Positions 1 to 64,000 of a stretch of DNA of 64,000 nucleotides are shown one piece after another. The stretch lies in assembly GCA_000004985.1 (NCBI GenBank), contig GG738859.1; one strand, 5' to 3'. This DNA comes from Naegleria gruberi. Its lineage: Eukaryota. Each line of letters begins with the position of its first letter. Positions within the stretch are counted from its first letter, which is position 1. The translations under genes were made by a program, and so were the position numbers. The notes beneath the pieces were generated by a model. It ran no database searches, was not told where the DNA came from, and was given only the letters and a program-made list of their open reading frames with translations.

Positions 1-586
1 ACGAGCAAATTCTTTCAATTGTCTCAAGAAGTAATTCTTAATTCTCATATCTGGATGAGCTACTTGCATAAAGGCAAGAGTACTCTCCAATGACCAAGAA
101 TATTTGAAAATAAAATAAGCAGCAATTAAAACACATGACCTGGAATTTCCATGAAATGATTGCACTAAAACACACTCTCCCTTTTCGAATGCTTGATCTA
201 TAAAATTGGCTACACGTGTAATATTTCTATCTCTACTATCAAGTAAAACGGTTGTTGGAACATCCCTCCAAGGAAACGTTAAATATTCAATTCCATGATC
301 AGCATATATATTTGCAGCTTCCAATCCAGCACAGTTTACTACATGGCTCACTTTGTTTGAAAAAAGGAATTCATCATCTTGTGCAGCAATAGAATTTCCT
401 ACAAATAGACCATCCATAATTCTGACTGCTAATAAAAGTGTAGGACCAGGAGTTTCTACTGGTACAAAGTGTGGTTGCTGTTGTTGGTTTCCAAAACTTC
501 TGGAATTAGTTATTGTATGGTTGAATAACCCTCCTCCAAAATCGGAGGAAGAATTATTAGCAACCTTTGATATAATATTATTCATC
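1..586 (-). CDS. dual-specificity phosphatase-like protein (DSPc fold); catalytic Cys replaced by Ser, so a probable pseudophosphatase; 3' end runs off the window
   Basis: Minus-strand reading frame from ATG (plus 584-586) to position 1 with no stop. Translation MNNIISKVANN...MDGLFVGNSIAAQDDEFLFSNKVSHVVNCAG...KGECVLVQSFHGNSRSCVLIAAYFIFKYSW. It matches the DUSP signature VxVHCxxGxSRSxxxxxAY except C->S and H->Q. It invalidates the overlapping plus ORF 353..610. Confidence 0.5.
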
Positions 587-720
587 AGAGACGATTATTT
601 CGCTGAATAGTCTGACTATCAATGATGTCCTTAATGATGGGTTTTCTCTACTACAGTTAGCTTACAAGTTGTATTTGTAAATAGAGGGAACGGCTACTGT
701 TATTTTTTTAAAATTTAAAA

Positions 721-951
721 ATGTTTTCCCGCCATCAAGCAACAAGAGTAGAGCTGAATCAAGATGATGTAGCAGAGTTTGAAAGGACGATACAGGAAAT
801 CGAAGATGAATTATCAAGAAACCAACAAGTAGAGTCCGATCAACAACAACAAGTAGATAATAATTTAAATATTCCTTCTTCATTAAATAATAGAATTGAC
901 CCAAATACAGATATTAGAATTGGTTATTCGGAACAACAAAGAAGATTTTAA
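721..951 (+). CDS. small hypothetical acidic/Q-rich ORF (76 aa); weak support
   Basis: ATG-initiated ORF in the spacer between two minus-strand genes. Its stop (949-951) abuts the stop of the AK6-like gene (952-954). No recognisable domain. Confidence 0.2.
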   Translation: MFSRHQATRVELNQDDVAEFERTIQEIEDELSRNQQVESDQQQQVDNNLNIPSSLNNRIDPNTDIRIGYSEQQRRF

Positions 952-1561
952 TTATTTTTGAATTTTGTTTTGTACAAGAGAAACAATGAATTCTGCATTA
1001 TTATTCAGATCCATTATTGTGATGTTTTGCTTTTCAAAAACAATTTCTGGTTTGTAACTTTCTTGAGCTTCATCCGAACAAACTTGGAAAATTTCGCAAT
1101 CAACATTTTCTTGAACTTTTTGTTCTGAATATCCTCTCTTTTCCAAACGTTTAAATAATACATCAGGATCACATCTTAAAACAATAACAAAATCAATCCA
1201 TCGTTCTGGGAATAATTCACTACTATGATAATCGATAACAAATCCCTTTTCCAAATCAGATAATTTTTCTTCTAAATGATCCAAAAGTTTATCTTCATCA
1301 AGAACATATGTATCTCTTTCACTATCGAATTCCTCAACAAATTGTTCACCTTTAGCAATTTCGGAAACATTCAAATATTCATAATTTGTTAAATTAAGTT
1401 TTTCCTTTAAAGAATTGATAACAGCTTCTCCCATAACAGTCTTTCCGACACCAGGGGTTCCTGTCTCATAACGATATGTTAGATGATGATTTACTTCAAT
1501 GTCCAAACTTACCTGTGATGAGGATATTTGGATAGGTACGAAGATCTGGTGATGTTTGCAT
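952..1561 (-). CDS. AK6: adenylate kinase isoenzyme 6 / Fap7-like nucleoside-triphosphatase; 2 exons (1513..1561 and 952..1460), 52-nt intron 1461..1512
   Basis: Spliced product MQTSPDLRTYPNILITG|TPGVGKTVMGEAVINSLKEKLNLTNYEYLNVSEIAKGEQFVEEF...DYHSSELFPERWIDFVIVLRCDPDVLFKRLEKRGY. It has the P-loop GTPGxGKT and the AK6/Fap7 layout. The intron is gtaagt...tctaacat...acag. The track ORF starts at GTG 1578 and reads through the intron. Confidence 0.7.
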
Positions 1562-1612
1562 TTTTTAATTGAATTCACTCAAAAATTATTTGAAGTGCCA
1601 AATGTTATTTAT

Positions 1613-3703
1613 TCAGTTTTCTTCATCACTCATGGTACCATGTTGTTCTTTTGTTAATACTTGATGATCTTGTTCCTCTTCTTGCTCTGACTCATCCTGT
1701 TCTGATCTATCCTTAGTATCTGAAAAGACATAGAGTATGTGACACTCTCCACGACCAATATTTTTCATACTATATGAATTGAATGGTGGAATATGAATTA
1801 CAGATCCAAGTTTCATTTGGATGGCTGGGTTTGTATGTACAACGACGGATGCCTGACCTTTCAAAATATATAAAACCTCAGATTGGGTACTAGTATTGGA
1901 GCTTGGTTTTATACCACCAGGTTGAATTATTATTGTTCCTACACCTACACCCTTCTCTGTCAATGAACTGTAGATTGAAAGTTGTGCTGTATCTTCATTA
2001 GCTTTGATGGTAGCATAACCACCAGCCTTAGTTTCATCCTTTCTGAATTTGAAATGTGAACTTTGATGCATTTGGGCAGTAGCATAAATTTTAACATCCT
2101 CCTCTTCGCCAAACTCATTCATAACTTTGTAGATTCCATCAGTTACATCACTAAGTGGATCAACTTTTCTCTTTCTTGGCTCTACAGGAGCCTTCTTCTT
2201 CTTTTCTGGTTCTGTAACAACTGGTTTGACTTTCATTAGTTTACCAGCTTCCTTAGGCAAAGGTCTTTCATTTTCCCAAAATTTACATGGTTTAGTGACC
2301 TTTCTTCTCAATCTAGAATCCACAGAGTTACTTGTTTGAATGCCCAATGGATCTGTTCCATTATCAACATCCTCATTTTGAGTGCTGATAAGTGTTGTAT
2401 TGAGCATATCATTTTCTTCTTCATTTTCACTAACAGCAGCATTGAAATCTTCGTCGTCTTTGTAAACCTTTTCATTCACTTCTTTGGCTTCCTCGTCGTC
2501 TGTTTCATCTACATTTTCTATATCTTTTAAAAGAGCTTCTCTGAGTACATATTTTTCTCCAATCAGCTCTGTTTGCTTTTGGGAAAGTTTTACTTCTTCA
2601 TCACGATAAAAGTCTCGCCCTAAATCCACATTAGATTTTTCCAGCTGAGTAGGTCCAATACCAGAGTCCTCTAGTGTTGCTTTCGGTTGAGAAGATTTAT
2701 CAGATTCGTATTCAGATTCTGATTCAGGTTCTGATTGAGGAAGCGATGCAGGGAAACTTTTAAGTGCTTGTTTTTGTTGCCTAGATTTTAAACTTCTTCT
2801 ATTTTCTCTGTCATCTGATTCATCGTCATCTTGTTCTTCCTCAGAGGATGAGGATTTCTCATAAATATATTTCTTTGTTTTCCTAGGTTCTGATATCTTT
2901 CTTTTCTTAGGTTCTGGTTGGAATGTTTGTTCCTCCTGCTCTTCAAAAAGATTATCGAATGCATGATCATCATCTAAGCCTCCTTGTTCAATATCAAATG
3001 TAGGTGTAGGTGTAGGAGGTGCAATGATATCTGCAGCTTCTGCTGGTTGTTCTTCTTCCCTGAAGGTGTCTAGAACTGGTGAAACAGGTGGTAGGGATAT
3101 TTTAGGTGAATCGGGTTTCTTAGGTTGCTTAATTGTGACAGTTGGTATTTTCACAGAAGTGTCATCCTCGGAAGATGATGTGACATACTCCATTGAAGTT
3201 TTATCAATTTTAAGAGCTTCATCTGGAGATTGTTCATCACCTGATGAACGAAAAGTAACAGCTGTCTTTGAGCTTAGCATACTCATGGTATCATCACTAT
3301 CATTCATAGTAATGTTTGATAATGACAATACACTCGATTGGTCATCTCTATGTAATTGTTGATTAAAGTTCTGATTATTGTTTGCTTCAAAGAAGGCATT
3401 CGGATCAACAGAGTCGGTATTTACAATTATTTGTCCAGATCTTTTACCAATATTTTGGAAAGCATTCTGTGATGCCAACACATCATCATAACCTTCTCTT
3501 TGGCGGGTTCGTGGAATATAACCAGTACCTTCTCTTGTTTGTAAGGCTGATCTTCTAGGTGCTCTTTCCGCAAATAGTGCTGCTGTTAATGATGCAGATG
3601 GTGGTCCCATTATTGGTGGTTGTTGGTTGTTGGCATTTGATGATGATGGTTGTTGGTTACTATTTGATGCCGAAGGGAAACCATCTTGTCTTTCATTATT
3701 CAT
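1613..3703 (-). CDS. CENP-C/Mif2-like kinetochore protein: long disordered acidic/Ser-rich region, CENP-C motif, C-terminal cupin domain
   Basis: ATG at plus 3701-3703; the track start 3718 is TTG. A CENP-C-like motif SRLRRKVTKPCKFWENERP lies at about 2215-2325. The C-terminal cupin-like block is IYATAQMHQSSHFKFRK...GYATIKANEDTAQLSIYSS...GTIIIQPGGIKPS...VLYILKGQASVVVHTNPAIQMKLGSVIHIPPFNSYSMKNIGRGECHILYV. Stop is TGA. Confidence 0.5.
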   Translation of the reverse strand: MNNERQDGFPSASNSNQQPSSSNANNQQPPIMGPPSASLTAALFAERAPRRSALQTREGTGYIPRTRQREGYDDVLASQNAFQNIGKRSGQIIVNTDSVDPNAFFEANNNQNFNQQLHRDDQSSVLSLSNITMNDSDDTMSMLSSKTAVTFRSSGDEQSPDEALKIDKTSMEYVTSSSEDDTSVKIPTVTIKQPKKPDSPKISLPPVSPVLDTFREEEQPAEAADIIAPPTPTPTFDIEQGGLDDDHAFDNLFEEQEEQTFQPEPKKRKISEPRKTKKYIYEKSSSSEEEQDDDESDDRENRRSLKSRQQKQALKSFPASLPQSEPESESEYESDKSSQPKATLEDSGIGPTQLEKSNVDLGRDFYRDEEVKLSQKQTELIGEKYVLREALLKDIENVDETDDEEAKEVNEKVYKDDEDFNAAVSENEEENDMLNTTLISTQNEDVDNGTDPLGIQTSNSVDSRLRRKVTKPCKFWENERPLPKEAGKLMKVKPVVTEPEKKKKAPVEPRKRKVDPLSDVTDGIYKVMNEFGEEEDVKIYATAQMHQSSHFKFRKDETKAGGYATIKANEDTAQLSIYSSLTEKGVGVGTIIIQPGGIKPSSNTSTQSEVLYILKGQASVVVHTNPAIQMKLGSVIHIPPFNSYSMKNIGRGECHILYVFSDTKDRSEQDESEQEEEQDHQVLTKEQHGTMSDEEN

Positions 3704-4036
3704 TTTTGAATTATTCAACTGTTATTACTATTAAATATTTGTTGATGAGTTATATGTTGTCGATGTTTGATGATTCTCAAAACACCCAATACTAACGACT
3801 AACTTGGGATTGGAGTGGTTTTAAACGAGCAACACGCGTAGATTTGCACAATTTAAATATTTTTTTCAAATTTGTAACGGTAAATAATAATTGCCAATTG
3901 TGTTAAATACTAATAATATTATTGTTTTGAATTATTACTTAAATATTCGTTTTATTTTATAATAAACAATAATTTACATTTCTAACATTAACTTCTTGCG
4001 TTGTCAATAATATTATTATTTGAAACAGTCTAAAAA

Positions 4037-5214
4037 ATGATCTCATCATCAAATGCAAAAAACGAAGATAGTGCCTCTTCGGAACTTCCTCTCCCAACAC
4101 CATCATTAGATTCATCATTCAAAAAGAAGGTTGTGGAGAGAAATTGGCTCAACCAAGAATCTGAAGGAATTGATGCTTTAGCAAAGATTGAATTTCTTCA
4201 TACAATTCCAGGAGAGAAACAATTAAAATTTGTACCAAGTGTAAAGGGCATATTAACCAATGCTGTTCACAAAATGGCACTTCAACTCACTCAACAACAG
4301 GATGAAATTATCAATGAAGCAATGAATTTTTCTGCAACTAGTTTGATTACACAAAGTGGATCTAAAGCCATGCTCATGTCAAATGCTGTTGGAGCTGCGG
4401 AAGAACAACACAGAGGATCAATATTTGTTAGTTTGAGTAATGCATCTGATTTTGATCCGAATATGGGATTTGATGCTATTAAATCCAAGTTAACAAAGAC
4501 TAATAGTATTATCACAAAGGATATTCAGGAAATGTTTTTAAAATCAATTCCTCCTTGGAATTTTGTTACACCACACCATAACTGGAAAGTAAGACTACAT
4601 GGAGATAGAGCTGTTGGTAAAACAACTTTACAGAAGAGTCTTTGTAGAATGGGTAAGTGAAATAATTTTATTGTCAAATTTTTGACATTTGAAAGATACC
4701 AATATTGAACAACACAGAAATCAACATTGTGATACTGTTGGATCAATTACAACAAATACATTAATACCAATCAAATGTATTGATTCTGTGAAATGGATAG
4801 AGCTAGAAGTGATCGATGTTGGTGAAGGATGTGCTATCAATAATCCAATTTATAATTCATGTAAGTAATTTATATTAAGAATATCACTAATATACTTTGT
4901 TGGATCTATAACCAGACAATGTTAATGATTTTCATGCCCATCTAGTCTTATTTTCCATGGGACATTTTCAAAGCTTCAAGAATGCCAAAAACAAAATCAA
5001 ACAATTGAAAAAACAAACCAACAATATTATAGTTGTTGCAACTAAATCAGATGCTTTCCAAAATTTCCAAGTTACAGACATTGACATTGCCACTCTAGTG
5101 AAGGAATTTGATTTAAAGACTGCAGTATGTCTAGTCAATAGTCATGCTCAATTCGGATCTGAAAATAGTACCTATACCATTGTGGAAGAGTTGGCCGACT
5201 TACTTTTGGCCTAA
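4037..5214 (+). CDS. atypical small GTPase-like protein with ~175-aa N-terminal extension; 3 exons (4037..4652, 4696..4860, 4946..5214)
   Basis: Introns of 43 nt (gtaagtgaaat...tttgaaag) and 85 nt (gtaagtaattt...cactaat...catctag) restore one frame. G-motifs present: G1 GDRAVGKTT, G3 DVGEG, G4 TKSD (for NKxD), G5 NSHA. The track shows the exons as separate ORFs 4037..4660 and 4957..5214. Confidence 0.5.
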
Positions 5215-5323
5215 CTTTCACTTTTGATTGTTTTATAGTGAAACTCTTTTAGCTTCCTTTGATGATAGGCTTTTTAGATCAAGGCTTTGAAATATTTCTT
5301 GTTACAGCACCAAGTAGAAAAAA

Positions 5324-8300
5324 ATGCCACCATCACGATTTAGAAAGGTAATTGAGGATGATGAAGAGGAAATTCCTACTACAAGAGAGGATGTGGAGAG
5401 TGAACAAATCAAAGGTAGGAAAACTGAGAAGAAAGGAGGAATCAAAAGGAAAATTGTAGAATCTGATGATAGTAGTAGCAGTGAAGATGAGTTGGACGAA
5501 AGGCTTGAGTTGACTGATGAAGACGATATCGAATCTCTTTCTTCCAGAGATTCACCTGTGGTAGAATATGATGACAATGATGAGGAGATGGAAGAATATC
5601 CACAGTATAATAGATTATTGGAGAGTAAGTTTGCATACTAGCAATTCATATAAAATCTCTTATATTCAAAGTTGAAAAGGCTATTCTTGATAAACTTGAA
5701 GGAAGGTCTTGTGATCAGCAATTGATAATTCACTCCATTGAGATGAAAAATTTCAAATCATACAAGGATAACACACTGGTTGGTCCTTTCACCACTGGAT
5801 TAAATTGTATCATTGGATCTAATGGATCTGGAAAGAGTAATATTATCGATTCGATTTGTTTTGTGCTTGGATTTGAGTCTAAAGAGTTAAGAGCTAAGAA
5901 TCTAGACTACCTCATCAATGATCAGTGTTCATCTGATGAAGAGTCATTTGTCAAAATCAACTTTAATGTGATGAATGGTAAGAATGATTGTTTCAAGCAG
6001 TTTAGTATTCAAAGAAAGATTAAAAGAAATGATCACACAAGCTCCTACCATCTCTCTTCACCAAATGAGGAATCCAAAAAGATAACAAAAAAACAAGTGA
6101 GGGAATTACTGAATGAGTATGGAATTGACTTTGATTATCCTGATAGATTTATTGTTATGCAACATAATACCATAAAGATGGTAAAGCAAAACCCTTTAGA
6201 AATGCTGTTCCATCTTGAAAAATTATTTGGTACTGATAGAGTTCAAATTGAAATTAAGCAAGTTCAGGAAGATATTACAAAGCTCAGATCCGATATTGAA
6301 ATACATGAGAAAGAAAAGAATGATTGTGAAAAGGATCTAGAGTTATTAAAACCTATAGTCGAACACTATCAAAACTTTCAAAAGTTAGAAAAAAAGGTGG
6401 AGGAGACAAAAGCATCCATAAAAGAGAGTGAGCTGAAATGCCTAACATTCAAACTAGACAAAAGCAAGAGGGAGCTAAAGTCAATTACTTCTGAAATATC
6501 TTCTTTAGAAAGTAATCGTTCAAACTCAAAGATAGAAGAACAGCAACTGAATGAAAGTACTCAGAAACAAGTAGAGAAAATGGACACCACAGAAAAGGAA
6601 CTAGACCAGATAAAGAAAGTCACATCCAAGATTCAAAAGAATCTACTGAGGGTAAGACTTGAGAATGATTCCTACAATCAAAAAGTTCAGCACTTTGAAA
6701 TGGAATTAGAAAGAACCTCAAAGGAGTCTATTCAATTAGGAGAGGAAAAGAACGATTTGAATGTAATGAATTGTCATACAGAGGAAGATATTAAGTATTT
6801 AGAGAATTGCATTAACAGTCTTGAAAATGAGATTAATAGATTGACATCAAACATAGATGATGAATCTCAACAAATATTGATAGATTTGCAAAGAGAATTA
6901 AACGAGATAGTAACAAGTTATCGTTATACAGCATTAACATCTCGTAGTGTTAAATTAAGGGAATTGGAGGAGCAGATCGAAATTTTGAATCAAACATTTG
7001 ATCAAAAACAAAAAGAGAAAGTGGGCTTAGAAAATTATATGGAAGAAATTTCTGAATTGAAGAAATTAGCAGACTCAGAAGCCAGCATATTAGGAGATAA
7101 CTTGAAGAGAGTCCAAGAATCAATAGAACTCAAAAAGAAGCAGAGAATCAAGATAGAAGATGAAATATTTGACTTAGAAACATCCTCGATTCAAAAAGAG
7201 GAAGTTAATTCTCTTTTTTTAGATACCATAAAGAAAATTAGATCAGGGATAGATGGATGTTTTGGAACAATTCCAGAGATTTATAGAATCACTGATCAGA
7301 AATATGCAGTTTCCGTAAACTCAGTGCTTCATCCTTATTTAAAGAATACAGTAGTTGTTTCAAGCAGAGAAGTGGCATTGAAGGTAGTGAAGTTTTTTGA
7401 AAATGATCGTGCAGGATTGGTCAGTTGTGAAATTCTAAATGAGCTGAAGTTGTTGCCAAACCAATCCAGCACTAATCCTTTAGAATTGAAGCCACTTATT
7501 GAAGTTCTGGAATGTGAGGCTCAATACAGACCCTTACTAGAAAAGCACACCCAAGGATGGTTCATTACTGATTCGATAGAATGTGCAATGAAATACTCAT
7601 ATCATAACGGCAAAAGAAGAAATATTGTTACTCTCGATGGAAAGATATTTAAAAGCTTTGGAGAAATATCTTGCCACTATTCCAAAGATACTACCCCTCA
7701 CCAGATCAGTACTCAGTATTCTAAACTCAATACAAATTATTCAGATCATAACAAAGACATTGAGTATTTGTCTATTTTGAAAAAAAAGTTTAAAGATCTA
7801 GAGGAAATATGTGAAAGTCTCATCATGTCAATGAATGACATTAAGCAATCCATATCAGAAAAGGAAGTATTAACAAGAAATTATCAATCCCAAATCAAAA
7901 AAATTGGCTCTTCACTCTCAACTCTTTCCAGAAAATTGATATCTATCAAGAAGGATTTAGAGAGCAAACAGGAAACCTTCAAAAATACTATTTTAGCTCC
8001 AACTGAGGAAGCAGAGTTATTAGAAATAGAGACAATCAAGAAAGAATTAGAAATGAAAATCCATACTATTGAGAGTGTCGATAACAGTGGAAATTCATTG
8101 CCGAACCTCAAGAAAACCTTGTCAGAAAAACAAAAGGAGCATACTGTACTCAACAAGTTAAAAGAAACACAAAGCAAGAGATTGAATCAAATATCAGCTC
8201 TATTATCAAACCTTGCAGCAAAAAGAGAAAAATACACTAATGAATTAGATATTTTCAGAAAAGAAAACAATCAAGAGGAATTAGATTCATTAGAATCAGA

Positions 8301-9204
8301 AGTAGACTCTCTGAAAAGGCAAAAAGGTAAACTCGAATCAAAAAAAGAGGATTATTGTAACAAATTAAAAGAATTCAGACGAAACATTAAAAAATTAAGC
8401 CAAATAATTAATGAGAAAGACCTTCAAATCTCTAGAAAAGTGCAAGATAAGGAAAAAATCCAAGAGGATATCGACGAGCTAAAGTTGTCCATTTCTAAAA
8501 TAGCACAAAGTAATATCTCTTTGAAAGTAGACACAAAACTAGACTTGGAATTAGAGGAAAGGAGAAGGCTCAAACTGATATCTGAGCTCAAGCACATAAA
8601 TTCAGAACTGGAAGGTATACAAGATAGTGTGGATAAAAATTGTTTAGAAAAACAATCAACAGCCAAGAAAAAGCTGAAATTCACTAATAAGAGGCTCAAT
8701 AGTATCAATCAAAGAATTGAGAGCCTCGAACTATTGGAGTCAAAATTTCTTACCTTACGATATGAATTGTTTCACAAGGTTATTTCCAAAATTAATGAGA
8801 ACCTCTCTCAAATATTCAGAGATTTGAATAACAACTCAAACTGCTACATTTCTTACTATGAAGACAAGAAGACATTATTTGAAAAGGGTGTCAATATTTA
8901 TTGCAAGTACGATTCAGAGTGGAAAGAGTTTAGTAAGCTGTCTGGTGGTCAGAAAAATCTGGTTTGTTCTGTTCTTTCTAAAGCGCTAATGAGATGTTTT
9001 TCAACCAGTATTTGTATCTTTGATGAATTATGTAGCAGTTTAGACACCATCAATGTAGAGAAATTAGCCAAGCTCATCAAAAGCAGCTCTCTCAAAACTC
9101 AGTTCATTTGCATATCATTCAAGTTTTACGAGAAGGCAGATCATATCATTGGAGTATACCACCAAAATGGTGTTTCTTGTACTGTCCCATTCTCTAATAA
9201 ATAG
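5324..9204 (+). CDS. SMC-family ATPase, condensin type (SMC2/SMC4-like), with probable acidic N-terminal exon (5324..5624) joined by a 47-nt intron (5625..5671) to the main exon (5672..9204)
   Basis: Main exon: LIIHSIEMKNFKSYKDNTLVGPF...CIIGSNGSGKSNIIDSICFVLG (Walker A). Long coiled coils. Hinge: GTIPEIYRITDQKYAVSVNS...VVVSSREVALKVVKFFENDRAGLVSCEIL. C-terminal LSGGQKNLVCSVLSKAL...ICIFDELCSSLD (signature plus Walker B). The first ATG in the main frame (5743) would remove the conserved N-terminal strand, arguing for the spliced 5' exon MPPSRFRKVIEDDEEE...YNRLLE (acidic, as in SMC4 N-extensions). The track start 5722 is TTG. Confidence 0.55.
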
Positions 9205-9207
9205 AAT

Positions 9208-12200
9208 TTATTGTACATTAGTTAGTAAATCCCTGATGTTGTACTTCAAGGAGAACAGGTTTTGTTTGTTCTCTATTAGCAAACCAAGACCATCCACCCA
9301 ATTATTGTAATCTCGCTCATCAAAAGTAACAAATTCCATCTTTTTCTTATCAGTAATAATTATGAGCGAGAATCCACCTTCAAGATTTTTGTTAGTTGAT
9401 TCTTTGCTCTTGGAAACCTTGTCAATATGTTCAACCTTCAAAAACGATTCTGGAACTTTCTTCTTATTGTCTCTTATTAATATTCTCGTAAACTCCTGCG
9501 ATAAGCATACGTGCCTTAATACATATTCCGTATTGGACTTTTTCTTATGCAATAGGGTACCATTACACATGAACTGGAATTTATCCAGAACAAATTGAAC
9601 ATCCTCCTTACTCAAAGGTTTTGAATTTGGCCCAAACAATTTATATTGTTTGGATGCCAATAATCTTGAAATGTTTGATGAGGCAACACCAACAACACCA
9701 CCATTTGATGGATTAGCAACGGTTGTGTTGGTAGAGGTATTGGTAGGCTTTTTAGGTGTTGTGGTTTGAGGAGCTTTTTGAGTGGTTTCAGTTGTGACAG
9801 GTGTTTGATCCTTTGTTATTTCTGGCTCATTTTCATATTGTTCTTCCTCACTACCCTCCAGTGAATTATTTGAGTTTTCAAGAGTATGATCATCATTCTC
9901 GTGTCCCTCGTTTTCTCTCTCTGCTAAATCTGTATAGAAATCTTCATCAAAGTCCTCTAAAGAATTAGGATCCTTATTTCTCATATACATGCTATAGTAA
10001 CCACTCTTAGAAACTGGAGGAGGATTTGATTTCTCGTTCTTACTTGGCTTGATCGATCTCATTATAATATCTGCCCCACTGTTCTTCACATTTTCTACTG
10101 CTTGTAATTTGAGCTCCAATCTATGTCTTAAATGTTGTCTCTGAGCTCTTACTTGTGATATTTTGCCTGTATATGATGCCTCGATATCTTCTAAGTTCTT
10201 CTTCATGGCAGCAAGTTGTTTCTTGAGTGTCATTGTTGAATTTGTCAAGTTATTTAATTCTTTCTCTATCACAGAAATACTCTTTTCCAAAGGTTTAGTG
10301 ACTGAATCATAATCAGCAATAGTTTCTTTTACATCCTCCTCTATTATAGCTAAAAGGTTATCAATTTCTTGAACTCTTGTTTCTATTGAGACTTTTTCTT
10401 TTGTAATTTCACTTTCGAATTGTTTCTCTTGATTTGCAAGACTTTCAATTTCCCTTTCAAGGTTTTCTTTTTGGTTTATCATTGAATCAATTTCTTCGTT
10501 CGCTTTTTCTAACTCATCCTGCTTTTCTATTTTTTGTTTGTTGATTACCTTGACTTGGCTTTCAACATTATTGCTGGCATCAACATATTGAGAAACCTTG
10601 TCACATTTGCTTGTATCTACAATTCTTTGGATAACATCTTTGATTTGATAATAAGATCCAACCAATGCCTCACACCTAACAAATCTTTCCTCTGTTAATT
10701 TCATTTCATCATCTGTGCAATTCTCGATTTTATCTGCCACTTGTTTCTCAACTTCCTCTTTCTCCTTGTTATAACTCTCTTCGATTTCGTTCAATTGCGA
10801 AACAATTGATTCTATTTCTTCGTCACACTCTTGTCTATCTCTGATTAATCCTCCTATTTGTTGCTCTAATTCACTGACAATATTTGAAAAATGACCAAGT
10901 CTTTCTAATTCTCCCCTTTTTCGCTCTGAGTTTTCCCGCTCAACTTCTCCAATTGAGGATGAGGATATCTTTTCTTTGGCAACCTCGACCAACTTTTTAT
11001 CTTTCTCAAGTTTATCCCTTATCATGGAAATGTACTCTTCTCTTTCCTTTGATCTCTTTCTCTCAATGTCTATAAATGATTTAGATTGGTTAATATAGAG
11101 TTTCTTGAATGTATTGACTATAGACTCATATGGCAATTTGAAACCGATTTGATCAAATTCTATTGCTTCCCCAAGAAAATTGGCATTGAATGAATCAACA
11201 CACTGTCTTAGTTGTTGGAAATCAAGTTCTTCAGAAGAAAGTTCTAAAGCATGAGCAAGAATAGCCTCTGTTTCCTCTATTTCAATAGACATGGTATGTA
11301 CATAATTCTCAAGAGCTGAGAGTTTTCTCAATTCATTTTGAAGGTTTTCAATCCCGCTCTCCTTCTTGGATACATATTCTTGTTTTGCAGATAGGTTCTC
11401 TTGCTCCAATTCCTCAAGAATGATCCTCTTTTCGTCTATTAACTCACAAACTTCTTGTCTCTTAGATTCTGCATATACTTTCTTGGAATTAAGCTCGTCT
11501 ACAGCTCTATTATATTCAAACTTCAAGTCTATCAGAAATATCTCTAAAGGAAACTTTTCTCGTAATCTTTCTGTCCTTAAATAAATTTCTTTTTCTCTCC
11601 TTATTAATGTTGTGAGATTCTTTTTTTGGTCATCAGTCAATGTAGATCCTTCCAAAATCATTGAATTAGTTGATATTTGGGCTAACCACTCTGATTCATC
11701 ATTCTCCAGCTCTTTCAGATAACAATCAATGTCACTAATTTTGCTTGCAATCCTCTCAATGGTTGCATTAACTTCTATTAGCTGGTCTCTCTTTTGAATC
11801 AATTTGTCATCAACAGGATTTCTCCTTAAATCTGTTGGGATAGATAGGAGTGAATCCCTCTCTTTGATTAAATTGTTCTTTTTTTGCTCGTTTTGGATTA
11901 TTAGGTCTTTCAATTTTTTCTTTTCTCTTGTTAAAATCTTCAACTCTTTATCTTGTTTTTTCTGTAAAGTGTCAATCTTTAAATACATATTTTCGAGAGA
12001 GGTTTGTTTTTCCTTAATAATTATCTTTTCTTTTTCACATTCTTCTCTCTTTTGATTTTTGATTTCTCTTTCTTTTTGATCAAAAATTGAGATGGCTTTT
12101 TCAATCTTAGAAATTTGAGAGCTAACATCCTCTAACCTGTCGCTAACTAGTCTTTGTCTGTCTAATTCTAATGGGTTGTGGTCTGGTTGTGGGGCTATTT

Positions 12201-12642
12201 TAATAGATTTTGGAGTTACTGACTTTGTTTGAGGAGGAGGTCGGGTTTTTTGTGGTGGAGAATCCTTTACTGCGACTGGTTTGGGGGTTTTCTTTGTAGT
12301 TTCAACTGCTTCAACCTTGTTACTTCTTTTAAATACAGGCTCTTCTTCGTCATCACTTCCATCAGAAAATCCAGCTTCCTCCAAATCCTTTTCAATAGCT
12401 TCAAGCAATGACCTTGATGGAGAAATAAGTATACTATCCTCATCTAAAAGTTGTTGAGCCTCCTTTAGAAGCACTTCCCTTTCACTAATTCCTTTCCGAT
12501 TAGAAGTTTTTTGTTTTTGGTTGGGTTCTTGTTGCCTCAACCTTTCCTTAAAATCAGCAATTTCATCCTTATCTGATGATGCAAGAGGAGACGATTGCTT
12601 TCCACCACCTCTCATTGATTTTGGTTGTTGTGTTGGTGGCAT
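9208..12642 (-). CDS. large coiled-coil protein (1144 aa) with C-terminal PH-like domain
   Basis: ATG at 12640-12642; continuous ORF. More than 800 aa of heptad-rich K/E/Q sequence. C-terminal region KQYKLFGPNSKPLSKEDVQFVLDKFQFMCNGTLLHKKKSNTEYVLRH...GGFSLIIITDKKKMEFVTFDERDYNNWVDGLGLLI resembles a PH/GRAM-like fold. Family not identified. Confidence 0.45.
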   Translation of the reverse strand: MPPTQQPKSMRGGGKQSSPLASSDKDEIADFKERLRQQEPNQKQKTSNRKGISEREVLLKEAQQLLDEDSILISPSRSLLEAIEKDLEEAGFSDGSDDEEEPVFKRSNKVEAVETTKKTPKPVAVKDSPPQKTRPPPQTKSVTPKSIKIAPQPDHNPLELDRQRLVSDRLEDVSSQISKIEKAISIFDQKEREIKNQKREECEKEKIIIKEKQTSLENMYLKIDTLQKKQDKELKILTREKKKLKDLIIQNEQKKNNLIKERDSLLSIPTDLRRNPVDDKLIQKRDQLIEVNATIERIASKISDIDCYLKELENDESEWLAQISTNSMILEGSTLTDDQKKNLTTLIRREKEIYLRTERLREKFPLEIFLIDLKFEYNRAVDELNSKKVYAESKRQEVCELIDEKRIILEELEQENLSAKQEYVSKKESGIENLQNELRKLSALENYVHTMSIEIEETEAILAHALELSSEELDFQQLRQCVDSFNANFLGEAIEFDQIGFKLPYESIVNTFKKLYINQSKSFIDIERKRSKEREEYISMIRDKLEKDKKLVEVAKEKISSSSIGEVERENSERKRGELERLGHFSNIVSELEQQIGGLIRDRQECDEEIESIVSQLNEIEESYNKEKEEVEKQVADKIENCTDDEMKLTEERFVRCEALVGSYYQIKDVIQRIVDTSKCDKVSQYVDASNNVESQVKVINKQKIEKQDELEKANEEIDSMINQKENLEREIESLANQEKQFESEITKEKVSIETRVQEIDNLLAIIEEDVKETIADYDSVTKPLEKSISVIEKELNNLTNSTMTLKKQLAAMKKNLEDIEASYTGKISQVRAQRQHLRHRLELKLQAVENVKNSGADIIMRSIKPSKNEKSNPPPVSKSGYYSMYMRNKDPNSLEDFDEDFYTDLAERENEGHENDDHTLENSNNSLEGSEEEQYENEPEITKDQTPVTTETTQKAPQTTTPKKPTNTSTNTTVANPSNGGVVGVASSNISRLLASKQYKLFGPNSKPLSKEDVQFVLDKFQFMCNGTLLHKKKSNTEYVLRHVCLSQEFTRILIRDNKKKVPESFLKVEHIDKVSKSKESTNKNLEGGFSLIIITDKKKMEFVTFDERDYNNWVDGLGLLIENKQNLFSLKYNIRDLLTNVQ

Positions 12643-12704
12643 TTTTTTGATAATGAATAACAGAAAAGTAAATTGGCGGGAATAATTATTTGGTGGATGA
12701 ATTT

Positions 12705-13424
12705 TTATTCCAATCCATAGTTTTCCTTAATACGTTTTCTAGTTTGTTCAATTTTTTCCTTCTTATAACGCTTCGAGTCATCTTCAGTAGTTGAAGCATC
12801 AGAAGAGGTTGGTTCATAAGAAGTTGGTTGAATGGTTCCAGGAGTCATAAATCTATTACTTGTTGAGTAACCAGTCATTGGTTGTTGGAAGTTTCTTCTT
12901 TGCATTTCATCTCTACGAATGATTTCTTCTGGATCGAAAATTCTACTAGCTCCATTTGAGTCATCTTGTTGGAATGATGGTTGTGTTCTTCTACGATCAG
13001 TAAGACAAGCATGTGACATGACGAAGAATACTGTAAAGATATATCCTACAAAGAGAGTGGTGTACATTCCAGAGACGAGAACGAGCAATACGAGAGCAAA
13101 CAAGCAAGTGAGAATGGCCAAATTTTTGGTAACCTTTATACGACGCAAAACAATGATGTTGTCAGACTTGTGATAGGCCAAGAAGAAGAAAAGACTTAGA
13201 GCAAGGATTAAAACAGGGAAAAATAAATAGGAGAAGAGCATTGGTAAACACAACATAATCATGTTGATGAGCAAATAATTAGTTTGGAAAAATGTAATAG
13301 AATCCAATATTCTTGCTCTAAGTGGTTGTTTGTGATTTCTAAGTGAAGTATAGGCAAGAAATTCTCTAAGAGGTCGAAGAGGTGGAAGGAGTGGCTCCAC
13401 GTCAATAATTCCTGGTGTGATCAT
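12705..13424 (-). CDS. PRA1 (prenylated Rab acceptor / Yip3) family membrane protein
   Basis: ATG at 13422-13424. LRPLREFLAYTSLRNHKQPLRARILDSITFFQTNY followed by two long hydrophobic hairpins (LLINMIMLCLPMLFSYLFFPVLILALSLFFFLAY...; LAILTCLFALVLLVLVSGMYTTLFVGYIFTVFFVM). This matches the PRA1 layout (LRPW..F...YYQSNY motif region). Confidence 0.6.
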   Translation of the reverse strand: MITPGIIDVEPLLPPLRPLREFLAYTSLRNHKQPLRARILDSITFFQTNYLLINMIMLCLPMLFSYLFFPVLILALSLFFFLAYHKSDNIIVLRRIKVTKNLAILTCLFALVLLVLVSGMYTTLFVGYIFTVFFVMSHACLTDRRRTQPSFQQDDSNGASRIFDPEEIIRRDEMQRRNFQQPMTGYSTSNRFMTPGTIQPTSYEPTSSDASTTEDDSKRYKKEKIEQTRKRIKENYGLE

Positions 13425-13715
13425 TTTTTTTAAAATTTAAATAATTAATTTAATAATACATCACCAGTGTATTGATGGAAAACTACACGACTTTAGTCAA
13501 ACTACAAAGTCAAACTGTTATTTGTTATCCACACCTCAACCTATTTACTTCGATTCTATTTTGTTGTATGGCAACCACTTGTTGTATCATTTACAGTAAA
13601 ATAAACCTATTGGTGATTTACAGTTTTAAATATTTGTAATGAAAAGTATGAAAAAAGTAGAAATTTCCTTAAATAAATTTGTAATTTAATATTATTTGAA
13701 ATGTAATCTGGGGAA

Positions 13716-14537
13716 TTAATTTCCACCAGTGACACCTGAGATTGTACTTGTGAGAGATCTCTTAACAAAGAATGCCATGATCTGGTCCTTGGCACGACCA
13801 AGTGAGCTTCCTTCTTCATTGAAATGTCTATATAATAAGAGAACAATGATAACTTGATAAACTACATTGAATGCCCAAACAGCAGCCATAATAAAGCTAT
13901 AAATCATGGCAAATGTACCATCAGATTTAGTGATTAATTGCAAAGCTCCAACCAATCCACAAGCTCCCATTGATGGAACTCCAATAGCCATGAATAATGA
14001 AAAGATAATACCAACCAAATATGAAATGAATGCCAAAACATATCTTAAACGATCAGTTGACCAATTTGAAATTTGAAACCTACCTGGCAGAGTTCTTGTG
14101 TGCACAAGCACCATATGTCAACCAATATTGAGCAAAGAATGCAATAACTGGATAAAAGATAATATAACATCCACCAAGAGCAACTCCTCCAATATAATCA
14201 TAAACTCTACTAGTGACAAGAGCAATGATCAATCCGACAATGTTCAAAATTGCAATAATAATAAAAGCAATATATTCTCCCTATTTTGATGATGATTACA
14301 ATTATCATATTGTTAGATCACGATCACAATATAACCTACCAATCCCATCAAGGCTAAATACTTTTTTCTACCACAAGCAGAAATACTGTGATAAACTATA
14401 GGATAACATGGTGGAAAATTCTTAACTTTCTTTTGTTGTGGTTGTTCTACTTCCTCTTCAGAAGCAGCACTTTCATTGTCGTTTGTTTCCTCCGAAGCGG
14501 TCTGCTTCTTCCCGAAGAGACCTTTAACGTAATTCAT
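13716..14537 (-). CDS. SCAMP-like (secretory carrier membrane protein) 4-TM protein; 3 exons (14340..14537, 14084..14280, 13716..14043)
   Basis: Exon 1 ...KNFPPCYPIVYHSISACGRKKYLALMGL carries the SCAMP NFPP/CY motif. Introns are 59 nt (gtaggttata...gatctaacaa...caaaatag) and 40 nt (gtaggtttcaaa...cgtttaag); splice phases are consistent. The product is about 240 aa with four TM helices. There is no N-terminal NPF repeat region. Confidence 0.55.
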
Positions 14538-14740
14538 TTTTTTGTTATTAAAAAAGATTTCTAATTGGAAGGCAAACTCTATCTTCTGTCTAACACTGCC
14601 CTGTGATAGAAAATGTGGCCTTCCATCTGTTCAGATGACACTTTCTAATAAAACATTCCTCTATTGAACTCTATTGATCTATTTCGCTAACTGAGATGGA
14701 GTTTGATAAAAATATAGAAATCAATAATAATTTAATTAAT

Positions 14741-15439
14741 TTACATCTTTTTGAAACTGATTCGCATTGGTTGTTGTTTAATCTTCCATGATTGAAGACC
14801 TTCTCTAGCAGATGTAGCTTGTTCAATAGTTTCATATTCCACAAAGGCAACACCTTTCTCTCCTACCAATCTCAATTTCTTATATCCATCATAATTGTTG
14901 AATAATGTTTCAAGTAATTCTGAACTCTTTTCAACATCCCTTGGTAAATTTTCAATGAAAAGTACACTGCTTGGAACCAGATTTTCTTCCCTCCTAGATT
15001 GTTTAGATGATTCTTGTTTAACTTTCTTTGGTTTTTTCTGTTCTGGTTCTTCTTCAAGTCCGTGTTTAGCTCGTTTTTGTTCAACTCTCTTTGCTTTATA
15101 TTCTTCATAATTTCCATCTAATTTAGCTGTAGCATCACTTTTAGATTTTGCAAAATTAATATGCATTGGCTTATCATGGAATACATATCCATTTAATTTC
15201 TTCTTTGCTGCTGTTGCTGTTGCTACATCTTTAAATACAATAAAAGCTTGTCCTCTAGTCTTTTCATATCTACTTGCTATGACATCCAAAACTTCTCCGA
15301 ATTGTCCAAACATACTATATAATTGTTTTTTAAGAGTAGGCACTTTGATCTTTTCATTAATATTATTTATGTATATTGTGTTGTTTGGCATGATTTGTTC
15401 CTGATCATCGCCTGTAATTTCTTGTTGTGGTTGTTGCAT
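14741..15439 (-). CDS. U1 snRNP A / U2 snRNP B''-type protein (two RRMs)
   Basis: ATG 15437-15439; single exon of 232 aa. NTIYINNINEKIKVPTLKKQLYSMFGQFGEVLDVIASRYEKTRGQAFIVFKDVATATAAKKKLNGYVFHDKPMHINFAKSKSD matches RRM1 of U1A/U2B'' closely. A lysine-rich linker and a second RRM follow (VLFIENLPRDV...GVAFVEYE). Confidence 0.8.
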   Translation of the reverse strand: MQQPQQEITGDDQEQIMPNNTIYINNINEKIKVPTLKKQLYSMFGQFGEVLDVIASRYEKTRGQAFIVFKDVATATAAKKKLNGYVFHDKPMHINFAKSKSDATAKLDGNYEEYKAKRVEQKRAKHGLEEEPEQKKPKKVKQESSKQSRREENLVPSSVLFIENLPRDVEKSSELLETLFNNYDGYKKLRLVGEKGVAFVEYETIEQATSAREGLQSWKIKQQPMRISFKKM

Positions 15440-15658
15440 TTTTTGAAGGTGTAGTTAATCTAAAATGATCAATAAATTTAATTTTAATTAATTTAATATG
15501 ATAATTATAAAATTATATTAATTAAATAGAAACTGCTTCAAACATCCATGACATTATGGATCTTGGTTTCATCTGTTGGTTATCATCTATTGGTCTTATA
15601 ATTTGAATTACTTCCGATGTTGCTTTCATCAAATTATGATGTACAACAATGTTTTCTA

Positions 15659-16130
15659 TTACTGTTTTCTTGCCATCATTAAATTATGATGTCCAGAGTG
15701 GATATCACCAAAAACCCTGCAAACTCTCTGGCATGCATCGTCTATGGCAATTCTCTTCGCTTCCAATACTGCTTTACCTCTACTATCACATTGGAAATTT
15801 CCACAACCAATTTGTTCATGTGAGTTGAAGTTGTCGTATGTCATGGAAACAATTACACTCACACCTGCATGATAGGATAGAATGGTATTGTTTCCAATCT
15901 TCTTTTCCACCTCATCCACATAATCAACGTTAATATCTTTAATTTTCATTGTCAGTTTATATCTGTCAAAGTGTTTATACATGTCGGATTTCTCCTTTTG
16001 CGTTAATTGATGCTTTAGATAATTAATGATCATAATTTTAGCATCACAAACAAACCTTCTCAAAATACGTCATTCCCGAATCATCAATTTCAAATTCTTC
16101 ATTTGCTGATTGATCCAGTTGTTGTTCCAT
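15659..16130 (-). CDS. small Rad52/Mgm101-superfamily-like protein (~142 aa); 2 exons (16056..16130, 15659..16012), 43-nt intron with GTTTGT donor
   Basis: Spliced protein MEQQLDQSANEEFEIDDSGMTYFEK|HQLTQKEKSDMYKHFDRYKLTMKIKDINVDYVDEVEKKIGNNTILSYHAGVSVIVSMTYDNFNSHEQIGCGNFQCDSRGKAVLEAKRIAIDDACQRVCRVFGDIHSG. The block GxSVIVxMT...HEQIGCG...KAVLEAKRIAIDDACQR..R.FG parallels the Rad52 core (TAIVRVTL..G.YHEDIGYG...AAFERAKKSAVTDALKRSLRGFGN). Confidence 0.4.
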
Positions 16131-16154
16131 TTTTTATAAGAATATTTTCTTTAT

Positions 16155-16848
16155 TTACAGTTTGTGTGCTGTCTTATGTTCACAGACGTACTTAATTTCC
16201 TCAACTCTTTCTAAGAATGATTTATAGAAACTGTCAGCAATATGTAAGAATGGTTGTTCTACATTTCCATCATCAGTATTTGTGGCAGTTTGGAAGAATT
16301 CCAATCCACATTCCCTAGCAAATTCTTCACCTTGATGTCTAGTTACCTTTTCAAAAGCACCTAGGTCACTCTTATTTCCTACTAATACACCTAATAGTGA
16401 TTTGTCGTGCTTCTTTTGACTGCTGTTACTAGTTCTTACACTCTTACACAATCTGTACCATTTTGTTAAATTTGTAAATGTTTCTGGATTGGTTGCATCA
16501 TAGACAATAATAAAAGCATTCAAACCATCGATCTAATTCCGATTATTAATCAATGATTAAAATTCCAACTGAATTCATTGTACATACATATTCGTTGTAT
16601 GATTTTTCATAAATTGATGATCCACTAATATCGAAAATAAATAGTTCTACTTGATTTTCCTTTGGAATTGAATCATGTTGTTGTTCATTTGTAACAACAG
16701 GAACATCAATTGTTTTTGTATATAAATCAGCTCCAATTGTCATTAAATATTGATTCGGAAATGTTCTTTCTTTGAACATTTTGATAAGACTTGTTTTTCC
16801 AACAGTGGAATCTCCGAGAATACCAACTTTACATCTGAGTTTAACCAT
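16155..16848 (-). CDS. IFT27: IFT27 / RABL4-like intraflagellar transport GTPase; 2 exons (16588..16848, 16155..16532), 55-nt intron
   Basis: MVKLRCKVGILGDSTVGKTSLIKMFKERTFPNQYLMTIGADLYTKTIDVP...VELFIFDISGSSIYEKSYNEY|IDGLNAFIIVYDATNPETFTNLTKWYRLCKS...LLGVLVGNKSDLGAFEKVTRHQGEEFARECGLEFFQTATN. Compare human IFT27 MVKLAAKCILAGDPAVGKTAL...VELFIFDSAG...LCLVYDVTNE.SF.N..KW...LPGVLVGNKTDL. The track start (16941) is TTG; the intron donor gtatgt sits directly after the EY codon. Confidence 0.65.
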
Positions 16849-16986
16849 CTTTATGTTCCGTTTAAAATGTTTGTTCGATTTTTTCTGTAAGGTTTTTGTT
16901 GTTTTACTTATTGTACTTTGTATGAGGATTTTTGGCGCCAAAATTAAATACTGTTAGTTGTTGGTTAATTTATTCGTGATTTCTTT

Positions 16987-19900
16987 TTATTTCTTCTTGA
17001 TTATTTCTTCTAGATCATAGAGTGCTTCCTTAGCACCAATACGTTTCTTTGGATTGGAGACTAGACATGATTTGATAAGGGATGAAATTCGTTTAGGTAT
17101 GTTTTTCAATTCGAATTGATAATCCATTTCCTTGACGAATCTATCTTCATTTTGACAAATAGCAATCACTGCAATACTGGCATCCATTTCTAATCCTAAT
17201 ATCAGACCTGCCATTAAGATTCCAAATTGGAAAATGTCCAGTCTATCTGTAACAATATTTTGCGCTGTTGGATTTTGGAAAAAGTATTCAGGTGCAATAA
17301 ATACGCAATTTGTTTTGGAATTTTTCACTTGAGCTTCTTCAAATGATGAGAGAAGAACCTGTTCAATGTCATCATGATAGAGAATTGTTTGAGTATTAAC
17401 ATGACAATGAACAATATCTTGTGTGTGTAAGTAATTGAGGGCTTCTGCTATTTCTGAGGCTAATCTACAAACTTGGAGAGTTGTGAAGATTGTTGGAGGG
17501 GAAGATGAAATACTGGTCACCACTGATAGGGTATTCTTATTATCTTCTTCATCGAGATATGGCTTTCTTTCAGTATTGGAAAGAGAATTGATATTTGAGG
17601 AATAGGATGGAGTTAAATCACTAACAGAAACGTTATTGGAACGAGATCTCTTATATAAGATGAAATAATCAAGAGTGTTCATTTCATAGAATGGCTCTAC
17701 TAAACAGTGCATATTGATCCATGAAAATTTGTGAATGACAGGGGCTATGGATTTTGTGTAATGACACGAATTGAACATGGAATCAATAATATTAAATCCA
17801 TTAAAATAAAAATCAATATTATCAGTTCCATTCGTGACAACATTATTGATATCATCCATATAATCATCGCAGTATGGTAACTTTACAATCTTTGGTAAGT
17901 TCTTTTGTTGAGAGTTAGTTTGTGGTACAATAGTCATACAAGAATTAATGGGTAAGCATGTTATCTTGAAAGTATGCTCAGAATTTCCATATTTTCTTCT
18001 TTTAGAAGCAAGTAGTATTTCCTTTCCTCTCTTTGATTCCATAAATTTAGTAATTTTCAATTTTTCTATACTAATAAATTGATTAATGGCCCTCATAGAA
18101 AAAACTTCTGGAGTAAAACCTAACTGTGTCAGTGAGAGTACTCTTCTTGATGGTTTGTACAAACCCTGTACCTCCATATTATCTAGTGCAGAGAAGGAAT
18201 CCTCTTGATCTTCAATGTCATCCAAAGGGGTTGGAAGTCTGAGGGCAACCAGATTGTGTTTTTTAGAACTTTCATTGGTTTGGTAAGGAGCTGAAGATCC
18301 TTTAACAGGAGAAAAATTAGATAATGAGTTGATCTTTTTCAAAATATCTAACTTGAAAGAACCATATTGAAGTACCATCATTTTCGAATAAATAGACTCT
18401 GCCTCCTCTTCAGTCATGGTAAATGCACTTGTTGATTGTGAAGAGCGTTGAAACAGGCTTATTTGCGTATTATTTGATTTATCAGTATCCCAATATATGT
18501 TTTGTACTCCTCTTCTCAAAAGCATTTCAATATCTTCAATTGTTTCATAGAGGTCTTTGGATAGTATTCTCTCCTCAGGATGCACTGTCAACATTTGATT
18601 AACAATAATATCGACCAATCTCTCGTATAAATCTAAAAACTCTGTATCATATCTATAGTTCAATAAAATCATCTCTCTAATGTACACTCGTTTGGCATGA
18701 ATAGAAGTGGCATTAATGAGAGTTTCTAAAGACAAATCTAAACCTAGTATTTGGTAGAACAGTATACCTAGTGAATAAATATCTGAGGAATTGATAAGTG
18801 TCTCAGATATCGATTCCTTAATGTTAATACTGCAAACACTTTCCAGATCATTGTCACTTGAAATGTTTAAATTCTGAGAGGCCCATATAGGCGATGAACT
18901 CCTAATATAAATATTCTTTTTTGGACCATTAGTGATAAGATCTTTTAGCTCAGGGGAGTGGTATTCTGTAATTGATTTTTGATCGAATGAATATCTATTT
19001 GGGAATAATTTAAAATCGTTAAGGAATTTGTTTCCAGTAATCATAAATGTTAAATGGATAGAACCTGATGGATTGGGTATGGAAGCACTTGGAGATGGAG
19101 ATCCACCTTGTCCATCAATGGCAACACAAGAACTCCTCCTAAAACTTTCTGAAGAAAGGGCAGCATCTGATAATAAATGTTGAGTTGCCATACTTCTTCT
19201 GATATTTTCACTCAGACTGGATGAGCCTGCTTTTTGTAATATGGAAATTTTTGGAAAAGGATCTGTCAATATGACATCATAAGTTTGTTCAGTTGAAGTT
19301 TGACTGGTCATAGAATCTGATCTCTTTTTTGAAAAAAAGGATCTTGTTACTCGATTATTTGTAGTATGTGGTACTAAGAATATGTTTTCAGGTTTTAAAT
19401 TATGATGGGAATATCCCAGTTGATGTATCTGTACAACAGGAGCTAATATTTGTTTGAATAGCAAGATAGCTTCCAGTAATGAGAGATTTTTCCCCAATGT
19501 CTTTTGTTTTGAGATTACTGAGCTTAAATTTCTGTCAAAGTATGGCATGACAAGCATGACAAGAACTTGTTGATTTCCAGATGGAGAATTGAAAAAATTC
19601 TTATCCACATAAATCTTGAAAAACTTGTCATCCACCTTCTTTTCATCTCTTCTCGTGTTATGAAAAGTCATATACCAATAATTTTTCAATTCTTCAATAT
19701 ATCTTTCCAAAGGGAAAGAACCTGATTGATGAGAGTAGCTGTACCATTCATTAATTGTGCATTTGAAGAATTTTACAACAACTTGTCTACTGTTTGATGA
19801 ATATAAAGAAGATGAAAATTGTTTAGCTTGTTGGAGATTGTTTTGACTGTTTGTAAATTCCGATGTTCCACAAGATTGTTTTTTGTGTGCAACTTCTGTT

Positions 19901-20409
19901 GCTGAATAGGTATTTCCATGTTTTTCATCCAATCGTTTTAATTTAGTATACTTTTCGCAAATATACCACAAATTTGCATTTGGCTCCTCTTGGGGTGGTG
20001 AATTATTGGTCCACAGTTTCTTGTTTCTTCTCCTCACAACGACATGATCCATATGGAAGGTAATTTTAGAGTTGAGAGATTTAAAAACATTGGATTTCTC
20101 GCTTATTGTGTGGTGATGTGTTTCACTTGATGATTCCAATGCACTAAATTTTGAATCGAGTGCAGCTGATGATGATGGTGATGGTGACTTGAATGATTTC
20201 CTTCCATTACTTGTTGTTGAAGGAGAATGTGATGATGATTGTGGTTCCATGAATTCTGACTCATCGGAGGTGCCCAACCAATTCTCATAATCATTTCCAT
20301 CATCACTCCAGCCATCATCATGAGGAATAAATGTCGTTTCACTCGAAGAACTATCAATATAATCAGAGAATGAATTTGCAATTGCAGGAGAGGATTTATT
20401 TTGTCCCAT
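16987..20409 (-). CDS. large (1140 aa) protein with N-myristoylation motif (MGQNKSS) and two degenerate protein-kinase-like domains (probable pseudokinase)
   Basis: ATG 20407-20409; single ORF. Domain 1: ...LGYSHHNLKPENIFLV (HRD -> HHN), ILTDPFPK (DFG -> DPF), YHSPELKDL, SDIYSLGILFYQIL, HPEERI. Domain 2 near the C-terminus: LHTQDIVHCHVNTQTILYHDD, FIAPEYF, TDRLDIFQFGILMAGLILG. The catalytic Asp is replaced in both domains. Confidence 0.5.
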   Translation of the reverse strand: MGQNKSSPAIANSFSDYIDSSSSETTFIPHDDGWSDDGNDYENWLGTSDESEFMEPQSSSHSPSTTSNGRKSFKSPSPSSSAALDSKFSALESSSETHHHTISEKSNVFKSLNSKITFHMDHVVVRRRNKKLWTNNSPPQEEPNANLWYICEKYTKLKRLDEKHGNTYSATEVAHKKQSCGTSEFTNSQNNLQQAKQFSSSLYSSNSRQVVVKFFKCTINEWYSYSHQSGSFPLERYIEELKNYWYMTFHNTRRDEKKVDDKFFKIYVDKNFFNSPSGNQQVLVMLVMPYFDRNLSSVISKQKTLGKNLSLLEAILLFKQILAPVVQIHQLGYSHHNLKPENIFLVPHTTNNRVTRSFFSKKRSDSMTSQTSTEQTYDVILTDPFPKISILQKAGSSSLSENIRRSMATQHLLSDAALSSESFRRSSCVAIDGQGGSPSPSASIPNPSGSIHLTFMITGNKFLNDFKLFPNRYSFDQKSITEYHSPELKDLITNGPKKNIYIRSSSPIWASQNLNISSDNDLESVCSINIKESISETLINSSDIYSLGILFYQILGLDLSLETLINATSIHAKRVYIREMILLNYRYDTEFLDLYERLVDIIVNQMLTVHPEERILSKDLYETIEDIEMLLRRGVQNIYWDTDKSNNTQISLFQRSSQSTSAFTMTEEEAESIYSKMMVLQYGSFKLDILKKINSLSNFSPVKGSSAPYQTNESSKKHNLVALRLPTPLDDIEDQEDSFSALDNMEVQGLYKPSRRVLSLTQLGFTPEVFSMRAINQFISIEKLKITKFMESKRGKEILLASKRRKYGNSEHTFKITCLPINSCMTIVPQTNSQQKNLPKIVKLPYCDDYMDDINNVVTNGTDNIDFYFNGFNIIDSMFNSCHYTKSIAPVIHKFSWINMHCLVEPFYEMNTLDYFILYKRSRSNNVSVSDLTPSYSSNINSLSNTERKPYLDEEDNKNTLSVVTSISSSPPTIFTTLQVCRLASEIAEALNYLHTQDIVHCHVNTQTILYHDDIEQVLLSSFEEAQVKNSKTNCVFIAPEYFFQNPTAQNIVTDRLDIFQFGILMAGLILGLEMDASIAVIAICQNEDRFVKEMDYQFELKNIPKRISSLIKSCLVSNPKKRIGAKEALYDLEEIIKKK

Positions 20410-20885
20410 CCTTTTTCTAGACTTTCCAATTAAATTGTGAGGGCTGGTTGTTGATCAATTTTTTTGTTTGTTCAAAATACATTCTTGTTGTTAATTCAGT
20501 AATGATCGGTGATTAGTAGTGGTTGGATGACTAGACAGTATGACATGACTTCTTCATCACCTTGTTCATGATTTCAAAGTTGTGAAATAATCATTATACA
20601 GAATTGATTCCCTCTTCAAAGTTGAATCATCAATAAAGGAGGCTATTTGTTATCACACTTGAATGTTATTGGGAGATAATTCTGAATTAATCATTTCATT
20701 TTCCACTTTATAATCTCTTCTTGGAAATATTATTGATTCAGATTACGTTATTGCAATATTAGTCCCAATCTCCCGCCAAACTTGGTTGCACTGGAAAGTT
20801 TAAAAAAATAAAGCAAAAAAATACAACAACAGCTCTCAGTAGCTGTTGAAACAAGGAATTTAATTTATTGAGGAGTATATAAGAA

Positions 20886-23521
20886 ATGTCGTTTTTAAAT
20901 CCTCCAGAGATGTCAATTATTGTTACTCCAAGTTTAGATGAAATAGAACAGAGTGATTTGGAGAGGAAACAATTGGAGCAAGAGGAAATTGAAGCTGAAC
21001 GACTTCTTCCCGAGAGTTTTGATTTCACCAAGCTGAAGAAGCAATTATCATCGGAAAATATTGCAAAGAAATCCTTCACTGTGGATCCTGAGCAATTGAT
21101 AAACACTGTAACAATGTTACTTGAGACAGTGGAAAAGCAGGAAAAGAATATAAGGTCACTAGCAAAAGCAGTCGCTCAAAAAAGCGATTTTTCATTGAGC
21201 AGGCAGTCATCATTTAATACCGGTGTTATGATTACTGATCCACCAAAGAAGGATCTTCCATCCTCCAGACCAACCACTCCAAAAGTTGTACATAAGGAAA
21301 CTGTTTTTGTGAGGGAGGATGATCCTTTTATGAAGAACCAAATCCATAATTTAAACAATGAGTTTGCTATAATTCAAGAGGAATATACTCAACATGAAAC
21401 AAGACTCACAGAAGTCGAGGCTATTGTTCATGAACAATTAACAGAGGAGAAAATGAAAACTGAAAAGAAAATTGATGAAGCTAAAGAAATGATTACAGTA
21501 CTCAAATTTGACAAGGAGGAGTTGAGAAAACAAATGGATCAATTGAGACTGGATGTAAAAAAGGGATTGGAGGAAAATATTGAGTTTTTATCAAACGAAA
21601 TCAAGACACATTTTGATATTTCGAATGAAAATTTAGAAAGGCTTCAAGATGATTACAACCAAAAAATATCAGCCGTAAATTCTGACTTGGGATCCAAAAT
21701 TGTGGACATATCAAATAAGGTGGAATATAATTTTATGATATTTAAGGAACGAACGGAATCTCAAAAAAATGAAATTGAAGAACTAAAGTTCAGACTGACG
21801 AAACTGGAAGAAAATTTACTGAAAAAGATGGAAACCTTGTCAGATAAAATGGATAAGAATTTTCGATTACTGGAGAAGGATACCCTGAAAACTAACTACA
21901 TAACCAATCTGTTGTACGACGTATTTCAGCTGGATAAACATCTAATCACTGACTTGAATGATACATATGTACAGGAAAAGTTTCAAGCTAAGGAAGATAT
22001 TGGAAAATATTCCAAAATGAAAAAGGAGAAGAACAGACAAGAGTACAGAAAGATGTATACAGACATGTTAATGACCACTCCATGTTTTAAAACAATATAC
22101 GACAATTCCACAAACATTGTAAACGAGTTGAGATGGGAAACCAAATTAAGAATGGACAGAGAGGGTGACAAGGTGTTAGAAGAGTTTACTGATATTCGAG
22201 AATGTATGAAACGGTTTGTGACATTTCCAGAAGTGCGAGCAGCAATTAACGAGAATGAAATAGTGAGACAAGTAGTCAATACTGTGGGTACTCATGAAAA
22301 ACATATTGATACAATATTTACAAATTTTTTACCGAGAGAAGAGGCTTGGGAAGCCCTCAAACAAAAAGCAGATGAAAAGAATGTAGAGTTGAAAGCTGAT
22401 CGAAAGATTGTCAATGCTCTATTTGACTATTTGAACGAGAAATTGAATACTATTCTTGGGAAAACATCTACAGAAGAAATGATGGTATCTATTAAAAAGC
22501 TTGAAGAGAAAATCAAAAGTAAGGCAGATAAGCAGGAACTTATAGAAGCCCAGCAACCAATTTACCCTCCAAATATAATTAATATCGTGCGAAAGGATAT
22601 TTCTACAGAGGATCTAGTGGTAGGAATGGGTGTGAGTCAACCATGTCTCATGGCAAAAGGAGAATCCGAACAAAGTCACTCCAGTTCGTACAGATGCCTT
22701 AGTTGCAGTCGACCACTCTCTTCCAAAACGCCTTCAACAGCACCATCCGGTTCTCCTCCAAAAAGACAAAACTATTTAACTAACTTTGATCCTCTTCCTG
22801 TTCAAGCCTTAAGTGGAAATGAATCTGCTAGAGGAAAGTTGGGAACTACGTTGGGAGATCTTCAACAACAATTTCAACAACAACTTCAATTACAAATCAA
22901 TCCAAACACTAGCATTCAATCTGATAGTCCAAATACAAGTCCAAAGAAGGGAGAAAAAGAAAAACCAAACCTTATTCCACCAAGTAGCCCATCTGACTTT
23001 TTCGAAATACCCAAACTAAATTTGAAAAAAGTAATGATATCTGCAGAGTAAGTTTCTTAACACATTTTAAACTCTTACATTTAACAAGAATGGAAAATCC
23101 AATCTTTAAATATACTATTAAGAGCTCAGGTCGAAGTGCAGAAGAAGAATATGAAATGGTATCAGCAAGACGAGACAATACTGACCTTGATAAACCTCCT
23201 TCACAACTTCAAAATCAAAGAAAATCTCCAGACGATATGAGACCTAAACCACCAAAGAGTGCACCTCAAGGAGGGCAGAATAATTTTATGAGATATTCTC
23301 TGAAGAGTAATTTGGATCTTTCGAATAAAGTGCCAGGAACTGCAAGAGAAAAAGAACAGGAGAAAACATCTTCAGTAATGCCACACTCTGCAAGGCCAAA
23401 TTCTGCTAAAGAGTACAGGCTGAGAAGGAATGAAGGTCCTATACTTGTTGTAAAGCCAGCAACTGCAGCTCTGAAAAATAGACTCCCAAAGCTAAATGCA
23501 AGTCAAGCTTTAATTAAATAA
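20886..23521 (+). CDS. coiled-coil protein (~864 aa); 2 exons (20886..23047, 23089..23521) joined by a 41-nt intron
   Basis: ATG 20886. The 721-aa track ORF ends ...MISAE at a TAA that lies inside a gtaagtttcttaacacattttaaactcttacatttaacaag intron (23048..23088). Splicing gives ...MISA-E-MENPIFKYTIKSSGRS... in frame with track ORF 23090..23521. The middle is heptad-rich. There is a Cys cluster YRCLSCSRPL. No family assigned. Confidence 0.45.
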
Positions 23522-23596
23522 AACAAACCCTTCGTCTAGGTATGTCATGTTGAGCAAAAAATTAGCAGCAAATTACACAAATGCTAAAACAAAAAA

Positions 23597-25267
23597 ATGA
23601 AAAGAAGTGCTTCTGCATCTTGTGAAGGAGAAGAGCCTTCCAAGAAAACAAAACAATCTATGGAGCAAAACTTTATTTCGGAATTGGAAGAGATTGTAGA
23701 ATATTGTCGTGAACAATTCGAAAAAGAATCGGAAGACCCAGATTTCATTGCTGCAGAAATTGGAAATATTCAGAGGAAATTTTACGATTTGCAGAACAAG
23801 TATGAAAAATTCAAGACAATAATTTTAAAAGAGACTTTTACTGACTTGGAAGACTTGGAAACTATGTACAATGAAGCTGATGCAATGCTCAATGAGGCTA
23901 AAGAAGCATTGGCTTCATTTATTGCTTCTGAGGAAAAAACAGAAGGTGAAATCGAAACAGACGAAAATATTGAAAATTTCATTCCACTACCTGAGCTAAA
24001 TGAAGAAACAGAAGTAATACCATTTGAAAGAAGTGAATTAAGAGTAGAAAATATAGAACCCATCCCACTCTTAACATCAAGAAGTTGTTACATTTGTCAG
24101 AGACCCATTGAGAACTCCCCTGTAGTCTGTAAATATTGCTCTAACGCTTGCCATGGCCAATGCTGTGATAAACCAACAATACTGAGAGGAGAAGATACTA
24201 TGATTTGTGAAGTGTGCAGTTCAATCGAGACTGAAGGAGAACCTAATTTTTATTCACTGATAATTAAATCAAAGAATGGAAATGTTACACATGTTAATGA
24301 TATTGGTAATCAACTGAAAGGATTAAGCATTGATAAGTACAAAATCAAATGCCCAAAGTGTCAAGAATTAGTTGCACTAAAAGATTTAAATAGTCACACT
24401 GGAAGAAAATTTGAGTTTGATAAGTTTAGTGACTACCCTTTTGTTCCTTTTTCAGACGAGAAGAATAGAGCCGAAATATCTAGAGTTTTGATTGTTTTCA
24501 ATATCAGCAAAAAGACATTAACCAATATTTGTGAAAGGTACGAAAAAAGGATTGGTCCAGTGGAAATCAATGACATGTATTTAAATGATTCATATGGTAA
24601 TTTTTCAATGCACAAAGCTGTATTCATAACCTTAGAATCTGAAAAGCAAAGTTTTACACTTGCATTGTTTCTGAGCTCGTATTTAATAAGGAAGAATGGG
24701 TAAGTTTTTTTCACGTTTTAGCTTGCAATTTCAATGCAATTTAGTACTGATATCAATGTTCATCCTGTTGTATATTTTTGGAAGTCAAAAGCATTTCAGA
24801 TAGTTATTCCAAGCAAACACGAAATGGAGCTTGTCATACCACCAAAATTGGATGATTTTATTGAAAGAAAGTGGCAGGTAGCTTCAGACACTTCCAATAC
24901 CTTTTATGTAGTATTGAAGGATGTGGCTTATTGTTTTGCTCTTTTGAATACTGTACACGGATTAGTATTGGATAATAAGCAAATTGCAAAAGTTAAAGCA
25001 ATTCAAAATCCTGACACAGACAAGAGGACTGTATTAATTCTAAATATTTATTACGCCTCTATAGAACAATTCAAATATTTCATACTTGATTGTAATACTA
25101 GCTTTGATTTTGATTGGGACGTAATGGTTGAGGAGGATGGATGCCAAATGTTGGAGGACGAAAATTCAATTTCTATCAAGTTTCAATCTGAAGAAATTGC
25201 AAAAGCATTTGTAAATGATTTTAATGATTCCTTATTTAACGAACATCATTTACAAATGTTTAATTGA
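23597..25267 (+). CDS. zinc-finger protein (~543 aa); 2 exons (23597..24699, 24745..25267) joined by a 45-nt intron
   Basis: ATG 23597. Cys clusters CYICQRPIENSPVVCKYCSNACHGQCC...MICEVCS (PHD/RING-like) and KCPKCQELVALKDLNSHTG (TRAF/C2H2-like). The intron gtaagtttttttcacgttttagcttgcaatttcaatgcaatttag (24700..24744) joins ...LIRKNG to TDINVHPVVYFWKSKAF..., which continues as track ORF 24734..25267. Confidence 0.45.
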
Positions 25268-25312
25268 TTATTACCTATTTTACTCATTTTAAACAACAGC
25301 AAGAATTGTCCA

Positions 25313-26623
25313 ATGTCAACACCAAAATTGTACAAATACAGAAATCACAAAAAAGCTTCAAACAACAAAAAAATGTCCACAACAGAATCCAAGTCAATTT
25401 TCTCCAGAATTATTTCATACATTACCTCATGGTTTATGTATATTGTTCAAGCAATTTATTCTCTCTACAAGGATGAATTAGAAAGACAGTCACGAGACGA
25501 AACTGACTATAAAAAGTGGAAACTCTACGAAGAAATACAAAGAAACCAAGAACAACCTCAACAATATGATGAAGAAAGTGTTCTCGGAGGAACTTGTCCT
25601 TCTACAAGCACAGTTTCCATACAAGAACTAAAATCATCTTCGGAGAAGGAAGACGAAACTACAAAGATAGCAATTGAAGAAGATAAGAAGACTACCACTT
25701 CTCCTATTAAACAAGAAATTCCTGTCACTTCCTCTGTTACAGAAAAGGTTGTAGAGAAGGAAGAATCTCCAATGGTTGTCATCATCAAACCTAAAGTTGT
25801 CATCAGTGAGCCAACACCAATTGTTGAAAAGAAACCAGTAGAACAAGATAACAAACCTGTCATCACCAAACCAATCAATCCAATTATTGAAGAAACAAAG
25901 AAGATTCCAAATGAAACTGTCATCCAATCATCACCTCCTAAACCTGTCAAAGAGCCAGTTGCTGCCACAACTAAAATTACTCCAAAATCGACAAGTAATA
26001 GTACTAACAATGTTGCCACTCAACCAACAACTACTGCAACACCAGAAAAGCAATCAAAACCTGCTGAAATTTCAGGACTCATTGGAGAACGTTTAAAGAT
26101 GAAGAAGTTTAGAAACTTTTCTGGAAATGCATACAATTCCTTAATCAAACCAAGTAGTAAGGAAGATGCAAACAATAAGAAGGAAGTTACATCTAGTACT
26201 ATCACTACTCCAGTCGCTTCAACTCAAGAGGTAATTCAACAATCTAATAACCAACTCATTCAAAGAAAGTTGAGTTCCAAACCAAAGAAGGTTTCAAGAC
26301 GTCCTTCTCAACAAACCATCAAGCATTCAGATATTTTGGCAAAATTAGAAGAAGAAGCAACTATTGACTTGCCAGATGTTGAAAAATTCAAAGAATTGGA
26401 AGAATTTTCTCAATTGGAAAAGAAGGTTGGTCTCGAAAATGCAATCAAACAAACGAAGGAAAAGAAGAGTACAACTGCTCCACCACCTCCACCTCTTTCT
26501 CAAGTTGTAAATGTAAATACTAATGATGCCTCTCCATCCAAAACAAAGAGTGCTAAGGTCACACTTGATGCCATCTTGAATGCCAAGGGTTCACTCAGAA
26601 AAACCACTGAAGAATGGAAGTGA
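25313..26623 (+). CDS. proline/threonine-rich protein with N-terminal TM segment, PPPPP tract and C-terminal WH2-like motif (putative actin-binding)
   Basis: ATG 25313, only 45 nt after the previous gene's stop. Hydrophobic IFSRIISYITSWFMYIVQAIYSL. A long P/T/K/E-rich region (PVITKPINPIIEETKKIP..SSPPKPVKEPVAATTKITP). C-terminal TTAPPPPPLSQVVNVNTNDASPSKTKSAKVTLDAILNAKGSLRKT resembles poly-Pro plus a WH2 motif (LxxIxxG..LKK). Confidence 0.4.
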   Translation: MSTPKLYKYRNHKKASNNKKMSTTESKSIFSRIISYITSWFMYIVQAIYSLYKDELERQSRDETDYKKWKLYEEIQRNQEQPQQYDEESVLGGTCPSTSTVSIQELKSSSEKEDETTKIAIEEDKKTTTSPIKQEIPVTSSVTEKVVEKEESPMVVIIKPKVVISEPTPIVEKKPVEQDNKPVITKPINPIIEETKKIPNETVIQSSPPKPVKEPVAATTKITPKSTSNSTNNVATQPTTTATPEKQSKPAEISGLIGERLKMKKFRNFSGNAYNSLIKPSSKEDANNKKEVTSSTITTPVASTQEVIQQSNNQLIQRKLSSKPKKVSRRPSQQTIKHSDILAKLEEEATIDLPDVEKFKELEEFSQLEKKVGLENAIKQTKEKKSTTAPPPPPLSQVVNVNTNDASPSKTKSAKVTLDAILNAKGSLRKTTEEWK

Positions 26624-27317
26624 AATTGTGATTATGCATTAGCTGTTGTAACTGCACAATCTTTTTATTGGGGTGGTGATGGTTATATTGACTACTCTCG
26701 CAAATAGTGAATGTTAATGAATATCTACAAATAATCGTTAAATTATATTAATAATAATATAATACTATTATATTATTTAAATATTGGAGTAAAGTAACAC
26801 GGAGCAAATTCAACACAATGTTAAATAATAAATTAAAATGTTGTTACAAATAGGTGCTACACAATAATTGTGAGTGATGAGAAGGTGTAAAAGATTTTTA
26901 CATTATTGTACAAAACCAACAACATCCTTCACTCTTTCCTTGATATTCCACAGCATCACGATGATGATCCTCTAAATTTACTTTCCGATAATTATCATTT
27001 TGATCCGATGATGTATTTTCATAGCGTGAGAATGTTGGACGTTCTCCACGTGGAGTCTGAGCAACTTCATCGCCAAGGTCAAAAGGTGTTGAAATGTTGT
27101 GCTTTCTTGTCATGTTTGTGTGGCAATTAATTATTGGCGAGTGTTGGCTGTTCAAAGTTGTGTGGATTTTTTAAGCTGTGTTTGAATTGACATGCTCCAA
27201 TTATCTTCAAATTAGTTTTGCTTTTAGTGTGTTAAAATGTTTGAACGGAAAATCATTCATTAACATGCAGCCATTTTGGACTGGATTCACTGAGATTCAC
27301 TTTGAAAATCTGTGTGT

Positions 27318-30300
27318 TTATTCATCATCAGAATCGTCTAGCAATAAATCATCAACAGTTTTAACCACTCGTGTTGGTTTCTTCTGGGTTGGAATGACGA
27401 CTGCAGTTGATCTTTTACGAGATGAGGTTGGGATGGCAGTTCCTGTAAAGCTACCAATTGCGTTTCTTCTCGTTTTAATAACCTTTTGTGTACTTGTTGC
27501 CGAGGAGACTGATACAGTTGAGGGTGGCTCAGAAATTGGAGAAACAGTTTCAACAGCTGGAGCACTTGTTGGCTTTTCCTCTTGTCTTTTCTTAGCATAT
27601 GAAGTGAGTAAAGAACCCAAATCATCGTCATCATCATACTCAACTTGATCGATTTTTGACTTTTCTTCTTTAAGAATTGATTTTACCATGTCATCATCTT
27701 CATCTTCAGAGCTTGAATCATCAGTTTTGGATTTCACATTTCCATTGGTTGCTGTTGGTGGCTTCACTTGGGCTGATGTGATTGGTTGTTGAGGTAGAAT
27801 AGTTTCTTCATCATCATATTCAGTATCTTCATTCATTTCCTGTTGTTGCTGAAGGGCTAAGAGTTCTTTAAGCACTCGCTCAGTATCATCTTCATCATCT
27901 TGTTCAATTGCTGGACTTGGAGTTAAAGCAGGTGACATGACTGCAATGTCCTTATTTGGTGATGAAAAATTAACTGTTGAGCTAGGAAGAGCTGGCTTTG
28001 GCTGTTCTTGTTGTACTTCTGGAACCACTTGTTTTGGTACAGGTTCTGGTTCAGGTACTGTGGATTGGTTGTGGAGTAGTATTGATTATTGGCTCAACAA
28101 TTTCTTTTGTTTCAGGAATAAATATTTCTGGTTCCTCCTTGGTGGCTGTAACCTCCACTACTGGAATTACAGGAATAAAGACTTGTTTTTCTGCTTCTTT
28201 TGGTTGTGGAACAATTACTGGCTCGGCATCTTGTGTATCCTTAAGAGTTTCAGGAATTAATTCTGGTGTGGTTACAACTTCAATTGATGGCAATTCTGTA
28301 GTAATTAATTTTTCAATAACTTGTTCTGGAATAATTGGTTCCTCTTGTTTTGGTTCTTCCTGAGGCATAGTAGAAATAGACACAATTGGAATTTCAACAA
28401 TCACTTCCTCAGGTATTGTTGGAGCTGTTACAATTTCTGGCTCACTAACAATTTCACTTTTAACTGGTTCATCCACAACAGAAATAACAGGAGTGCTTTC
28501 CACTACTACAGGTTCAGGAATAGTCGACTCAGTTGGTGTATTCTCTGTTTCGGCGACAATTTCACTTTCAGGAGGCACAATAACCTCTGGCTCTTTAACT
28601 TCTTGTTCAATGATTTTGTCTTCTTCTGTTGGTATTATTGGCTCTTCAATATAAACTGGAGTGTGAGCTGCTACTGGAGGTAAACTTTCTACAATTGGTG
28701 TTTCTGTAATTATTGGAGTTTCATCTTGTACTTTAGGCTCCTCAATAATTACTGGAACAATCAACCCAGGAATTAATGATTCAACAGATGCAATAGGAGT
28801 AGAGATTACAGTTTCAGAAGGTTTCTCCTCAGTTGTGGTAACTGAAGGCTCTTGAACAATTACCTCTTCTTTGACAGCCATTGGTGAAGTGTTTTGCTCT
28901 GGTAGTGGGCTTATTGGTGGAGTAGATACATTTGGTGATTCAGTTTTAACAGAAATATCTTGAGTTGGTGTTGCAGTAATAACAGGAGTGACAGTCAACT
29001 CATCGCCATAACCCTCATCGTCATAGGATTCGACTTTTGATGGCTCAACCGGTGTAGAAACCACAGACTTTGGCTCAATTACAAATTCCTCTTTGTGATC
29101 ACTGAAAGCAACTGCCTTCTTTTTCTTTGATGAGATTACGAATGATTTTCTTGTAGTTGGTACTGTAGTGGTTGGTGAGCTAGCGACTGGTGTGGTTGGT
29201 GTTTCCTTATTGTTTGGAACTTTCTTGATATTGGAAATTACCTTCTTTGATCCTACAGTAATTGGTTCAATGCTTGGAGTAACAGCATCCTCAACGATTG
29301 GGGATGAAACTGTTGTTTCTTCTTGAAGTGGAATTTGAGGAGTTGGCGTCTCTTCCTTTGTTGGAGTGTTGGTTTCGAATGAGCTTTCGTCTAAATGTTT
29401 TGCTGGTACATTTTGAGTATTTGATTCCTCCTCTTCGTCAGTAAGATCAAAATCAGAATCCTCATCTTTCTTTGGTTGAGTTTGTGGTTCTTCAACTTTC
29501 TTCAATGAGGCAAATGTTGTAGAGCTAGTAATTGGTCCAAATTCAATTACATCAGAAAGTGTAGAAGCAAGAAAATCTCTTTCCTCTTGTGGAATTCTCA
29601 TAGAACTTCTATTCTTAATTTGAGCAACATCTTGATCCTTCTTTTTGAACATTTTGAAAACTGACTTGGCTTTTGATCTTCCTTTTGGTTCATCAGTTGC
29701 CAAATTAATAATTGGCATTGAATTGACTTTTTCATGATGTTTAGGTGTTGAAGCTGGCTTGCTAGATTTCTTACTTCTTGGTGTCTCCTCATCTCCACTG
29801 AATGTTCCAAAGTCAGAATCTGAGCTCTGTCCAGGATCATTGAATGGTGCAATGACTTTCAACTTTTCTGGAGTAACTCCTGGTAATAAAGTTTCTTGTT
29901 CATCGAAAGAATCAAAATCAGAGTCAGATCTCGCAGCACTAACAACTGTAACTTGATTTTCAATATTTTCTTCATCAACAATTGATTGTGTTCCAATAAT
30001 AGAGGTTGCCATTGCATTTTGTAATGCAGATGAAACTTCAGGTGTTTCTGTTTCTATTTCAGGTGTTTTAGGTGTTGTTGGTTCAGGTGTCTTTTCTTTA
30101 ACAACGATTGGTGCTGATACGCTTGTTGGTTGTACCACAGGTGGTTTCTCAGGTGTAGCTTTGATTTCTTCATCTACCTCACCACTCTTAGCAAGTAATT
30201 CCTTTAGAATATCATCCTCGTCATCGTCATCTTCAATTGGTTCTGGCTTCTTTGGTTCAACAGGTGGCTTTTCAGGTGTTGCTTCTTTTTTGGTTGCAGC

Positions 30301-33279
30301 AACTACTACTGGAACAAGAATAGGAGTAAGATTGAGTGGATTAGTAGTAGCTGCTTGTTCTGCCTTCTTTGGTTCATTGAATTGAGTTGCTGAACGATCT
30401 CTTTCACCGGTAACATTTGAGGTTGCTAAAACGGTTGTAGTTGGACTAATGAAAGTTCTTCCTCTAGATCTGAGAACACTCTCCTTTCTCTTCTTTGTCT
30501 CTGCATCATCGTTCTTTTCGTTCAGAAGGGATTCCAATAAATCGTCGTCATTGAGATATTTCTGCATGTTGGTTTCTGGAATTGGAACTGAAAATTTCTT
30601 TTCAGGAGGGGTTGAATTTGCTTCTGGTTGTTTAACAGTATCCTTTCTTCTAATTATATTAATGGTAGCTCTCTTATTTATCATGGAGCCGACAGCATCT
30701 CCAGCTGTCTTTTCCAACTCTGATCTCAAAAAGACTCCCTTATTTCTCTTTCTATTACTGTTGATATTTTGAATTTCTTCATCTGAGATTTTGAGTGAGG
30801 TTTCATTCTCTACCTTTTCTAATTCTTTCAATTCGGCAATTTTAGCTGAATAGTGTTGCTTAATATTTCTGTGTCTCTTTTGGATTCTACTTCTCTTGTC
30901 AGAGTCGCTGGCACTATCTGATTTTTCTTGCTCTCCATACTTGAAAATTGATTGATTGACCACCAAGGAAACATTCAAGAAATCACTTCTTGGTTCCAAA
31001 TTCAAAGATTTGGCAATCAGAGCATCGCTTCCATATTTAGTTCCCTTTGCCTTGATAAATGAAAGTCCTCCCACTTCAGTAGCTCCATACTTTTCAAAGT
31101 TTGGAGTGTCTGCAATACCAAACACTGGATGGACTTCAAGAACTGGCATTTGTTTGTTGCCCAATCTTGAAATTCTTTTCAAGTCCATACTTGCGAAAAA
31201 GTCCTGTTGATGATTTTTAGCTCTAGGGGTTGCTGCAACCATGTCTTCACTAGAGGAGGGATCACTCTTCTTCTTTATCTTTCCAAGTAAAAAGTCGCTG
31301 AGACTATTCATGGCCTTGTTTTGTGAAGAATTCTTCTTGAGCTTGTTCATAAAATCTTCCAATTCTTGCTTGTCCTTATTTTGAGTTGTCTTCTTGATTT
31401 GTTCAGTGAGGTTTTGCTTTGGTGTCAGAGTAATTTGTTGGTTCTTTTCATCGAGATAGCCCATTTCATTTAGTAAACTTAACCACTTAGTACCACCATC
31501 ATTTCTCAATTGGCCTAAGAGTTCAATAACCTTTGTTGACCTTTCTTCAAGTTCTGGAAATTCTTCCTTGACTTTCTTTGCATCTTCTTCTGGATTGGAT
31601 TGAACTTTTGACGGAGCATTCTTTGAATATTCAGGAATTTCATTGAAAACTCTTTTCTTTTTCTTTTTAGATTTCTTATTCTTTCCTTCCTTCTTTTTCT
31701 TCTTCTTTTCCTCTTTAACTTGTTTGACTTCTTCTTGGATGAGTGATTTGGAACTGCTACTCTTCTTGATTTGTTTTCTCAAATCCACAAAGTTATCATT
31801 TTCAATATCAGCATCACTACCATCAGTGTCACTCATACTGCCATTTTGCGAACTGGTATCAGTGGCTGTTGAAGAACCTGTTTGTGAGAGATTGAGAATA
31901 TCCATGATGTCCTTCTTCAGATATTTGACACCATCTAGAACAAATTCTTCACTAATATTTCTTCTGAAATAGGACAGAATAGTTCTGTGGTAATTTCCAT
32001 ATCTACAAATTTCCATGTTACCACTCAGTTGAAGATCATGAAGCTTGTTGAAAAATTGCAATTGCTTGATTTCTTGCCATGCCGTTAATTGATTAGATCT
32101 AAGATTGATCCGTTTAAGATGAGAACTAGAATTGGCTGTTATTCTCCTAAGATTTTCAGCAACATCTTGATTGAGTTGGTTATTCTCCAAGTTAATTATT
32201 TCTAATTTAGGGCAAACAACACCATGGAATGAATCTAAGCTTTCCAATTCATTGAATGCCAAGTTGAGTTCGATTAAATTTGGTAAATTAATAGTGATAC
32301 AATTCTTTTCCTCTGTGTCTTTCTTCCTTAAAATAGTGTGTAAATTGTTGTGTGAAAGATTTAAAACCATCAAATGGCTCAACACGAAATGCTTTCCCAC
32401 ATCATTGAAAGCATCAAAAATTGAAATTTCCAAATTGGTATTTTTCAAAATGAAAACCTTCAACTTGTTCACTAACAAATCAATAAATGCTGGTTTAGAA
32501 AATATTGGTGGAACCTCTCCCTTCTTAAACCAAACATTGGAAATGTTCAAAACCTCCAAAACTTTGAAAACATCTTTCGACTTTTCGGAGAATTCATTCT
32601 TTTGTTCTCTATCATCTGGTTCCAAGAAAATATCAAACAGTAATTGCTCGTCAATACTAATCAAATTTAACACTCTCAGTGTCTCAGAAAAATCATGGAA
32701 AATATTTCTTTCAATCCTCAAAAATTGTGAATCCAAAACTGTCAATCCTTCCAAATTGATTGTCTTGAATGCTGACTCTTCTATTGAACATGTTGATATT
32801 CAAAAAATTGAATCCAATTACTTACCTGTTGTCTCATCGTTCGTAATAAATTTTCCTTTAATATACAATAATCTTGTAAAATTTGATCGAATAATCAAAT
32901 GTTTCAAGTTGTGAAAAAGTGTCAAATCAACCTCAACATCTTCAGTTTTGTTTGATTGCATTGGACCTTTCTTTGTCTTGTTTGTTTCCAATTGTAAAAC
33001 TCGAATATTCTTAAAAATGTAAATAAATCTCTCAAAATCAGTATTAGTCAACTCGGTAATAAATTCATTATCAACAATTTGCTCAACAAACCAAGAGAAG
33101 AAACTCTTTTTTTCTTTCTGTTTTCGTTTAAATTCCTTAACTCGAGCATTTAAAATTCTCAAAATTTTGTATTTCATTTTCAAAATCTTTGAATTTGGTA
33201 CTTTATGATTGACCATTCCAAATAAAGAATCATAACGAATTTTGTTCATCAAGTGATGAAAATAAATAGTACTAATCAT
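27318..33279 (-). CDS. giant (~1950 aa) protein: N-terminal leucine-rich repeats, poly-Lys tract, very long P/E/V/I/T-rich PEVK-like region, acidic C-terminus; at least 2 exons plus a frame disruption near 28030-28060
   Basis: Exon 32826..33279 (ATG 33277-33279). A 45-nt intron 32781..32825 (gtaagtaattggattcaa...gttcaatag) leads to exon 32780..~28052 (track ORF 28051..32754, whose M is TTG). LRRs: LEVLNISNV, LNLSHNNLHTIL, LNLAFNELESLDSF, INLENNQLNQ, INLRSNQLT, LQLSGN. Then KKKKKKEGKNKKSKKKKKR. Then about 900 aa of PEVK-like sequence (PEVIVPPESEIVAETENTPTESTIPEPVVVESTPVISVVDEPVKSEIVSEPEIV...). Track ORF 27318..28028 (GTG start, different frame) continues the same composition (TVPEPEPVPKQVVPEVQQEQPKP...) and is probably the C-terminus of the same gene. 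Confidence 0.5.
28052..30900 (-). repeat. low-complexity coding repeat region (PEVK-like P/E/V/I/T-rich degenerate tandem repeats) inside the giant gene
   Basis: The translation is dominated by short degenerate units (EPxV, PEVI, TPxxE, VVxS). The nucleotide sequence is a degenerate repeat of gaa/cca/gtt/att/aca codons. It generates many spurious antisense ORFs in the track (e.g. 27998..28363, 28321..28683, 30161..30385). Confidence 0.5.
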
Positions 33280-33435
33280 TGGCAGGAGTGGATTTTCATC
33301 GAGTGCAAACGGTGATTTGTCTTGTTAATATTTCAAATCATCATTTCAATAAAATCATCATCACACCATGTAAAAACAGTTGTGTTGTTATAATAATTTT
33401 GTTGTTTTTTGATAATTAGAGACATTAAAAACAAA

Positions 33436-33846
33436 CTACCTACTTTCTTCAATGTATGCTCCGTTGCTTTGTAAATACTTTTCAACCCATTCCGAATGAA
33501 TTTTCTTCCTCCTTTCCCACCATCTTTCAATTATTGATTTTTCCACTTCCAAAGTTTCCTTTCTAGAATTTGTTAAATTATTGTTGCTGTTGTTATCGGT
33601 GGGATTTGTTTGGTTATTATCATAATCATTCATTAGAAAGGGGTCCACACCACAAACTGTCAAAAAATCATTAGTGATTCGGAGAGGTTCTTTCGTATTA
33701 TTATTTGAAGGTGTGGTATAGGGATATAGGTGAGTCACATTCATGAATTGATGAGCACGAGTAAGTAGTTTTTCACCGTGCTCTATTAGATAGAGTGAAA
33801 AAAGTTTTAGGATGTCTTCTGCATCCACGGCTTTGGCAGATGACAT
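33436..33846 (-). CDS. 136-aa ORF (N-rich, WW..ERRKK); either a separate small gene or a 5' exon of the downstream giant gene
   Basis: ATG 33844-33846. It ends ...AYIEESR-TAG, where GAAGAAA|gtaggtag is a possible phase-1 donor. An acceptor ...attaacaag|AC... 40 nt before the giant gene's ATG would be in frame (N-K-S-P-F-A-L-D-E-N-P-L-L-P-M-I-S...). The implied intron is ~124 nt, longer than the others. Confidence 0.3.
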   Translation of the reverse strand: MSSAKAVDAEDILKLFSLYLIEHGEKLLTRAHQFMNVTHLYPYTTPSNNNTKEPLRITNDFLTVCGVDPFLMNDYDNNQTNPTDNNSNNNLTNSRKETLEVEKSIIERWWERRKKIHSEWVEKYLQSNGAYIEESR

Positions 33847-34111
33847 TTTTTTTGATTATTATAATTATGTTTGATTAGGATGCTTGATATTTCAGAATCG
33901 GTGTAACGAAACTATCATAAATCAACACCAATGTTTTTTATCTTTCTCCATTACTAAGTACTTGATGGAAATCTAAATATCGAGTTCACAAAGATTGATC
34001 TCCCATTTTCATTCAAATGAACACAGATAATGTCAAGATAATTTCATTCTTCATTCCAAAAGAAAGAAAATGCATTTTCTTTACAGAAATAATTTAGTTT
34101 ATATTTACAAG

Positions 34112-35467
34112 TTAATGGTGGTTAATATCTTTACATTTAGAACAGAGGCAGTGAACTGGACCAATATGTTTAGCAATACAGAGGTCAGCTGGGTGAGACT
34201 TTCTTGATTCCAAATAATCATTTACAAAGTCTTCAATCTTTTGCTTACTGACATTAGGCATGACAATACAGTGAGCAACAGTTCCTTCACAGGCAAGTTG
34301 CCACTTCTTGACAAATTCCTCATCCATTGGTCGTTCCAAAACAATTGTATTTGAGTGATCGTTCAATAAGCATCCAACTCCGGCTTCTTTCAATAATTTG
34401 ATCATGTACTTGGCATTTTCTAAACACTTTCTGGCATCTGAGGCAAATCCTTCAGTTCCCTTCTTTCTCAAAGTCAACCACAAGTATAAAGAAGCTTGTC
34501 CATTTCTTGAACCCATGATAGTGGTATCAACACTGTTAAGATAATCAATGTGACTCTTCAATGTTTCAACATATCTCTTTCTAGTAATTGTGACACCACA
34601 TGGCATTGGACAACCCATAAATTTGTGACCAGAAACTGAAATTGAACCAATTGGCTTGGTAAAGTTAACTTCGAGAGCTTCTTCAATAAATGGCAAAATC
34701 AAAGCAAACAATGCACCATCACAGTGAATGAAGAATTCATCTTCAGTGTATCCAGTTCTCTTGAAAATTTCCAAAATTGTATCCAAGTTATCAACTGCAC
34801 CTTTAACAGTTGTACCAATGTTAACGTTCATAACAATTGGTCTCTTCTTCTTTCCGATAGATAAATCTTCAGTTTCAACTCTATTCTTAATCAATTCTTG
34901 TTCAAAGATTGCATAATCAATTTCACCAGTGAAAAGTGTTGGAACTCTAATTTCTGGCATTCTGTACAATTTGGCAGCCTTAGATACAGAGTAGTGAGAT
35001 TCACGTGAGGAAACCAAAACAGCATCTGGGAATTGTTCTCTACCTAACAAGATACCATACAAATTACCTTCTGTTCCACAATTTGTGACATATCCCCAAT
35101 ATTCATCATGGCTCCAATTCTTGGTATTGTCCTTATCTTCACATGGACCAATTTTCCACAACTTGGCAAAGAATTCCAAAACAGATTGTTCAAAAGCTCT
35201 AGAGTGAACACCATAATTTGATTCAACAAAAGGATCACCCAAATTGTTAACTGAATAACGTAAGAATGGTGACAATTCTTCATGATTATAACTCAAATTG
35301 TAAGGATAACCAAAGTGGTGATAGGTTCTTTCTTCAATATGTTTCTTATATTGATCGAGAATATCTTGTGTTGAGAGATTTTCATTTATGACAAAGTTGA
35401 AATTCTTATCAACGATTTGTGGACCATTGGTTGAAGTGCTATTACTGTTAGTTGTTGTTGATTCCAT
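34112..35467 (-). CDS. PLP-dependent group II decarboxylase of the serine decarboxylase / bacterial-type histidine decarboxylase subfamily
   Basis: ATG 35465-35467; single exon of 451 aa. HFGYPYNLSYNHEELSPFLRYSVNNLGDPF...GYVTNCGTEGNLYGILLGRE...ISVSGHKFMGCPMPCGVTITRKRYVE (PLP-Lys in S-G-HK-F). The overall layout matches plant SDC and Gram-negative HDC rather than animal DDC/HDC. Confidence 0.8.
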   Translation of the reverse strand: MESTTTNSNSTSTNGPQIVDKNFNFVINENLSTQDILDQYKKHIEERTYHHFGYPYNLSYNHEELSPFLRYSVNNLGDPFVESNYGVHSRAFEQSVLEFFAKLWKIGPCEDKDNTKNWSHDEYWGYVTNCGTEGNLYGILLGREQFPDAVLVSSRESHYSVSKAAKLYRMPEIRVPTLFTGEIDYAIFEQELIKNRVETEDLSIGKKKRPIVMNVNIGTTVKGAVDNLDTILEIFKRTGYTEDEFFIHCDGALFALILPFIEEALEVNFTKPIGSISVSGHKFMGCPMPCGVTITRKRYVETLKSHIDYLNSVDTTIMGSRNGQASLYLWLTLRKKGTEGFASDARKCLENAKYMIKLLKEAGVGCLLNDHSNTIVLERPMDEEFVKKWQLACEGTVAHCIVMPNVSKQKIEDFVNDYLESRKSHPADLCIAKHIGPVHCLCSKCKDINHH

Positions 35468-36444
35468 CTTGTTGTGTTTAGTTAAAAAAGACAGTAAGTA
35501 GCAAAGAGAGAGGTTGAGTGTGGAGTTGTTTTTTTGTGCTTGGAAAATGTTGTGGCACAGATGTACGTCGATTTAAATTGAAGGGTCCTATTCTCAATAG
35601 AATCATTATTGAATGCTCATCATTATATTTAAATCGTCATGATGCTGGTCGCCACTGATGATTCATCAGCACAATAATATTCCTTCATCACAAGTGACGC
35701 ACTAATGATGAAAGGAAGAGCAAATGAAGAGAGAGGAGAATTTTCATCTTTTCAAAATTGAATTGAACCAATTATTCTACACAATTATTAACCACCTCAA
35801 ATGAGCGTTAAAATAAACCTTGGCAAAAACTCAGCAAAAGCGCGAACCGTAGATGTATGTGCTACTATAAATGCTCAACAAGTAATGGCGCCAACTTGAG
35901 CGCACGTCTCTGATGCTTATACCCGTACAGAATGTTCACAGGAAAATTATCAAAAGGAACCAAGGTTTCAAATTTGAACCATCAAAACATGGGAAGAGAA
36001 TGTTACTGGAATGATTTATATGGTTGTATCAGGTTTGATTTTGTTGACCATTTGGTCTTTCTGTTTCGTATCAGTTTCTAACAATTATAAAATCCTTAAG
36101 CACCTTGTTGAGTAAAGATAACAAGAAGATATTGTTAAAAGTGTGGTCAGCACTTACATATTTGGTGATGGAAACTGTGAACCAATTTTTCCAATGAAGA
36201 TTCATAACTTGCCACATCATGAAGCAAAGATATCATTAGGAAGATATTGATCATCTATTACAAATTGACTGAATATCTGTAATCTCCGTTGAGAATTGAA
36301 ACTTTACAATTTTATTGAGATGTCTGATCTACAGAAATTTCGTCAAACTACAGAAATAATTAAGATAACCATTCTAATACCAGATTTAAATAGAATTACA
36401 ATCAAGTCAGGTGTCATCAGTCCAATTATAATATTCAAAAAAAA

Positions 36445-36993
36445 ATGAACGTAAGATCAATCTTGACTGTCCTCGTTGTGTTGCTCGTCGCCGTATGCTA
36501 CTTGCATGGTGTCACTGCCATCAAACCACAAGCCAAAATGGCAGGTGTCAAGGAATTGAACAGAAATAACTTTAAATCATTTGTTAAGAATAATGAAAAT
36601 ATTCTTGTTGAATTCTATGCTCCAGTATGTTATCAAAAATTATTCGGATGAAAATTCTAAATATCTTGTTGTTATTACACTTTCAATATTTCTAATATTT
36701 TATTGGAATACAAATATTCGAAATTTGATATTTGATGAAACTAATACAAATAGTGGTGTTATTATTCTAAGGAATTCGCTAATGAAATGAAGAAGCTCGG
36801 TAAGATGAAATTGTCAGGTGTCAAGGTTGCCAAGATCAATGGTGACAAGTTCTCTGGTATTGCCAGAAAGTACAAGGTTGATGGTTTCCCATCTATTTTG
36901 TTGATCAAGAATGGTGAAGCTGTTGAATACAAGGGTGTTCAAAACACTGCTAGAAAGGTCAGACAATTCGTCAAGAAGAATATTTCTGCTTAA
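36445..36993 (+). CDS. secreted/ER thioredoxin-fold (PDI-like) protein with CxxS active site (WCYYS); 2 exons (36445..36624, 36754..36993), 129-nt intron
   Basis: Signal peptide MNVRSILTVLVVLLVAVCYLHGVTA. Exon 1 ends ...NILVEFYAP. The intron gtatgttatc...aactaatacaaatag splits the active-site motif. Exon 2 begins WCYYSKEFANEMKKLG...VDGFPSILLIKNGEAVEYKG. This matches the Trx/PDI a-domain (EFYAPWCGHCK...GFPTI) with the second Cys replaced by Ser. Confidence 0.65.
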
Positions 36994-37125
36994 ATAAATT
37001 CTTCTCTATGTCTACCTTTGAACTCAGTTATACACCCGATGAATCATTGTTTTATTTCAATGAAAAAGAATAATTACATTTAAATTTACATTCAAAAAGG
37101 TTAAATTCATCTACTAACTCGAGAA

Positions 37126-37198
37126 GCCGACATAGCTCAGTTGGGAGAGCGTAAGACTGAAGATCTTAAGGTCCCTGGTTCGATCCCTGGTGTCGGCA
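37126..37198 (+). tRNA. tRNA-Phe (anticodon GAA), 73 nt, no intron
   Basis: GCCGACATAGCTCAGTTGGGAGAGCGTAAGACTGAAGATCTTAAGGTCCCTGGTTCGATCCCTGGTGTCGGCA. It folds as a cloverleaf and is near-identical to metazoan-type tRNA-Phe (recalled from memory). There is one U-U mismatch in the T stem. A TTTT terminator lies 3-6 nt downstream. Confidence 0.9.
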
Positions 37199-37271
37199 AA
37201 TTTTAACACCCAAAACTTTTAATTCAAGTTAAAATAAATTTATTCAATCAATTTTTGTAAATAAAAGAAAA

Positions 37272-38207
37272 ATGAGTGACAACAATCACAGCCAGCAGGA
37301 GGAATTTGCCAACAATATCCAACATCAACCGGATATCATTCAACAACAACAGCAACCAAACAATAACTTTTCCAACGATGTACCATCATCATCATCATCA
37401 GGGTCATCGGATTTTTACATAAATAATTCTTCATCACCAATGCAGGACAATATGTTCATGGATAATTCATCATCATCATTTAATATGAATTATATGCCAC
37501 CTTCTTTTAATAATCAATTTAATCCGAATCAAATATATAATCAAGCTGCTAATCAATTTTCGCCACAACCAAATAATAATATGAATTTTATGAATCCAAC
37601 AGTTTATGCTCCACCAATGAATCAAAATCCACAAACATTACAGGAAATGATTGAACAAAAAAGTAATTATATTCCACCAGAGAAACGAGTTGTCAGACCA
37701 TTACCATTATCTCCATTCATGGAAGGATTTGATTCAATGGAACAAATTCAAAAACAATTGGCTATTAAGAAAGCTATTGAAACAATGACTGAATCATGTG
37801 TTTCTAAATCTGCTTTTGCAGCTGTTGCTGGTACAGTTTTGGGAGGTGCTTTTGGTATTATTAGTGCCAGTTTTACACTTGAAAATACATATATGAAAAC
37901 TCCACAACAAATTATTCGTGAAGAATCAATGACAGGAAGGGAGAAAGTGAGAGAATACTTTAGAGAAACAAAGAATAGATGTGTCAGTATGGGTAAATCA
38001 TTTGGTGCTGTTGGTGCTTTATATAGTTTCTTTGAATGTAGTTTGGAGAAGGTGAGAGGTAAGAAAGATGTTAAGGGAAGTTTAATGGCTGGTTGCATTT
38101 CTGGTGCTGTTCTGGCTAGAAAAGCTGGTATTGGTCCAATGATTTTAGGTTGTGCTACATTCAGTGCTTTCAGTGGTGCTATTGATTATTACACTGAATA
38201 TACTTAA
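37272..38207 (+). CDS. Tim17/Tim22/Tim23-family mitochondrial inner-membrane translocase subunit (Tim23-like, with N/Q-rich N-terminal extension)
   Basis: ATG 37272. The N-terminal ~170 aa are N/Q/S/P-rich (QQQQQPNNNFSN...NQFNPNQIYNQAANQFSPQPNNNMNF). The C-terminal 4-TM core carries GxxxG-type motifs: FAAVAGTVLGGAFGIISASF, GKSFGAVGALYSFFECSLEKVRG, GSLMAGCISGAVLARKAGIGPMILGCATFSAFSGAIDYY. Confidence 0.65.
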   Translation: MSDNNHSQQEEFANNIQHQPDIIQQQQQPNNNFSNDVPSSSSSGSSDFYINNSSSPMQDNMFMDNSSSSFNMNYMPPSFNNQFNPNQIYNQAANQFSPQPNNNMNFMNPTVYAPPMNQNPQTLQEMIEQKSNYIPPEKRVVRPLPLSPFMEGFDSMEQIQKQLAIKKAIETMTESCVSKSAFAAVAGTVLGGAFGIISASFTLENTYMKTPQQIIREESMTGREKVREYFRETKNRCVSMGKSFGAVGALYSFFECSLEKVRGKKDVKGSLMAGCISGAVLARKAGIGPMILGCATFSAFSGAIDYYTEYT

Positions 38208-38372
38208 TTAGTAAAAAGAGTTTAAATTTTGTTTCACTTTGGACTTGAAAGATTATTTTGGTGCATTTTCATAAATAAGCACTCTGCTGAGTTCCACAAA
38301 CAACTTTATCAATAAGGTTTACTTGTTTCCTTTCGCTACTTTTTTGAGAGAATTCAAATCAGCTAAAAAAAT

Positions 38373-39050
38373 ATGATACACGAAAGTCCAACATATTCAA
38401 ACGATTCCTCACCAAGTGCTCTAGTGTTGGCTGATTCACAATTTAGTTCCTCCCCAATTGAAACAGAAGAGGAAAAGTACATTCAACAGCAATACATTAA
38501 TAGGAAACTGAAAAAAGAAGGAATAACAACAGGTAATCAATTTCTTTCTAGATTTTCAGAGAAACACTCAACGCAACAATGTCTATTAGGTTGCATTATC
38601 ACATCAGGATTGATTTGCTTTTCCTTGTTTTGCATGGGAATTGTCCTATTGTTCATTTTCAGTGTTGTTTCGTTTACAATAATCGATTATGGAAATTACA
38701 ATTTTCAAAAAACATGTTCAGTGTTGGATATTTCATGTAATGATAGTCAACTGTGTAGAGGAATTTTGTCGTACGGAGGAAAGAATTATACAAGTCAGGA
38801 TGAATATCCACTCGATTGTAATGTTTGGAAAGAAGTAAGAAAGGGAATTTCAGTACCATGTTATTTTAACAAGGCAGAAAAGCTGTCAATGCTCTATCCA
38901 CTAGTTGTCTTTGATGATTGGTCACTGCTTATTTCCTCCTCCTCATTGATGGTATTGGTTCCAATAAGTGGTCTGATATGTGCAATCCTCATGATTTGTT
39001 CAGTGAAACATGGAAATGTGTGGGGTAAAAATAGCAAGATAAACAGGTAG
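38373..39050 (+). CDS. hypothetical membrane protein (225 aa, 2 predicted TM helices, Cys-rich loop)
   Basis: ATG-initiated ORF. Hydrophobic stretches LLGCIITSGLICFSLFCMGIVLLFIFSVVSFTII and LISSSSLMVLVPISGLICAILMI. No family recognised. Confidence 0.35.
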   Translation: MIHESPTYSNDSSPSALVLADSQFSSSPIETEEEKYIQQQYINRKLKKEGITTGNQFLSRFSEKHSTQQCLLGCIITSGLICFSLFCMGIVLLFIFSVVSFTIIDYGNYNFQKTCSVLDISCNDSQLCRGILSYGGKNYTSQDEYPLDCNVWKEVRKGISVPCYFNKAEKLSMLYPLVVFDDWSLLISSSSLMVLVPISGLICAILMICSVKHGNVWGKNSKINR

Positions 39051-39137
39051 TGATTGGTTCATCCACCTTCTGAGAAGATTATTTCCAATAAGAATTAAAT
39101 CTTGAATATTTTGAATTTGTGTGTATATTTACAAAGA

Positions 39138-39638
39138 TTAATTAACATAGTCCATCAAATCATCATTATCAGCTGTTACATCAACGTGTTCCTGTAACGT
39201 TTCAGCATTTACATGTTGCACCTTTGTTGGAACAACAGGAGAATATGTTAATACTTCATCATCCAAATCCAAGACATCATCTTCATCATCGTCATGTCTC
39301 TCAGGTTCTTTAATTCCTAATTTTCTCCTTATATCACCTAAAGCCTTTGTAATAAATTCCAAATCACTTTTCATTTCCTTCATCATGAATTGATGAATTT
39401 GAAAATCCTTTTGAATATTTGGCAACTCTATCGAGCATTTATCATTAATTTGTTGTAATTGTTCATTGGTATGTTTCATAGCCTTGACAGCTTCTACTTG
39501 CTTAGCATGAATTTGTTGCATATCTGTTGGGTGAAGAGCAGCATTCATAATACTGTCCACAAATAATTTACTTGTCGATGACGATTGTTGTTGCTGATCA
39601 ACTTGTTCCGAAGTTGATGAAGATAATATTTGACTCAT
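39138..39638 (-). CDS. small coiled-coil protein, KxDL-motif (KXD1/BORCS4-like) candidate
   Basis: ATG 39636-39638; 166 aa. IMNAALHPTDMQQIHAKQVEAVKAMKHTNEQLQQINDK...QFMMKEMKSDLEFITKALGDIRRKLG contains a KxDL motif (KSDL). Its helical layout resembles the KXD1 family, but the assignment is from memory and tentative. The acidic C-terminus is DDDEDDVLDLDDE. Confidence 0.4.
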   Translation of the reverse strand: MSQILSSSTSEQVDQQQQSSSTSKLFVDSIMNAALHPTDMQQIHAKQVEAVKAMKHTNEQLQQINDKCSIELPNIQKDFQIHQFMMKEMKSDLEFITKALGDIRRKLGIKEPERHDDDEDDVLDLDDEVLTYSPVVPTKVQHVNAETLQEHVDVTADNDDLMDYVN

Positions 39639-39683
39639 TTTTTAAAATTAGATTTTTTGAATTATTTTGAAATTATTTTTTAT

Positions 39684-41273
39684 TTATTTCTTCTTATGAG
39701 AAAGGAGCATGAGGGAAGCAACAAAACTTAAAATCATCTTCTTCTTAACTTCAACAATATCTTCCCACAATAAGAAAACAACAGCACCAATCTTTCTGGC
39801 AACTGAAATGGCATACTTGGCATTTTGTTCCTTATCATCAGAAATCATTTCAAGGTTACAAGATTGTGGTGAAATAGCGTGACACAAATTGATCAAGAAA
39901 ACACCATCAGTCAATGATGAATCTTCAAATGATGAAATAGTAGTGTGACCAACAGTCTTGTTAGCCCATTTGAGAACGTCATCTTCACTAACAGCCTTAC
40001 CACCACCAAGATTTTTCAAAGTATCAAGGAGTGAAATCTTCATCAATTGCCAGACGACAGCCAAAACAAGTTTCTTGTTACCATCATTAATATCCTTTCC
40101 TGAAATGTTATTGACCTTAACACCAATATGTTCAGAAGCAGCAACACAAACATTACAATTTCCAACAGCTTGGAAAACATTTCTTGGATACTTTTCAATC
40201 TTCTTTCCTTCAAGACATCCTGGTTTAATCTTTTCCAAAATTTCAGCAAACATTCTTCCATCACGCAAATCATCGAACAAGTTAGCAACGTTAACTCCCA
40301 AACTTTGAATCCAGAAAGTGAAAGCTCTTTCTTCTCTAGTACCTTCACCATCCAAATCCAAAAGATTTGCATAATCAGTCATATCCTTAGGAGCTTCAAG
40401 AGCTGGCCTTGTGTTGAAAAGGTTGGCAACAAAGGCAAGGTTGAGCTTTGAATTACCCTTAACAACATCAAGTGGTTTGACGAGTTTTCTACAATCAATC
40501 TTGGCAGCTTCATTCAACATCTTATCAGCTCTCTTTTCCATATCAGATTCATTCAATGGTGATAAAGTACAACATTCTGGAGCAATTTGCTTCAAGAGAC
40601 GAGTATAAATTTCAGAGTCTGTAACATCGGATGAAAAGTTGGTGATTTTTCTTGATGATCCACTCTTATCCATATGATAGTTAACCCATCTCATAAGAAT
40701 TTCTTCAGTTGGTAATTTAATAAAGCTTTCCAAAGATTCACCTTCCTTCAAGAGGAGAACCAATTCAGGATGGTGCTTGATTGAAATATCCTTAGTAAGA
40801 CATCTCTTAAGAACTTGCCACAATAATCCTAGGACAATGTGTGGTAGACCTTCTTGAATACTGGTTCTGGTAATGTTAACAGTTTTACAACCAATACCAG
40901 CAGCAGAGTTGATGGCCAATTCCAAGTTTTCATTAAGTTGCCATGGATTCAAATTTCCCTTCATGTTAATGACACGTTCGTCAATAGTTTGAGGAGAAGC
41001 AATATTAATTAATTTACTATTAACAATTACCAAAAAATCATCTCTGTTTAAAAAAACCTACCAAAAGATGATACCATCCTTAAGTTTATCAAACAAAGCT
41101 TCACTGTGAATAGGAAGCTTTGACTTGACATCCTTATCCTCTCTAAGTTCGTTGGAAATGTATTCAGAAAAACTTTCGACTTCAGCCTTATCGAATGAGT
41201 GAGTACCAGTTACACCACTCACTGAGGTAGTATTTTCAGAACGACTGGTAAGCTTTGCTTGTGTTGAGGACAT
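39684..41273 (-). CDS. fimbrin/plastin-type actin-bundling protein (four CH domains) lacking the N-terminal EF-hand headpiece; 2 exons (41062..41273, 39684..41016), 45-nt intron
   Basis: Exon 1 MSSTQAKLTSRSENTTSVSGVTGTHSFDKAEVESFSEYISNELREDKDVKSKLPIHSEALFDKLKDGIIF. Intron gtaggtttttttaaacagagatgattttttggtaattgttaatag (41017..41061). Exon 2 CKLINIASPQTIDERVINMKGNLNPWQLNENLELAINSAAGIGCKTVNI...GLPHIVLGLLWQVLK.... The spliced junction DGIIFCKLINIASPQTIDER matches human plastin [20 protein letters not shown]. The unspliced sequence has an in-frame TAG. Confidence 0.8.
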
Positions 41274-41850
41274 TTTTTATTGTGATTGTATTGTACTGGT
41301 GTCTCCAAGCGCCCTTTTGTGGGTTTCACATTGGAATATTGAGAAAATGCTTGTTTGTGGGATTCTTTAGATGCTGTTTCTCGATCTCCATGTATAAAAA
41401 TCAACTCTTTGAGGTCGAATAATATTGATCATTATGAGAAATATGAGTATAGTGCTGTATTATATTACTGTCAAGTGACATTTAACTTGAAGATCAAGTC
41501 GCTTATTAAGGAATAAATAATCAACAAGTGGAAGAGAGCTCTCCCAACATTCTATTTTTAAAGTATAACAGAACATGTTCTGTACTTAGAGCTGTTCACC
41601 ATCTTTCATTATCAAAATATTGCCAGCTTGAATGTCACCTTCTCAAATTTATTAAGGATATAACACTTGAAAGTTGTTCAAAGGAATAAAAATTGTAGAT
41701 CACACTTGTTATCATTTAAAGGAATTTTGTACCAAACATGTTGGATACCTTTGTACAAAAATGCAATATCTGTCCTAATTCAAAGTTTCTAGGGTTGGCG
41801 CCACAGTAAATTTAAAGCCGTTTTGTCGTTGAGGTGAATTTAAAAAAAAA

Positions 41851-42336
41851 ATGCTGACCTCAAAAACAAGAAGAGACAGTAGTGAGAGGAGTAGAACAGG
41901 AAGCACGCAGAGAGTGATTAGACAAAATGGAGAGTTGTTTGGAGTGATACACGAAAGTAGAGCATCAAAAACAGCAAGGGATGATTACTTTCGACCGGAA
42001 TCAACCTACTCATCATCATTTGTAGTACCTAGAACATCCGATCAGCTCAACTCATCAGGTTCTTCTTTTAAAAAACCATTAATGCCTTATAAAATGAATG
42101 CTCCTAGAAATATGCTACCAGTTAGATTCTCTCATGATACTGTTCAAGGAAGGAAGAATGCCAGAAACAGCAGTCAATTCAATCTGAGGGATGGAGCTAA
42201 TTCTGATCGAACACGGTTTAGGACAACCAATCAAGTGAGCTACATTAATCATTCGGGTGGTCTTCCTGTTGGATTTGAAAATAAGGGGATACTGAGCGAG
42301 AAAACAAAGTGGTTCCACAAACGTCAAATGGATTAA
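41851..42336 (+). CDS. hypothetical basic Ser/Arg-rich protein (161 aa)
   Basis: ATG-initiated ORF after a 570-nt spacer. Composition is R/S/T-rich. No recognisable domain. Confidence 0.3.
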   Translation: MLTSKTRRDSSERSRTGSTQRVIRQNGELFGVIHESRASKTARDDYFRPESTYSSSFVVPRTSDQLNSSGSSFKKPLMPYKMNAPRNMLPVRFSHDTVQGRKNARNSSQFNLRDGANSDRTRFRTTNQVSYINHSGGLPVGFENKGILSEKTKWFHKRQMD

Positions 42337-42949
42337 CAGCTCCTTATTTCCCATCCTCTTCCTTCATCATTGTACATATTAAAAAAAGCTAAGCCCAGAT
42401 GATTATTGATTAATATTCAAACAATTGTCTCTCCTAGATATTTAAATAAACTTTTATTCTGAAAATGGTTGATACTTTTGTAACCTGTTTTGAATTACAA
42501 CCTCTTAACCATTTGATCCTGCAACCTCTGAATTCTAATACTTCAACATTATTGAACTCAAAGTGACAATACATTTGTGTTGATAATATTCATCCCAATG
42601 AGACAAACTTTGTTGAACTTAAAGTTGACACCCTTAGACACCAATTAAAGGTTGATAATCTCTTTCTCTAAATGTCTCTCTCTTCATAAATCTCCAGCAG
42701 ACAAGGCATTAAAGATTATAAACCATCCATTATCATAATATTCCAGCCACAAGTGCAAACTTGAAAAACAAAAAACAACAAGACCATTCCAAGACAATTA
42801 TACCAAATATCCTCTGTAATAGTCTGTCCAATACAAGGCCCATTTCTTTTGAAAGTTTACCGATATCAAAAACGTTAATTAACCAACAACAAGCAACTCA
42901 TAGCCCAACATATTAAACCAACAAAAAAACACTCCAACCGAAAAACAAC

Positions 42950-44380
42950 ATGACGCAAGAGGATCCATACGGAAACGATGAAGATCTTCTCATAATTGAC
43001 AATCATAAACCCCTTAGTGTTGTTCAACAACTTGTACCAAAGGAGGAACCACCTCAGTCAAAACTTCCACTGGAAGAAATAGCAGAAAATGAGCGTTCAA
43101 CCTTAACAAAGAGTACCTCTCATCCTAATTCTCTTTCTCCTCGATTGAATTCGCTATCTATTGTGAATAGTGAAAATAATGGAGTTGTTTCTCAAAGTAG
43201 TATAAGAAGAAAATCAATTGTATCTAATAGTCCTATCATTCCTCCTAAAACCTTCTCATCACTTAAAGATGATTTTAAAATAATGTATAGAGTCTTTACT
43301 CATCTTACCTATGTAGAATTAATCCGAGTTGGAAATACTTGTTCTTTCTGGAGAATGATACTAAGAGATTGTGAAAAACTTAGCAAACAAAAAGAGAAAC
43401 TCATGGGTGTTGAGTACGTCGATTTATATGAGAGAGAATGCAAAAGATTATGGCCTTCTAATCATGATGTGTCGAGATACCCACCAGAGAGGCCACTTGC
43501 ACCAACTGCTGAAACATTCAAAGTGAAAAATGATGACGAGGAAGAAATTAAACCATCATCACAAAGAAGAGCATCCATCCTTGAACTTGACACAGGAGGT
43601 TATAGAAGAATGCTTCTCGATAGAAATAGAGAAAACGAGTTATTCCCTATTGTATATTTAGAATTTTCAAAAACATCAAGACAATCCTATCTAAGCAATA
43701 ACAGTAGTGAATTTGTGAGTTTGGGAAGAGTTGAAATTAAATTGAATAAGAAAGAAGCCCCTAAGGCAGCAGAGAATTTTAGATGTTTGTGCACAGGAGA
43801 AAAGGGATTATCTCCAAATTCAATTCCTCTCTATTTTAAGGGTGCAACCATGCACAAAGCACTCCAAGCCACTTTTATTCAGGGTGGTGATATTGTCTAT
43901 TCAGGTGCTAGTGGATGGTGGCAAGCTCAATATGGAAAGGAAATTGCATCATCAAGAAACGACCCAATTGCAGTAGAGGGAGAAGGATCTGAAAGCATTT
44001 ATGGACAAACTTTTGATAGTGACTCCAGTGAATTATGTCACAATCCTGGATCCGTTTCTTGTGTTGTTAAACCTGGTAATGGATGTCAATTTAATATTTG
44101 TGTAACAAAGTGTAAAGAGCTAGATGGAAAGCAAATTGTATTTGGAGAAGTTGTTAAAGGTCAAGAAGTTGTCAGAAAGATTGAAACAATTATCCTTATT
44201 GCTCAGCAAGCCGCACCTGAAGATCAAGAGGTGGTCTTTATCAAGGCTTGTGGTCAAACTGGTTTCAGTGGAAAAACATTCGACATGTGGACTCATGAAA
44301 TACTGACCGAGGTAATGGAAGAACCAAAAACAGTTGTACGAAATGAACCAGTGAAATCGAGAACATGCCAAATTTTATAA
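42950..44380 (+). CDS. F-box protein with C-terminal cyclophilin-like (PPIase-fold) domain
   Basis: ATG 42950. Disordered N-terminus. F-box-like IMYRVFTHLTYVELIRVGNTCSFWRMILRDCEKL. Cyclophilin-like VEIKLNKKEAPKAAENFRCLCTGEKGL...GATMHKALQATFIQGGDIV...SIYGQTFDSDSSELCHNPGSVSCVVKPGNGCQFNICVTKCKELDGKQIVFGEVVKG. Compare [45 protein letters not shown]...GKSIYG.KF.DE.F.L.H...G.LSMAN.GPNTNGSQFFI.T....WLDGKHVVFG.V..G. The catalytic Arg/His positions are altered. Confidence 0.55.
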   Translation: MTQEDPYGNDEDLLIIDNHKPLSVVQQLVPKEEPPQSKLPLEEIAENERSTLTKSTSHPNSLSPRLNSLSIVNSENNGVVSQSSIRRKSIVSNSPIIPPKTFSSLKDDFKIMYRVFTHLTYVELIRVGNTCSFWRMILRDCEKLSKQKEKLMGVEYVDLYERECKRLWPSNHDVSRYPPERPLAPTAETFKVKNDDEEEIKPSSQRRASILELDTGGYRRMLLDRNRENELFPIVYLEFSKTSRQSYLSNNSSEFVSLGRVEIKLNKKEAPKAAENFRCLCTGEKGLSPNSIPLYFKGATMHKALQATFIQGGDIVYSGASGWWQAQYGKEIASSRNDPIAVEGEGSESIYGQTFDSDSSELCHNPGSVSCVVKPGNGCQFNICVTKCKELDGKQIVFGEVVKGQEVVRKIETIILIAQQAAPEDQEVVFIKACGQTGFSGKTFDMWTHEILTEVMEEPKTVVRNEPVKSRTCQIL

Positions 44381-44512
44381 TAGAAATATTTATTTAATAA
44401 AACATTAACTTTAATTCATTCTTTTGTTAACATAATTATTAATTCAATTAAAAGCTTGTCAATTTGAAATTGAAAAACAATTAAAATTCAAATAATTTGG
44501 ACTTCAAAAAAA

Positions 44513-47451
44513 ATGAGCACACATCATCGTAGTTCAAGTCTCCATCAGGAGAATAAAAAACACAAATCAAAGCACATCAGTAAGCGTCAATTAAAGAAGG
44601 AAAGTAAAGGTCGTGTTGAACATGAAGGTGGTCTCAAAGCATCTCAAATGAAGAAGACTCATCAAAACGCCAAAGCTCAACGTAAACAACGTGCTAAACA
44701 AGTTCGGGATAACAAGAAACAACAAATTTTATATAGACAACGTTTGGGAAGAAGTGGCAATCCACCAAGAATTGTCTCTGTCATGTCTTTGAGTGGACAA
44801 GGTATGTTGATGATTTAAATTTCCTCCGAGTTTTAACCGAATTAAAAGATGAAGGAGAAGTTGAAAGTGTATTTTCTGATATTATGAGTAGAAGTGAAGA
44901 ATTTGAAAGTGGAAAAATTAATTTGAATGATTTGGATTTTTCTAGTGTTCGTTCAATTCGGTAGGTAATCAAATGATAATTGACTAACCATTTCAATAGT
45001 CTTCAAAAGGAATTCCAACAAAAATCACTTACTCTCTTCTGTGTGAAACAAGCAAATTCTAGATCTGTTTTGGATGCTGCTAAAGTTTCCGATATTATGA
45101 TTTTTGTTCTTCCAGCTCAAAGTATTCAATTCAATGGTAATCAAGAACCATCCTTACATCCAACTGCTAAATATAATCTCTCACTTCTTAGAGCTCAAGG
45201 TTTACCATCTAGTATTGTCGTTTTACAAGGATTGAATCAAATTTCTCAAAAAAAGCAAAATGATGTGAAACAAGTTGTTAACAAGATTATGAAGGATGAA
45301 ATTCCAGACTTTGAAAAGGTCTTTTCATTGACTTCAACAACAAATAGTATGGATGATTCTGCCAATTTTGAAACTACCAAGACAGAAATGAAACAAATTT
45401 TGTTACGTTTGAATTCATTAACACCAAAAACTATCTATTGGAGAGAAAATCATCCATACATGATTGTGGAAAATCTTGAATTCATCAAGAAGGATCAATC
45501 TGAAATCAATGAATTATCAGATGAAAATAGTAATAATGGTACACTTGTTATTCGTGGATATTTACGTGGTAAACCAGCCAGTCCAAATCAACTTTTCCAT
45601 CTTGTCAATTATGGTACTTATCAATTGGATAAAATTGTTTTGGAAAAGGAAAATTCACATGCTTACTCAAAGAAGAAACAACAAGGTTCTAGTTCAAATG
45701 CAATGGAAGATGACAAGGTTGGTACTAGTCAAATGAGTACAACTGCTGATTCCAATGAACCAAAAACCTTGTTACCAGATGAAAAGCAAGAATCTCTTCA
45801 AACTGCTCTTGAACCAAATCTTATGGATGGTGAACAAACCTTGCCAACCAAGGAAGATTATGAAATGGAATTGGCTAACCAAATTACTGAAAAACAAGCT
45901 GGTTATGTTTACCATAAGAAGGTTGTTCCAAAGGGTATGACTCCAACTGAAGCTGCTTGGATTATTGACCATTTGGAAGATGCTGAAGAAGACCAATCCG
46001 ATGAGGAAGAAGATGAAATGATTGATGAAGCCAACAGAGCTGTTGCTGCTGATGAAGAAGAAAGACGTGTCGATTTCAATTTTGATATTGCTTCTGAAGC
46101 TCAAACTCATATTGAAAAACACTTCAACTTGGACGAAATGGATGAAGATATGACTGAAGAAGAAAGAATTGCTGAAATGATGCGTGCCATTAAATCCAGA
46201 AAGGAGATGAAGAATGAAATGGATTATCCTGATGAAGTTGATACACCATTAGATATTCCAGCTCGTGTCCGTTTCCAAAAATACAGAGGTTTGAAATCAT
46301 TCAGATCTTCACCATGGGATGCTGAAGAAAATTTACCATTGGATTATTCACGTATTTTCAGATTTAAGAATTTCCAAACATCTCAAAAGCTTGCTTTGGA
46401 AGGTTTTGATCCAGAAAATGATTACAATTTATGGGAAAATTATATCACTCTCCACATTGCTAATGTTCCAGCCAACATGTGTGAAGTTATTCAACAAAAG
46501 AAGGAACCACTCATTGTCTTTGGTTTACTTAAACACGAACAAAAGACCAGTCTTGTCCATTTACTTGTAAAGAGAACTAACGACTCAGTTGTTGTTAAAC
46601 AATCAACAAGTTATGATCCATCTGATAATATTACAAAGATGATTGAATACCATCCTCAAGAAGACGATGATGGTGAAGAAGAGCCAATACCTGGTGCTGA
46701 AGTTGAAGAAAATCCAATCAAATCTAAGGATGAACTTATTATTCAAATTGGTTTCAGAACATTTAAATGTAATCCTATTTATTCGGAACATAATCCTAGA
46801 AATGATAAGCACAAATACGAAAGATTCTTTGCTCCATATCGTTTCCTTATTGCCACAGTGTATGCTCCAGTAACCTTTAAACCTGCACCTGTTTTAATGT
46901 TCCGAAGGAATAATAAGAATACCATGTCACTTGTTGACAATATGATTGTACAAACTGAACCATCACAAACTCTTGATCAACCAAATCTTGACTTTGTTGG
47001 TCATGGCACAGTTCACGGTGTTGATCCATACCGTAGAGTTATTAAGAAGATTATTCTTACTGGTCACCCTTACAAACTTCATAAGAATCAAGTTGTTGCT
47101 CGTTACATGTTCTTCAATCCAGAAGATATTCGTTGGTTCAAACCAGTTGAAGTTTATACTAAATATGGTAGACATGGTATTATCAAAGAAGCTGTTGGTA
47201 CTCATGGTTATATGCGTTGTTTATTCGATGATATTGTCCTTCCAAAGGATACTATTTGTATGAATTTATACAAGAGAGTTTTCCCAAAGTGGACCACAGA
47301 GAGTTCATCCCTGTTAGCAGGTCCAACTATTTCAATTCCTCGTCCACTTAAACAAACTACATCATCTGGTGGTGCTTACCTCAATGAAGAAGCAATTAGA
47401 AGATTGGGTATTATGTCCAAATCTGAAGAATTAGAAATGATTGAAGACTAA
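44513..47451 (+). CDS. TSR1: ribosome biogenesis protein TSR1 (pre-40S GTPase-like factor); 3 exons (44513..44801, 44849..44960, 45000..47451)
   Basis: MSTHHRSSSLHQENKKHKSKH...RQRLGRSGNPPRIVSVMSLSGQ aligns with the TSR1 N-terminus (HRS.LKQ.NK..KSKHASKG...PP..V.VVPL). Downstream: ...LDAAKVSDIMIFVL..., EVDTPLDIPARVRFQKYRGLKSFRSSPWDAEENLPLDYSRIFRFKNFQ, HPYKLHKNQVVARYMFFNPEDIRWFKPVEVYTKYGRHGIIKE..GTHGYMRCLFD, LYKRVFPKWT. Introns are 47 nt (gtatgttgat...aattaaaag) and 39 nt (gtaggtaatc...tgactaacc...caatag). Confidence 0.8.
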
Positions 47452-47566
47452 ATTATTAAAAAACTATTCATGTATGCTCCTTCAGTTGTTTTAATTGAAA
47501 ATTATTTTCGACTTTAGTCCTTAATATATTCATCCAATTTAAATTTCAAAAAAAATATAATTTAAT

Positions 47567-48685
47567 TTAATTGAATGGAAGTTCTGTTTCATCGAATTGG
47601 AATTCCTCTTCAACAGTCTTAGGTTCTTCTTGAGTTTTTTGTTCTTGTACAATACCATCAGTTTGTTTCATTTCACCATCAATACTAAGTTCTCCTTGTT
47701 TAGCTCCACACCATGTTGTTGTGAATTGAATAGTTTGTCCTGCCACCAGTTCATGTAAAAGTTTTTCATTTGGAATAAAAACAGAGGCATTGAACATGTT
47801 GAGCACTTTACAAAAAACTCTTCTAGTGTTATAATTAACATTTGTGATTGTACCTCTCAAAATTGTTCCGTATGTTGGTGAAAACAAGATAAATGTTGCT
47901 GCAATAGTTACTGCTGAAACGGATGGGTTAGTATCAAACTGTATCACTGATCCTTCTTCCAAAATTTTAACATTTTCAACACCCATTACAAATCCTCTCA
48001 ATTTAGTATCATATCCATTTACAAGGTGATAGGCTCTATCGAAAAGTTGTTTCTCTATTAATTTTTCCATTTCTGTTTGGGTTGTTTGTTTCACTTCTTG
48101 TTCCCCTGATAGGAAATCACTTCCATTAGAAAGTGCCATATGTGTTTGATAAATTCCACCATAATTATAAAGTGGGTATGTCATGACGGCTCTCCTTTTC
48201 ACAAAGAAGACATTGTAGTCAAACTCTTCTGGAAAGAGTTTTCTTATTGTTTCTTCGTCTCTAAAGAATTTCGAGAATTTAGGAGCAACTTGTTTGATTT
48301 GGTCTTCACAAATTGTTGTGAATTGAGGCTTCTTCTTTCTGTATTCGTCGTGGCTAAATTGTGTTCTGATGAAATTCCAAAAAGTTGGTGTGTGTTCAAG
48401 ACGAGAGATGAAACTAACAAGGGTCAATGTACGATAAAAGACAGACTTGTTAGAATCAAAGAATTCACAAACAATATTTGAGAGTTGTTTCTTTTGTTGT
48501 TCATCCATTTCCACAAGACCGGAATCTGTTTTTACATTTTCTTTAACAGCAGGTCTTTCCTTTTCTCTAAAAACCTTCTTCTTTTTAGATTCATTGTTTT
48601 CTTGTTGTTCAACTACGACAACTTCCTCATCGACAGGCAACTCGTCCGCTTTTCTCTTCTTGTCTTGGGCCATTTTTTTCATCAA
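47567..48685 (-). CDS. hypothetical protein (~372 aa) with K/E-rich N-terminus and possible C-terminal OB/S1-like beta domain
   Basis: First ATG gives MKKMAQDKKRKADELP...; the track start 48688 is TTG. Single ORF. C-terminal region KILEEGSVIQFDTNPSVSAVTIAATFILFSPTYGTILRGTITNVNYNTRRVFCKVLNMFNASVFIPN is beta-rich. No confident family assignment. Confidence 0.4.
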   Translation of the reverse strand: MMKKMAQDKKRKADELPVDEEVVVVEQQENNESKKKKVFREKERPAVKENVKTDSGLVEMDEQQKKQLSNIVCEFFDSNKSVFYRTLTLVSFISRLEHTPTFWNFIRTQFSHDEYRKKKPQFTTICEDQIKQVAPKFSKFFRDEETIRKLFPEEFDYNVFFVKRRAVMTYPLYNYGGIYQTHMALSNGSDFLSGEQEVKQTTQTEMEKLIEKQLFDRAYHLVNGYDTKLRGFVMGVENVKILEEGSVIQFDTNPSVSAVTIAATFILFSPTYGTILRGTITNVNYNTRRVFCKVLNMFNASVFIPNEKLLHELVAGQTIQFTTTWCGAKQGELSIDGEMKQTDGIVQEQKTQEEPKTVEEEFQFDETELPFN

Positions 48686-48827
48686 CAAAATTTTGAATTT
48701 TGAGCAACAACAATTGTTCCTTCATCAGAGAGAAGAATTAAATCATCACAAACGCAAACAACTTGTTTCATAGTATATGTGATTCATGTTCGTTTTAACA
48801 ACAACAAATAGAAATAAAGTACAAGGT

Positions 48828-49268
48828 TTAATGCTTCAAGAAGTGAAGATCAACAGCAGAAGGTAACAATGCCTTCATACTGCTTTCCAAAACTTCATTA
48901 GTTTCCGAATTGACAATTAAAACAGGGAAGTCATTAGTCTTATCATCAACAAATTCTTGGAGAACTTGTCTACAAGCACCACAAGGTGTAACTCCAATGT
49001 TTGTAGAAACAACAATACCCTTGATACAATGACAATTGTTGGAGACCATCTTCATGACAGCACATCTTTCAGCACAGATGGTGAGGCCATAACTTTGGTT
49101 TTCAACATTGCAGCCAGTATAAAGTTGTCCATCGTCTCCTAGAATGCAAGCTCCTACATGAAACTTAGAGTATGGACAATAGGCAATTTTTTGTGTGTCA
49201 ATGCTCTTGCTAATCATGGTTTCCTTGAGAGCTGGATCCTTTTGGAAGATGGATTGTTGTTCTTGCAT
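48828..49268 (-). CDS. cytidine deaminase (homotetrameric CDA type, zinc-binding)
   Basis: ATG 49266-49268; 146 aa. AYCPYSKFHVGACILGDDGQLYTGCNVENQSYGLTICAERCAVMKMVSNN...TPCGACRQVLQEF has the CDA zinc ligands (C/H-AE...PCGxCRQ) and spacing. Confidence 0.85.
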   Translation of the reverse strand: MQEQQSIFQKDPALKETMISKSIDTQKIAYCPYSKFHVGACILGDDGQLYTGCNVENQSYGLTICAERCAVMKMVSNNCHCIKGIVVSTNIGVTPCGACRQVLQEFVDDKTNDFPVLIVNSETNEVLESSMKALLPSAVDLHFLKH

Positions 49269-49597
49269 TTTGTGTATTGATTACAGTAGTACTACTAGTA
49301 AGGATGCTTGTTGTATTTACTTGTTTGGTTCTGAAGTCCAAGGTGAAGAGAGCGAGGCTAATTCAAAATAAAAGGCTTTGCCCGTGTGATCCAGATATTT
49401 TTTTCTAATAAACAACACATTTTTGCAGTATCAAGATATTAATATCGTGGGAGCAGCAAACCAGGGTTTTCTTTCCACTTAAACCCACTTTAAAACAAAT
49501 GCCATAAAGACATCAAGTTAGAGTTAATTTTCATTATCATCTCCAAATTTGGTGGATTGAATGCGAACTTTTGTGAGAATTATACGCTTCGTAAGGA

Positions 49598-49670
49598 TCC
49601 CCCTTAGCTCAGTCGGTAGAGCGTCAGACTGTTAATCTGCAGGTCGGTGGTTCGAGCCCACCAGGGGGAG
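49598..49670 (+). tRNA. tRNA-Asn (anticodon GTT), 73 nt, bacterial/organellar-like sequence type
   Basis: TCCCCCTTAGCTCAGTCGGTAGAGCGTCAGACTGTTAATCTGCAGGTCGGTGGTTCGAGCCCACCAGGGGGAG. Cloverleaf with a 7-bp acceptor stem (U1-A72), D arm GCTCAGTCGGTAGAGC, anticodon loop CUGUUAA, T arm GGTGG/TTCGAGC/CCACC. There is one U-C mismatch at the top of the anticodon stem. TTTT lies 8 nt downstream. Confidence 0.75.
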
Positions 49671-49768
49671 AATATGTTTTATTAATTTGTTGCTTGTGGA
49701 GTTTTGACTACCAACAGGAGTTGAGAATAACCTTCAGCAGTGATCGAAAAAAATCTAAGATTAAAAAA

Positions 49769-51930
49769 ATGAGCGCCAGAAGAGAAGCCGATAGCATCAC
49801 ACTCACACAATTAAAACAATTAGGATGTGAAGTTGAAGAGTCTGTTACTTCTATGGCTGATGTAGATAAATTCTTATTGTATAAAGCTACCGTTATTTGT
49901 CTTAGAGCTATTGCAAGAGGAAATAACAGAGAACCTGATGATTATCCGGAAGACCTTCCTTACGAAATTAGTACTTGTTTTAGAACCTGTACTGCTCTCA
50001 CCCAGTCTATCAAGGTTTGTAGATGACAATTAAAATTATATTGGAAATATTAATTATTTGGAATTAATCGGATCATCAAAATAATTAGGAATACGGATTT
50101 AGAGGAGATATGACTTTTGATCAATTTTTATATCCTAATGAAATGGTTACCCGTCATATTCTTATTTGGTTAGTTGAACAAGCAACATCTTTTATGACTG
50201 ATCAACAAAATAATGAAGGTGCTAACGAAGGAGAAGCAAGTAAGAGACAAACTGTTCAAGCCAGAATGAACTCGGTCCTTTCATTCTTTGTAAATTCTAC
50301 TTGGACTGTGAAAAATCAAAATGGTACCGAAAAAGTGTCAATTGATGTAACCTCTTCAACAAAGAGTTGGGATAATGAAAATATTCGATGGAATAGTTAT
50401 CCTGTGAATTCACAAGCTTCTATGAATGCCTTTTTGTTGGCTGCTTTGAAGAGTGGAGGTTTACCAACTGTTAGTAGAGATTCTGGACTTATGGAAAATT
50501 TAAAGTCAACATTTACTGTTGGAGGAAACGCTAATGATGAATTGTGTGAAAAACATGCCATGTTGTACTATAGAAAGTTTGGACCATACATTTCCGAACA
50601 AATTTTAGCAAAGGATCAAATGGCTTCCACTGTATTTGAAGAAAATGCTCGTGAATTATTATTGGAACAACAACGTGAGGACGAATGGAATGATTTGGGT
50701 ATTGATTCTGGATTAACTCGTGAAGAATACTTTAAACAAAAACAGCAAAAAATCAATACTAAGGTTTCAGATGTTCTTAAGGGAGGAAGTTCTAAATTTG
50801 TTGACAATGATGATTCTGCAAGCTCTGAAGATGGAATGCCATCCCTTTCTGACTTGTTGCAATCATTGAAGAATAATAGAAAGATTGATACATCATCAAC
50901 TTTCTCAAAGAGAAAACTCTTTGAAAATGAAACTGATGATGTGTCTAAAAAATTGCTCACTACCAATCCATTGGCTCCAAAAGAAAAGCAAAATGCAGCC
51001 AATATCGAAGAGGAAAAGAAGAGAAAGGAAGAGGAAAGACAACAAGAATTGGATGAATTACAATCTGTTTTGGATAAAGTTAATGAAAAGATTGATCAAG
51101 CTGAAACAGCTAAGGATACTCTTGTCTCAGAAATGAAAAAACTAGAAGAGGCCATCACAGAGGAAAAACAAAGAAAGAAACAATTGGAAGAGGAGTTTAC
51201 CATCAACAAGACTGCTGCTATTGTTTTGCAAGATAAGGAAAAGAACATTAAGCAATTAGAATCAATGACTGAACAAGCAGAACAACGATTAAAAACTCTG
51301 AAACAGGAATGGGAACAACACAGCACACCTCTGAAAGAAAGAGAAGCCATGTTAAAGGAAAAGATAAAAGATCAAAAGAACGAATACAAGGATTTGGTAA
51401 ATGTTTCAAAGGAACTTCGTGAACAAATGAATGAATTGATTCATACCATTAGATCCAAGGAAGAGTTAATTTCAAAGAAGAAACAAGAATATGAAGAAAT
51501 GCCAAAAGAATCAGATCGTGCCAGTTATGTTACCAGAATTTTGGATGTTGTTAAAAATGTGGAAAAGCAAAACGAAGAAATTAGCAAGGTACTTAAGCAA
51601 AGCAGAGAGTTGAGTGACAACACTAGTGATTTATCAGAAAAGCTCGGTAGAACCTTCCAAGAAAATGAAGAAAATATCTTCAAGGAAGCTCAAAAGGATA
51701 CTGAATACAAGCAACTTTACAAAGATCTCCTTGAAATTAGAAGTCTTTACGAAGCTCTAATTGAACAAGTTCAATTGAACGGCAAGGCTTTGAATACTAT
51801 CAGAGATTTGGACAATCAAATTGATGTCATTTCTGAACGTAATGATACTCTAAATATTGAGAAGATTACAAAGGATTTACAAACAATCCAAGAAGAGAAC
51901 GTAAAATTGCAAAAACAACTCATGAAGTAA
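49769..51930 (+). CDS. CCDC22: CCDC22-like protein (Commander/CCC complex subunit); 2 exons (49769..50014, 50089..51930), 74-nt intron with GTTTGT donor
   Basis: Exon 1 MSARREADSITLTQLKQLGCEVEE...PYEISTCFRTCTALTQSIK; exon 2 EYGFRGDMTFDQFLYPNEMVTRHILIWLVEQA.... The N-terminal FLYP(S/N)E motif region matches. A long coiled coil follows. C-terminal DRASYVTRILDVVKNVEKQNEEISKVLKQSRELSDNTSDLSEKLGRTFQENEENIFKEAQKD...ALIEQVQLNGKALNTIRDLDNQI parallels the CCDC22 C-terminus as recalled from memory. The track ORF 49694 start is TTG. Confidence 0.55.
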
Positions 51931-51952
51931 AAATTTTGAAATAAACCCTTAT

Positions 51953-52963
51953 TTATACTAATTGACCTTTTGATTTCTTCTTATCCCAAACAAATAAAAC
52001 TTGGTCTAAGAATTCTTGATCTTCTGAAACAATTTTTACAACTTGAAGTGAGCTTGGTGTGTTGTGTTCAATATCTCTTTCGTAGGCATATTTCAAAATT
52101 GAATCAATCATAATTTCGGCAGCTTTTCTCTTTGGGAAATTCAAACTCAAACAAGGCATTGAAACTACATGGCCTTCACATTCATCAACCTTGGCCAATG
52201 TTGCAAAAACTGTTTTTTCGAGAATATCTTCTTCCTTTGATTTACCTCCACTCCAAACAGGACCTGTGACATGAATCACATTTTTACACATTAAACTTCC
52301 ACCTTCACTAGGAACAACAAAGGCATTTGCTGGTTTGAGTTCTCCTCCAATTTTTTCCAAAGTAGCCTTACGTTTTTCCAAATACTTTTCACCACCTCTT
52401 CTGGAGATGTTATATGATAAAAAATCTTCTTCTTCCAATTTACCATTTGTTGGATTAACAATGACGTCAACCTTTTGAAGTGTTAAATCTCCTTTTGTAA
52501 CTTGAAGTTCCATAATTCTTCTTCTAAAAACAACAGCAGTCTTTCTCAAAATTTCTTCCTCCATATCTGTTTCTTTGAATTGGTCGGAAGCATACTTATA
52601 GAAAATTAAAATTGCTAAAACCGAAAGTGTAATAGTTCTGGCCATACTGAATACAGGATTTTCCTCCTTTTCTTGTTTTAAACGAGCTCTCAATTCAGGT
52701 GGAACACCTCCTGGTCTAGCATGGAAAGGAACATAGTCTTTAGAAACTTTACCAGTGAAGGCTGATTTAAAATCGGCATCATTGTCAGAGTAATTTGTCA
52801 ATGTAAATTTTGGATCACTTTTATCAGCACTAATTCTACCACTATGAAAACTTCTCATCAATTCGTTCATAATTCCACATCTGTTGCTCATCAGCCATTT
52901 CCGAGAAATATTCTTATTATTGGCGAGAACGGTTTTAATAATTGAAATTTCCCTCTTATTCAT
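51953..52963 (-). CDS. macro-domain (ADP-ribose-binding/hydrolase fold) protein with N-terminal transmembrane anchor
   Basis: ATG 52961-52963; 336 aa. TM ITLSVLAILIFYKY. Macro core TKGDLTLQKVDVIVNPTNGKLEEE...RRGGEKYLE...ANAFVVPSEGGSLMCKNVIHVTGPVWSGG matches GDIT..DAIVNAAN...GGGV...IHTVGP.W. Confidence 0.55.
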   Translation of the reverse strand: MNKREISIIKTVLANNKNISRKWLMSNRCGIMNELMRSFHSGRISADKSDPKFTLTNYSDNDADFKSAFTGKVSKDYVPFHARPGGVPPELRARLKQEKEENPVFSMARTITLSVLAILIFYKYASDQFKETDMEEEILRKTAVVFRRRIMELQVTKGDLTLQKVDVIVNPTNGKLEEEDFLSYNISRRGGEKYLEKRKATLEKIGGELKPANAFVVPSEGGSLMCKNVIHVTGPVWSGGKSKEEDILEKTVFATLAKVDECEGHVVSMPCLSLNFPKRKAAEIMIDSILKYAYERDIEHNTPSSLQVVKIVSEDQEFLDQVLFVWDKKKSKGQLV

Positions 52964-53158
52964 TTTTTTGTTTTATTCAATCAAATTTGCGCTCATTAAA
53001 AACGGAATAATTATTATTAAAAATTATTAACTTCAAATACTTATCCTAATATAACTATTAAATGTAAATAATAAAAGATAATATTAAAATTTCAAAATAA
53101 ATTATTCTGTTGTTGTTTGTCATGAAGACTTCCCGCTGTTAAAGAAGATTAAAAAAAA

Positions 53159-53863
53159 ATGTCATCAAGTACACAACCTAATCCATCACTGCCTAGTAAT
53201 ACAACACCATCAAATACGTCATCGGGAATAAATCCAACAGGAAATAGTAATACAAACGGGTCTAATCAAGCAAATGTTGCTGACAAGGATATTCAAAACG
53301 TACCTAAGGATGCTATCATTGTTGAAAAGATTTTACAAAGTATGGGAATTAATGAATTCGAACCAAGAGTTATTGAACAATTATTGGAATTAGTCTATAG
53401 ATATATAACGGAAGTTATTGAAGATTCGTATGTTTATATGGACCATGCTTCAAGGTCTGATTTGGACTTGGAAGACATCCGATTAGCCATTCAAACAAGA
53501 GTAAATCATTCATATACAGAGCCACCACCAGTTGAGGTTAGTAGAATAAGTTACAATTCGTGATGTTAATGACAAATGATTAACAAAATATAGTTTTTAC
53601 TTGAAGTGGCCAGTCAGAAGAATTCACAACCAATCCTCTTACCTAAAAAACAACGTGTATTATTACCTCCACAACATCATTGTCTCTCTAATAGAAACTA
53701 TCAATTTGCTAAGAGTTCACCAAGTGACGATCTAGGATCTAGAAAGAGACGAAAGCAATCCGAAGCCATGGTAATCGATGAAAATAATGATCAACTAGAA
53801 GTACAACAAAATGAAAATTCACTCTCATCATACGGAGGTGAATCTAGAATGACTGATGAATAA
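53159..53863 (+). CDS. TAF9: TFIID subunit TAF9 (histone-fold); 2 exons (53159..53536, 53594..53863), 57-nt intron with GTTAGT donor
   Basis: VPKDAIIVEKILQSMGINEFEPRVIEQLLELVYRYITEVIEDSYVYMDHASRSDLDLEDIRLAIQTRVNHSYTEPPPVE|FLLEVASQKNSQPILLPKKQRVLLPPQHHCLSNRNYQFAKSS. Compare TAF9 [97 protein letters not shown]...CLTAPNYRLKS. The N-terminal 45 aa are N/S/T-rich. Confidence 0.75.
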
Positions 53864-53975
53864 TTGTAAATTTAAACACACAAAATATTAACAAAATTAA
53901 TAGAAACACACAAGAAATTATAATAAATAGATGATATTTAAATAGTTGAATAAAGAATTAATCAAATATTAAAAA

Positions 53976-55051
53976 ATGCCAATTCTAAGAGGAGGTAAAC
54001 AACCAGTACGAGCAATAACTTTCAACCCTAAAGGAAAATTACTAGTCGGAACCAAAGAAGGAACTTTGAGACTACACAATGAATATCACACAGCAGAAAA
54101 TACCACCACAACACCATCGAGAGTAAGTTTTTAGATTGGAGCCTTTGATCCGAGGCAAATTATCAATAGCAACCTAGAGATGTTGAATATCAAGGAGCAA
54201 ACAAAGGAGATGTTACACAAGTGAAATTCAATCCTTGTTGTTCACATCAATTTGCTTGTATTACATCAAAGGGATGTTTGAGAATTTTCGATACAAAACA
54301 AACAACATATACTGGAGGAGCTCCAACAACACAATTGAATGTAAATGATCTTTATTTGAAATGTTTTGATTGGTGTCCAACAGGACATAGAATGGCTGTT
54401 GTAGATTCAAAGAATAATATTACAATATATCAAATAGATGGTACACATCCAACAAATATTGGAGAAGTAACATCTAGCTCAAAACTCACTCTGAAAGAAC
54501 GTGTGAGTTTTCCAGTGGAAATTACTGACCTGATGTGGGATAGGAAAGGAAAAACTTTATACATTGCTAGTGAAAATGGACGTATTTATTATGTGAGGGA
54601 GGACGAAAAAATTGCAACCTATGTTTCAAAAGTATTCAACCCAATGATTGACGAAAACATTAGAGAACCATATATTCTAGTTGGAAGGTCAGCAATAACT
54701 TGTTTGGATATATCACATGATGACAAGTATCTCATAGTAGGTTCAGAAGATTCAGCTGTCTCAGTATTTGAGATACAAGATTTGATTTGTGTACATAATT
54801 TCTCTGATATAGGATCTCTTGTGACCACTGTATCTGTACGATTATTACAAGGAAAGTATTTGATATTATTTTCCACAAGGAATGATGAGAAGAAAGTAAC
54901 TGGTATTTTCTTAATGAATTTAAATGACGGAAAGATGTTATTCAAGACTGAGCGTGACGGTATTTCAAAAGCAATTTTACATCCTTCAATGAATTATATT
55001 GCCTTTTGCCAAGATAGCTCTCCTTATGATGTGATAGTGGAGGGTTTTTAA
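53976..55051 (+). CDS. WD40-repeat protein (~343 aa); 2 exons (53976..54122, 54170..55051), 47-nt intron
   Basis: Exon 1 MPILRGGKQPVRAITFNPKGKLLVGTKEGTLRLHNEYHTAENTTTTPSR. Intron gtaagtttttagattggagcctttgatccgaggcaaattatcaatag. Exon 2 QPRDVEYQGANKGDVTQVKFNPCCSHQFACITSKGCLRIFD.... Repeated WD-like blades (..VAV.DSKNNITIYQ, ..LYIASENGRIYYV, ..LIVGSEDSAVSVFE). The track ORF 54221 starts at GTG. Confidence 0.55.
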
Positions 55052-55209
55052 CTATCCATGTCTTAATAAAAGAATATTCTATTTTTGACAGCTATCATTT
55101 GTTTTCATCATTCAATACAACTGAGTCACCTTACAAAACTTTCCCGCCAAAATAAACTTTTTCATTTGAAAATTATTACAGTTAGGGAGTTTAAAACAAC
55201 AACAAAAAA

Positions 55210-56343
55210 ATGTTCCCATTTACCGACGTTGAGACAAAGGAAAGATTGGCTATCGAGAAGAGAAGACAAGCAGAAGAGGAAAGAAGGAAGAGAATTCTTG
55301 ATCCAAAGGCAAGAACAATGGGTTTAGATGTTGCTGGTATACAATCACAAATTGAAGAAAAGGAGCAAATAAAGAAGCGAGAACAAGACCGTGATAGATA
55401 TTTCGACCAAGCCTCCCTTGTTCATGCAAAGGTTGCCAACATTATGGAGAAGGAAATGCATCAAACTAAAAAACAAGTTTATAAGGAAGTCAATGATTTT
55501 AGAAAAAACGAACAGTTACCTCATACAAGAAGGGAATTTGATTTAAATGATCCTGATGAATTGAAAAAGAGTAGACCAATCAGAGTTGGTGACTATGATC
55601 CTAGCTTGACGATTTCAGGAGGGCAAATTATGCACGGAGAGGACTTGGGTCGTGAAGAAAGACTTAAAGCTCAGCAAGACCAATTGAAGTGTTGGGTCTC
55701 AGAACAAGTCAATGAAAAACAAATGGTAAAGGAAAAGGAAGATTTGGAAAGAAAATTATTCGAGCAAAAGGAATTGGAAATTCAAAGATTGACCTATGAA
55801 TTAAGGGAAAAAGAGAATATGATAAAACTTGAAAAGGAAAGAGAAAGAAAAGAATTCAACGTTGAACAATGGAATGACAAGGAAGAGAAAGAAAAGCTTC
55901 AAAGAGAGAAAGAAGAATTAGATAAATTAGAAGAAATACAGAATCAACTCAATAGTCATCTCCTTAATGAGGCATTCCACACAACTCTCAATGTTAATGA
56001 TCCTAATAGATTTAGACCAGATCACTTCAAGCATATGAGACCAGATCAATACGAACACATTGAACAAGTAAGACAAGAACAACTCAGAGAATTACAACAA
56101 AAGAGAGATACGGAAAGTTTAAATCAACAATATTGGGATAAGAAACGTTTGCTTGAAACAAAGATGGCAGGCTTACAATTAAGAGAACAAGAACGAGCAA
56201 AGAAGCAGCAAGCAGCTGAACTTTTAGAATTACACAAAAGGCAAGCTGAAGAAAAGAAACAAAAGGAAAAGTTTGTAAATCAAGTGTATGCTAATGAGGT
56301 CACAGAGGATTTTTTCAATCGTTTTGGAACAAGCAGTCGTTAA
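55210..56343 (+). CDS. charged R/E/K-rich coiled-coil protein (377 aa), tentatively RIB43A-like (flagellar protofilament ribbon family)
   Basis: ATG 55210; single ORF. Highly charged helical sequence (ERLAIEKRRQAEEERRKRILDPKARTMGLDVAGIQSQIEEKEQIKKREQDRDR...), ending ...TEDFFNRFGTSSR. The family call rests on recollection of RIB43A-like proteins and is not verified. Confidence 0.3.
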   Translation: MFPFTDVETKERLAIEKRRQAEEERRKRILDPKARTMGLDVAGIQSQIEEKEQIKKREQDRDRYFDQASLVHAKVANIMEKEMHQTKKQVYKEVNDFRKNEQLPHTRREFDLNDPDELKKSRPIRVGDYDPSLTISGGQIMHGEDLGREERLKAQQDQLKCWVSEQVNEKQMVKEKEDLERKLFEQKELEIQRLTYELREKENMIKLEKERERKEFNVEQWNDKEEKEKLQREKEELDKLEEIQNQLNSHLLNEAFHTTLNVNDPNRFRPDHFKHMRPDQYEHIEQVRQEQLRELQQKRDTESLNQQYWDKKRLLETKMAGLQLREQERAKKQQAAELLELHKRQAEEKKQKEKFVNQVYANEVTEDFFNRFGTSSR

Positions 56344-56479
56344 ATGTAAATAAACTCCAATTGTAATTTATAATTAAATTGTTTCTTAATTTTCCAATTC
56401 TATTTTAAAAATTGAATAGTTTCCTAGTGGTTTGTGACAAGCACTCCTTCAATATTTTACAAGTTACTATCAACATTAT

Positions 56480-57007
56480 TTACGTTAAATTGATAGATTT
56501 TGGTTCCAAACTGACTTTTTGTGAAACAAGTGAATAAAATTGATTCATCTTTTCATTCAATGCCTTTTGGTAATTATCCAAAATATACACATATTTGTCT
56601 TGAAGACAGGCTTGATTTGGATCATCTTTTTTTTGTGTTGTTGTTGTTGTTGATGTTGCTGTGTTATTAGTAGTAGATGATGTGCCTGCTGCAGCAGTAG
56701 ATGATGATTGGACTTGTCTCTTCTTTTTCTCTCTTGTTACTGTTGGTGTAGGAACAGGGATCGGAGAGTTAGATTCCTCAGGTGTTGTTTCAGGACTTGG
56801 TTCTTTTCTCTTCTTTTGTGATTTTGGTGTTTTTGGTGCTTTTGGTGTTGTTGATGCTTTTGGTGGTTTTGTGAGGGGAGCCTCTACACATTCCAATCCT
56901 CTCTTTTGACAACGTTCACAAGGTCTCTTCATATCACAACGAAGGTGAGCCTTCCTACATCCAGCACAAGCTCTTCCCACTTTCCCTCGCTTGTTTTCTC
57001 CTCTCAT
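56480..57007 (-). CDS. Zn(II)2Cys6 binuclear-cluster (Gal4-type, fungal-type) DNA-binding protein
   Basis: First ATG at 57005-57007 gives MRGENKRGKVGRACAGCRKAHLRCDMKRPCERCQKRGLECV, i.e. CxxCx6Cx5CxxCx6C. A basic T/P/K-rich linker and a C-terminal helical region follow. The track start 57058 is non-ATG. Confidence 0.6.
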   Translation of the reverse strand: MRGENKRGKVGRACAGCRKAHLRCDMKRPCERCQKRGLECVEAPLTKPPKASTTPKAPKTPKSQKKRKEPSPETTPEESNSPIPVPTPTVTREKKKRQVQSSSTAAAGTSSTTNNTATSTTTTTQKKDDPNQACLQDKYVYILDNYQKALNEKMNQFYSLVSQKVSLEPKSINLT

Positions 57008-57242
57008 TTTTTTACTATTTAAAAATAAAAAATACTTTTCACTACAATCTATTCGCACCTAAAGCAAGGATTAGGAAACGATTCTTTTTGCTTGCTTTTC
57101 TCGTCGCACATGTTTTTTGTTTCACACTAATTTTTTGTTTTAGCTCATTTCTTGCTTTAGTATCTTTCTGAGGTGTGTAGTTTGTAGTGCTATCAAATAA
57201 CGTGGTATTTGCTTAAAGAGTATTCATTTAAATATTAAAATT

Positions 57243-57316
57243 TGCCTCCCTTGGGAATCGAACCCAAGACCTCTGTCTTACTAGGACAGCGCTACTGCCA
57301 ACTGAGCTAGGAAGGC
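57243..57316 (-). tRNA. tRNA-Thr (anticodon AGT), ~73 nt
   Basis: Reverse complement GCCTTCCTAGCTCAGTTGGCAGTAGCGCTGTCCTAGTAAGACAGAGGTCTTGGGTTCGATTCCCAAGGGAGGC. It has a 7-bp acceptor (one G-U), anticodon stem CTGTC/GACAG, loop CTAGTAA and T arm TTGGG/TTCGATT/CCCAA. The D-stem pairing was not resolved. An oligo-T terminator lies downstream on the minus strand. Confidence 0.85.
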
Positions 57317-57424
57317 TTCACATTCATTCCACAACAATCCTCAATATAATAACTTTTTTCTCAAATCTTGTGCTAAAATATTAACAGACGACTGAAAGAC
57401 AACCTTGTTAAATAAAGACAAAAT

Positions 57425-59566
57425 TTATTTTTCTTTTCTCTTGGCCATCTTTCTGTCGAGGGCACCCAAAACTTTCTTTCTCAAACGAATATTCTTTGGT
57501 GTAACTTCAATAAGTTCATCTTGTTGGATATAAGTCAAAACTTCTTCCAATTGGAATACTCGAGGTGGAGATAATCTGATAGTATCTTCCTTACCTGCTG
57601 CTCTCATGTTAGTCAAGTGTTTTTCCTTACAAGGATTAACTTCAATATCATTTTCTCTACTGTGTTCACCAACAATCATACCTTCATAACATTCAGCTGA
57701 TGGATGAATGAAAATATTACCTCTAGCTTCAAGTGGACCTAAAGCATAAGGTGTACCTTTACCACCTTCAAGTGAAACCATGACACCCTTTCTAGTCTTT
57801 TCAATAGGTCCCTTGTATGGTTCATAATCACTGAAAATGTGAGTGAGCATACCTTCACCACGAGTATCAGTTCTGAATTCAGAAGCATAACCAATGAGAC
57901 CACGAGTTGGAACTCTATAAAGTAATTTAGCCTTAATACCATCAACCTTATAATCAATCATTTCACCCTTTCTCTTAGCAAGCTTTTCCATACATTGAGC
58001 AGCCAAACCATTATCAACATCAATTGTAACTTCTTCAATTGGTTCCAAAATATCATCCTTACCACCACCTTCAACATCCTTAAAGATGACTCTTGGAGGA
58101 GAAACTTGGAATTCATAACCTTCTCTTCTCATATTTTCAATAAGTACAGCCAATTGCATTTCACCACGACCCATAATTTCAAAAGCTTCACCCATTGGTT
58201 TAATTGTTAAACTGACGTTCATTTCAGCTTCCTTCAATAAACGAGCACGAAGTTGAGTTGCAGAACATAATTTACCTTCCTTACCAGCCAATGGACTGTC
58301 ATTGACAAGGAACATTACAGACAAAATTGGAGGATCAATTGGTTTAGCTTCAATTGGAGTTGTAACTTGTTTAACATCACAAACTGTATCAGTAACACTG
58401 GCCTTTGAAATACCAGCAATGGATACAATAGAACCAGATAAAGCTCTCTTTACAGGTGTTCTTTGCATACCAATTCTTTGCATGACTTGTAAAACTTTAC
58501 CTTCTTCTAAAACTTCACCAGTTCTACTCATAACTTTAACTCTATCACCTGGTTTAACGGCACCACCATACATTTTACCAGTAACAATTCTACCGAAAAT
58601 TCTATCATAATCAACTGTACTAACAAGCATTTGGAATGGACTTGCAGCAGATGGTCTAACTTTTGGACATGGAATATGTTCCAAAATTGCTTCAAAGATT
58701 GGAGCTGTATTCTTTCTTTCATCCTTTTCAAAATCTTTAACTGCCCAACCACTCTTGGCACTGGCATATAAAATTGGGAAATCCAATTGTTCATCATTAG
58801 CTCCCAAATCAATAAATAAGTCATAAACTTCATTTTCAACTTCACCTCCAATACGAGCAGTTTCACGATCTGATTTGTTGAAAATAACAATTGGTTTCAA
58901 TCCATGTTCTAAGGCCTTTCTCAAAACAAACTTTGTTTGAGCCATAACACCTTCAGTAGCATCAACAAGTAAACAAACACCATCAACCATTGACATGACT
59001 CTTTCCACTTCACCTGAAAAATCAGCATGTCCTGGAGTATCAACAATATTGATAATATATTCACCCTTATATTGAACTGATGTCAATTTAGCCATAATTG
59101 TAATACCTCTTTCCTTTTCCAAGTCCAAACTATCCATTGTACGTTCTTCAGCATCATCTTTAATTGTACCTGTTTGTTTTAATAAACAATCAATCATTGT
59201 TGTTTTACCTGTATCGACGTGAGCAATAATTGCCAAGTTACGAATATTCTTTACTGTGACAAATCCTTCGGAATCAGCTTCAGATTCAACTTGAGGAATA
59301 TCTAAAATATTGATATAATTGGATCCAGATAAATCAACTTTGGAATCATGTTGACGTAAATTTGAGGAGAAGAAACGTTCTTGTTGTTGGGAAAGTAATC
59401 TTTGTAAAAGAGAATGTTTTTGGAGGAGATTAGAGTGCTCAAAGTGGAACCCTTGTGAAAAAACAGATGAGGCAGCCCCGATACAAGGTTTTGACTGTGA
59501 TGATGAAGAAGCAATCTTCCTGACGATACGACTACCACTGGCGACAAGGTTTTTAGAGTTGAGCAT
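57425..59566 (-). CDS. typA: BipA/TypA translational GTPase (bacterial type) with ~110-aa N-terminal organellar targeting-like extension
   Basis: 713 aa, single exon. [29 protein letters not shown]...[83 protein letters not shown]... plus the BipA-specific C-terminal domain (...[42 protein letters not shown]...). The N-terminal [27 protein letters not shown]... is Ser/Arg-rich and presequence-like. Confidence 0.85.
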
Positions 59567-59772
59567 TTTTTATCTTCAAGGAAAAGGGTCATTTTTCACA
59601 ACACTCACCATTTTGATTGAAAATTTTCAAAGAACGAGAGTGATGAGTATCGGCTAGTTTTTTGTGCTGCTGGGTTATTTGATTAATGGAGTTTTTCAGA
59701 TATGGAATGGATGATAAAATGAAAAATTAAACTAAATAACAAGAATTTAAAAATCAATATGTAATAAAGATT

Positions 59773-62760
59773 TTACTTTTTCTTTTTAAGTGGAGAGCCA
59801 GATTTTAGAATCTTTTTCTTCTTTGGCTCAATTGATGGCGCTCTAGGTTTGCTTTGTGGTTGTTGTTTGCTTAGGGCAGGTGTTGTGTTTTTAACTAAGG
59901 ATCTCAGTTGGCCTAGTTCCTTTCCATGATGATTGATATCCTTCATGAGATCCATCATCTTTTGCTTGTAGTCTTTGAATTCATTGTTACATTCTTCTTG
60001 GAGTTTTTCAAAATCCTTCAATCTGGTTATGGAATGGGTGTTAGAAGTGTCTGTGTCTTCAGCTCCTGAAATTTCGAGTTGAGAAAGGTCTTCTTTTTTT
60101 CTTCTTACAACAACAGTACTACTGACGTTGTATTCGACCTCATCCTTCTTTTGATCCTTAGTTGGAGGGTGAGATAAATTAGGGGAATGATTTGTTTTTT
60201 GTTTTGATATTTCTACTACAGCCTTTTTGAAACGTCTCTTCTTTCTCTTAATTGTGCTACAGGATGATCCACATTCAGACTCTTCAAGTGAAGAATCAGA
60301 ATCAGAGTCTGTATCATCACTTGAATTGCTTGAATCCTCTATATGTGATTGAGATGTTTCATTCAGCTTGGGTGATGCCATCTTTGGTTCGGCTTTTCTA
60401 AAGAGTGGTTTAATACTATCAGATGTTTCTCTAACCTCTGAATCTCTTGATTTCGTTGAATCTCTTGTTACTCTTGAGCCACCATTGATATTTGGAGAGG
60501 GGTTCATTACATTATTAATGCTCTCTAAATGTTCACATCTTCTTTGGAGCCTTTCATTCTCTTTCTTTTCATTGTCAACTGTTTTCCTGAGCTCGATTAT
60601 CTTTTCTTCAAACATTTTCTCTCTTTTCATTATTTGATCCTTTAGCTTTTCATACTCTTCAGAAAACTTGGATTTTTGTTTTTCGGCTATCAACTGCAAT
60701 TTCTTTGATCGTTTTCTTTCTTCCTCATATTTGATTTTGTACTGATCTAATTGCTCTTCGACTGTTTTTTTAAGATTCAAAAACTTGGCTTCATATTCCT
60801 CAATCCTTTTTTCGCTTTCTAATTTCTGATCCCTTAGTTGACTTTCACTCTTGAGCAACTCTTTTACTCGTTGATTGTATTTTTCCTCTTCCTGCAATAT
60901 GATGTTTTCTTTTTCATTACTTAGATTAACAAGGGTTTGTCGCAGTTCTTGATAGTTTCTTGCCATATCTTTGGATTCACTTTCCAACTCCTTGATTTTT
61001 TCCTCTTTTTCCATGTAGCTTCGTCTTTCCTCTTCAATTTTCTTTGAGAGGGCTTCCAAGGTATCGTGTTGTTGTTGAATTCTGTTCATGTTAGAATTAA
61101 ATTAACATATGACAACTTACTGACTAGTTAATTTTTCATTTTTCTCTTTTAGTTCCTTGGATTTAACCTTATGGTTTTTAACTGTTTCATCAATCTTTTG
61201 TGAAAGCTCTTCATTATATTTCCTCAAATCATTGACTTCTGTTCCTAGCTGCTCAGCATGTTTTTTAATTTCCCTAGAGTGATTTAACAATTCGTCATAT
61301 CTCTTTCTAATATTTACATAAGATTTTTCCTTTTCCTTCCATTCAGTCTCCTTTTCCTTAAGAGTTTTTTGAAGTTGATTTGCTTCGTCTGTTTTGGCTT
61401 GTAATTTTTGTCTTAGTTGCAAAAGCTGCTCGTTTTGCTTCTTTGTTTTTGAACTTAAATCTGCTGACTCATTGCATGATGTTATTATTCTCTCATTCCA
61501 TTCCTTTTCTTTTTGTTTGAACTCTATCCATTTCTCTTCGTATAAACCTCTAAGTGCTTGGAGTTCTAAATCTTTTTCTCGTTCAATAGTTGAGGTTCTT
61601 TCTTCGTGAGCTTCAAGAAGTGCTTCATACTCCACAACTTGATTTGATAGAGATGCTAGTCTTCGTTCATAATCTCTTAACAAAACATCTTTCTCCAGAT
61701 CTCTTTTCTTCTTTTCCACTCGAACTCGATCATCCTCAATTCGTTCTGGTTGTTGGTTGATTGGCCTTTGCTTTTTGGTTTGTGGTTGAGTTTCCTTAGC
61801 CTTAGGTAATTTAGGAGCAATTATTGGAGAAACATCACTAGGTTCAGGGCTTGCAAAAGTAACATTGGGGGTTATTTTTTTTTGAGCTTGGTTTTCAGCT
61901 ACCACTTGTTGGGCAATTTCTGAAACAACGGCCTTTGGAGGAATTTTAGTTTCTGTTGAAGCTTTTACAGAAACAGGTCTTGTTTTCATTGTATTTACAT
62001 TGTCTTCAGTTTCTGTTAACTCAATTTGAGTTGTTTCATCGTCGCTACATTGAGAAATGTCATCAAATGTGAATGGTGTTGCACCCTGTTTTTTTCTTTC
62101 TTCGTTTTCCCTTCTATGTTTCTCCAGTAGTTGATTTACTGATGTTGGTGGTTTAGAAACTACTTGTTTCTTGGGTATGTATTGCTCTTCCTCCTCCTCT
62201 TCCTCAATGTCTGTGTTTTCAATTTGATCATCCTCTGTATCGCAATAAGTTTCTATCACAACTTGTTTGCGATTAGTATTATTTAGTTTTTTGCCTGGTT
62301 TAATTTCTTCAACATCCTCAATTAGAACGCTGATATCACTGTTTTCATCATGAGATGATTGAAGCAGATCATCTTGTATTGAGGAGAGACTCTTCATCTC
62401 TGCTTGCATTTCTCTCAGTGAGGAAAAGATGGCTGATGGTTTGATCAGTTTTTTGTTTCCTTGTTGTTCGTGACAAGAATCTACCATTACTGGAGATTCC
62501 ATGTCTGTATTTTCCTCTTCCAAATATTCATCTTCATCATAATGTTGATTCTCCTCATCATTAATTTCCGTATATTTAAATAATTTTGTTTTTGATGTTC
62601 GTATTGATGATGTATTTTCGATTGAAGGGGTTTTCTTCCTTAGTGATGATACATTTACTTTTTCCTTGTTAATCTGAGAGTGAGTGGTATTGGGCGAAAG
62701 TGTTGTTTGTCTTATTGATGAGCCAAGCACTCGTTTTGTTTGTTGAGAATTTTCATACAT
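59773..62760 (-). CDS. long coiled-coil protein (~983 aa); 2 exons (61121..62760, 59773..61081) joined by a 39-nt intron
   Basis: ATG 62758-62760. The upstream track ORF ends ...KLTSQ-TAA inside the intron gtaagttgtcatatgttaatttaattctaacatgaacag (61082..61120; branch ttctaac). Splicing gives ...KLTS-Q-IQQQHDTLEALSKK... in frame with track ORF 59773..61089. That ORF's apparent ATG lies inside the intron. The sequence is K/E/Q-rich and heptad-rich throughout, with a basic C-terminal tail. Confidence 0.5.
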
Positions 62761-62811
62761 TTTTTTCTTATTGGCGGGAAATTTTTGGCGCCAATTAACT
62801 ACACATATTTA

Positions 62812-64000
62812 TTATTGAAAATGTGAAGGGTACTTTGCCAAATAGGATTGAAGTGATTCTTGAATTTCATCAGTAAGTGATTCAAGTAGAATTTTTTTCT
62901 GTTCTCCAGATTCCATATTCTTAATTGAAATTTTACCTCCCTTCAATTCATCCTCTCCAATAATAATTGTGAGGAGTGATTTACTTTGTTGGGCTTGTTT
63001 CAATTGTTTTGATAAATTTCCCTTCTCAAAATAATTGATTGTAATGCCTTGTTTACGTAATTGTTGGGATAGAATAATAGCAAATTTAGACATTTCCTGA
63101 TCAATAGCTTCATTTGTGCCTCTGACGACTGAAACGAATACTTTTGGAATGTATTCTGGTTGAGGTTGAGTATTTCCCTTTTCCAGTTCTTCCATAATTA
63201 AGGAAAGTCTTTCAAATCCACTAGCCCAACTAGTTAGATGTTAAATTTTGAAATATTTTGTTAATATCAAAACAGAGTTAACTTACCCAACAGCTGGAAT
63301 TTGTTGATTGGCTCCTAATTGTTGAGATAATGTATCATAACGCCCACCTGCGAGAATGGTTGATTTGGCACCAATAACATTGCTCTTAAATTCAAATGTT
63401 GTATGGGTATAGTAATCAAGACCTCTAATAAGAGATGAGTTAATCTTGTATGGAATTTTCAACCATTTCAATCCTAAAAGTACATTTTCAAATCGTTTTC
63501 TATTTTCCTCACTTTGAAATTGAGCTAATTGGGGCATATCATGTTTTTCAATCAAATTTGCAATAAAATCTTCATCCTGTTTAGAGTCGAGAATTCTCCA
63601 AATTCTTCTTGGATTATTTTCTGCAATGGCAATTTCAACTCTAGCTCTACTGTCCTTTGAAAGATTTTCCTCCTGATCAAATAATTCCTTATTCTTTTTA
63701 ACATATTCTAAGAGAGCATGTTGATAATTTTCACGTTCTTTCAAAGTTCCAATAGAGTTAATTTCCAATTGAAATACATCATTTCTACCATCAAGAACAT
63801 TTGTTAAAAATTGATAAGCCATTTCCAAAGATTCCAAATCACTTTGATAATGATCACTTCCTAAATATTCCACTCCAAATTGATGAAATTGACGATATCT
63901 TCCTTTCTGTGGTCTTTCGTATCTAAACATTGGTCCATAATAGTAAATTCTTTGTTTTGTTGAGAGAGCATTTTCGATAACACTTCTCATAATTGGTGCT
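62812..64000 (-). CDS. histidyl-tRNA synthetase (class II aaRS), 5' end beyond window; 57-nt intron 63230..63286
   Basis: Upstream exon (63287..>64000): ...RIYYYGPMFRYERPQKGRYRQFHQFGVEYLG...GLDYYTHTTFEF...ILAGGRYDTLSQQLGANQQIPAVG. This is HisRS motif 2/3 (FRYE...QKGRYRQF; GGRYD). Downstream exon (62812..63229): WASGFERLSLIMEE...VFVSVVRG...LLTIIIGEDELKGGKISIKNMESGEQ is the anticodon-binding domain. The intron is gtaagttaactctg...catctaactag. Confidence 0.8.

Follow-up and report, generated by a model that had tools for sequence, protein, structure and literature searches.

The closest described system to the DNA considered here is the annotated nuclear genome of Naegleria gruberi NEG-M (Fritz-Laylin et al. 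2010, Cell 140:631; PMID 20211133), whose proteins carry NCBI accessions of the EFC46xxx and XP_0026xxxxx series. Intron positions in N. gruberi are reported to be conserved with other eukaryotes (PMC3488318), and the published values for the genome are 33% GC, 1.7 exons per gene and an average intron length of 203 bp (PMC8296547). Other Heterolobosea, namely N. fowleri, N. lovaniensis, Willaertia magna and Acrasis kona, have GT-AG introns with GTAAGT or GTAGGT donors, as found here. The introns of Acrasis are reported to be 9-95 bp long and to number 1-2 per intron-containing gene (PMC11589745), and in the mapping of N. fowleri the minimum intron length was set to 30 bp (PMC8296547).

The window, by which we mean the whole 64-kb stretch of DNA analysed, is the same DNA as that of the NEG-M annotation. 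It was rebuilt into 39 protein genes and 3 tRNAs, with about 86% of the sequence coding. Of the protein genes, 17 carry a total of 21 GT-AG introns, which range from 39 to 129 nt with a median of 47. The mean intron length is 57 nt for 20 introns and about 56 for all 21, in contrast to the published genome average of 203 bp. The GC content of 34% and the density of 21 introns per 39 genes in the rebuilt models agree with the values in PMC8296547 and were counted in favor of an N. gruberi source. On the sequence evidence, the window is almost certainly gene-dense N. gruberi NEG-M nuclear DNA in which 17 genes are cut by 21 canonical U2-type GT-AG spliceosomal introns. A first-pass annotation had proposed that short GT-AG introns, about 24 of them and 39-129 nt long, cause a six-frame ORF track to split the genes. 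The observation is real and its interpretation right: the introns and their length range are borne out by exact NCBI proteins, Pfam and PDB alignments and conserved positions, whereas the count fell to 21, about three not being reproduced. Fifteen introns are well supported, either through an exact NCBI protein match, a gap-free Pfam or PDB alignment over the junction, or a same-position intron in N. fowleri, N. lovaniensis or Willaertia. The remaining six (Tier B) are less certain and are based on splice signals and continuity of the reading frame.

Five spliced models, accounting for seven introns, are letter-for-letter identical to NCBI N. gruberi proteins. The fimbrin gene (41273..39684, minus strand) contains a 45-nt phase 2 intron at 41017..41061 (GTAGGT...TAG; DGIIF|CKLIN). 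Since its spliced 514-aa product is exactly EFC46337, at 100% identity and coverage, an N. gruberi protein encoded on a contig of 530,355 bp, the window derives from a published, annotated eukaryotic genome; in N. fowleri the fimbrin gene is interrupted at this codon, and in the same phase, by a 285-nt intron with a GTAAGT donor. In adenylate kinase 6 (AK6, Fap7-like), also on the minus strand, a 52-nt intron at 1461..1512 (GTAAGT...CTAAC...CAG) follows exon 1 (1561..1513) and interrupts the P-loop, ILITG|TPGVGKT; the 185-aa product is exactly EFC46325 and matches Pfam AAA_18 in one stretch over residues 13-142. The SCAMP gene (14537..13716, minus) has introns of 59 nt at 14281..14339 (GTAGGT...TAG) and 40 nt at 14044..14083 (GTAGGT...AAG), and its 240-aa product is exactly EFC46329, with residues 39-208 matching positions 2-171 of the Pfam SCAMP profile in one stretch. 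The Tsr1 ribosome-biogenesis gene (44513..47451, plus) has introns of 47 nt at 44802..44848 (GTATGT...AAG) and 39 nt at 44961..44999 (GTAGGT...CTAAC...TAG); the 950-aa product is exactly EFC46221, and Pfam Tsr1_G-like covers residues 86-250 in one stretch over both junctions. The THOC3-like WD40 gene (53976..55051, plus) has a 47-nt intron at 54123..54169 (GTAAGT...TAG) and encodes a 342-aa product that is exactly EFC46224, with a Pfam propeller match over residues 9-329, again in one stretch. The cyclophilin EFC46220 and the RIB43A protein EFC46225 are also exact products of the window.

Altogether, 13 junctions are each crossed by a single uninterrupted Pfam domain, and PDB homologues run gap-free over those of IFT27, TAF9 and the thioredoxin-fold protein. 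The secreted thioredoxin-fold protein (36445..36993, plus) is interrupted by a 129-nt intron at 36625..36753 (GTATGT...CTAAT...TAG; EFYAP|WCYYS), and its residues 35-134 match positions 2-102 of the Pfam Thioredoxin profile in one stretch, with a gap-free alignment to PDIA4 (3idv) of lvefyapwcyyskefa against llefyapwcghckqfa. In TAF9 (53159..53863, plus) a 57-nt intron lies at 53537..53593 (GTTAGT...TAG; PPPVE|FLLEV), residues 46-164 match positions 2-121 of Pfam TFIID-31kDa, and the human TAF9B/TAF9 structures 7ktr and 30ff align gap-free (tepppvefllevasqkn against tsppprdflldiarqkn). CCDC22 (49769..51930, plus) has a 74-nt intron at 50015..50088 (GTTTGT...TAG), the junction of which, at residue 82, falls within a single CCDC22_N match over residues 6-113; a 99.7%-identical strain has a 2-nt deletion inside this intron. 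The histidyl-tRNA synthetase gene (minus), which has its stop at 62812 and runs past the window end, contains a 57-nt intron at 63230..63286 (GTAAGT...CTAAC.TAG), its junction at residue 238 lying inside a one-stretch tRNA-synt_His match of residues 13-245 to profile positions 86-307. A Ras/Roc-like GTPase gene (4037..5214, plus) has introns of 43 nt at 4653..4695 (GTAAGT...AAG) and 55 nt at 4861..4915 (GTAAGT...CTAAT...CAG). Its residues 184-327 give one continuous Pfam Ras match, to profile positions 1-136, that runs over both junctions with a weak score of 28 bits, and the G1, G3 and G4 motifs, read by eye, fall in the right order on exons 1, 2 and 3, respectively; the exact spliced model was not found in the NCBI set.

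Intron position is conserved in other Heterolobosea for three genes, fimbrin, IFT27 and a Rad52-like gene. IFT27 (16848..16155, minus) has a 55-nt phase 0 intron at 16533..16587 (GTATGT...TAG; NEY|IDGL). The junction is spanned gap-free by alignments to 8ruy and 2yc2, structures of Chlamydomonas IFT27, and N. lovaniensis has an intron of 109 nt (GTAGGT donor) at this codon, Willaertia one of 40 nt (GTAAGT donor). The Rad52/22-family gene (16130..15659, minus) has a 43-nt intron at 16013..16055 (GTTTGT...AAG; FEK|HQ) that is matched in N. lovaniensis at the same place, FEK|GTGAGT...AAG|HQ; Willaertia lacks the intron, and its orthologue aligns straight over the junction. The four junctions singled out in the first-pass annotation, those of fimbrin, thioredoxin, TAF9 and IFT27, thus hold at the residue level. 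Its wider statement that all of the introns join conserved motifs stands for about two thirds of them, and six introns have no homology support.

Many of the public NEG-M models depart in their details from the most direct reading of the DNA. No letter-identical NCBI protein was found for 10 of the 15 spliced models compared, and the same is true of six of eight plain single-exon ORFs: the collection searched lacks g06, g16, g19, g22 and g24 and contains g31 solely in the form of an ENA metagenome sequence. Where such a mismatch was inspected, in IFT27, the NCBI model P0134 shares the NEY|IDGL junction and its identical intron, the difference lying elsewhere: P0134 cuts a further 36 nt (16660-16695, GTTACA...AAG), or 12 codons, which are kept in Willaertia, N. 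lovaniensis and a related ENA sequence.

The six less certain introns are distributed over five genes. In an SMC-family gene, a 47-nt intron at 5625..5671 (plus; GTAAGT...AAG) restores the frame and would link an acidic N-terminal exon (ATG at 5324) to the ORF 5672..9204. An alternative acceptor at 5701 gives 77 nt; neither version matches an NCBI protein exactly, and SMC_N begins 20 residues past the junction, which is therefore without domain support. A coiled-coil protein with a DUF4795 match has a putative 41-nt intron at 23048..23088 (plus; GTAAGT...TTAACAAG) linking the ORF 20886..23047 to 23089..23521, and an ORF-pair scan detected a 45-nt candidate at 24700..24744 (plus; GTAAGT...TAG) between the ORFs 23597..24699 and 24745..25267, for which no domain support was found. 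The gene for a 1875-aa LRR protein (33846..28051, minus) has candidate introns of 123 nt at 33321..33443 (GTAGGT...TTAACAAG), with frame restored, and 45 nt at 32781..32825 (GTAAGT...TAG), the latter having no homology support; the big ORF of this gene has a coding score of +18.3 upstream of its first ATG. Finally, a 982-aa coiled-coil protein would be joined from the ORFs 62760..61121 and 61081..59773 (minus) by removal of a 39-nt intron at 61082..61120 (GTAAGT...CTAAC...CAG), the top-scoring signal set of the whole window.

Splice signals are uniform over the set of introns. The donors of the 21 introns are GTAAGT (10), GTAGGT (5), GTATGT (3), GTTTGT (2) and GTTAGT (1), with G at +5 and T at +6 invariant, and the acceptors are TAG, AAG or CAG only; these are exactly the five hexamers and three triplets that had been proposed. 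A loose version of the intron grammar is not in itself discriminating, as it gives 58 matches in the window against 66 +/- 9 in shuffles, and GTAAGT is not over-represented in the window overall (18 against 23.6 expected). Its placement, however, is far from random: ten of the 18 occurrences are sense-strand donors that join ORFs, six are antisense, two are intergenic and none falls within the 54.9 kb of sense coding sequence. A YTRAY motif is found 4-25 nt from the acceptor in 16 of the 21 introns, as compared with 7.6 in shuffled intron interiors, and none of 2000 shuffles reached 16; strict CTAAC or CTAAT within the same distance occurs in six, against 1.6 in shuffles (P = 0.0015). The proposed CTAAC/CTAAT rule of 5-15 nt hence holds only in part: branch-like motifs are enriched, but the rule is looser than had been described and the motif is not fixed. 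Introns of the yeast type follow the consensus GTATGT ... TACTAAC ... YAG. The strong donor hexamer and CTAAC-like branch motif shared with them account for the fixed grammar that was first perceived, although the introns of the window are much shorter, have a variable branch motif and commonly use AAG acceptors (7 of 20 scored).

The case for reading the interruptions as frameshifts, sequencing errors or decaying pseudogenes begins from the premature stop that every one of them introduces when read unspliced, and one site, at 28051-28085, does resemble a true frameshift without splice sites. Such a reading is already contradicted by the evidence and has next to no probability: all 21 interruptions begin with GT, end with AG and share an extended donor, three of them recur at the same codon in related Heterolobosea at other lengths, and their removal yields exact annotated proteins and restores gap-free homology. 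It is equally improbable that the TTG- and GTG-initiated ORFs represent real non-ATG translation initiation. Among the coding-strand track ORFs of 100 aa or more, 13 begin with one of these codons, but the ORF tool opens a frame at whichever of ATG, GTG and TTG comes first behind a stop. On inspection, eight of the 13 are internal or 3' exons with their ATG in an upstream exon (952..1578 and 15659..16063, for example, are exon-2 frames), and in the other five an in-frame ATG follows 2-31 codons downstream, in four cases right after an A-rich leader. Each of the 38 complete models begins with ATG, and the TTG and GTG starts are ORF-caller artefacts, a symptom of mis-segmentation as had been suggested.

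Rather more weight, though still well short of an even chance, is given to the idea that some fused ORF pairs are two neighboring genes rather than two exons. Three pairs come into question: 20886..23051 with 23090..23521, 23597..24703 with 24734..25267, and 62760..61117 with 61089..59773. Each upstream ORF ends in a proper TAA stop and each downstream ORF has an in-frame ATG no more than 11 nt from the proposed acceptor, no homology spans the three junctions, and close same-strand spacing does occur, as IFT27 and the Rad52-like gene encode separate proteins and lie 24 nt apart. The fused products have no exact NCBI match, but neither do the split ones. Moreover, the stop in all three pairs is the TAA of a perfect GTAAGT, a hexamer otherwise absent from sense coding sequence and found at just two intergenic sites, an in-frame TAG, AAG or CAG acceptor follows 39-45 nt on, with a CTAAC branch in one pair, and coiled-coil character and composition carry on over the junctions. 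Chance alone predicts an in-frame ATG near the acceptor in about 3-4 of 21 introns, on a rough estimate that takes each of some 9 in-frame codons to be ATG with a frequency of about 2%, and three were seen. Splicing is the preferred reading for these pairs too. In the window as a whole, no fewer than 11 pairs or groups of track ORFs each make up one gene, where at least nine had been claimed.

From the intron coordinates, frame restoration, identity to annotated proteins, domain continuity and conserved positions, we infer removal at the RNA level. On general knowledge of splicing, U1 would pair with the strongly conserved GTARGT-like donor, a YTRAY-like sequence a little upstream of the (T/A/C)AG acceptor would act as the branch point, and the spliceosome would take the 21 introns out of the pre-mRNA. 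The introns are AT-rich (25% GC in the 20 scored, against 34% for the window) and all 21 contain an in-frame stop if retained, so a bacterial caller stops at each intron and begins again at whichever ATG, GTG or TTG comes first in the open stretch that follows, which accounts for both the split ORFs and the false starts. TAF9, the WD40 gene and CCDC22 are split in the same way on a public metagenome contig whose genes were called in prokaryote style. The short spliceosomal introns of Naegleria are in themselves already known biology, and those of this window belong with them.

The window holds 21 introns spread over 17 genes, and the evidence supports reading them as ordinary spliceosomal introns, already known, in a eukaryotic genome that has been annotated. 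They are 39-129 nt long, with a median of 47 nt (n = 21). All begin with GT and end with AG, as is characteristic of U2-type introns, and the donors comprise ten copies of GTAAGT, five of GTAGGT, three of GTATGT, two of GTTTGT and one of GTTAGT, with acceptors limited to TAG, AAG and CAG. The G at +5 and the T at +6 of the donor are invariant, an A is found at +3 in 17 of 20 introns, and the extended, GTRAGT-like consensus would, by its sequence, be able to pair with U1 snRNA. The introns are also poorer in GC than the window (25% in 20 introns vs 34%). Each would introduce an in-frame stop if retained, and removal restores the reading frame in every case (21/21). The length range, the five donors, the three acceptors and the restoration of frame had all been described in the first-pass annotation, whose four quoted peptide junctions (in fimbrin, the thioredoxin gene, TAF9 and IFT27) were found in the six-frame translation; its observation is thus confirmed overall and its interpretation supported. 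Its tally was about 24 introns, of which the other three or so were looked for in the window and not found. Group I and group II self-splicing introns were rejected as candidates, since these extend over hundreds of nucleotides with a conserved ribozyme structure, vs the 39-129 nt observed here. An Rfam search of the whole window at the gathering threshold returned three tRNAs only.

The introns were located through coding potential. A codon log-odds score was trained on the 15 longest ORFs and used to map coding stretches in all frames, ORFs with coding potential 5' of their first ATG were flagged, each same-strand junction was read individually, and the stop-to-ATG gaps between adjacent genes were given a targeted scan. 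A brute-force listing of GT..AG pairs able to join ORFs had proved too noisy and was dropped, and the codon-usage map with junction-by-junction reading was therefore used in its place. A loose scan of the window for donor, branch and acceptor gave 58 matches against 66 +/- 9 in Markov shuffles, and with no excess over chance this grammar alone is useless as an intron detector. No stop-free, in-frame intron was found when the long ORFs were searched internally, and the gaps at 41274-41850, 42337-42949 and 35468-36444 contained no convincing exons. The last of these separates the divergent genes for the PLP-decarboxylase and the thioredoxin; at 977 nt it is exceptionally long by the standards of this locus, and neither a convincing gene nor an Rfam match was found within it. 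Two candidate joins were also rejected. The segment 1579-1615 lacks GT-AG as an intron linking 1616..3721 to 955..1578, so these are two genes, the true intron being 1461-1512; the ORFs 48831..49280 and 47570..48721, considered as exons of one gene, are actually a cytidine deaminase gene and a gene for an unknown protein.

The placement of the principal donor is highly non-random. GTAAGT occurs 18 times in the window against 23.6 +/- 4.8 expected from dinucleotide shuffles, and so is not enriched overall, yet ten copies are intron donors, six run antisense to genes, two fall between genes, and the 54.9 kb of sense CDS contain none. Both intergenic copies (35494, + strand; 36157, - strand) fall within the 35468-36444 gap. 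The branch site follows a looser rule than had been proposed. A YTRAY motif lies 4-25 nt from the 3' end in 16 of the 21 introns, compared with 7.6 in shuffled interiors and with none of 2000 shuffles reaching 16, which is a real tendency and was scored as a branch motif; the motif is absent from that interval in five introns, and the strict CTAAC/CTAAT form, on which the earlier rule was overstated, occurs in just six (vs 1.6 shuffled, P = 0.0015).

Independent support comes from several directions. Five spliced products, covering seven introns, are letter-identical to NCBI N. gruberi proteins: AK6 (EFC46325), SCAMP (EFC46329, two introns), a THOC3-like WD40 protein (EFC46224), Tsr1 (EFC46221, two introns) and fimbrin (EFC46337). 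In the last of these, removal of the 45-nt segment 41017-41061 (- strand; GTAGGT...AATAG) gives a 514-aa product that matches the NCBI entry 'predicted protein [Naegleria gruberi]' with 100% identity and 100% coverage, the next-best match being that of N. fowleri (71%), followed by Acrasis and Willaertia. At each of 13 junctions a single Pfam domain with continuous profile coordinates spans the splice: AAA_18 in AK6, Ras across two GTPase junctions (with a weak score) and the IFT27 junction, the SCAMP domain across both SCAMP junctions, Thioredoxin, TFIID-31kDa in TAF9, the WD40 propeller, CCDC22_N, Tsr1_G-like across both Tsr1 junctions, and tRNA-synt_His. Alignments to homologues of known structure are gap-free over NEY/IDGL with Chlamydomonas IFT27 (8ruy, 2yc2), over PPPVE/FLLEV with human TAF9B and TAF9 (7ktr, 30ff) and over EFYAP/WC with PDIA4 (3idv), where the slash marks the junction in the window.

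Relatives provide a further comparison. In N. fowleri, fimbrin is interrupted by a GTAAGT intron whose codon and phase are those of the N. gruberi intron, and IFT27 is interrupted at the same codon in N. lovaniensis (109 nt) and Willaertia (40 nt). The intron of the Rad52-like gene at FEK/HQ is shared with N. lovaniensis, whereas the Willaertia gene is intronless and reads continuously over this junction. A 99.7%-identical strain represented in an ENA metagenome carries a 2-nt deletion within the CCDC22 intron. IFT27 and the Rad52/22-family gene (16848..15659, - strand) are themselves separated by a spacer of only 24 nt; in N. lovaniensis and Willaertia magna (L002, 10001-11293, and L003, 10001-11172) the spacer between the same two genes is 32 nt, and the outer neighbors on both sides differ among the three genomes. 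The two form a conserved, extremely tight gene pair that may be co-transcribed.

Taken on homology or annotation, 15 of the 21 introns are well supported. For the other six (5625-5671, to which 5625-5701 is an alternative, 23048-23088, 24700-24744, 32781-32825, 33321-33443 and 61082-61120) the whole basis is splice signals and frame continuity. The earlier statement that all introns join conserved motifs holds for about two thirds. A relaxed Pfam search found no domain over the junctions of genes g14-15 or of the LRR gene. The 1875-aa LRR protein ORF stops at 28051-28053 (- strand), and another frame (27321-28085, - strand) runs on over 255 codons; its composition is likewise P/E/V-rich, and the stretch preceding its first ATG, at 27938, has a coding score of +14.3. 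The 32-nt overlap of the two frames, at around 28051-28085 (- strand), accommodates no GT-AG intron. The break reflects a frameshift or an assembly error, or else the second frame is a gene of its own.

At 23048, 24700 and 61120 the TAA stop of the upstream ORF is itself part of GTAAGT, and each of these pairs could be two adjacent genes rather than exons of one. The downstream ORF does have its own in-frame ATG no more than 11 nt from the acceptor, and spacing this tight does occur here, as between IFT27 and the Rad52-like gene; however, by a rough estimate chance alone would place an in-frame ATG close to the acceptor in some three to four of 21 introns. Because GTAAGT is otherwise absent from sense CDS, and because in-frame acceptors lie 39-45 nt downstream of the donors, we favor the interpretation of all three as putative introns. 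NCBI contains no exact sequence for any of the three pairs, whether fused or split. Given the tight same-strand spacing, it is conceivable, if improbable, that some neighbors are co-transcribed and that these three junctions yield a fused protein when spliced and two ORFs when not.

Some apparent starts in the six-frame track are a product of its calling rule. On the coding strand, 13 ORFs of 100 aa or longer begin at TTG or GTG; eight are internal or 3' exons, and in the other five an in-frame ATG follows 2-31 codons downstream. Genes with non-ATG initiation were ruled out, since each of the 38 complete models begins at an ATG, which lies either in an upstream exon or a few codons farther 3'. 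The TTG/GTG starts are, as had been suspected, artifacts of taking the first ATG, GTG or TTG after a stop. The same fragmentation is seen in the ENA metagenome contig L004 (ERZ929261, 7,450 bp), which spans 49.8-56.4 kb of the window with prokaryote-style gene calls, and in which the calls split TAF9 into 134 + 85 aa, the WD40 gene into 52 + 276 aa and CCDC22 into 57 + 606 aa. This contig comes from an N. gruberi-like strain and aligns to 49763-56443 with 99.66% identity, 15 mismatches and four gaps. One of the gaps, just before the alignment ends at 49763, is a 2-nt insertion at 49803, 34 nt past the ATG in the first exon of CCDC22, which either places the CCDC22 start codon in question or reflects an assembly error.

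The window encodes 39 protein genes and three tRNAs in 64 kb, is 85.7% coding with a GC content of 34%, and has its ORFs densely packed on both strands. These figures fit the published N. gruberi statistics of 33% GC, 1.7 exons per gene and 15,708 genes (PMC8296547 Table 2). Seven encoded proteins, all on one 530,355-bp contig, are letter-identical to the deposited N. gruberi proteome, and the window is accordingly nuclear DNA of N. gruberi NEG-M, whose genome is published. The tRNAs, Phe-GAA (37126-37198, +), Asn-GTT (49598-49670, +) and Thr-AGT (57243-57316, -), occupy short intergenic spacers, and Asn-GTT falls within a track ORF (49595-50023) about 100 nt 5' of the CCDC22 ATG. A 71-aa ORF (27113..26898, -) has a good coding score and a CaaX-like C-terminal box (CCWFCTIM), with no Pfam match. 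The thioredoxin-fold protein (36445-36993, +) has a signal-peptide-like N-terminus and the active site WCYYS (CxxS) vs the usual WCGHC.

An exact NCBI match is lacking for 10 of 15 spliced models, and equally for six of eight plain single-exon ORFs, five of which are absent from the whole collection; gene g31 is present solely as an ENA metagenome sequence. As single-exon ORFs are likewise absent, a mismatch is not evidence against an intron. In the one mismatch inspected, IFT27, the NCBI model P0134 (200 aa) shares the NEY/IDGL junction and additionally removes 16660-16695 (- strand; GTTACA...AAG), a stop-free segment of 36 nt or 12 codons encoding VTNEQQHDSIPK. Its GTTACA donor lacks the otherwise invariant G+5 and T+6. 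Because the segment is retained in a related ENA sequence and in the orthologues of both Willaertia and N. lovaniensis, this mini-intron is probably an annotation artifact. Several public N. gruberi models here look imperfect, with the 12-residue deletion in IFT27 as an example.

The practical lesson is a modest one: bacterial-style ORF calling on eukaryotic DNA yields gene fragments and false TTG/GTG starts, and such fragments, as in L004, are already in public protein catalogues. Canonical introns were reportedly described in N. gruberi in the 2010 genome paper, several of the exact introns are present in NCBI gene models, and the biological significance is slight, the intron features being nothing new. 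The 21 curated short introns could nonetheless seed a better splice model for the re-annotation of N. gruberi.

Follow-up and report, generated by a model that had tools for sequence, protein, structure and literature searches.

The protein encoded on the minus strand at positions 1613..3703 is, with a probability that I would put at about 0.93, the Naegleria gruberi ortholog of CENP-C (Mif2/Cnp3), present in a single copy, and the scaffold of its inner kinetochore. CENP-C links centromeric chromatin to the microtubule-binding outer kinetochore, and the parts of the 696-aa protein follow the order characteristic of the family: an N-terminal motif of putative Mis12-binding type, an acidic, Ser-rich linker, a CENP-C motif, and a non-enzymatic cupin. 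The initial annotation, working from the raw sequence, had proposed a CENP-C homolog, and the call was correct: it is supported by a match to the Pfam family CENP-C_C (PF11699), by the fold matches of the cupin, and by the conservation of the motif in orthologs. The same annotation described the protein as highly divergent, which goes too far. Standard profiles do find it, and it is therefore not unrecognisably divergent.

The CENP-C of N. gruberi is already known, and its identification here is not new, since the protein was listed in a catalogue of 2017 and served to mark kinetochores in a preprint of 2026. The suggestion that the gene might provide a useful handle on a poorly characterised kinetochore was likewise anticipated by these two reports. 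The outcome of the analysis is confirmation, without discovery, and the additions are minor: a possible Mis12-type motif near the N-terminus, an account of the ways in which the CENP-C motif of Heterolobosea departs from the canonical one, and a few islands of conservation within the lineage.

The Gene and Earlier Reports of Its Product

The window, that is, the whole stretch of 64,000 nucleotides that was analysed, has a composition of about 33–36% G+C and a high gene density. The CENP-C coding sequence (1613..3703, minus strand) is a single intron-free ORF of 696 codons plus a stop codon, delimited by the ORF list, the ATG context, and the match to the public protein. It begins with an ATG at 3703 and ends with the stop codon at 1613-1615. 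An in-frame TTG at 3718, upstream of the ATG, is the start assigned by the ORF finder alone; the public gene model starts at the ATG. A 112-aa antisense ORF (3024-3362) lies entirely within the coding sequence and was taken to be spurious.

The encoded protein matches NAEGRDRAFT_79152 of N. gruberi (Heterolobosea, within Discoba) with 100% identity over 100% of its length. The accessions of that protein are EFC46326.1, XP_002679070.1, and UniRef100_D2V9X5 (UniRef D2V9X5), and it bears the public label "hypothetical protein NAEGRDRAFT_79152" or, in UniRef, "Mif2/CENP-C cupin domain-containing protein".

Van Hooff et al. (EMBO Rep 2017; PMC5579357) had included the identical sequence in their FASTA files of orthologs, under the name Naegleria_gruberi_NGRU013898_CenpC. 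More recently, Kennard et al. (bioRxiv August 2026; 10.64898/2026.08.18.745565) raised a rabbit antibody against residues 1-295 of XP_002679070.1, the very protein encoded at 1613..3703. They report that the antibody labels punctate nuclear foci, that it co-localises with CENP-A, and that it tracks DNA and spindle microtubules through mitosis, with CENP-C mRNA up in mitosis. Western blots for the antibodies of the preprint were inconclusive, so the specificity of the CENP-C antibody rests on co-localisation. The same authors find that Naegleria appears to be without the rest of the CCAN, CENP-T included.

Orthologs and More Distant Homologs

Four other full-length homologs are available from Heterolobosea, with 32-40% identity to the N. 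gruberi protein: N. fowleri XP_044569834.1, one from a JGI metagenome contig, and two further representative proteins. All figures for conservation in orthologs given here refer to five heterolobosean sequences. Among the orthologs, PF11699 scores 44-51 bits in P0005 and P0006, and precomputed Pfam assignments list it for P0002 and P0003.

A word-indexed homolog search with the C-terminal 204 residues returned zero matches, not even the protein itself, and was replaced by an exhaustive phmmer search. With residues 462-696 as query against 1.84 billion representative proteins, phmmer gave 38 matches at E ≤ 1e-3, at least 12 of which cover both the CENP-C motif and the cupin. PF11699 is present in nine of the ten matches that were tested for it, one of them also carrying the fungal Mif2_N domain.

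The Cupin Domain

The C-terminal cupin (aa 580-659; 1727..1966, minus strand) is a domain of the CENP-C/Mif2 type predicted to serve as a dimerisation module. The initial annotation had placed a beta-rich cupin-like domain at the C-terminus, and three Pfam families agree that one is there, with matches that fall within aa 580-668. CENP-C_C (PF11699) reaches 35.9 bits, where the curated gathering cut-off is 29, matching aa 580-659 to profile positions 6-84 of 85, and Cupin_2 (29.3 bits; cut-off 27.2) and Cupin_1 (24.7 bits; cut-off 22) also exceed their thresholds. The best matches of the single sequence among proteins of the PDB are the Cnp3 cupin (6O2D), chicken CENP-C (7BY0/7X85), and the Mif2 cupin (2VPV). 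A profile made from the five orthologs gave E-values of 5.6e-11 for Mif2 (7ON1), 3.3e-10 for Cnp3, 7.5e-10 for the Mif2 cupin, and 5.5e-5 for chicken CENP-C.

The full-length AlphaFold2 model, built on an alignment of three sequences, was poor (mean pLDDT 40.5), and for this reason the C-terminal fragment was predicted again by itself and then used in the fold search. For the 235 residues of this fragment the model, again from three sequences, reaches a pLDDT of 65-81 in the barrel, a modest confidence. Its fold is nearest to the solved cupins of CENP-C, Cnp3, and Mif2: the top Foldseek matches in the PDB are 7x85 (chicken; 1.7e-7), 6o2d (Cnp3; 1.9e-7), and 2vpv (Mif2; 8e-6), with the cupin of Drosophila CENP-C at rank 50.

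The barrel is preceded by an extension (aa 523-556; 2036..2137, minus strand) that is predicted by the C-terminal model to form beta-strands, at residues 60-67, 73-80, and 90-94 of the fragment, and that is conserved in the orthologs, with G523, V527, E534, I539, T542, M545, F551, and D556 invariant. When Foldseek aligns the model with the cupins of chicken and S. pombe, the alignments extend over 142-150 columns, more than the core of the barrel. With the pre-cupin strands included, the C-terminal cupin spans aa ~523-661.

Cupins are recognised in the established literature by two motif skeletons, motif 1 and motif 2. No metal-ligand histidine is found at the ligand positions of either skeleton in the N. 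gruberi protein: motif 1 (aa 596-616) contains no histidine, and in motif 2, GSVIHIPPFNSYSMKN, Phe and Tyr stand in place of Gly and His. The absence of histidines from the metal-ligand positions argues that this cupin is not an enzyme. Beyond it lies an acidic C-terminal tail (aa 662-696; 1616..1720, minus strand), noted from its composition and predicted with low confidence to be helical; 15 of the last 46 residues of the protein are Asp or Glu.

The CENP-C Motif

The predicted CENP-A-nucleosome-binding signature, LRRKVTKPCKFWENERP (aa 465-481; 2261..2311, minus strand), was located by HMMER alignment, by a motif profile, and by its invariance in orthologs, and includes the string RRKVTKPCKFWENE (aa 466-479; window positions 2267-2308). 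The profile combines the corresponding motifs of nine species outside Heterolobosea, drawn from the CenpC set of van Hooff et al., and of the 536 segments obtained by translating the window in six frames, the N. gruberi ORF scores highest, at 8.8 bits, as compared to 1.0 bit for the runner-up. Taken in isolation a score of 8.8 bits is weak. What makes the assignment convincing is position and conservation, the motif (RRKVTKPCKFWENER) lying some 100 residues N-terminal to the cupin and its core being invariant in the five heterolobosean orthologs.

The arrangement that typifies the family, basic residues followed by P-x-x-[YF]-W-x-x-E-[RK] and all N-terminal to the cupin, is present. HMMER aligns the N. 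gruberi motif (RLRRKVTKPCKFWENER) with that of chicken CENP-C (RTKRIRLKPLEYWRGER), in an alignment that pairs RLRRKVTKPCKFWENERP with RTKRIRLKPLEYWRGERV in the motif and takes in the cupin as well. The corresponding alignment of aa 465-481 with RVKVA-PLQYWRNEK of yeast Mif2 has a gap of one residue, which HMMER places after the basic residues and before the proline.

The core is the same in N. fowleri and the three other heterolobosean sequences: L465, R466, T470, P472, C473, N478, E479, R480, and P481 are invariant, the aromatic pair is F or Y followed by W or F, and the consensus can be written L-R-x-[KR]-[VL]-T-x-P-C-x-[FY]-[WF]. The initial annotation had fitted the motif to R..S/T.R.....P..YW. 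A CENP-C motif is indeed there, but the literal consensus is broken, the serine of RRSxR being replaced by leucine in N. gruberi. Furthermore, the arginine that is invariant in Heterolobosea lies six residues before the proline, as compared to five in the canonical motif, and the heterolobosean motif thus appears, from the alignment, to carry an insertion of one residue before the proline. The same spacing (R at -6, K at -4) is seen in two phmmer matches from outside Heterolobosea that have a like architecture, P0010 and P0020, neither of them confirmed by PF11699, and because they share it I treat the re-spacing as variation rather than as a new mechanism.

The N-Terminal Motif and the Linker

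The N-terminal region of CENP-C from yeast and human binds the Mis12 complex. A candidate for a motif of this type in N. gruberi is GKRSGQIIVNTDSVDPNAFF (aa 86-105; 3389..3448, minus strand), of the form G[KR][KR][ST]G … D..[FW][FW], in which G86, K87, R88, P101, and F105 are invariant in the five heterolobosean orthologs. Its GKRSGQ…DPNAFF lines up with GR[KR]TG…D.[FW]F, the form found near the N-terminus of CenpC in a chytrid, in Acanthamoeba, in stramenopiles, and in fungi, and as a putative Mis12-complex-binding motif it resembles that of other CENP-C proteins. The comparison by hhalign with other CenpC gave P=1.2e-4 and a probability of only 55%. Pfam Mif2_N does not match the N-terminus of the protein, and phmmer found no match to the N-terminal 103 residues among PDB sequences, so that the assignment depends on the alignment and hhalign.

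The long disordered region, rich in acidic residues and serine, that the initial annotation described is readily seen. Asp and Glu together make up 20.4% of the first 460 residues, and Ser and Thr 18.0%; AlphaFold2 gives nearly all of this region a pLDDT below 50, from an alignment three sequences deep. Against the background of this otherwise fast-evolving linker, three islands, at aa 120-147, 171-181, and 363-389, are strongly conserved, and none has a known counterpart.

The three islands were delimited by invariance in the orthologs. The Ser-rich island DDQSSVLSLSNITMNDSDDTMSMLSSKT (aa 120-147; 3263..3346, minus strand) has ten positions invariant in the five orthologs: S124, S127, S129, T132, D135, S136, D137, S144, K146, and T147. 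Comparison by eye with the regions that follow the motif in nine other CenpC N-termini turned up only vague resemblances, such as DMSMLS in P0021, and for that reason no likeness is claimed. The shorter island ME.VTS[ST] (aa 171-181; 3161..3193, minus strand) has M171, E172, V174, T175, and S176 invariant. In the last, RDFY.DE…EKYV.RE (aa 363-389; 2537..2617, minus strand), the invariant residues are Y366, E369, K384, Y385, and R388, and it leads into a predicted acidic helix at aa 388-426. AlphaFold2 places helices at 367-376 and 388-426, with a pLDDT of 52-66.

Comparison with Well Studied CENP-C Proteins

The closest parallels are Cnp3 of S. pombe and Mif2 of S. cerevisiae (6O2D, 2VPV, 7ON1), which have the same order of parts as the N. 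gruberi protein, its putative N-terminal motif included, provide its best sequence matches among solved structures, and stand among its top fold matches. In contrast to the fungal proteins, that of N. gruberi has no match to Mif2_N and no recognisable AT-hook or PEST-type CCAN-binding regions, its motif lacks the serine of RKS/RRS and aligns to Mif2 with a gap of one residue, and identity within the cupin is only ~20-24%.

Vertebrate CENP-C (chicken 7BY0 and 7X85, and human) has, besides its CENP-C motif, a second nucleosome-binding element, the "central region", and carries sites at which CENP-HIKM and CENP-LN bind. The motif and cupin of the chicken protein both align with those of N. gruberi, and its cupin is the top Foldseek match. 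In contrast to the vertebrate protein, no second copy of the CENP-C motif was found in N. gruberi, the next best stretch in the motif scan scoring -3.2 bits.

Drosophila CENP-C (6XWU) offers what appears to be the same setting, CENP-A and CENP-C in the absence of CCAN and CENP-T, with CENP-C alone leading to Mis12/KMN, and it has the cupin fold in common with the N. gruberi protein. The two lineages are unrelated and their losses of the CCAN independent. Drosophila CENP-C also has about twice the length, and the chaperone CAL1 is a further ligand of its cupin; no CAL1-like partner is known in Naegleria. The preprint itself likens Naegleria to the CCAN-less kinetochore of Drosophila (10.64898/2026.08.18.745565).

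Proposed Role and Alternative Readings

By analogy with the family, a mechanism can be proposed. The cupin, homologous to those of the dimeric structures 2VPV, 6O2D, and 7X85, would form a homodimer. R466 or R467 of the motif in each protomer would dock on the acidic patch of H2A/H2B, F475 and W476 would contact the hydrophobic C-terminal tail of CENP-A, and these contacts together would fix the CENP-C dimer on centromeric nucleosomes. The N-terminal motif might then recruit the Mis12 complex, which would bring in the microtubule-binding machinery of KNL1/Ndc80. Since Naegleria appears to be without the remaining CCAN, CENP-C would be the sole link between the inner and outer kinetochore, and if the CCAN is truly absent, it is probably the only bridge from CENP-A chromatin to the outer kinetochore. 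The spindle at the other end of that bridge is built, in Naegleria, from divergent mitosis-specific tubulins. CENP-C is useful in this organism for marking kinetochores and as a way into the mapping of its centromeres, a value that has already been realised.

One might still ask whether the protein is an ordinary cupin, an enzyme or binder of small molecules with no role at the kinetochore, in which a stretch of basic and aromatic residues resembles a CENP-C motif by chance. The general families Cupin_2 and Cupin_1 do pass their Pfam thresholds, the Foldseek matches include many bacterial cupins whose TM-scores are similar, and the motif considered alone is statistically weak. Yet CENP-C_C is the highest scoring of the families, the best matches by sequence and by fold are all cupins of CENP-C, and the histidine metal ligands of the enzymatic cupins are absent. 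A chance resemblance would also have to account for a motif core that is invariant in five orthologs and lies at the distance before the cupin that is typical of the family, and for the co-localisation with CENP-A of an antibody to the protein (10.64898/2026.08.18.745565). I consider this reading extremely improbable.

A different possibility accepts the protein as a true CENP-C and supposes it to be rewired, its altered motif no longer reading CENP-A in the canonical fashion and its islands supplying the contacts with chromatin or the outer kinetochore that are made elsewhere by the CCAN. The loss of the RRSxR serine and the one-residue HMMER gap relative to Mif2 before the proline might be read in this way, as might the strongly conserved islands without known counterpart in a fast-evolving linker and the reported absence of the CCAN. 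However, the motif retains its aromatic pair, its proline, its NER tail, and at least one arginine, and co-localisation with CENP-A is what canonical binding would lead one to expect. Moreover, the comparable spacing in P0010 and P0020, though these are not confirmed by PF11699, suggests that the shift may be ordinary variation. Rewiring of this sort seems very unlikely, and a conventional CENP-C remains the preferred reading. A combined proposal, that heterolobosean CENP-C reads the nucleosome through a re-spaced motif and that the islands are new modules compensating for the missing CCAN, is speculative and unlikely. Its specifics are the Arg six residues before the Pro, the absence of the RRSxR serine, an invariant Cys after the Pro, and the islands at aa 120-147, 171-181, and 363-389. 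If it were true, the inner kinetochore of Naegleria would be mechanistically distinct, beyond mere reduction.

Upstream Region and Neighbouring Genes

The gene shares a divergent intergenic region of 333 bp (3704..4036), delimited from the sequence and ORF map and presumed to contain the promoter, with a Ras-like gene on the plus strand. The hexamer ACGCGT, which resembles the MCB element, occurs just once in the window, at 3834-3839 within this region. Its candidacy as a cell-cycle element upstream of CENP-C was rejected as unsupported: 0.63 copies are expected in the window by chance, 46 of 100 shuffled sequences contained at least one, and there is no copy in the two ortholog loci examined, upstream regions included. 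As for the neighbouring genes, CENP-C of N. fowleri is flanked on one side by an AAA_18 (adenylate-kinase-6-like) gene and on the other by a Ras-like gene and then SMC. The order AK6-like / CENP-C / Ras-like / SMC is common to the window and N. fowleri, and this shared microsynteny counts in favor of the orthology of the two CENP-C genes.

The CENP-C Motif and Conserved Islands in the Linker

The CENP-C motif of the N. gruberi protein (window 2261-2311, minus strand) was compared among heterolobosean orthologs and with Mif2, the CENP-C of Saccharomyces cerevisiae. The heterolobosean consensus may be written as L-R-x-[KR]-[VL]-T-x-P-C-x-[FY]-[WF]-x-N-E-R-P, in which the Cys following Pro is invariant. 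It differs from the canonical motif in lacking the serine of the basic RRSxR portion, and the spacing from the conserved Arg to the Pro is offset by one residue relative to Mif2.

Five heterolobosean orthologs (that of N. gruberi and four full-length homologs, including one from N. fowleri) were aligned over the disordered linker, which diverges rapidly except for three short islands that are invariant or almost invariant. These lie at residues 120-147 (window 3263-3346), with the consensus S[VA]LS.S.[IL]T..DSD....[MF][IL]S[ST]KT, residues 171-181 (3161-3193), and residues 363-389 (2537-2617), all encoded on the minus strand. None of the three could be matched to a known motif. I regard the islands as candidate sites of lineage-specific interaction or phospho-regulation.

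Genes Surrounding CENP-C

The order AAA_18, CENP-C, Ras-like, SMC is the same in N. gruberi and in the syntenic N. fowleri locus (L001 394-9099). In the window, the AAA_18 gene (adenylate kinase 6/Fap7-like) occupies 952-1578 on the minus strand and the SMC gene 5722-9204 on the plus strand. The Ras-like neighbor (4037-5214, plus strand), transcribed divergently from CENP-C, appears as two ORF pieces, 4037-4660 and 4957-5214, in which a long N-terminal extension precedes two motifs, GDRAVGKT (P-loop) and a TKSD box. A Pfam search of these pieces gave no match at E ≤ 1e-3, but their counterpart at the syntenic N. fowleri locus matches Ras faintly. This neighbor is probably a divergent Ras-like GTPase gene with an intron near 4660-4957.

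CENP-C has been reported to be up-regulated in mitosis (bioRxiv 10.64898/2026.08.18.745565). About 130 bp upstream of its start codon is an ACGCGT hexamer (MluI/MCB-like; 3834-3839), the sole copy in the 64-kb window, a count not above chance expectation. There are no copies in either the N. fowleri locus or the ortholog locus from a metagenome.

Between the Ras-like and SMC genes lies a small ORF (5324-5641, plus strand) without a match in Pfam, which may represent either a genuine short gene or the 5' exon of a neighbor. Its 105-aa product is very acidic and Ser-rich. Over the whole window, Rfam and ARAGORN matched only three tRNA genes: Phe-GAA (37126-37198, plus), Asn-GTT (49598-49670, plus), and Thr-AGT (57243-57316, minus).

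Follow-up and report, generated by a model that had tools for sequence, protein, structure and literature searches.

A stretch of the Naegleria gruberi contig GG738859.1, 64,000 nucleotides long and here called the window, in all likelihood holds one two-exon SMC gene (5324-5624 plus 5672-9204), whose exons flank a 47-nt GTAAGT...AG intron and whose 1277-residue product would be an SMC ATPase, most probably the SMC4-type arm of condensin. All features of the gene lie on the plus strand. Exon 1 (5324-5624, 301 nt) carries codons 1-100, starting with Met1, and the first base of codon 101 (Ile101), the putatively spliceosomal intron (5625-5671) is in phase 1 as a consequence of this exon length and splits an ATT (Ile) codon, and exon 2 (5672-9204, stop codon included) encodes residues 101-1277, the remainder of the SMC protein. 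The start codon, ATG 5324 (context aaaaaaATGc), is the first ATG past an in-frame stop, 109 nt downstream of the stop codon of the upstream gene, and opens an acidic ORF (MPPSRFRKVIEDDEEE...) that runs for 100 codons before the donor. The tail encoded by exon 1 is acidic and Ser-rich, with a basic patch (KGRKTEKKGGIKRK) at 5411-5452 and a Ser/Asp/Glu run at 5459-5500.

The donor GTAAGT (5625-5630) and the acceptor ttcaaAG|TT (AG at 5670-5671) bring this acidic ORF of 100 codons and the SMC ORF of 1160 codons into one frame, and the spliced frame shows no break until the stop at 9202-9204; frame arithmetic thus bears out the 47-nt intron of the original prediction. Without splicing, the exon-1 frame ends at a stop at 5639-5641 and the SMC frame meets a TAA at 5626-5628. 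This TAA lies inside the GTAAGT itself, so that the open stretch of the SMC frame begins at 5629 and not, as had been proposed, at 5614; the accompanying statement that it contains no ATG holds for 5629-5742. The first ATG of the SMC frame, at 5743, corresponds to Met125 of the spliced protein and lies, as the single in-frame ATG, inside the first β-strand of the ATPase head, LIIHSIEM, which is followed by NFKSY (5722-5763). As had been noted, LIIHSIEM (5722-5745) is encoded in frame upstream of this ATG, and it also runs across it; with exon 1 joined, 117 residues precede it. Alignments to solved SMC heads start at residues 116-123 of the spliced protein, with residue 4 of an archaeal SMC matching residue 120 and residue 5-6 of SMC1 matching residue 122. 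A start at Met125 would therefore remove the first head β-strand, just as the original prediction had argued.

Around 22 GTAAGT hexamers would be expected by chance on each strand of the window, compared to the 11 and 7 observed. Half of these 18 link two open frames, each 50 codons or longer, and have the first usable AG 39-57 nt downstream. The site at 5625 is one of them, so that the intron at 5625-5671 has eight counterparts of its class in the window, all of them GTAAGT introns that bridge ORFs and measure 39-57 nt. With its GT donor, AG acceptor, restored reading frame and a position conserved in a related species, it has the properties of a U2-type GT-AG intron. An alternative in-frame intron of 77 nt (5625-5701) was rejected, since the IEKAILDKLE segment that it would remove has a conserved counterpart in N. 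fowleri.

Support for the proposed splice at 5624|5672 comes from the N. fowleri orthologue, in which an intron interrupts the identical codon in the identical phase. The syntenic gene FDP41_000158 (KAF0985119.1 / XP_044569832.1, 'structural maintenance of chromosomes protein', 1287 aa in the annotated model) resides in a locus, L001, in which the genes for a CENP-C-like protein, a Ras-like GTPase, the SMC protein and a PH-domain protein follow each other in unchanged order and orientation. There, an intron of 52 nt (GTAAGT...CAG, L001 6278-6329) likewise interrupts this Ile codon as A|TT; it differs by 5 nt in length from the N. gruberi intron and has the splice signals alone in common with it. 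The flanks of the junction are conserved (NRLLE-I-EKAILDK in N. gruberi, RFKK-I-ERSVLEK in N. fowleri), as are the protein starts (MPPSRFRKVIEDD and MPPKKVIRDSS, respectively), which share an acidic/basic tail of the form "MPP...KVI.D", and the junction peptide is present in two N. fowleri protein records, KAF0985119 and CAG4716388.1. Between exon 1 and the N. fowleri N-terminus (MPPKKVIRD...), identity is 36% over 87 aligned residues; the local alignment score of 76, compared to 51.8 +/- 7.9 for shuffled sequences and equalled in 21 of 2000 shuffles, suggests a similarity that is only modestly significant when composition is preserved. Comparative evidence of this kind shows the exon-intron structure at the level of sequence, and we infer that the mRNA is spliced at 5624|5672.

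Since both open frames have ATG starts, one could alternatively read them as two genes, with the 105-codon acidic ORF (5324-5641) as a separate small gene and the SMC gene beginning at ATG 5743. We consider this very improbable: the 5743 start loses a head β-strand that is conserved in every aligned SMC, the frame above it codes for conserved residues (IEKAILDK...QQLIIHSIE) exactly back to the acceptor, and the acidic ORF, for which Pfam gave no separate match, ends at most 17 nt from a consensus donor. In N. fowleri, moreover, the intron lies in the same codon and the annotated proteins join both parts. The single two-exon gene is also similar to its N. fowleri counterpart in domain order, in a QHNT Q-loop and LSGGQ signature, and in a C-terminal QFICISFKFYEKA.HIIGVYH motif. 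The two proteins are 37% identical overall, with 54-58% in the heads, 44% in the hinge and 23-24% in the coiled coils, and in the N. fowleri gene GSGK is followed by a second intron, of 47 nt, that is absent from N. gruberi.

The encoded protein has the layout of the SMC superfamily, with an ATPase head split between N- and C-terminus, coiled-coil arms and a central hinge. Pfam SMC_N matches ORF residues 3-1151 (4.8e-28), so that both ORF ends are covered. The SMC_hinge match (3.6e-10) extends over ORF residues 511-625 and places the hinge (dimerisation) domain at 7252-7596. All catalytic residues were found, namely the Walker A Lys (GSNGSGKS, followed by NIIDSICFVLG, 5815-5871), the Q-loop Gln (MQHNT, in the FIVMQHNT region at 6148-6171), the LSGG signature (LSGGQK) and the Walker B Asp-Glu (ICIFDE), the latter two within 8938-9045, where LSGGQK is followed by Walker B and D-loop (ICIFDELCSSLD). 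Not conserved are the otherwise universal Gly following the Q-loop Gln, which is replaced, and the D-loop DAALD; in the alignment, the Q-loop is additionally preceded by one extra residue plus Pro (YPDRF). These non-canonical Q- and D-loops, together with the low identity between the two Naegleria proteins, agree with the earlier description of the protein as divergent and fast-evolving.

As to the family, an SMC4 assignment is favoured but not proven. In searches with a two-species profile of the N-terminal head, SMC4 proteins scored 105.9, 87.6 and 79.9 bits, while SMC1 reached 61-82 and SMC2 about 73; for the hinge, the values were 50 and 48.8 bits for SMC4 and 31.5-33.8 for SMC1. A profile of 11 sequences from the clade described below ranked SMC4 (303, 300) ahead of SMC1 (276, 258, 247), SMC2 (236) and SMC3 (200). 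All named top matches looked up from an exhaustive HMMER search are SMC4 (three by name, one by KEGG orthology), while the verified SMC1 proteins P0398 and P0400 scored below SMC4. The C-terminal head is equivocal, with its profile yielding 73.4 bits for human SMC1A, 73 for archaeal SMC and 69 for yeast SMC4. At the level of domain content and best-matching family, these comparisons point to an SMC4-like architecture, as had been suggested, although the call between SMC4 and SMC1 is one of score margins of approximately 25-55 bits and not of a robust tree.

A rival reading keeps the gene model, but takes the protein for SMC1, the cohesin arm, or for an SMC of no assignable family. It draws on the C-terminal head, in which SMC1 (7ogt_A, 7w1m_A), the sister kappa-SMC, scores equally or slightly higher and in which FYEKADHIIGVY aligns as similar to FYTKAESLIGVY of SMC1A; in addition, the top score in full-length single-sequence phmmer goes to yeast SMC1 (118 bits, compared to 102-105 for SMC4). 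We regard this reading as quite unlikely. With the human and with the yeast proteins, SMC4 outscores SMC1 in all three of these comparisons (N-terminal head, hinge, 11-sequence profile), and the Hemistasia member of the clade has been assigned to the SMC4 orthology. The SMC1 proteins examined also lack an N-terminal extension and begin their first strand at residue 1-6, whereas the spliced protein has an SMC4-type extension before this strand. Extensions of at least 25 residues were present in 99 of the SMC-head matches examined, none of them a verified SMC1, and 22 of these 99, mostly of the canonical SMC4 type, begin with 'MP' and then basic residues. Many SMC4 proteins have such an 'MP + basic, then acidic' tail, in keeping with the original view that an acidic N-terminal extension is typical of this family. 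Eukaryotic SMC4 (human 9f5w_B, yeast 6yvu_B) scores highest of all families with the N-terminal head, with the hinge and with the clade profile, and it resembles the N. gruberi protein in its N-terminal extension, its NFKSY...GPF motif and its full set of ATPase motifs. It differs in that the canonical LQGEV, LSGGE, DEIDAALD and ISLRNNMFE are replaced by MQHNT, LSGGQ, DELCSSLD and ISFKFYE, the last of which is two residues shorter.

In neighbour-joining trees, computed with our own implementation with bootstrap on saturated distances and thus susceptible to long-branch artefacts, the Naegleria protein was placed outside canonical SMC4, within a separate clade of 12 taxa with bootstrap values of 100 for the concatenated data, 94 for the hinge and 92 for the C-terminal head; a 99% bipartition set the canonical SMC4 group apart from all remaining sequences. 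Besides N. gruberi, this clade comprises N. fowleri FDP41_000158, P0306, P0326, P0356, P0374, P0409, P0307 of the diplonemid Hemistasia, and P0308, P0309, P0330 and P0378, the last four being intronless and encoding proteins of 1600-2100 aa. Two rare characters are common to its members, an inserted residue plus Pro ahead of the Q-loop and a Q-loop Gln that is no longer followed by Gly; the Q-loop reads Q-[HQN]-x-T, the signature is LSGGQ, and the tails are long and often start with MPR..K[LV]FE. Loci L002 (divergent type) and L003 (canonical type), compared to see whether a single organism could be the source of both, are similar in GC and codon usage, but differ in GC3. What is called 'SMC7' in Chlamydomonas proved to be an unrelated coiled-coil protein.

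These trees and the clade-wide Q-loop characters raise the question of whether the correctly modelled protein belongs to a previously undescribed paralogue family derived from SMC4, with QHNT or QQHT in the Q-loop, LSGGQ as signature and long tails at the N-terminus as its hallmarks, and coexisting with canonical SMC4 in at least some Discoba. The heterolobosean Percolomonas encodes fully canonical SMC4 (P0316, P0323), and a second, canonical SMC4 might therefore exist in Naegleria. van Hooff et al. list three SMC4 proteins for Percolomonas and two for Pharyngomonas, and set aside long-branch sequences of the SMC4 clade. However, they count exactly one SMC4 each in N. fowleri and Hemistasia and report no seventh SMC, and neighbour-joining on saturated distances is prone to just such artefacts. 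We therefore view a separate family as doubtful; if true, eukaryotes would have a seventh type of SMC, one whose ATPase cycle is modified. For Naegleria, we did not find an SMC inventory with sequence identifiers in the literature, which provides per-species counts only, including the table of van Hooff et al.

Our favoured interpretation remains that of a condensin SMC4-type (kappa) arm. Exon 1 would contribute a tail of about 100 residues, acidic and Ser-rich with a conserved basic patch, for which disorder is predicted from composition only, and splicing would set this tail directly before the first β-strand of the ATPase head, which has no ATG of its own. SMC4 dimerises with SMC2, the kleisin CAP-H bridging the two subunits, and in SMC4 tails elsewhere basic patches serve nuclear import and S-x-x-D/E sites phospho-regulation. 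We infer condensin membership and, by analogy, a comparable role for the Naegleria tail; the protein is predicted to pair with SMC2 via its hinge and to bind ATP between the two heads. For N. fowleri, van Hooff et al. list SMC2, CAP-H, CAP-G and CAP-D2.

In exact look-ups in the protein collection, the spliced 1277-aa protein, the version starting at ATG 5743 and the 105-aa ORF were all absent, and the public collection held no N. gruberi protein for this SMC gene, while five ORFs of the window were exact matches to GenBank EFC proteins, which marks the window as N. gruberi DNA. Look-ups of P0053 and P0060 for annotated N. gruberi neighbours were negative. A 39-mer spanning the spliced junction had no match in JGI metagenome contigs. 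Homologue searches by word index, with either the N-terminal 345 aa or a head-plus-hinge profile as query, missed the N. fowleri orthologue, as they apparently cover proteins of limited length only, and thus do not bear on the choice between SMC1 and SMC4; the head-plus-hinge profile did recover P0185. A scan for bacterial promoters and terminators yielded nothing above background, these models not being applicable to a eukaryote.

The 5' extension of approximately 420 bases is an ordinary gene-model correction and no new kind of system. Its main value is one of annotation: a large core gene of chromosome architecture is apparently absent from the public N. gruberi protein set, so that inventories using this set could score SMC4, and hence condensin, as missing, and a purely ORF-based gene call would yield an SMC protein with a truncated head. 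Beyond this, the altered Q-loop, which recurs in sequences of other eukaryotes, including at least one diplonemid (Hemistasia), may offer a modest lead on variation in the SMC ATPase cycle. Conservation of the 5' intron, together with a tail of the 'MP + basic, then acidic' kind, shows that the N-terminal tail of SMC4 is old and somewhat constrained, even in a very divergent lineage.

The SMC gene opens at an ATG at 5324 (context aaaaaaATGc), the first past an in-frame stop and 109 nt 3' of the stop codon of the upstream gene, in an acidic frame that begins MPPSRFRKVIEDDEEE. A GTAAGT donor at 5625-5630 (+) and an AG acceptor at 5670-5671 delimit a 47-nt intron; as exon 1 measures 301 nt, the intron follows the first base of a codon, A and TT combining to Ile101, and the joined frame has no stop until 9202-9204, yielding a product of 1277 aa. 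The original prediction had proposed this in-frame splice to the acidic ORF, and signals and frame fit, N. fowleri having an intron at the same codon and phase. It erred in taking the SMC frame to be open back to 5614, as a TAA lies at 5626-5628, within the donor itself. From 5629 to 5742 the SMC frame contains no ATG; the first, at 5743 (Met125 of the spliced protein), falls inside LIIHSIEM (5722-5745), the conserved strand that such a start had been predicted to cut. Alignments to solved SMC heads indeed begin before Met125, at residues 116-123, with residue 120 corresponding to residue 4 of Pyrococcus Smc and residue 122 to residues 5-6 of SMC1, so that a Met125 start would deprive the head of its first beta-strand. 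Splicing to another in-frame acceptor, with an intron of 77 nt, was rejected, since it would remove the conserved IEKAILDKLE.

We regard the comparative evidence from N. fowleri as decisive for the 5' intron. A full-length search recovered an N. fowleri orthologue (CAG4716388) spanning 100% of the spliced query, in a cluster that also includes KAF0985119 / XP_044569832 (FDP41_000158, 1287 aa). Its locus, L001, is syntenic with the window, with CENP-C-like (-), Ras-like GTPase (+), SMC (+) and PH-domain (-) genes in the same order. When the protein was mapped onto L001, exon 1 occupied 6001-6277 and intron 1 6278-6329 (52 nt, GTAAGT...CAG). With TT as the first bases of exon 2, this intron interrupts ATT (Ile93) after the A, at a codon and phase identical to those in N. 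gruberi. The two introns share splice signals only and differ by 5 nt in length, as expected of non-coding sequence. The proteins align from residue 1 (MPPSRFRKVIEDD in N. gruberi, MPPKKVIRDSS in N. fowleri) and across the junction (NRLLE-I-EKAILDK and RFKK-I-ERSVLEK), and a basic patch is kept between acidic, Ser-rich runs (GRKTEKKGGIKRK and KRTDKKKITIRTRKRR, respectively). The exon-1 peptides are 36% identical, with a local score of 76 against 51.8 +/- 7.9 for composition-preserving shuffles, 21 of 2000 of which reach 76; this similarity is modest by itself because the tail is of low complexity, but the alignment has an anchor at each end. N. fowleri annotation already includes this gene structure. 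The reading is correct, and amounts to a routine correction of the gene model of a divergent SMC4-type gene. A second intron (47 nt, GTAAGT, L001 6500-6546) lies directly after GSGK of Walker A in N. fowleri, with no counterpart in N. gruberi (window ~5836). Of the two N. fowleri records, P0180 contains 49 residues after Walker A (SNIIDAICFV...) that are missing from CAG4716388, probably owing to a mis-predicted splice.

Five intronless window ORFs are exact GenBank N. gruberi proteins (EFC46327, EFC46333, EFC46220, EFC46341 and a member of the EFC46222 cluster), and the EFC proteins matching window ORFs are all encoded on one 530-kb contig. For the SMC gene, searches of a 5.8-billion-sequence collection that recovered the N. 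fowleri orthologue found no N. gruberi protein, and exact look-ups of three possible products gave no match, while neighbouring genes are present as EFC entries. The public N. gruberi protein set therefore seems to lack an entry for the gene at 5324-9204. Upstream, at 4037-5214 (+), lies a Ras-like GTPase gene that encodes a long N-terminal extension and is interrupted by two GTAAGT introns (+), at 4653-4695 (43 nt), which judging from ORF translations looks common to N. fowleri, and at 4861-4915 (55 nt), which is absent there, as the N. fowleri ORF reads through (...YNSYQVNEYHAHLV...). Downstream, the SMC stop ends at 9204 and the convergent PH-domain gene (-) at 9208, leaving 3 nt between the stop codons (9202-9210), so that the two 3' UTRs must overlap. 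The protein encoded at 1613-3718 (-) is CENP-C-like, carries a cupin / Mif2 domain (PF11699, 8.9e-09) at its C-terminus and is 40% identical to its syntenic N. fowleri counterpart.

In the spliced protein, Pfam SMC_N covers both termini, the SMC hinge is also matched, and the catalytic residues are intact. Searched singly against structures, the N-terminal 345 aa matched SMC4 best (E = 8.8e-23, human; 3e-19, yeast), followed by SMC2 (1.6e-15) and SMC1 (6.5e-15); the full-length sequence scored 118 bits with yeast SMC1 and 102-105 bits with SMC4. Two-species profiles gave, for the N-terminal head, 105.9, 87.6 and 79.9 bits with SMC4, 61-82 with SMC1 and ~73 with SMC2; for the hinge, 50 and 48.8 bits with SMC4 (yeast 24.4) and 31.5-33.8 with SMC1; and for the C-terminal head, 73.4 bits with SMC1A, 73 with archaeal Smc, and 69 and 52 with yeast and human SMC4. 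When 1.84 billion representative proteins were searched exhaustively with the N-terminal head (HMMER), there were 8292 matches, the best 150 of which mostly combine an N-terminal extension with SMC4 hallmarks (L.I....NFKSYAG...GPFHK). Named matches include Steinernema, Carpediemonas and Strongyloides proteins called SMC4, a Hemistasia protein assigned to SMC4 by KEGG orthology and one from the heterolobosean Percolomonas; two matches identified as SMC1 by PDB search (554 vs 220 bits) ranked below SMC4 proteins. The predicted SMC4-like character is favoured by the N-terminal head, the hinge and the profile of the clade described below; the full-length sequence and the C-terminal head do not separate SMC4 from SMC1.

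In a neighbour-joining phylogeny of head and hinge columns, both Naegleria proteins fell inside a 12-taxon clade with P0306, P0326, P0307 (Hemistasia), P0308, P0309, P0330, P0378, P0409, P0356 and P0374 (bootstrap 100 concatenated, 94 for the hinge, 92 for the C-terminal head). A 99% bipartition split canonical SMC4 from all other sequences. The placement of the clade is unreliable, the distances being saturated, but the clade itself is supported by rare shared characters: an extra residue and a Pro preceding the Q-loop (FP[ED]RF; N. gruberi Q-loop region at 6148-6171), replacement of the otherwise invariant Gly that follows the Q-loop Gln (QHNT, QQHT, QQNT), LSGGQ, and GVYQ close to the C-terminus. 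Percolomonas P0316 and the related P0323 are instead fully canonical SMC4, with LQGEV, LSGGE and ISLRNHMF. Every clade member has an N-terminal extension, of 80-1000 residues, and several begin MPR..K[LV]FE, resembling N. gruberi MPPSRFRKVIED. An 11-sequence head-and-hinge profile scored 303 (yeast) and 300 (human) bits with SMC4, 276, 258 and 247 with SMC1, 236 with SMC2 and 200 with SMC3, indicating that the clade is SMC4-affiliated, by a margin of 25-55 bits. A relative's SMC on contig L002 (3004-3400; Logan SRR22387979, 27% GC) is also of the QHNT type; it has a short, basic N-terminus (MSALKKRKLEPN..., ~35 residues) and no acidic exon, and its N-terminal head is broken by several very short apparent introns, e.g. 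~30 nt after ...DKKFTW.

Given the canonical P0316 and P0323, Heterolobosea may hold two SMC4-type genes. L002, with the divergent type, and L003, a contig with the canonical type, resemble each other in GC content (27%) and in codon usage (r = 0.94), though not in GC3. A published census (van Hooff et al., bioRxiv 10.1101/2024.01.07.573240, Table S1) gives N. fowleri a single copy of each SMC from SMC1 to SMC6, and counts SMC4 three times in Percolomonas, twice in Pharyngomonas and once in Hemistasia; long-branch sequences of the SMC4 clade were left out by its authors. These counts favour the Naegleria gene being the SMC4 that was counted, although the table carries no sequence identifiers.

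The gene had also been predicted to evolve fast. Overall, the two Naegleria proteins are 37% identical, with 36% in the tail, 54% in the N-terminal head, 44% in the hinge, 58% in the C-terminal head and 23-24% in the coiled coils. This makes the gene a divergent one among SMCs, but no outlier for this pair of species, its syntenic neighbours being 40% (CENP-C-like), 45% (PH-domain) and 62% (GTPase exon 1) identical.

Of 99 matches whose N-terminal extension is 25 residues or longer, 22 begin with MP, in most cases with basic residues next (e.g. MPRKGTQ, MPPKKRH, MPPRRRRQ), a recurring SMC4 tail pattern that the N. gruberi exon-1 start fits. By analogy with established SMC complexes, the protein would pair with SMC2 via the hinge, engage ATP between the heads and be bridged with its partner by a kleisin. 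From its composition and by analogy with yeast and animal SMC4 tails, the tail is predicted to be disordered; its conserved basic patch may serve as a nuclear localisation signal, and S-x-x-D/E motifs at residues 19, 20, 51-53, 64 and 73 are candidate sites for acidophilic kinases.

The 5' intron is not unusual in its surroundings. GC content is 31-38% all along the window, which contains 11 and 7 GTAAGT sites on its two strands, against ~22 expected per strand. Half of these (9/18) join two open frames, each 50 codons or longer, through the first usable AG, 39-57 nt downstream: 4653, 4861, 5625, 23048, 24700 and 54123 (+), and 63286, 61120 and 32825 (-). The 47-nt intron at 5625 is typical of this class, and the GenBank-annotated intron of EFC46222 (50015-50088, 74 nt, GTTTGT...TAG) shows that introns of such size were accepted by the genome's annotators. 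Since this eukaryote has short spliceosomal introns, a bacterial-style ORF list splits its genes at them. In phase-2 introns, such as those at 23048 and 24700 (+) and at 63286 and 61120 (-), the TAA of GTAAGT is in frame and ORF calls stop at the donor, so that an ORF end at donor position + 3 is a handy intron marker in the N. gruberi genome.

Follow-up and report, generated by a model that had tools for sequence, protein, structure and literature searches.

Does the small GTPase encoded at positions 16155..16848 of the window (the whole stretch of 64,000 nucleotides of Naegleria gruberi DNA analysed here) represent IFT27 (RABL4), or is it another member of the Rab family? The initial annotation, made from the letters of the DNA, had named the locus IFT27 and had concluded that the source organism builds flagella and is neither a dictyostelid nor Entamoeba nor a Dikarya yeast. 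The name was supported by PDB matches, a contest of sequence profiles and bootstrapped trees, and the conclusion about the organism was correct, N. gruberi being an amoeboflagellate, i.e. a heterolobosean amoeba that transforms into a flagellate and makes its basal bodies de novo. The species is identified by two other ORFs of the window, each identical to an N. gruberi RefSeq protein, and the low G+C content (0.31-0.38) fits. The occurrence of the gene in a flagellum-building organism, with a RIB43A gene in the same window, is what is expected for IFT27. Taking the evidence together, we are highly confident that the locus is the N. gruberi orthologue of IFT27, a Rab-like small GTPase with a putative role in IFT-B.

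To read the gene, two ORFs have to be combined. The ORFs, 16546..16941 and 16155..16523, each carry half of a small GTPase, and removal of a 55-nt intron (16587..16533) joins them in frame. The resulting gene has two exons on the minus strand, with the start ATG at 16848..16846 and the stop TAA at 16157..16155. The outer coordinates thus stand as first annotated, while the 208-aa product then given does not, as the splice of the two ORFs yields 212 aa. Exon 1 encodes the P-loop GDSTVGKT, the switch I Thr37 and DISG (G3), and exon 2 encodes NKSD (G4), the G5 region, a PF..IA..FY motif and a long C-terminal helix. The splice sites of the intron are canonical and the reading frame of the gene is intact. 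Comparison with the Willaertia magna sequence confirmed the intron position: exon 1 ends after ..NEY, and the tblastn alignment places the Willaertia boundary, between ..EQY and IDG.., at the same codon. In an environmental Naegleria-like contig the read-through ORF leaves the family right after NEY and continues with VC, consistent with the GTATGT donor.

Table. Coordinates of the IFT27 gene and of the other features described in the window.
Feature	Position	Strand	Description
Rad52/Rad22-family short ORF	15659..16063	-	directly downstream of IFT27
IFT27 exon 2	16155..16532	-	codons 88-212 and TAA stop
IFT27 intron	16533..16587	-	spliceosomal, 55 nt, GTATGT...TTAG, phase 0
IFT27 exon 1	16588..16848	-	codons 1-87; from ORF analysis and Willaertia comparison
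36-nt stretch GTTACA...CCAAAG	16660..16695	-	codons 52-63, VTNEQQHDSIPK; intron in XP_002679076.1, most likely coding
Kinase-like gene adjoining IFT27	16987..20409	-	1140 aa, Ser/Asn-rich, identical to N. gruberi XP_002679077.1
ORF with weak DUF4795 match	20886..23051	+	721 aa
RIB43A gene	55210..56343	+	PF05914, E 4.4e-109, 365 bits, profile positions 2-372 of 372
ORF with Zn(2)-Cys(6) domain	56480..57058	-	PF00172, E 1.3e-9
TypA/BipA translational GTPase	57425..59566	-	GTP_EFTU, EFG_C and BipA_C domains

The 212-aa product corresponds to the N. gruberi RefSeq protein XP_002679076.1, which is labelled only "small GTPase", has 200 aa and lacks the 12 residues VTNEQQHDSIPK, being otherwise identical. 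The 36-nt segment that encodes these residues is in frame, with similar sequence, in Willaertia, in N. lovaniensis and in the environmental Naegleria-like contig, and in Willaertia it is part of contiguous coding DNA. That it is a true intron is unlikely, considering its in-frame conservation in three relatives, its weak GTTACA donor and its length of only 36 nt. From these alignments the segment is most likely coding and would form a lineage-specific loop between strands 2 and 3, a region of low pLDDT in the AlphaFold2 model. Since the loop is conserved in frame in the relatives and is uninterrupted coding DNA in Willaertia, the 212-aa gene model is probably to be preferred to the RefSeq model of 200 aa.

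The protein has a small GTPase domain of the Ras/Rab superfamily in which the nucleotide-binding motifs G1, G3 and G4 (GDSTVGKT, DISG and NKSD) are intact. Both motifs that had been quoted in favour of IFT27, VELFIFDxxG and GVLVGNKxDL, are present, as VELFIFDISG at residues 67-76 and as GVLVGNKSDL at residues 135-144, and no sequence in the IFT27 alignment deviates at Thr37 or in the PF motif. In the AlphaFold2 model (pLDDT 81) the protein has a GTPase fold, and residues 180-210 form a helix. Two loops peculiar to the heterolobosean IFT27s, the first at about residues 52-63 and the second at about residues 121-131, are predicted to be poorly ordered. The C-terminus, ..EEIKYVCEHKTAHKL (..YVCEHKTAHKL), carries no CC, CXC or CAAX prenylation motif, as had been noted, the last Cys being residue 204 of 212, 8 from the end, so the protein is without a lipid anchor. 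In switch II the residue after the DxxG glycine is Ser in N. gruberi (DISGSS) and likewise in Chlamydomonas (DTAGSD), and T. brucei keeps Gln67; loss of the catalytic Gln, considered as a hallmark of the IFT27 family, was rejected, as T. brucei IFT27 retains it.

Among the rival explanations, the one that survives best holds that the protein is a lineage-specific or generic heterolobosean Rab acting in membrane traffic, with a superficial likeness to IFT27. It draws on the Pfam match (E 3e-32), which is to the general Ras family only, on fold searches, which place ordinary Rabs first, and on the RefSeq label. Against it speak the absence of the C-terminal prenylation cysteines that membrane Rabs need and three lines of sequence comparison. 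The first is the PDB sequence search, in which the best relatives were the Chlamydomonas IFT27 chains 8ruy_Q and 2yc2_C (97.8 bits, E 8e-27), with an alignment that covers residues 3-205 and thereby includes the C-terminal helix; a Rab2 (75.8 bits) came next and Rab28 scored 73.4 bits, so that IFT27 leads any PDB Rab by 22 bits. The second is a profile contest between an HMM built from 16 proteins named IFT27 by their sources, with zero heterolobosean sequences among them, and an HMM built from 16 Rabs. The N. gruberi protein scored 160.8 bits on the IFT27 HMM and 115.5 on the Rab HMM, a lead of 45 bits for the independent IFT27 profile, whereas held-out control Rabs and Asgard Rab-like proteins favoured the Rab HMM by 45-190 bits. 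A profile that included the N. gruberi protein itself retrieved almost only proteins named IFT27, a test that is partly circular.

The third line is phylogeny, which had been proposed at the outset as the means of separating IFT27/RABL4 from the Rabs. Trees were built by neighbour-joining only, from 183 trimmed columns with 300 bootstraps and a limited sample of non-Naegleria Rabs. The N. gruberi, Willaertia and N. lovaniensis proteins formed a group with 100% bootstrap, which nested with the IFT27 proteins of Chlamydomonas, Volvox, vertebrates, echinoderms, hemichordates and dinoflagellates. The IFT27 clade received a bootstrap of 96% when outgroup sequences not drawn from the database were included and of 99.7% with database sequences only (19 versus 22 sequences). 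In the database, the closest relatives were those of Willaertia magna (71% identity) and N. lovaniensis (80%) over the whole length; beyond Heterolobosea, the closest proteins were either named IFT27 (Noctiluca, fish) or were unnamed proteins of flagellates, e.g. Trichomonas. A word-indexed reciprocal search with Chlamydomonas IFT27 reached green algae only and was uninformative on Naegleria. A chance match is excluded by the E values of the Pfam Ras and Chlamydomonas IFT27 matches together with the RefSeq match spanning 100% of the product. PDB margin, HMM contest and neighbour-joining tree all set the protein apart from other Rab families and join it to IFT27 as defined by experiment; the sequence evidence thus supports its placement with IFT27/RABL4, and a generic heterolobosean Rab is very unlikely.

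Another cilium-linked Rab-like GTPase, namely Rab28, RABL2 or IFT22/RABL5, is less likely again. In the PDB search Rab28 scores 73.4 against 97.8 bits, the N. gruberi protein has no CAAX box, and it did not group with Rab28 in the tree with outgroups from outside the database; nor was IFT22/RABL5 the closest protein in either sequence or structure.

The heterolobosean relatives also show how the gene and its surroundings are organised in this lineage. According to tblastn, Willaertia magna IFT27 has two introns, one shared with N. gruberi and a second inside the P-loop codons; the latter intron (gene on contig 6001..6720) is absent from N. gruberi. The N. lovaniensis IFT27 model begins with MFKERT, so that 24 N-terminal residues, among them the P-loop, are missing, and is probably mis-annotated. 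A short ORF of the Rad52/Rad22 family lies directly downstream of IFT27 both in N. gruberi and on the Willaertia magna contig (6753..7172), and its presence in both genera indicates that local gene order is conserved. The upstream neighbour differs: in Naegleria it is a large kinase, in Willaertia a kinesin. It is scarcely credible that the locus is a copy of IFT27 in decay or without function: the two loop insertions relative to other IFT27s would fit decay, but the frame, the splice sites and the GTP-binding motifs are all in order, and conserved intron position and synteny accompany the full-length identity of 71-80% with the Willaertia and N. lovaniensis proteins.

RIB43A is an axonemal microtubule ribbon or inner protein family. 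The RIB43A-like gene, at first called only tentatively, proved to be a full-length strong match to this family; its ORF is intronless, encodes 377 aa and is identical to N. gruberi XP_002678969.1 (UniProt name FM152). This makes it a second flagellum-specific gene of the window, and some 38 kb separate it from IFT27. Several other genes of the window were observed in passing. The product of the large kinase-like gene contains two Pfam protein kinase domain stretches, the best of which is C-terminal (residues 974-1130). The ORF at 56480..57058 encodes a 'fungal' Zn(2)-Cys(6) binuclear cluster domain in this heterolobosean genome, and the gene at 57425..59566 encodes a TypA/BipA translational GTPase of bacterial type, which is extended by about 105 aa at its N-terminus and may be targeted to an organelle. 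The DUF4795 match of the 721-aa ORF is weak, its 24 bits lying below the family cut-off of 34.8 bits. Elsewhere the window carries housekeeping genes of the usual eukaryotic kind.

In other organisms, IFT27 and IFT25 form a stable heterodimer, IFT27 has little affinity for nucleotides and little intrinsic GTPase activity, and within IFT-B1 the IFT27/25 pair sits on coiled coils VIII-IX of IFT81/74. IFT27 is required for both anterograde and retrograde transport in trypanosomes and for BBSome-linked export in mammals, and non-ciliary roles have been reported in Chlamydomonas. By analogy with this Chlamydomonas, trypanosome and mammalian work, N. gruberi IFT27 would bind GTP or GDP and would pair with IFT25, and the predicted docking site of the pair in the IFT-B1 core is formed by the C-terminal coiled coils of IFT81/IFT74. 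The protein would presumably be made while the amoeba builds its flagella and would ride on IFT trains within IFT-B1, a role in flagellum assembly that is expected from the same comparison. The two loops might serve a partner or a mode of regulation tied to flagella made de novo and on demand, or else the protein might act in the non-flagellated amoeba, an amoeba-stage role of heterolobosean IFT27 being suggested by the non-ciliary roles in Chlamydomonas; we regard these as very unlikely.

Published surveys describe IFT27/RabL4 as limited to ciliated lineages and without a prenylation site, and place it already in the last eukaryotic common ancestor, so an IFT27 gene in Naegleria was to be expected. 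Its presence in N. gruberi fits this view of an ancestral protein that tracks cilia and matters little beyond bookkeeping. That N. gruberi has flagella was already known, and the gene is an ordinary IFT27 of a sequenced species. Apart from the probable correction of the gene model, nothing here is new, and the only gap is that the name IFT27 is absent from the public record; in the accessible part of the RabDB supplement, N. gruberi is listed only for Rab14. The practical gain is hence that XP_002679076.1 would be better named IFT27 than 'small GTPase', and that its gene model should probably be corrected from 200 to 212 aa.

Compared with known proteins, Naegleria IFT27 stands apart from the conventional Rabs (Rab1, Rab2, Rab6, Rab8) and from Rab28, which, unlike it, have C-terminal Cys prenylation motifs and the catalytic Gln. 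In the searches these proteins score at least 22 bits below IFT27, and on the Naegleria protein the Rab profile lies 45 bits below the IFT27 profile. With vertebrate IFT27/RABL4 (BBS19) it shares VELFIFDxxG, GVLVGNKxDL, an unprenylated C-terminus and the same clade, at an identity of about 30%. The residue after DxxG is Lys or Arg in vertebrate IFT27 and Ser in Naegleria, and for the vertebrate role in export of the BBSome and hedgehog components no Naegleria counterpart is known.

The best reference is IFT27 of Chlamydomonas reinhardtii, with structures together with IFT25 (PDB 2yc2/2yc4) and within IFT trains (8ruy chain Q). Identity between the two proteins is only about 33%. Between strands 2 and 3 Naegleria IFT27 has an additional loop (about 11-12 residues), and before strand 5 it has about 6 additional residues (SNSSQKKHDKS region); both insertions are predicted to be poorly ordered. 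In other respects the Naegleria protein is, like its Chlamydomonas counterpart, a Rab-like GTPase of similar length, and over residues 3-205 the two can be aligned from end to end. They share G1, G3 and G4, a Ser that replaces the usual catalytic Gln after the DxxG glycine, a conserved Cys that is not terminal at a C-terminus free of prenylation motifs, and the PF..IA..FY motif followed by the long C-terminal helix.

Follow-up and report, generated by a model that had tools for sequence, protein, structure and literature searches.

A gene on the reverse strand of the Naegleria gruberi contig GG738859.1, analysed here within a stretch of 64,000 nucleotides (the window), raises the question of what is achieved by a protein that begins with a putative N-myristoylation signal and continues with two kinase-like domains, neither of which retains the catalytic aspartate. 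The gene at positions 16987-20409 is real: its 1140-aa product starts with MGQNKSS at the first in-frame ATG past the upstream stop and matches the NCBI entry 'predicted protein [Naegleria gruberi]' with 100% identity and full-length coverage, while 1140 codons in DNA with a GC content of 33%, with the frame kept across three lineages, are not a product of chance. The neighbouring genes encode an SMC protein, a PH-domain protein, PRA1, a U1A-like RRM protein, a small GTPase and a DUF4795 protein; they are unrelated and of housekeeping type, and provide no clue to the function, partner or pathway of the pseudokinase.

With the single N. gruberi protein as query, HMMER, run exhaustively against 1.84 billion representatives, retrieved only two orthologues: one from N. 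fowleri, annotated as 'putative Naegleria-specific protein', a name that reportedly comes from a 2013 paper on a 60-kb segment of the N. fowleri genome, and a third member of the set encoded by a metagenomic contig. The three proteins are collinear and share approximately 43-45% identity in every pair. From 810 bits for the third orthologue the scores fall to 64 bits, a level that reflects generic C-lobe similarity to proteins of bacteria, dictyostelids, plants and oomycetes. No orthologue or close homologue from outside Naegleria-type amoebae was present among the 1.84 billion representatives, a scan of JGI metagenomes added no further relatives, and a search of the literature on Naegleria pseudokinases, kinome, NMT and myristoylation returned nothing about this double pseudokinase. 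The family is confined to Naegleria-type amoebae, in keeping with the earlier note on this DNA, which had recognized no named orthologue. In the three-way alignment, invariant columns make up 40-63% of the segment from αE to αI versus 0-13% of the tail and inserts, a distribution indicating that the kinase-fold elements are under purifying selection. The features of the gene and its product are listed in Table 1.

Table 1. Features of the tandem pseudokinase gene, with positions in the window.
Feature	Position	Strand	Basis or remarks
Complete CDS, Naegleria-specific tandem pseudokinase	16987..20409	-	1140 codons + stop, intron-less; ORF list, NCBI match
N-terminal MGQNKSS, predicted N-myristoylation signal (Gly2, Ser6)	20389..20409	-	Fits G-{EDRKHPFYW}-x(2)-[STAGCN]-{P}
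Ser/Asp/Glu-rich tail, aa 8-105, probably disordered	20095..20388	-	Polar fraction ~0.7; 0-13% invariant columns
Conserved basic motif SNVFKSLNSKITFHMDHVVVRRRNK, aa 106-130, just ahead of domain 1	20020..20094	-	Three-way alignment
Pseudokinase domain 1, aa 148-630, bilobal kinase-like with large inserts	18520..19968	-	Pfam, hhalign, MELK PDB alignment
Domain 1 β3 Lys K213 (VAIK equivalent), kept	19771..19773	-	VVVKF/VTVKF/VVLKF; aligns with vaiK (hhalign)
Domain 1 catalytic loop HHNLKPEN, Asp to Asn, Lys168/Asn171 equivalents kept	19384..19407	-	Versus HRDLKPEN of MELK; invariant 3/3
Domain 1 DFG equivalent DPF, metal-binding Asp kept, Phe and Gly replaced	19255..19263	-	TDPFP/TDPFP/TDPYP; hhalign placement
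Domain 1 activation-segment insert, ~95 aa	18970..19254	-	Ser/Pro-rich variable part, then conserved KxLNDFKxFPNR...EY-SPE
Domain 1 APE equivalent SPE	18949-18957	-	Ser in place of Ala
Inter-domain linker, aa 631-782	18064..18519	-	Short conserved motifs EEEAESIY, SPxxG..PYQ, DPFSxLD, SLxQLGFxPE (three-way alignment)
Domain 2 N-lobe, probable and highly divergent, aa 783-926	17632..18063	-	AlphaFold, Foldseek; provisional
Domain 2 αD-αE insert, aa 927-972	17494..17631	-	pLDDT <50; DLTPSY and YLDEE(E/D) invariant in three orthologues
Domain 2 C-lobe, aa 973-1140, confidently kinase-like fold	16990..17493	-	
Domain 2 catalytic loop HCHVNTQT (HRDLKxxN equivalent)	17386..17409	-	Asp166, Lys168 and Asn171 equivalents all lost; versus HKDLKPEN of CDPK
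Domain 2 DFG equivalent SFE, metal-binding Asp lost	17338..17346	-	Versus DFG of CDPK; orthologues GYD, NFD

Two tandem kinase domains had been proposed from the sequence, and this proposal stands in so far as each half of the protein, scanned separately, exceeds the gathering score of 31.7 for Pfam Pkinase (PF00069), with 39.4 bits for the N-terminal half and 49.6 bits for the C-terminal half; the probable N-lobe of the second domain, however, is divergent and invisible to sequence profiles. Domain 1 aligns with a kinase profile over columns 16-278 with an hhalign probability of 98.4%, with β1, VAIK, αC, hinge, HRD, DFG, APE, αF and αI all finding counterparts. In the PDB alignment, its GYSHHNLKPENIFL segment is paired with GYAHRDLKPENLLF of MELK, which identifies HHN as the equivalent of HRD. 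The replacements of HRD by HHN and of DFG by DPF, as originally read, are thus borne out, the former in all three species and the latter as DPF or DPY. The assertion that both domains keep APE holds for domain 2, in which the motif is intact, but not for domain 1, which has SPE instead; the αF motif, described as DxWSxG-like in both, is read here as DIYSLG in domain 1 and DIFQFG in domain 2. The two orthologues show the same or equivalent states at all of these motifs.

Apart from the aspartate, every catalytic or nucleotide-binding residue of domain 1 is kept (K213, the αC glutamate E240, K339, N342 and D383, all invariant in the three orthologues), which places the domain with pseudokinases of the HER3/JAK-JH2 type, in which ATP binding or trace activity is possible; by analogy with HER3 or JAK2 JH2, domain 1 may display trace or atypical catalysis. 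HER3/ErbB3-type proteins likewise have HxN for HRD and keep the Lys168 and Asn171 equivalents and the DFG aspartate, and such Asp-to-Asn pseudokinases can bind ATP and act allosterically. On the other hand, HER3, a homologue of receptor tyrosine kinases, lacks the αC glutamate, whereas domain 1 is Ser/Thr-kinase-like (LKPEN), keeps this glutamate and contains very large inserts.

It is conceivable, if unlikely, that domain 1 is a genuine enzyme, either a weak or atypical kinase similar to HER3 or JAK2 JH2 or a catalyst of other ATP-dependent chemistry, so that the protein, rather than a pure scaffold, would be an active kinase of an unusual sort under the control of a dead domain 2. The invariance of the β3 lysine, the αC glutamate, the Lys168 and Asn171 equivalents and the DFG aspartate in three species would be expected of such an enzyme, as would the GxxG remnant of the glycine loop (DGKLGNV) in two of the three orthologues, and the only alteration, that of the catalytic base, is a conservative one. 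Nevertheless, asparagine occupies the position of the base in all three lineages, the DPF or DPY that replaces DFG lacks the glycine and contains a proline that should constrain the hinge of the activation segment, and the glycine loop is degenerate, with a single glycine in N. gruberi. The activation segment of approximately 100 residues is a further argument against activity; its insert displays indels and poor conservation at aa 391-450, followed by 47% invariant columns at aa 451-480.

The active site of domain 2 is more extensively eroded. Alignment of its VHCHVNTQTIL with VHKDLKPENIL of CDPK agrees with the earlier reading of HCHVN for HRDLKxxN, and the corresponding loops of the other two orthologues are HCNINTES and HGNISVSS. 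The position of the catalytic aspartate is taken by His, Asn and Asn in the three proteins, and that of the DFG aspartate by Ser, Gly and Asn. Re-alignment therefore leaves no intact triad in any of the three species, as expected from the original claim that both domains lack the catalytic aspartate. Judged by these residues, the two domains are unequally dead: domain 1 is without its catalytic aspartate and domain 2 is missing four key residues.

How much of a kinase fold precedes the C-lobe of domain 2 is less evident from the sequence. The Pfam match of the C-terminal half is limited to profile positions 94-258, corresponding to the C-lobe only; kinase N-lobe sub-profiles gave no signal in the region upstream of it, for which reason the N-lobe assignment is provisional, and the linker matched no Pfam family and displayed no kinase similarity in hhalign. 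The AlphaFold model, computed from an input alignment devoid of kinase N-lobe sequences, contains β1-β3, a long β3-αC insert, a β5/hinge segment (CLVEPF) and αD, with strands at residues 785-791, 797-807, 810-820 and 900-907 and a helix at 913-926 (pLDDT of about 50-75). Foldseek aligned this model with whole kinase domains over 364-385 columns. The structural prediction suggested in the earlier note as a check on two kinase folds thus returned N-lobe-like strands for domain 2, albeit with modest pLDDT (approximately 50-57 for β1-β3 and below 50 in the αC/β4 region). A different register, in which MAFFT with whole bacterial kinases and hhalign placed kinase N-lobes on FNGFNII...YLDEED, was rejected because the invariant acidic YLDEEE would lie in the hydrophobic β5 strand and because it lacks statistical support, the unbiased AlphaFold run having chosen the other register. 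A recent internal duplication was not supported either, as domain 1 and domain 2 align with an hhalign probability of just 52%, limited to αF-αI.

Domain 2 has a secure C-lobe and, as modelled, probably a very divergent N-lobe, which is less than a second kinase domain detected cleanly. The alternative, that a kinase C-lobe remnant has been fused to an unrelated conserved module (aa ~760-960), leaving one pseudokinase domain and a half-domain, is credible but unlikely. It would account for the restricted Pfam match and the blank N-lobe sub-profiles, for the hhalign probability of 0.2% obtained when aa 755-960 alone are compared with kinases, and for the different and inconsistent register in which MAFFT and hhalign place kinase N-lobes. 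Against it, the three antiparallel strands (785-820), the β5-like MHCLVEPF and αD follow one another in the order of a kinase N-lobe, Foldseek covers nearly the whole model with complete kinase domains and, by eye, NIAPVI(H/E)KFSW..MHC(L/I)VEP resembles the HPNIV-β4-β5-hinge pattern.

The N-terminus was evaluated with a pattern of the PROSITE PS00008 type, G-{EDRKHPFYW}-x(2)-[STAGCN]-{P}, applied at the initiator Met-Gly2. Among the window's 35 ORFs that reach 150 aa or more, the pseudokinase ORF is the only match. The MGxxxS consensus noted earlier recurs in all three orthologues: N. fowleri has an identical MGQNKSS, while the third protein has been called from a start within the gene before it, and the following ATG, probably the true start, yields MGQSKSD. 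MGQ[NS]KS is kept while the adjoining ~100 residues vary. Conservation resumes in the basic motif ahead of domain 1, in which K110, K115, F118, H119, D121, H122, V125, R126, R127 and K130 are invariant and for which a Pfam scan gave no match. An experimental demonstration of NMT-dependent myristoylation of a protein beginning with MG comes from another discobid, Euglena longa (PMC5869587). From the conserved motif we infer that the Naegleria protein is probably N-myristoylated and may associate with membranes. No second membrane signal accompanies MGQNKSS, the sequence nearby containing neither a palmitoylatable cysteine nor a basic cluster, and since the membrane affinity of myristate by itself is weak, stable anchoring is doubtful. 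The c-Src N-terminus (SH4) reads MGSNKSKPK, and the Naegleria MGQNKSSP has a nearly identical start, with Gly2 and Ser6 in common, but the likeness is limited to the acceptor motif: unlike Src, the Naegleria protein has no basic cluster or cysteine after the motif, no SH3 or SH2 domain according to Pfam and no tyrosine kinase domain.

A functional motif need not serve as a membrane anchor. The myristate could dock into a hydrophobic C-lobe pocket in one of the protein's own kinase domains, as in c-Abl 1b, or stabilize the fold, as in PKA, leaving the protein in the cytosol. This is quite unlikely, even if the strict conservation of the motif, the acidic and Ser-rich sequence that follows it without a cysteine or basic cluster, and the known role of kinase C-lobes as myristate receptors (c-Abl) are all compatible with it. 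Gly2 and domain 1 are some 140 disordered residues apart, cycling on and off membranes is common among singly myristoylated proteins, and the full-length AlphaFold model, derived from a two-sequence alignment, reached a pLDDT of just 27 and was not used.

Comparison with known tandem architectures sets the protein apart. JAKs end their JH2-JH1 tandem with an active tyrosine kinase, whereas the C-terminal domain of the Naegleria protein is the more degenerate of the two; JAKs are metazoan and carry a FERM-SH2 region, while FERM and SH2 are absent here by Pfam, and no specific relationship in sequence links the two, the remote matches being to mixed kinases. Plant tandem kinase proteins (TKPs) such as WTK1/Yr15, RPG1 and WTK3/Pm24 combine two kinase or pseudokinase domains, are non-receptor proteins and have been classed according to the domain in which the key residues survive, with at least one domain predicted to be active in those classified (PMC6997164). 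The Naegleria protein shares with them the non-receptor tandem of kinase-like domains; the plant proteins, however, originate from plant kinase families, whereas here both domains are degenerate, a myristoylation motif is present and no specific similarity to TKPs was detected. Stand-alone pseudokinases of the STK40/Tribbles and IRAK3 types share 13-19% sequence identity, and no specific affinity to them is evident, since active kinases score equally (TNNI3K, 16.6; Myt1, 16.0). Membership of the Bub1/BubR1/KKT14 type or of another named pseudokinase family was rejected, given the absence of a TPR or supporting domain by Pfam and of specific matches.

On balance, the protein is probably a signalling scaffold, N-myristoylated and with little or no catalytic activity, restricted to the Naegleria-type heterolobosean lineage; both the scaffold role and the lack of catalysis are inferences. 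Gly2 would be myristoylated co-translationally and followed by a disordered, acidic and Ser-rich tail. Domain 1 retains its ATP/Mg-binding residues, with asparagine at the position of the catalytic base and a Ser-rich activation segment of ~100 residues, and domain 2 combines a wholly dismantled active site with a well conserved substrate-binding C-lobe. The double pseudokinase would not phosphorylate substrates; its myristate would mediate reversible attachment to a membrane or a hydrophobic pocket, and other signalling proteins of Naegleria would use the two kinase folds as docking or allosteric modules. Nucleotide binding by domain 1 could provide a conformational switch, and the long Ser-rich loops may be phospho-regulated.

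A bolder proposal, offered as speculation and improbable, is that a JAK-like tandem evolved independently in Naegleria with neither domain a conventional enzyme: domain 1, acting either as a switch operated by nucleotide binding or as an atypical kinase of trace activity with an asparagine base, would be under the control of the fully dead domain 2 and of a myristoyl switch, and phospho-regulated docking sites for a genus-specific pathway would be provided by the conserved insert motifs DLTPSY and YLDEEE and by the Ser-rich activation segment. That the ORF is a decaying, functionless relic of an earlier tandem kinase, as the lost catalytic residues, large low-complexity inserts and genus-restricted distribution might suggest, is highly improbable, given more than 1100 uninterrupted codons in three lineages with merely 43-45% identity and a strongly uneven conservation centred on kinase-fold elements and short motifs.

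Among pseudokinases the protein is uncharacterized but fairly ordinary, and its present value is mainly that of a catalogued, better-annotated orphan, with no link to pathogenicity or differentiation implied. Pseudokinases are nonetheless recognized allosteric regulators and scaffolds, and tandem kinase-like proteins, including JAKs, GCN2 and plant TKPs, are important signalling switches. The Naegleria protein, a double pseudokinase encoded by a single-copy gene and bearing a conserved lipidation signal, provides a discobid example of the tandem kinase-like design and, being present in the pathogen N. fowleri and without a human orthologue, may serve as a lineage-specific marker or as a handle on Naegleria signalling.

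The pseudokinase gene occupies one uninterrupted ORF of 1140 codons (16987-20409, minus strand) in an AT-rich window (~33% GC), and MGQNKSS begins at the first in-frame ATG downstream of a stop. Its product matches, at 100% identity over the full length, the NCBI entry 'predicted protein [Naegleria gruberi]', whose contig is 530 kb long, and has an orthologue of 1249 residues in N. fowleri, named 'Putative Naegleria-specific protein' in UniProt; judging from this exact match and this orthologue, the gene is real and intron-less. The window itself is N. gruberi nuclear DNA, and its other genes are eukaryotic, encoding an SMC protein, a PH-domain protein, PRA1, a two-RRM U1A-like protein, an intron-split small GTPase and a DUF4795 coiled-coil protein.

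The presence of two kinase-like regions, proposed as domains in the earlier note, was borne out by profile searches. Pfam Pkinase matched the whole protein with 83 bits in three stretches, and the N-terminal and C-terminal halves, searched separately, scored 39.4 and 49.6 bits, respectively, both above the gathering score of 31.7. With hhalign, residues 140-640 of the three-orthologue profile matched the kinase profile at 98.4% over essentially the entire domain, from β1 to αI, while residues 755-1140 matched at 99.9%, reliably in the C-lobe part only.

Kinase-motif residues of the two domains; comma-separated states are those of the three orthologues
Element	Domain 1	Domain 2
β3 Lys	K213, invariant (VVVKF)	K/R/K in predicted β3 (FKITC, YRVTC, YKLTG)
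αC Glu	E240, invariant	
HRD loop	HHNLKPEN, invariant in three orthologues	HCHVNTQT, HCNINTES, HGNISVSS
DFG	DPF, DPF, DPY; Asp kept	SFE, GYD, NFD; Asp lost
APE	SPE	intact
αF	D-I-(Y/F)-(S/A)-L-G	D-I-(F/Y)-(Q/H)-F-G
αH-αI Arg	HPEERI	NPKKR

The loss of the catalytic Asp from both domains, also claimed earlier, holds after realignment in three species (HHN in domain 1; HCH, HCN or HGN in domain 2), but to judge by their residues the two domains differ in the kind of their degeneracy. In domain 1, where GYSHHNLKPENIFL aligns to GYAHRDLKPENLLF of MELK, Asn replaces the catalytic base, the equivalents of Lys168 and Asn171 are retained and the tabulated states are shared by all three species. The glycine loop has degenerated to DEKHGNT in N. 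gruberi and to DGKLGNV in the other two species, the activation segment spans ~104 residues and a further insert of ~55 residues precedes αF. Domain 1 is a pseudokinase of the 'Asp-to-Asn only' kind, in which nucleotide binding may persist. In domain 2, VHCHVNTQTIL aligns to VHKDLKPENIL of CDPK, and the equivalents of Asp166, Lys168 and Asn171 are all lost; with such residues, canonical ATP-Mg coordination should be impossible. The APE and αF motifs and the αH-αI Arg are well conserved in this domain. Of the substrate-binding features noted earlier for both domains, APE is intact in domain 2 and reads SPE in domain 1.

By sequence methods the C-lobe alone is visible in domain 2: kinase N-lobe sub-profiles, which gave weak matches in domain 1, found none upstream of this C-lobe, and residues 755-960 alone matched the kinase profile at only 0.2% (hhalign). 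An N-lobe register forced with MAFFT/hhalign placed the invariant acidic YLDEEE in β5 and was considered an artefact. For these reasons, the AlphaFold run on residues 745-1140 was designed without kinase N-lobes, its alignment comprising the three orthologues and 31 bacterial kinase fragments that start ~30 residues ahead of HRD and so include no N-lobe information. The C-lobe (residues 977-1140) was modelled with a pLDDT of 80-98. Upstream of it, the model places three consecutive strands (785-791, 797-807 and 810-820; pLDDT ~50-57), a strand at MHCLVEPF (900-907) and a helix (913-926), the last two with a pLDDT of 64-75. The elements predicted within residues 785-926 match the order and spacing of β1-β3, β5/hinge and αD. 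The low-confidence regions are the β3-αC insert (822-899) and the αD-αE insert (927-964), the latter carrying the invariant DLTPSY and YLDEE(E/D).

HMMER, run exhaustively against 1.84 billion cluster representatives, returned only three full-length members, from N. gruberi, N. fowleri (860 bits) and an ENA metagenome (1201 residues, 810 bits), in agreement with the earlier view that the protein lacks a named orthologue. The three are collinear, with 43-45% mutual identity. The next score is 64 bits, and from there down the matches are phylogenetically mixed, ordinary kinase C-lobes (a Chloroflexi bacterium, Polysphondylium, a plant LRR receptor kinase and an oomycete). Given this drop and a scan of JGI metagenomes that yielded no further relatives, the family is a single-copy orphan of Naegleria-type amoebae, which is consistent with how the N. 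fowleri protein is named in UniProt. The metagenomic contig has a GC content of 37-41%, above that of N. gruberi, and different neighbouring genes, which points to a third, roughly equidistant lineage. The start called for its protein lies within the 3' end of the zf-C2HC gene ahead of it. From the following in-frame ATG, at 2298, the protein begins MGQSKSD, so that the deposited gene call probably has 29 codons too many.

The best non-orthologous matches (P0004, P0006 and P0007) are themselves multi-kinase-domain proteins: an unnamed one with three kinase-like domains, a Polysphondylium protein with a Rho-type GTPase and three kinase domains, and a two-domain protein with VHCNLKPDS in the second. 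Their higher total scores are probably a sum over several domains and not specific kinship.

Coordinates of the neighbouring genes, the invariant motifs and the third orthologue
Feature	Position	Strand	Remark
SMC-family protein	5722-9204	+	convergent with PH_12 protein gene
1144-residue protein, C-terminal PH_12 domain	9208-12642	-	convergent with SMC gene
Ras/Roc-type small GTPase	16155-16941	-	directly downstream, ~46 nt past pseudokinase stop
DLTPSY, YLDEE(E/D)	17494-17631	-	αD-αE insert of domain 2; invariant in three orthologues
EEEAESIY, DPFSxLD, SLxQLGFxPE	18064-18519	-	inter-domain linker; invariant in three orthologues
KITFHxDHVxVRR	20020-20094	-	precedes domain 1; invariant in three orthologues
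Intergenic region, 476 nt	20410-20885		between pseudokinase gene and divergent coiled-coil gene
721-residue coiled-coil protein, weak DUF4795 match	20886-23051	+	transcribed divergently from pseudokinase gene
Third orthologue (P0003), start region	L001 2210-2320		ENA ERZ27315067, contig k141_1328050

Among the orthologues, 40-63% of the alignment columns are invariant in the kinase-fold elements and in a few short linear motifs; in the tail and the inserts the share is 0-13%. Purifying selection, as read from these columns, is concentrated on the former, which argues that the protein is functional and that the kinase folds are what selection preserves; the invariant motifs are candidate docking or phosphorylation sites.

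MGQNKSS matches a PROSITE-type N-myristoylation pattern, as does no other of the 35 long ORFs in the window, and the consensus noted earlier is kept in the three orthologues. N. gruberi and N. fowleri share all of the first seven residues, while the next ~100 are nearly unconserved; such selective conservation of the MGQ motif is good evidence that Gly2 matters. Lipidation is predicted from the motif, whose conservation proves neither this modification nor stable membrane anchoring. Bilayer binding by myristate alone is weak, and neither a Cys nor a basic cluster that might serve as a second membrane signal is present near MGQNKSS. In another discobid, Euglena longa, the protein Rheb has been shown to undergo NMT-dependent myristoylation (PMC5869587).

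No functional clue was found among the neighbours of the gene in the window. The small GTPase gene is split into two ORFs, which cover Pfam Ras positions 1-73 and 73-160 and imply a short intron near 16524-16545. Its G3 motif, DISGS, lacks the catalytic Gln, so that the product may be Rab-like or IFT27-like. The pseudokinase and coiled-coil genes may have a common promoter region. The ends of the SMC and PH_12 ORFs lie 3 nt apart.

As neither domain has kept the catalytic base, the sequence is best read as that of a non-catalytic scaffold or allosteric regulator in signalling. The N-terminal myristate would target the protein reversibly, domain 1 could act as a nucleotide-dependent switch and the Ser-rich loops would be targets of regulatory phosphorylation. 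Literature searches on Naegleria yielded no expression, localization, partner or phenotype data on the protein. Its tandem design resembles JAK JH2-JH1, in which JH2 also has HGN and DPG, the HxN catalytic loop of domain 1 is common to HER3, and the first residues are nearly those of the Src SH4 motif. Plant tandem kinase proteins comprise kinase-kinase, kinase-pseudokinase and pseudokinase-kinase classes (PMC6997164). The Naegleria protein, in which Pfam detected no FERM, SH2 or SH3 domain, has neither a domain predicted to be active nor specific homology that would place it with JAK, HER3, the plant proteins or Src. It is a new lineage-specific addition to the broad and well known class of pseudokinases and, for the specialist, a tidy example more than a surprise.

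Follow-up and report, generated by a model that had tools for sequence, protein, structure and literature searches.

A frame break in a conserved three-exon gene of Naegleria gruberi for a leucine-rich-repeat protein most likely stems from an error in the draft genome

The DNA analysed here (the window) is a stretch of 64,000 nucleotides from contig GG738859.1 of the Naegleria gruberi assembly GCA_000004985.1. It is gene-dense, has a GC content of 33% and carries short GT..AG introns; the N. gruberi genome has 33% GC and a size of 41 Mb (PMC8296547). One ORF of the window (57425..59566) encodes a BipA-like GTPase with 100% identity to D2VA03_NAEGR over 713 aa, and the window is assigned to strain NEG-M. 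On the minus strand a long predicted gene is found in which the reading frame changes within the last exon (Table 1). The upstream frame runs from 32799 to 28054 without stops (1,582 codons) and closes with ...ACT ACT CCA CAA CCA ATC CAC AGT ACC TGA. The downstream frame, which lies in +1 relative to the first, begins with SILLHNQSTVPEPEPVPKQVVPEVQQEQPKP after a TAA at 28088..28086, is open from 28085 and continues for 255 codons to the TAA at 27320..27318, so that both frames are open over 32 nt. The preliminary description of this locus had given an upstream frame of 1,567 aa that ended in a TGA at about 28052-28054, and a +1 frame of 236 aa that was open from about 28090. Both frames and the TGA exist, and 1,567 aa is correct when the count is taken from the first TTG, but the TGA was misplaced by one base (28053..28051) and the +1 frame opens at 28085, the 236 aa being the length from the first GTG (28028) onwards and not that of the full open run. 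Exon 3 has 0.086 stops per codon in its two off-frames, where no open run is longer than 87 codons. At this stop rate an open run of 255 codons has a probability of ~1e-10 and the downstream frame is therefore not open by chance.

Table 1. Features of the predicted gene and of the frame break; all positions are those of the window
Feature	Position	Strand	Basis or remark
Exon 1	33444..33846	-	ATG at 33846..33844 (MSSAKAVDAEDILKLF...); N-terminus alignable to the orthologs of N. fowleri and N. lovaniensis
Intron 1	33321..33443	-	123 nt, GTAGGT...AACAAG, GC 0.24; position shared with both orthologs
Exon 2	32826..33320	-	ORF continuity, ortholog alignment
Intron 2	32781..32825	-	45 nt, GTAAGT...CAATAG, GC 0.24; position shared with the orthologs
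Exon 3, upstream-frame part	28054..32780	-	LRR region, conserved middle regions, ~430 aa rich in P/E/V/I/T, end ...TTPQPIHST
Zone open in both frames, where a single indel must fall	28054..28085	-	Frame overlap, codon scoring
GT..AG segment put forward as intron	28019..28058	-	40 nt; encodes VPEPEPVPKQVVPE in the downstream frame
Premature TGA closing the upstream frame	28051..28053	-	Sequence read directly
Rest of exon 3 in the +1 frame, to the last codon	27321..28053	-	Open from 28085
Conserved C-terminal block, residues 125-254 of the downstream ORF	27324..27713	-	hhalign; SSEDEDDDMVKSILKEE ... DDDDDLGSLLTSYAKKRQ ... RVVKTVDDLLLDDSDD
True stop of the gene, TAA	27318..27320	-	Orthologs end at a homologous ...VEDLLNE(D/E)... 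motif

Only two relatives were found with the conceptual full-length protein, each with ~50% identity over the first ~990 residues. These are N. fowleri FDP41_011860 (P0002; 1,923 aa), which belongs to a 90%-identity cluster of four member sequences, and N. lovaniensis C9374_000912 (P0001; 1,449 aa). A single BLASTP alignment to the N. fowleri protein (query 2-988) crosses the exon junction at intron 1. Both 5' introns are also present in the N. fowleri gene, where the last exon stays open without a break from aa 337 up to the stop codon (L001 7237..11997). In N. lovaniensis a second gene model is a single ORF across the conserved motifs that flank the break in N. gruberi. Between these flanking motifs no intron is found in either ortholog, and the ancestral structure of the gene is therefore free of an intron at this place. 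In the conceptual protein a conserved N-terminal part that carries leucine-rich repeats is followed by a long tail of low complexity, and the C-terminus is acidic and again conserved. The leucine-rich-repeat matches are weak and fall at approximately residues 435-575 of the full-length conceptual protein; the Pfam scores are just under the gathering cut-off (26.8 bits vs. 27 for LRR_4 and 25.8 vs. 27 for LRR_8), and weak LRR matches were also obtained from the PDB. In UniRef the N. lovaniensis ortholog carries the name 'Leucine-rich repeat-containing'.

Five motifs follow each other in the same order in the three species: FVISS..K.V.F, (E)(T/S)YDD..Y.DE, SEDED..(I/V)KS(I/L)LKE, DD..L..LL(T/A)SY.K.R and R(V/M)V.(S/T)V(D/E)DLL. 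In the window FVISS..K.V.F and YDD..Y.DE are located in the upstream ORF and the remaining three in the downstream ORF. When the downstream ORF was compared by hhalign to the aligned C-termini of N. fowleri and N. lovaniensis, a match colinear to the protein end was obtained over its residues 125-254 (probability 95.9%, E 5.2e-9); the two-sequence profile was required for this match, since plain BLASTP with the N. fowleri tail alone had given a marginal result (E 0.068). As the conserved motifs are colinear and the downstream ORF matches the C-termini of the orthologs, the comparison demonstrates that the two ORFs belong together as parts of one predicted three-exon gene of ~2,119 codons. The ORF that had been described as a 'giant gene' is exon 3 of this three-exon gene. 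No N. gruberi protein model for either ORF was present in the protein collections searched, and a phmmer search of the full library with the downstream ORF gave 0 matches, and hence neither a gene model nor a fragment derived from transcripts that covers the junction. Two metagenome scans, one with a 28-mer from beside the junction and one guided by a 341-aa protein query that covers it, turned up no independent copy. Two other places in the window, the overlapping or abutting ORF pairs near 12700 and near 1600, were considered as further frameshifts and rejected, as they are adjacent genes with short intergenic spacers.

The frame break sits within the ~430-aa expansion rich in P, E, V, I and T (68%) that separates two conserved motifs in N. 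gruberi; this expansion is lineage-specific and of low complexity, and the corresponding distance in N. fowleri is only ~50 aa. The two ORFs were earlier said to be of identical repeat composition. This is true near the junction, where P+E+V+I+T make up 0.68-0.72 of the residues upstream (last 430 aa and last 60 aa) and 0.65 in downstream residues 10-35, but not farther downstream, where the remaining ORF is acidic and Ser-rich and the fraction is 0.39. At the DNA level tandem repetition is nearly absent, the only instance being 2.5 copies of a 12-nt unit at 28031..28060. Replication slippage was weighed as a cause and dismissed, as this sole repeat is short and has a period that is a multiple of 3, so that slippage would fail to explain a frameshift. 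The junction is not in a homopolymer or in any other classic error context, the window holds no Ns, and there are no gaps near the junction.

It is conceivable that the two frames are joined by splicing. The segment gtacctgaacc...ggttccag has GT and AG ends and a length of 3n+1, and its excision would join the frames exactly (...PQPIH/KVQQEQPKP..., junction peptide ...PQPIHKVQQEQPK). The segment may in that case be a real, atypical 40-nt spliceosomal intron or 'exitron' that restores the full-length protein, and its length is no obstacle, as the introns of the window measure 40-123 nt with several of 40-47 nt (e.g., 14083..14044, which is 40 nt). The description of the candidate as an atypical 40-nt intron was thus right with respect to its higher GC content and its weak GTACCT donor, but not with respect to its length. 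As a local reference, 13 introns were selected on the basis of ORF continuity, and ortholog alignment confirms two of them. An automatic 'tight-fit' finder that used ORF geometry alone was given up, since it was too noisy and caught antisense shadow ORFs. The donors of the 13 introns are GTAAGT (seven), GTAGGT (four), GTATGT (one) and GTAAAT (one), i.e., a local consensus of GTA(A/G/T)GT that GTACCT does not fit; 12 of the 13 have G at +5 and none has C at +4 or +5, the two positions at which the candidate carries C. As 11 of the 13 were partly recognised by their donor this statistic is somewhat circular, while the tests of composition and coding potential are independent of the donor hexamer. 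The candidate has a GC content of 0.47, compared to 0.21-0.33 in the local introns, and by hand count contains 17.5% T and 27.5% C against 39% T and 10% C in the introns. In every local intron two or more of the three frames contain stops, and in nine of the 13 all three do, whereas the candidate is free of stops in the downstream frame, which itself stays open for 27 nt further upstream.

The same is seen when an intron Markov model is weighed against the codon usage of 18 long ORFs in the window. The intron-versus-coding log-likelihood per nt is -0.371 for the candidate and from +0.03 to +0.29 for the 13 local introns, and when 1,330 GT..AG segments of comparable length inside long ORFs are scored in this way, the candidate looks more like coding sequence than 99.5% of them. 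Moreover, 299 GT/GC..AG pairs within 600 nt (298 besides the candidate) would restore the frame, none of them with an intron-like score or a consensus donor. A frame-restoring pair is thus expected by chance, and the existence of one carries no evidential weight. With orthologs that lack an intron between the flanking motifs, a spliced intron or exitron at this site is highly improbable, and the segment was judged to be a pseudo-intron of coding sequence. The earlier argument that its repeat-like translation disfavours an intron is borne out by composition, openness and likelihood. Since the intron reading fails and the coding signal continues across the junction, the break is shown to be of the indel type, within one coding exon, and not an intron. 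The preference for an indel that had been expressed from the outset is supported by orthology, donor, composition, likelihood and the lack of an intron in the orthologs.

A further way to leave the assembled sequence as it stands is recoding by the ribosome. Ribosomes are known to change frame at stop codons in antizyme genes and in Euplotes, the recognised +1 shift sites being UCC-UGA-U (antizyme) and AAA-UAA/UAG (Euplotes). At ACC-UGA-A a ribosome that performed an antizyme-like programmed +1 shift would pass over the U of UGA and read on with GAA CCA GAA..., giving ...PIHST-EPEPVPK... (junction peptide ...PIHSTEPEPVPK...), and it would thereby enter the downstream frame exactly. The site itself is however neither of the recognised ones, and in the 91 nt past the TGA no stimulatory RNA structure was found (MFE -10.4 kcal/mol, z -0.24; 86 of 200 shuffles fold at least as well). 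Nor is a shift conserved, as N. fowleri reads straight through and the break in N. lovaniensis lies elsewhere and goes in the opposite direction; in addition, the site is placed in non-conserved low-complexity sequence. Such recoding is highly improbable. Taken as one class, the readings in which the assembly is correct and the full-length protein is made by a +1 frameshift or by regulated 'exitron' splicing from the GTACCT donor are very unlikely.

An indel within the exon accounts for the break most directly. A single indel must lie within 28054..28085, most likely within 28054..28068, near CCAATCCACAGTACC. Codon scoring gives an in-character peptide when any one base at ~28054..28068 is removed, e.g., ...TTPQPIPVPEPEPVPK... 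or ...TTPQPIPVPEPEPVPKQVVP..., and poorer sequences when the base is removed upstream of ~28068; CCAATCCCAGTACC is an example of a corrected sequence that is one base shorter within 28054..28085, and a protein read through in the corrected frame would contain the junction peptide ...PQPI(x)VPEPEPVPK. It is suggested that the assembled sequence holds one extra base (or lacks two) in 28054..28085, and that the extra base would shift the frame by +1 and lead into the premature TGA. The likely cause would be a base-calling error in the consensus or an assembly error in the Sanger draft genome, and if so one continuous protein would be made in the cell and there would be nothing biological at the site. 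We put the probability that a consensus error in the Sanger draft explains the break of one three-exon gene at about two in three.

On the other hand the indel may be genuine, i.e., a heterozygous allele of NEG-M caught by the assembly or a recent mutation of the laboratory strain. The protein of such an allele would stop at ...TTPQPIHST and be ~245 residues too short, without the conserved acidic C-terminus. The break is present in the sequence as given, its context is not typical of sequencing errors, and it is located in a fast-evolving, lineage-specific low-complexity expansion where constraint is probably weak. Naegleria is furthermore reported to be a heterozygous diploid (PMC9928731), so that a frameshift allele could have been assembled. 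Against this, the 255 downstream codons are intact with motifs that are kept across three species, and since the downstream ORF is undecayed the mutation, if real, has to be either heterozygous or very recent. The choice between an error and a real mutation is here made from priors only. For any one gene, loss-of-function indels would be expected to be rare relative to indel errors in the consensus of a Sanger draft, and by our own estimate such errors should outnumber segregating loss-of-function indels per gene. The 2010 N. gruberi genome paper reportedly describes ~8x Sanger coverage. The NEG-M reference strain was sequenced by Sanger (PMC9928731, table 1). A real frameshift allele is accordingly regarded as less likely than an error. 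The locus is an ordinary frame break in one exon of a conserved, uncharacterised Naegleria gene for an LRR protein, and in all likelihood an artefact of the draft.

The main value of this result is for annotation, where a corrected model with three exons and a single protein of ~2,119 aa is proposed. In the assembled sequence the conserved C-terminus is at present detached from the rest of the protein. It also follows that gene predictors should not introduce a fake mini-intron as 'repair' of a frameshift, especially in a genome where real introns measure only 40-60 nt. N. gruberi RNA-seq data exist, with ~829 million pairs of 75-bp reads for NEG-M (Kennard et al. 2025, as described in bioRxiv 10.64898/2026.08.18.745565). 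Should the frameshift be real, a gene conserved in Naegleria would be present in NEG-M as a truncated allele, which would be of minor, strain-specific interest. Were the full-length protein made by a +1 shift or by exitron splicing, addition of the C-terminal motif block would be conditional.

The locus may be compared to several known systems. The 40-nt segment resembles the canonical short introns of N. gruberi in its ends and its length, but is unlike them in donor hexamer, base composition, coding potential and the gene structure of the orthologs. With UGA frameshifting of the antizyme type the locus shares the +1 relation of the frames and the possibility of a shift exactly at the stop; it differs in having neither a conserved shift site, nor a downstream structure, nor conservation in orthologs. 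The likeness to N. fowleri FDP41_011860 and N. lovaniensis C9374_000912 is of another kind and extends to the two 5' introns, to a last exon that is long and undivided, and to the order in which acidic and LL motifs follow each other at the C-terminus. In N. lovaniensis the ortholog is itself split, into C9374_000912 and an adjacent model of 560 aa, by a one-base break at a GGGG run, and addition of one G to this run restores ...KGVDAK... as found in N. fowleri. As in N. gruberi, the two halves are on the same strand in a changed frame, both are colinear with one ortholog, and the downstream half is undecayed. The two breaks differ in that the one in N. lovaniensis comes from a base that is missing in a GGGG run and was met in a PacBio assembly, whereas that in N. 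gruberi is an extra base (or two missing bases) outside any homopolymer in a Sanger assembly. The N. lovaniensis ortholog serves as a precedent for a gene model that is split by a single-base indel error.

The ortholog of the gene in N. lovaniensis is annotated as two adjoining genes because of a one-base frame break at ...GACAAGGGGTAGATGCC... (about position 10540-10640 of contig PYSW02000011.1). Adding one G to the N. lovaniensis sequence gives ...KGVDAK..., the N. fowleri counterpart being GKKGVDAKQ, and the break is probably a homopolymer error in the PacBio assembly. For N. gruberi itself, no N. gruberi protein model was found for either ORF of the gene at 27318-33846 (-) in the 5.8-billion-cluster and 1.84-billion-representative protein collections, where a neighbouring gene on the same scaffold has a match of 100% identity. 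The two-ORF gene may lack an annotation in the N. gruberi reference proteome.

Features in the N. gruberi window and in the N. lovaniensis contig
Feature	Location	Strand	Remarks
N. lovaniensis ortholog, first annotated gene	PYSW02000011.1 6001-10576		1,449 aa
N. lovaniensis ortholog, second annotated gene, adjoining the first	PYSW02000011.1 10609-12291		560 aa
P/E/V/I/T-rich stretch	window about 28054-29350	(-)	~430 aa; 68% P/E/V/I/T
Short introns	window 4653-4695, 5625-5671, 14044-14083, 23048-23088 and others
Short introns, further examples	window 24700-24744, 32781-32825, 41017-41061
Closely spaced same-strand gene pairs	window 12600-12830 and 1500-1700	(-)

Many introns of the window are 40-59 nt long, with a GC content of 0.21-0.33 and the donors GTAAGT or GTAGGT, and the ORF upstream often ends in frame at a stop furnished by the GTAA or GTAG of the donor. 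The two closely spaced gene pairs were considered as further frameshifts and rejected, being adjacent genes with short gaps; only about 35-70 nt separate the stop codon from the next ATG, and the genome is therefore compact.

The P/E/V/I/T-rich stretch is a lineage-specific low-complexity expansion. It is flanked by the conserved motifs YDDEGYGDE and SEDEDDDMVKSILKEE, between which the N. fowleri ortholog has only ~50 residues, and tandem repetition at the DNA level is almost absent from it. The part of the protein encoded by 27321-30700 (-) also carries repeated acidic-plus-LL motifs (DDDLLESLLNE, DDILKELLAKS, ERVLKELLAL, DMVKSILKEE, DDLGSLLTSY, VDDLLLDD) and repeated SDSDFxxF motifs (SDSDFDSFD, SDSDFGTFSGDEE, DSDFDLTDEEE). 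Both kinds look like putative short linear interaction motifs of a disordered tail, and several are kept in the orthologs from N. fowleri and N. lovaniensis.
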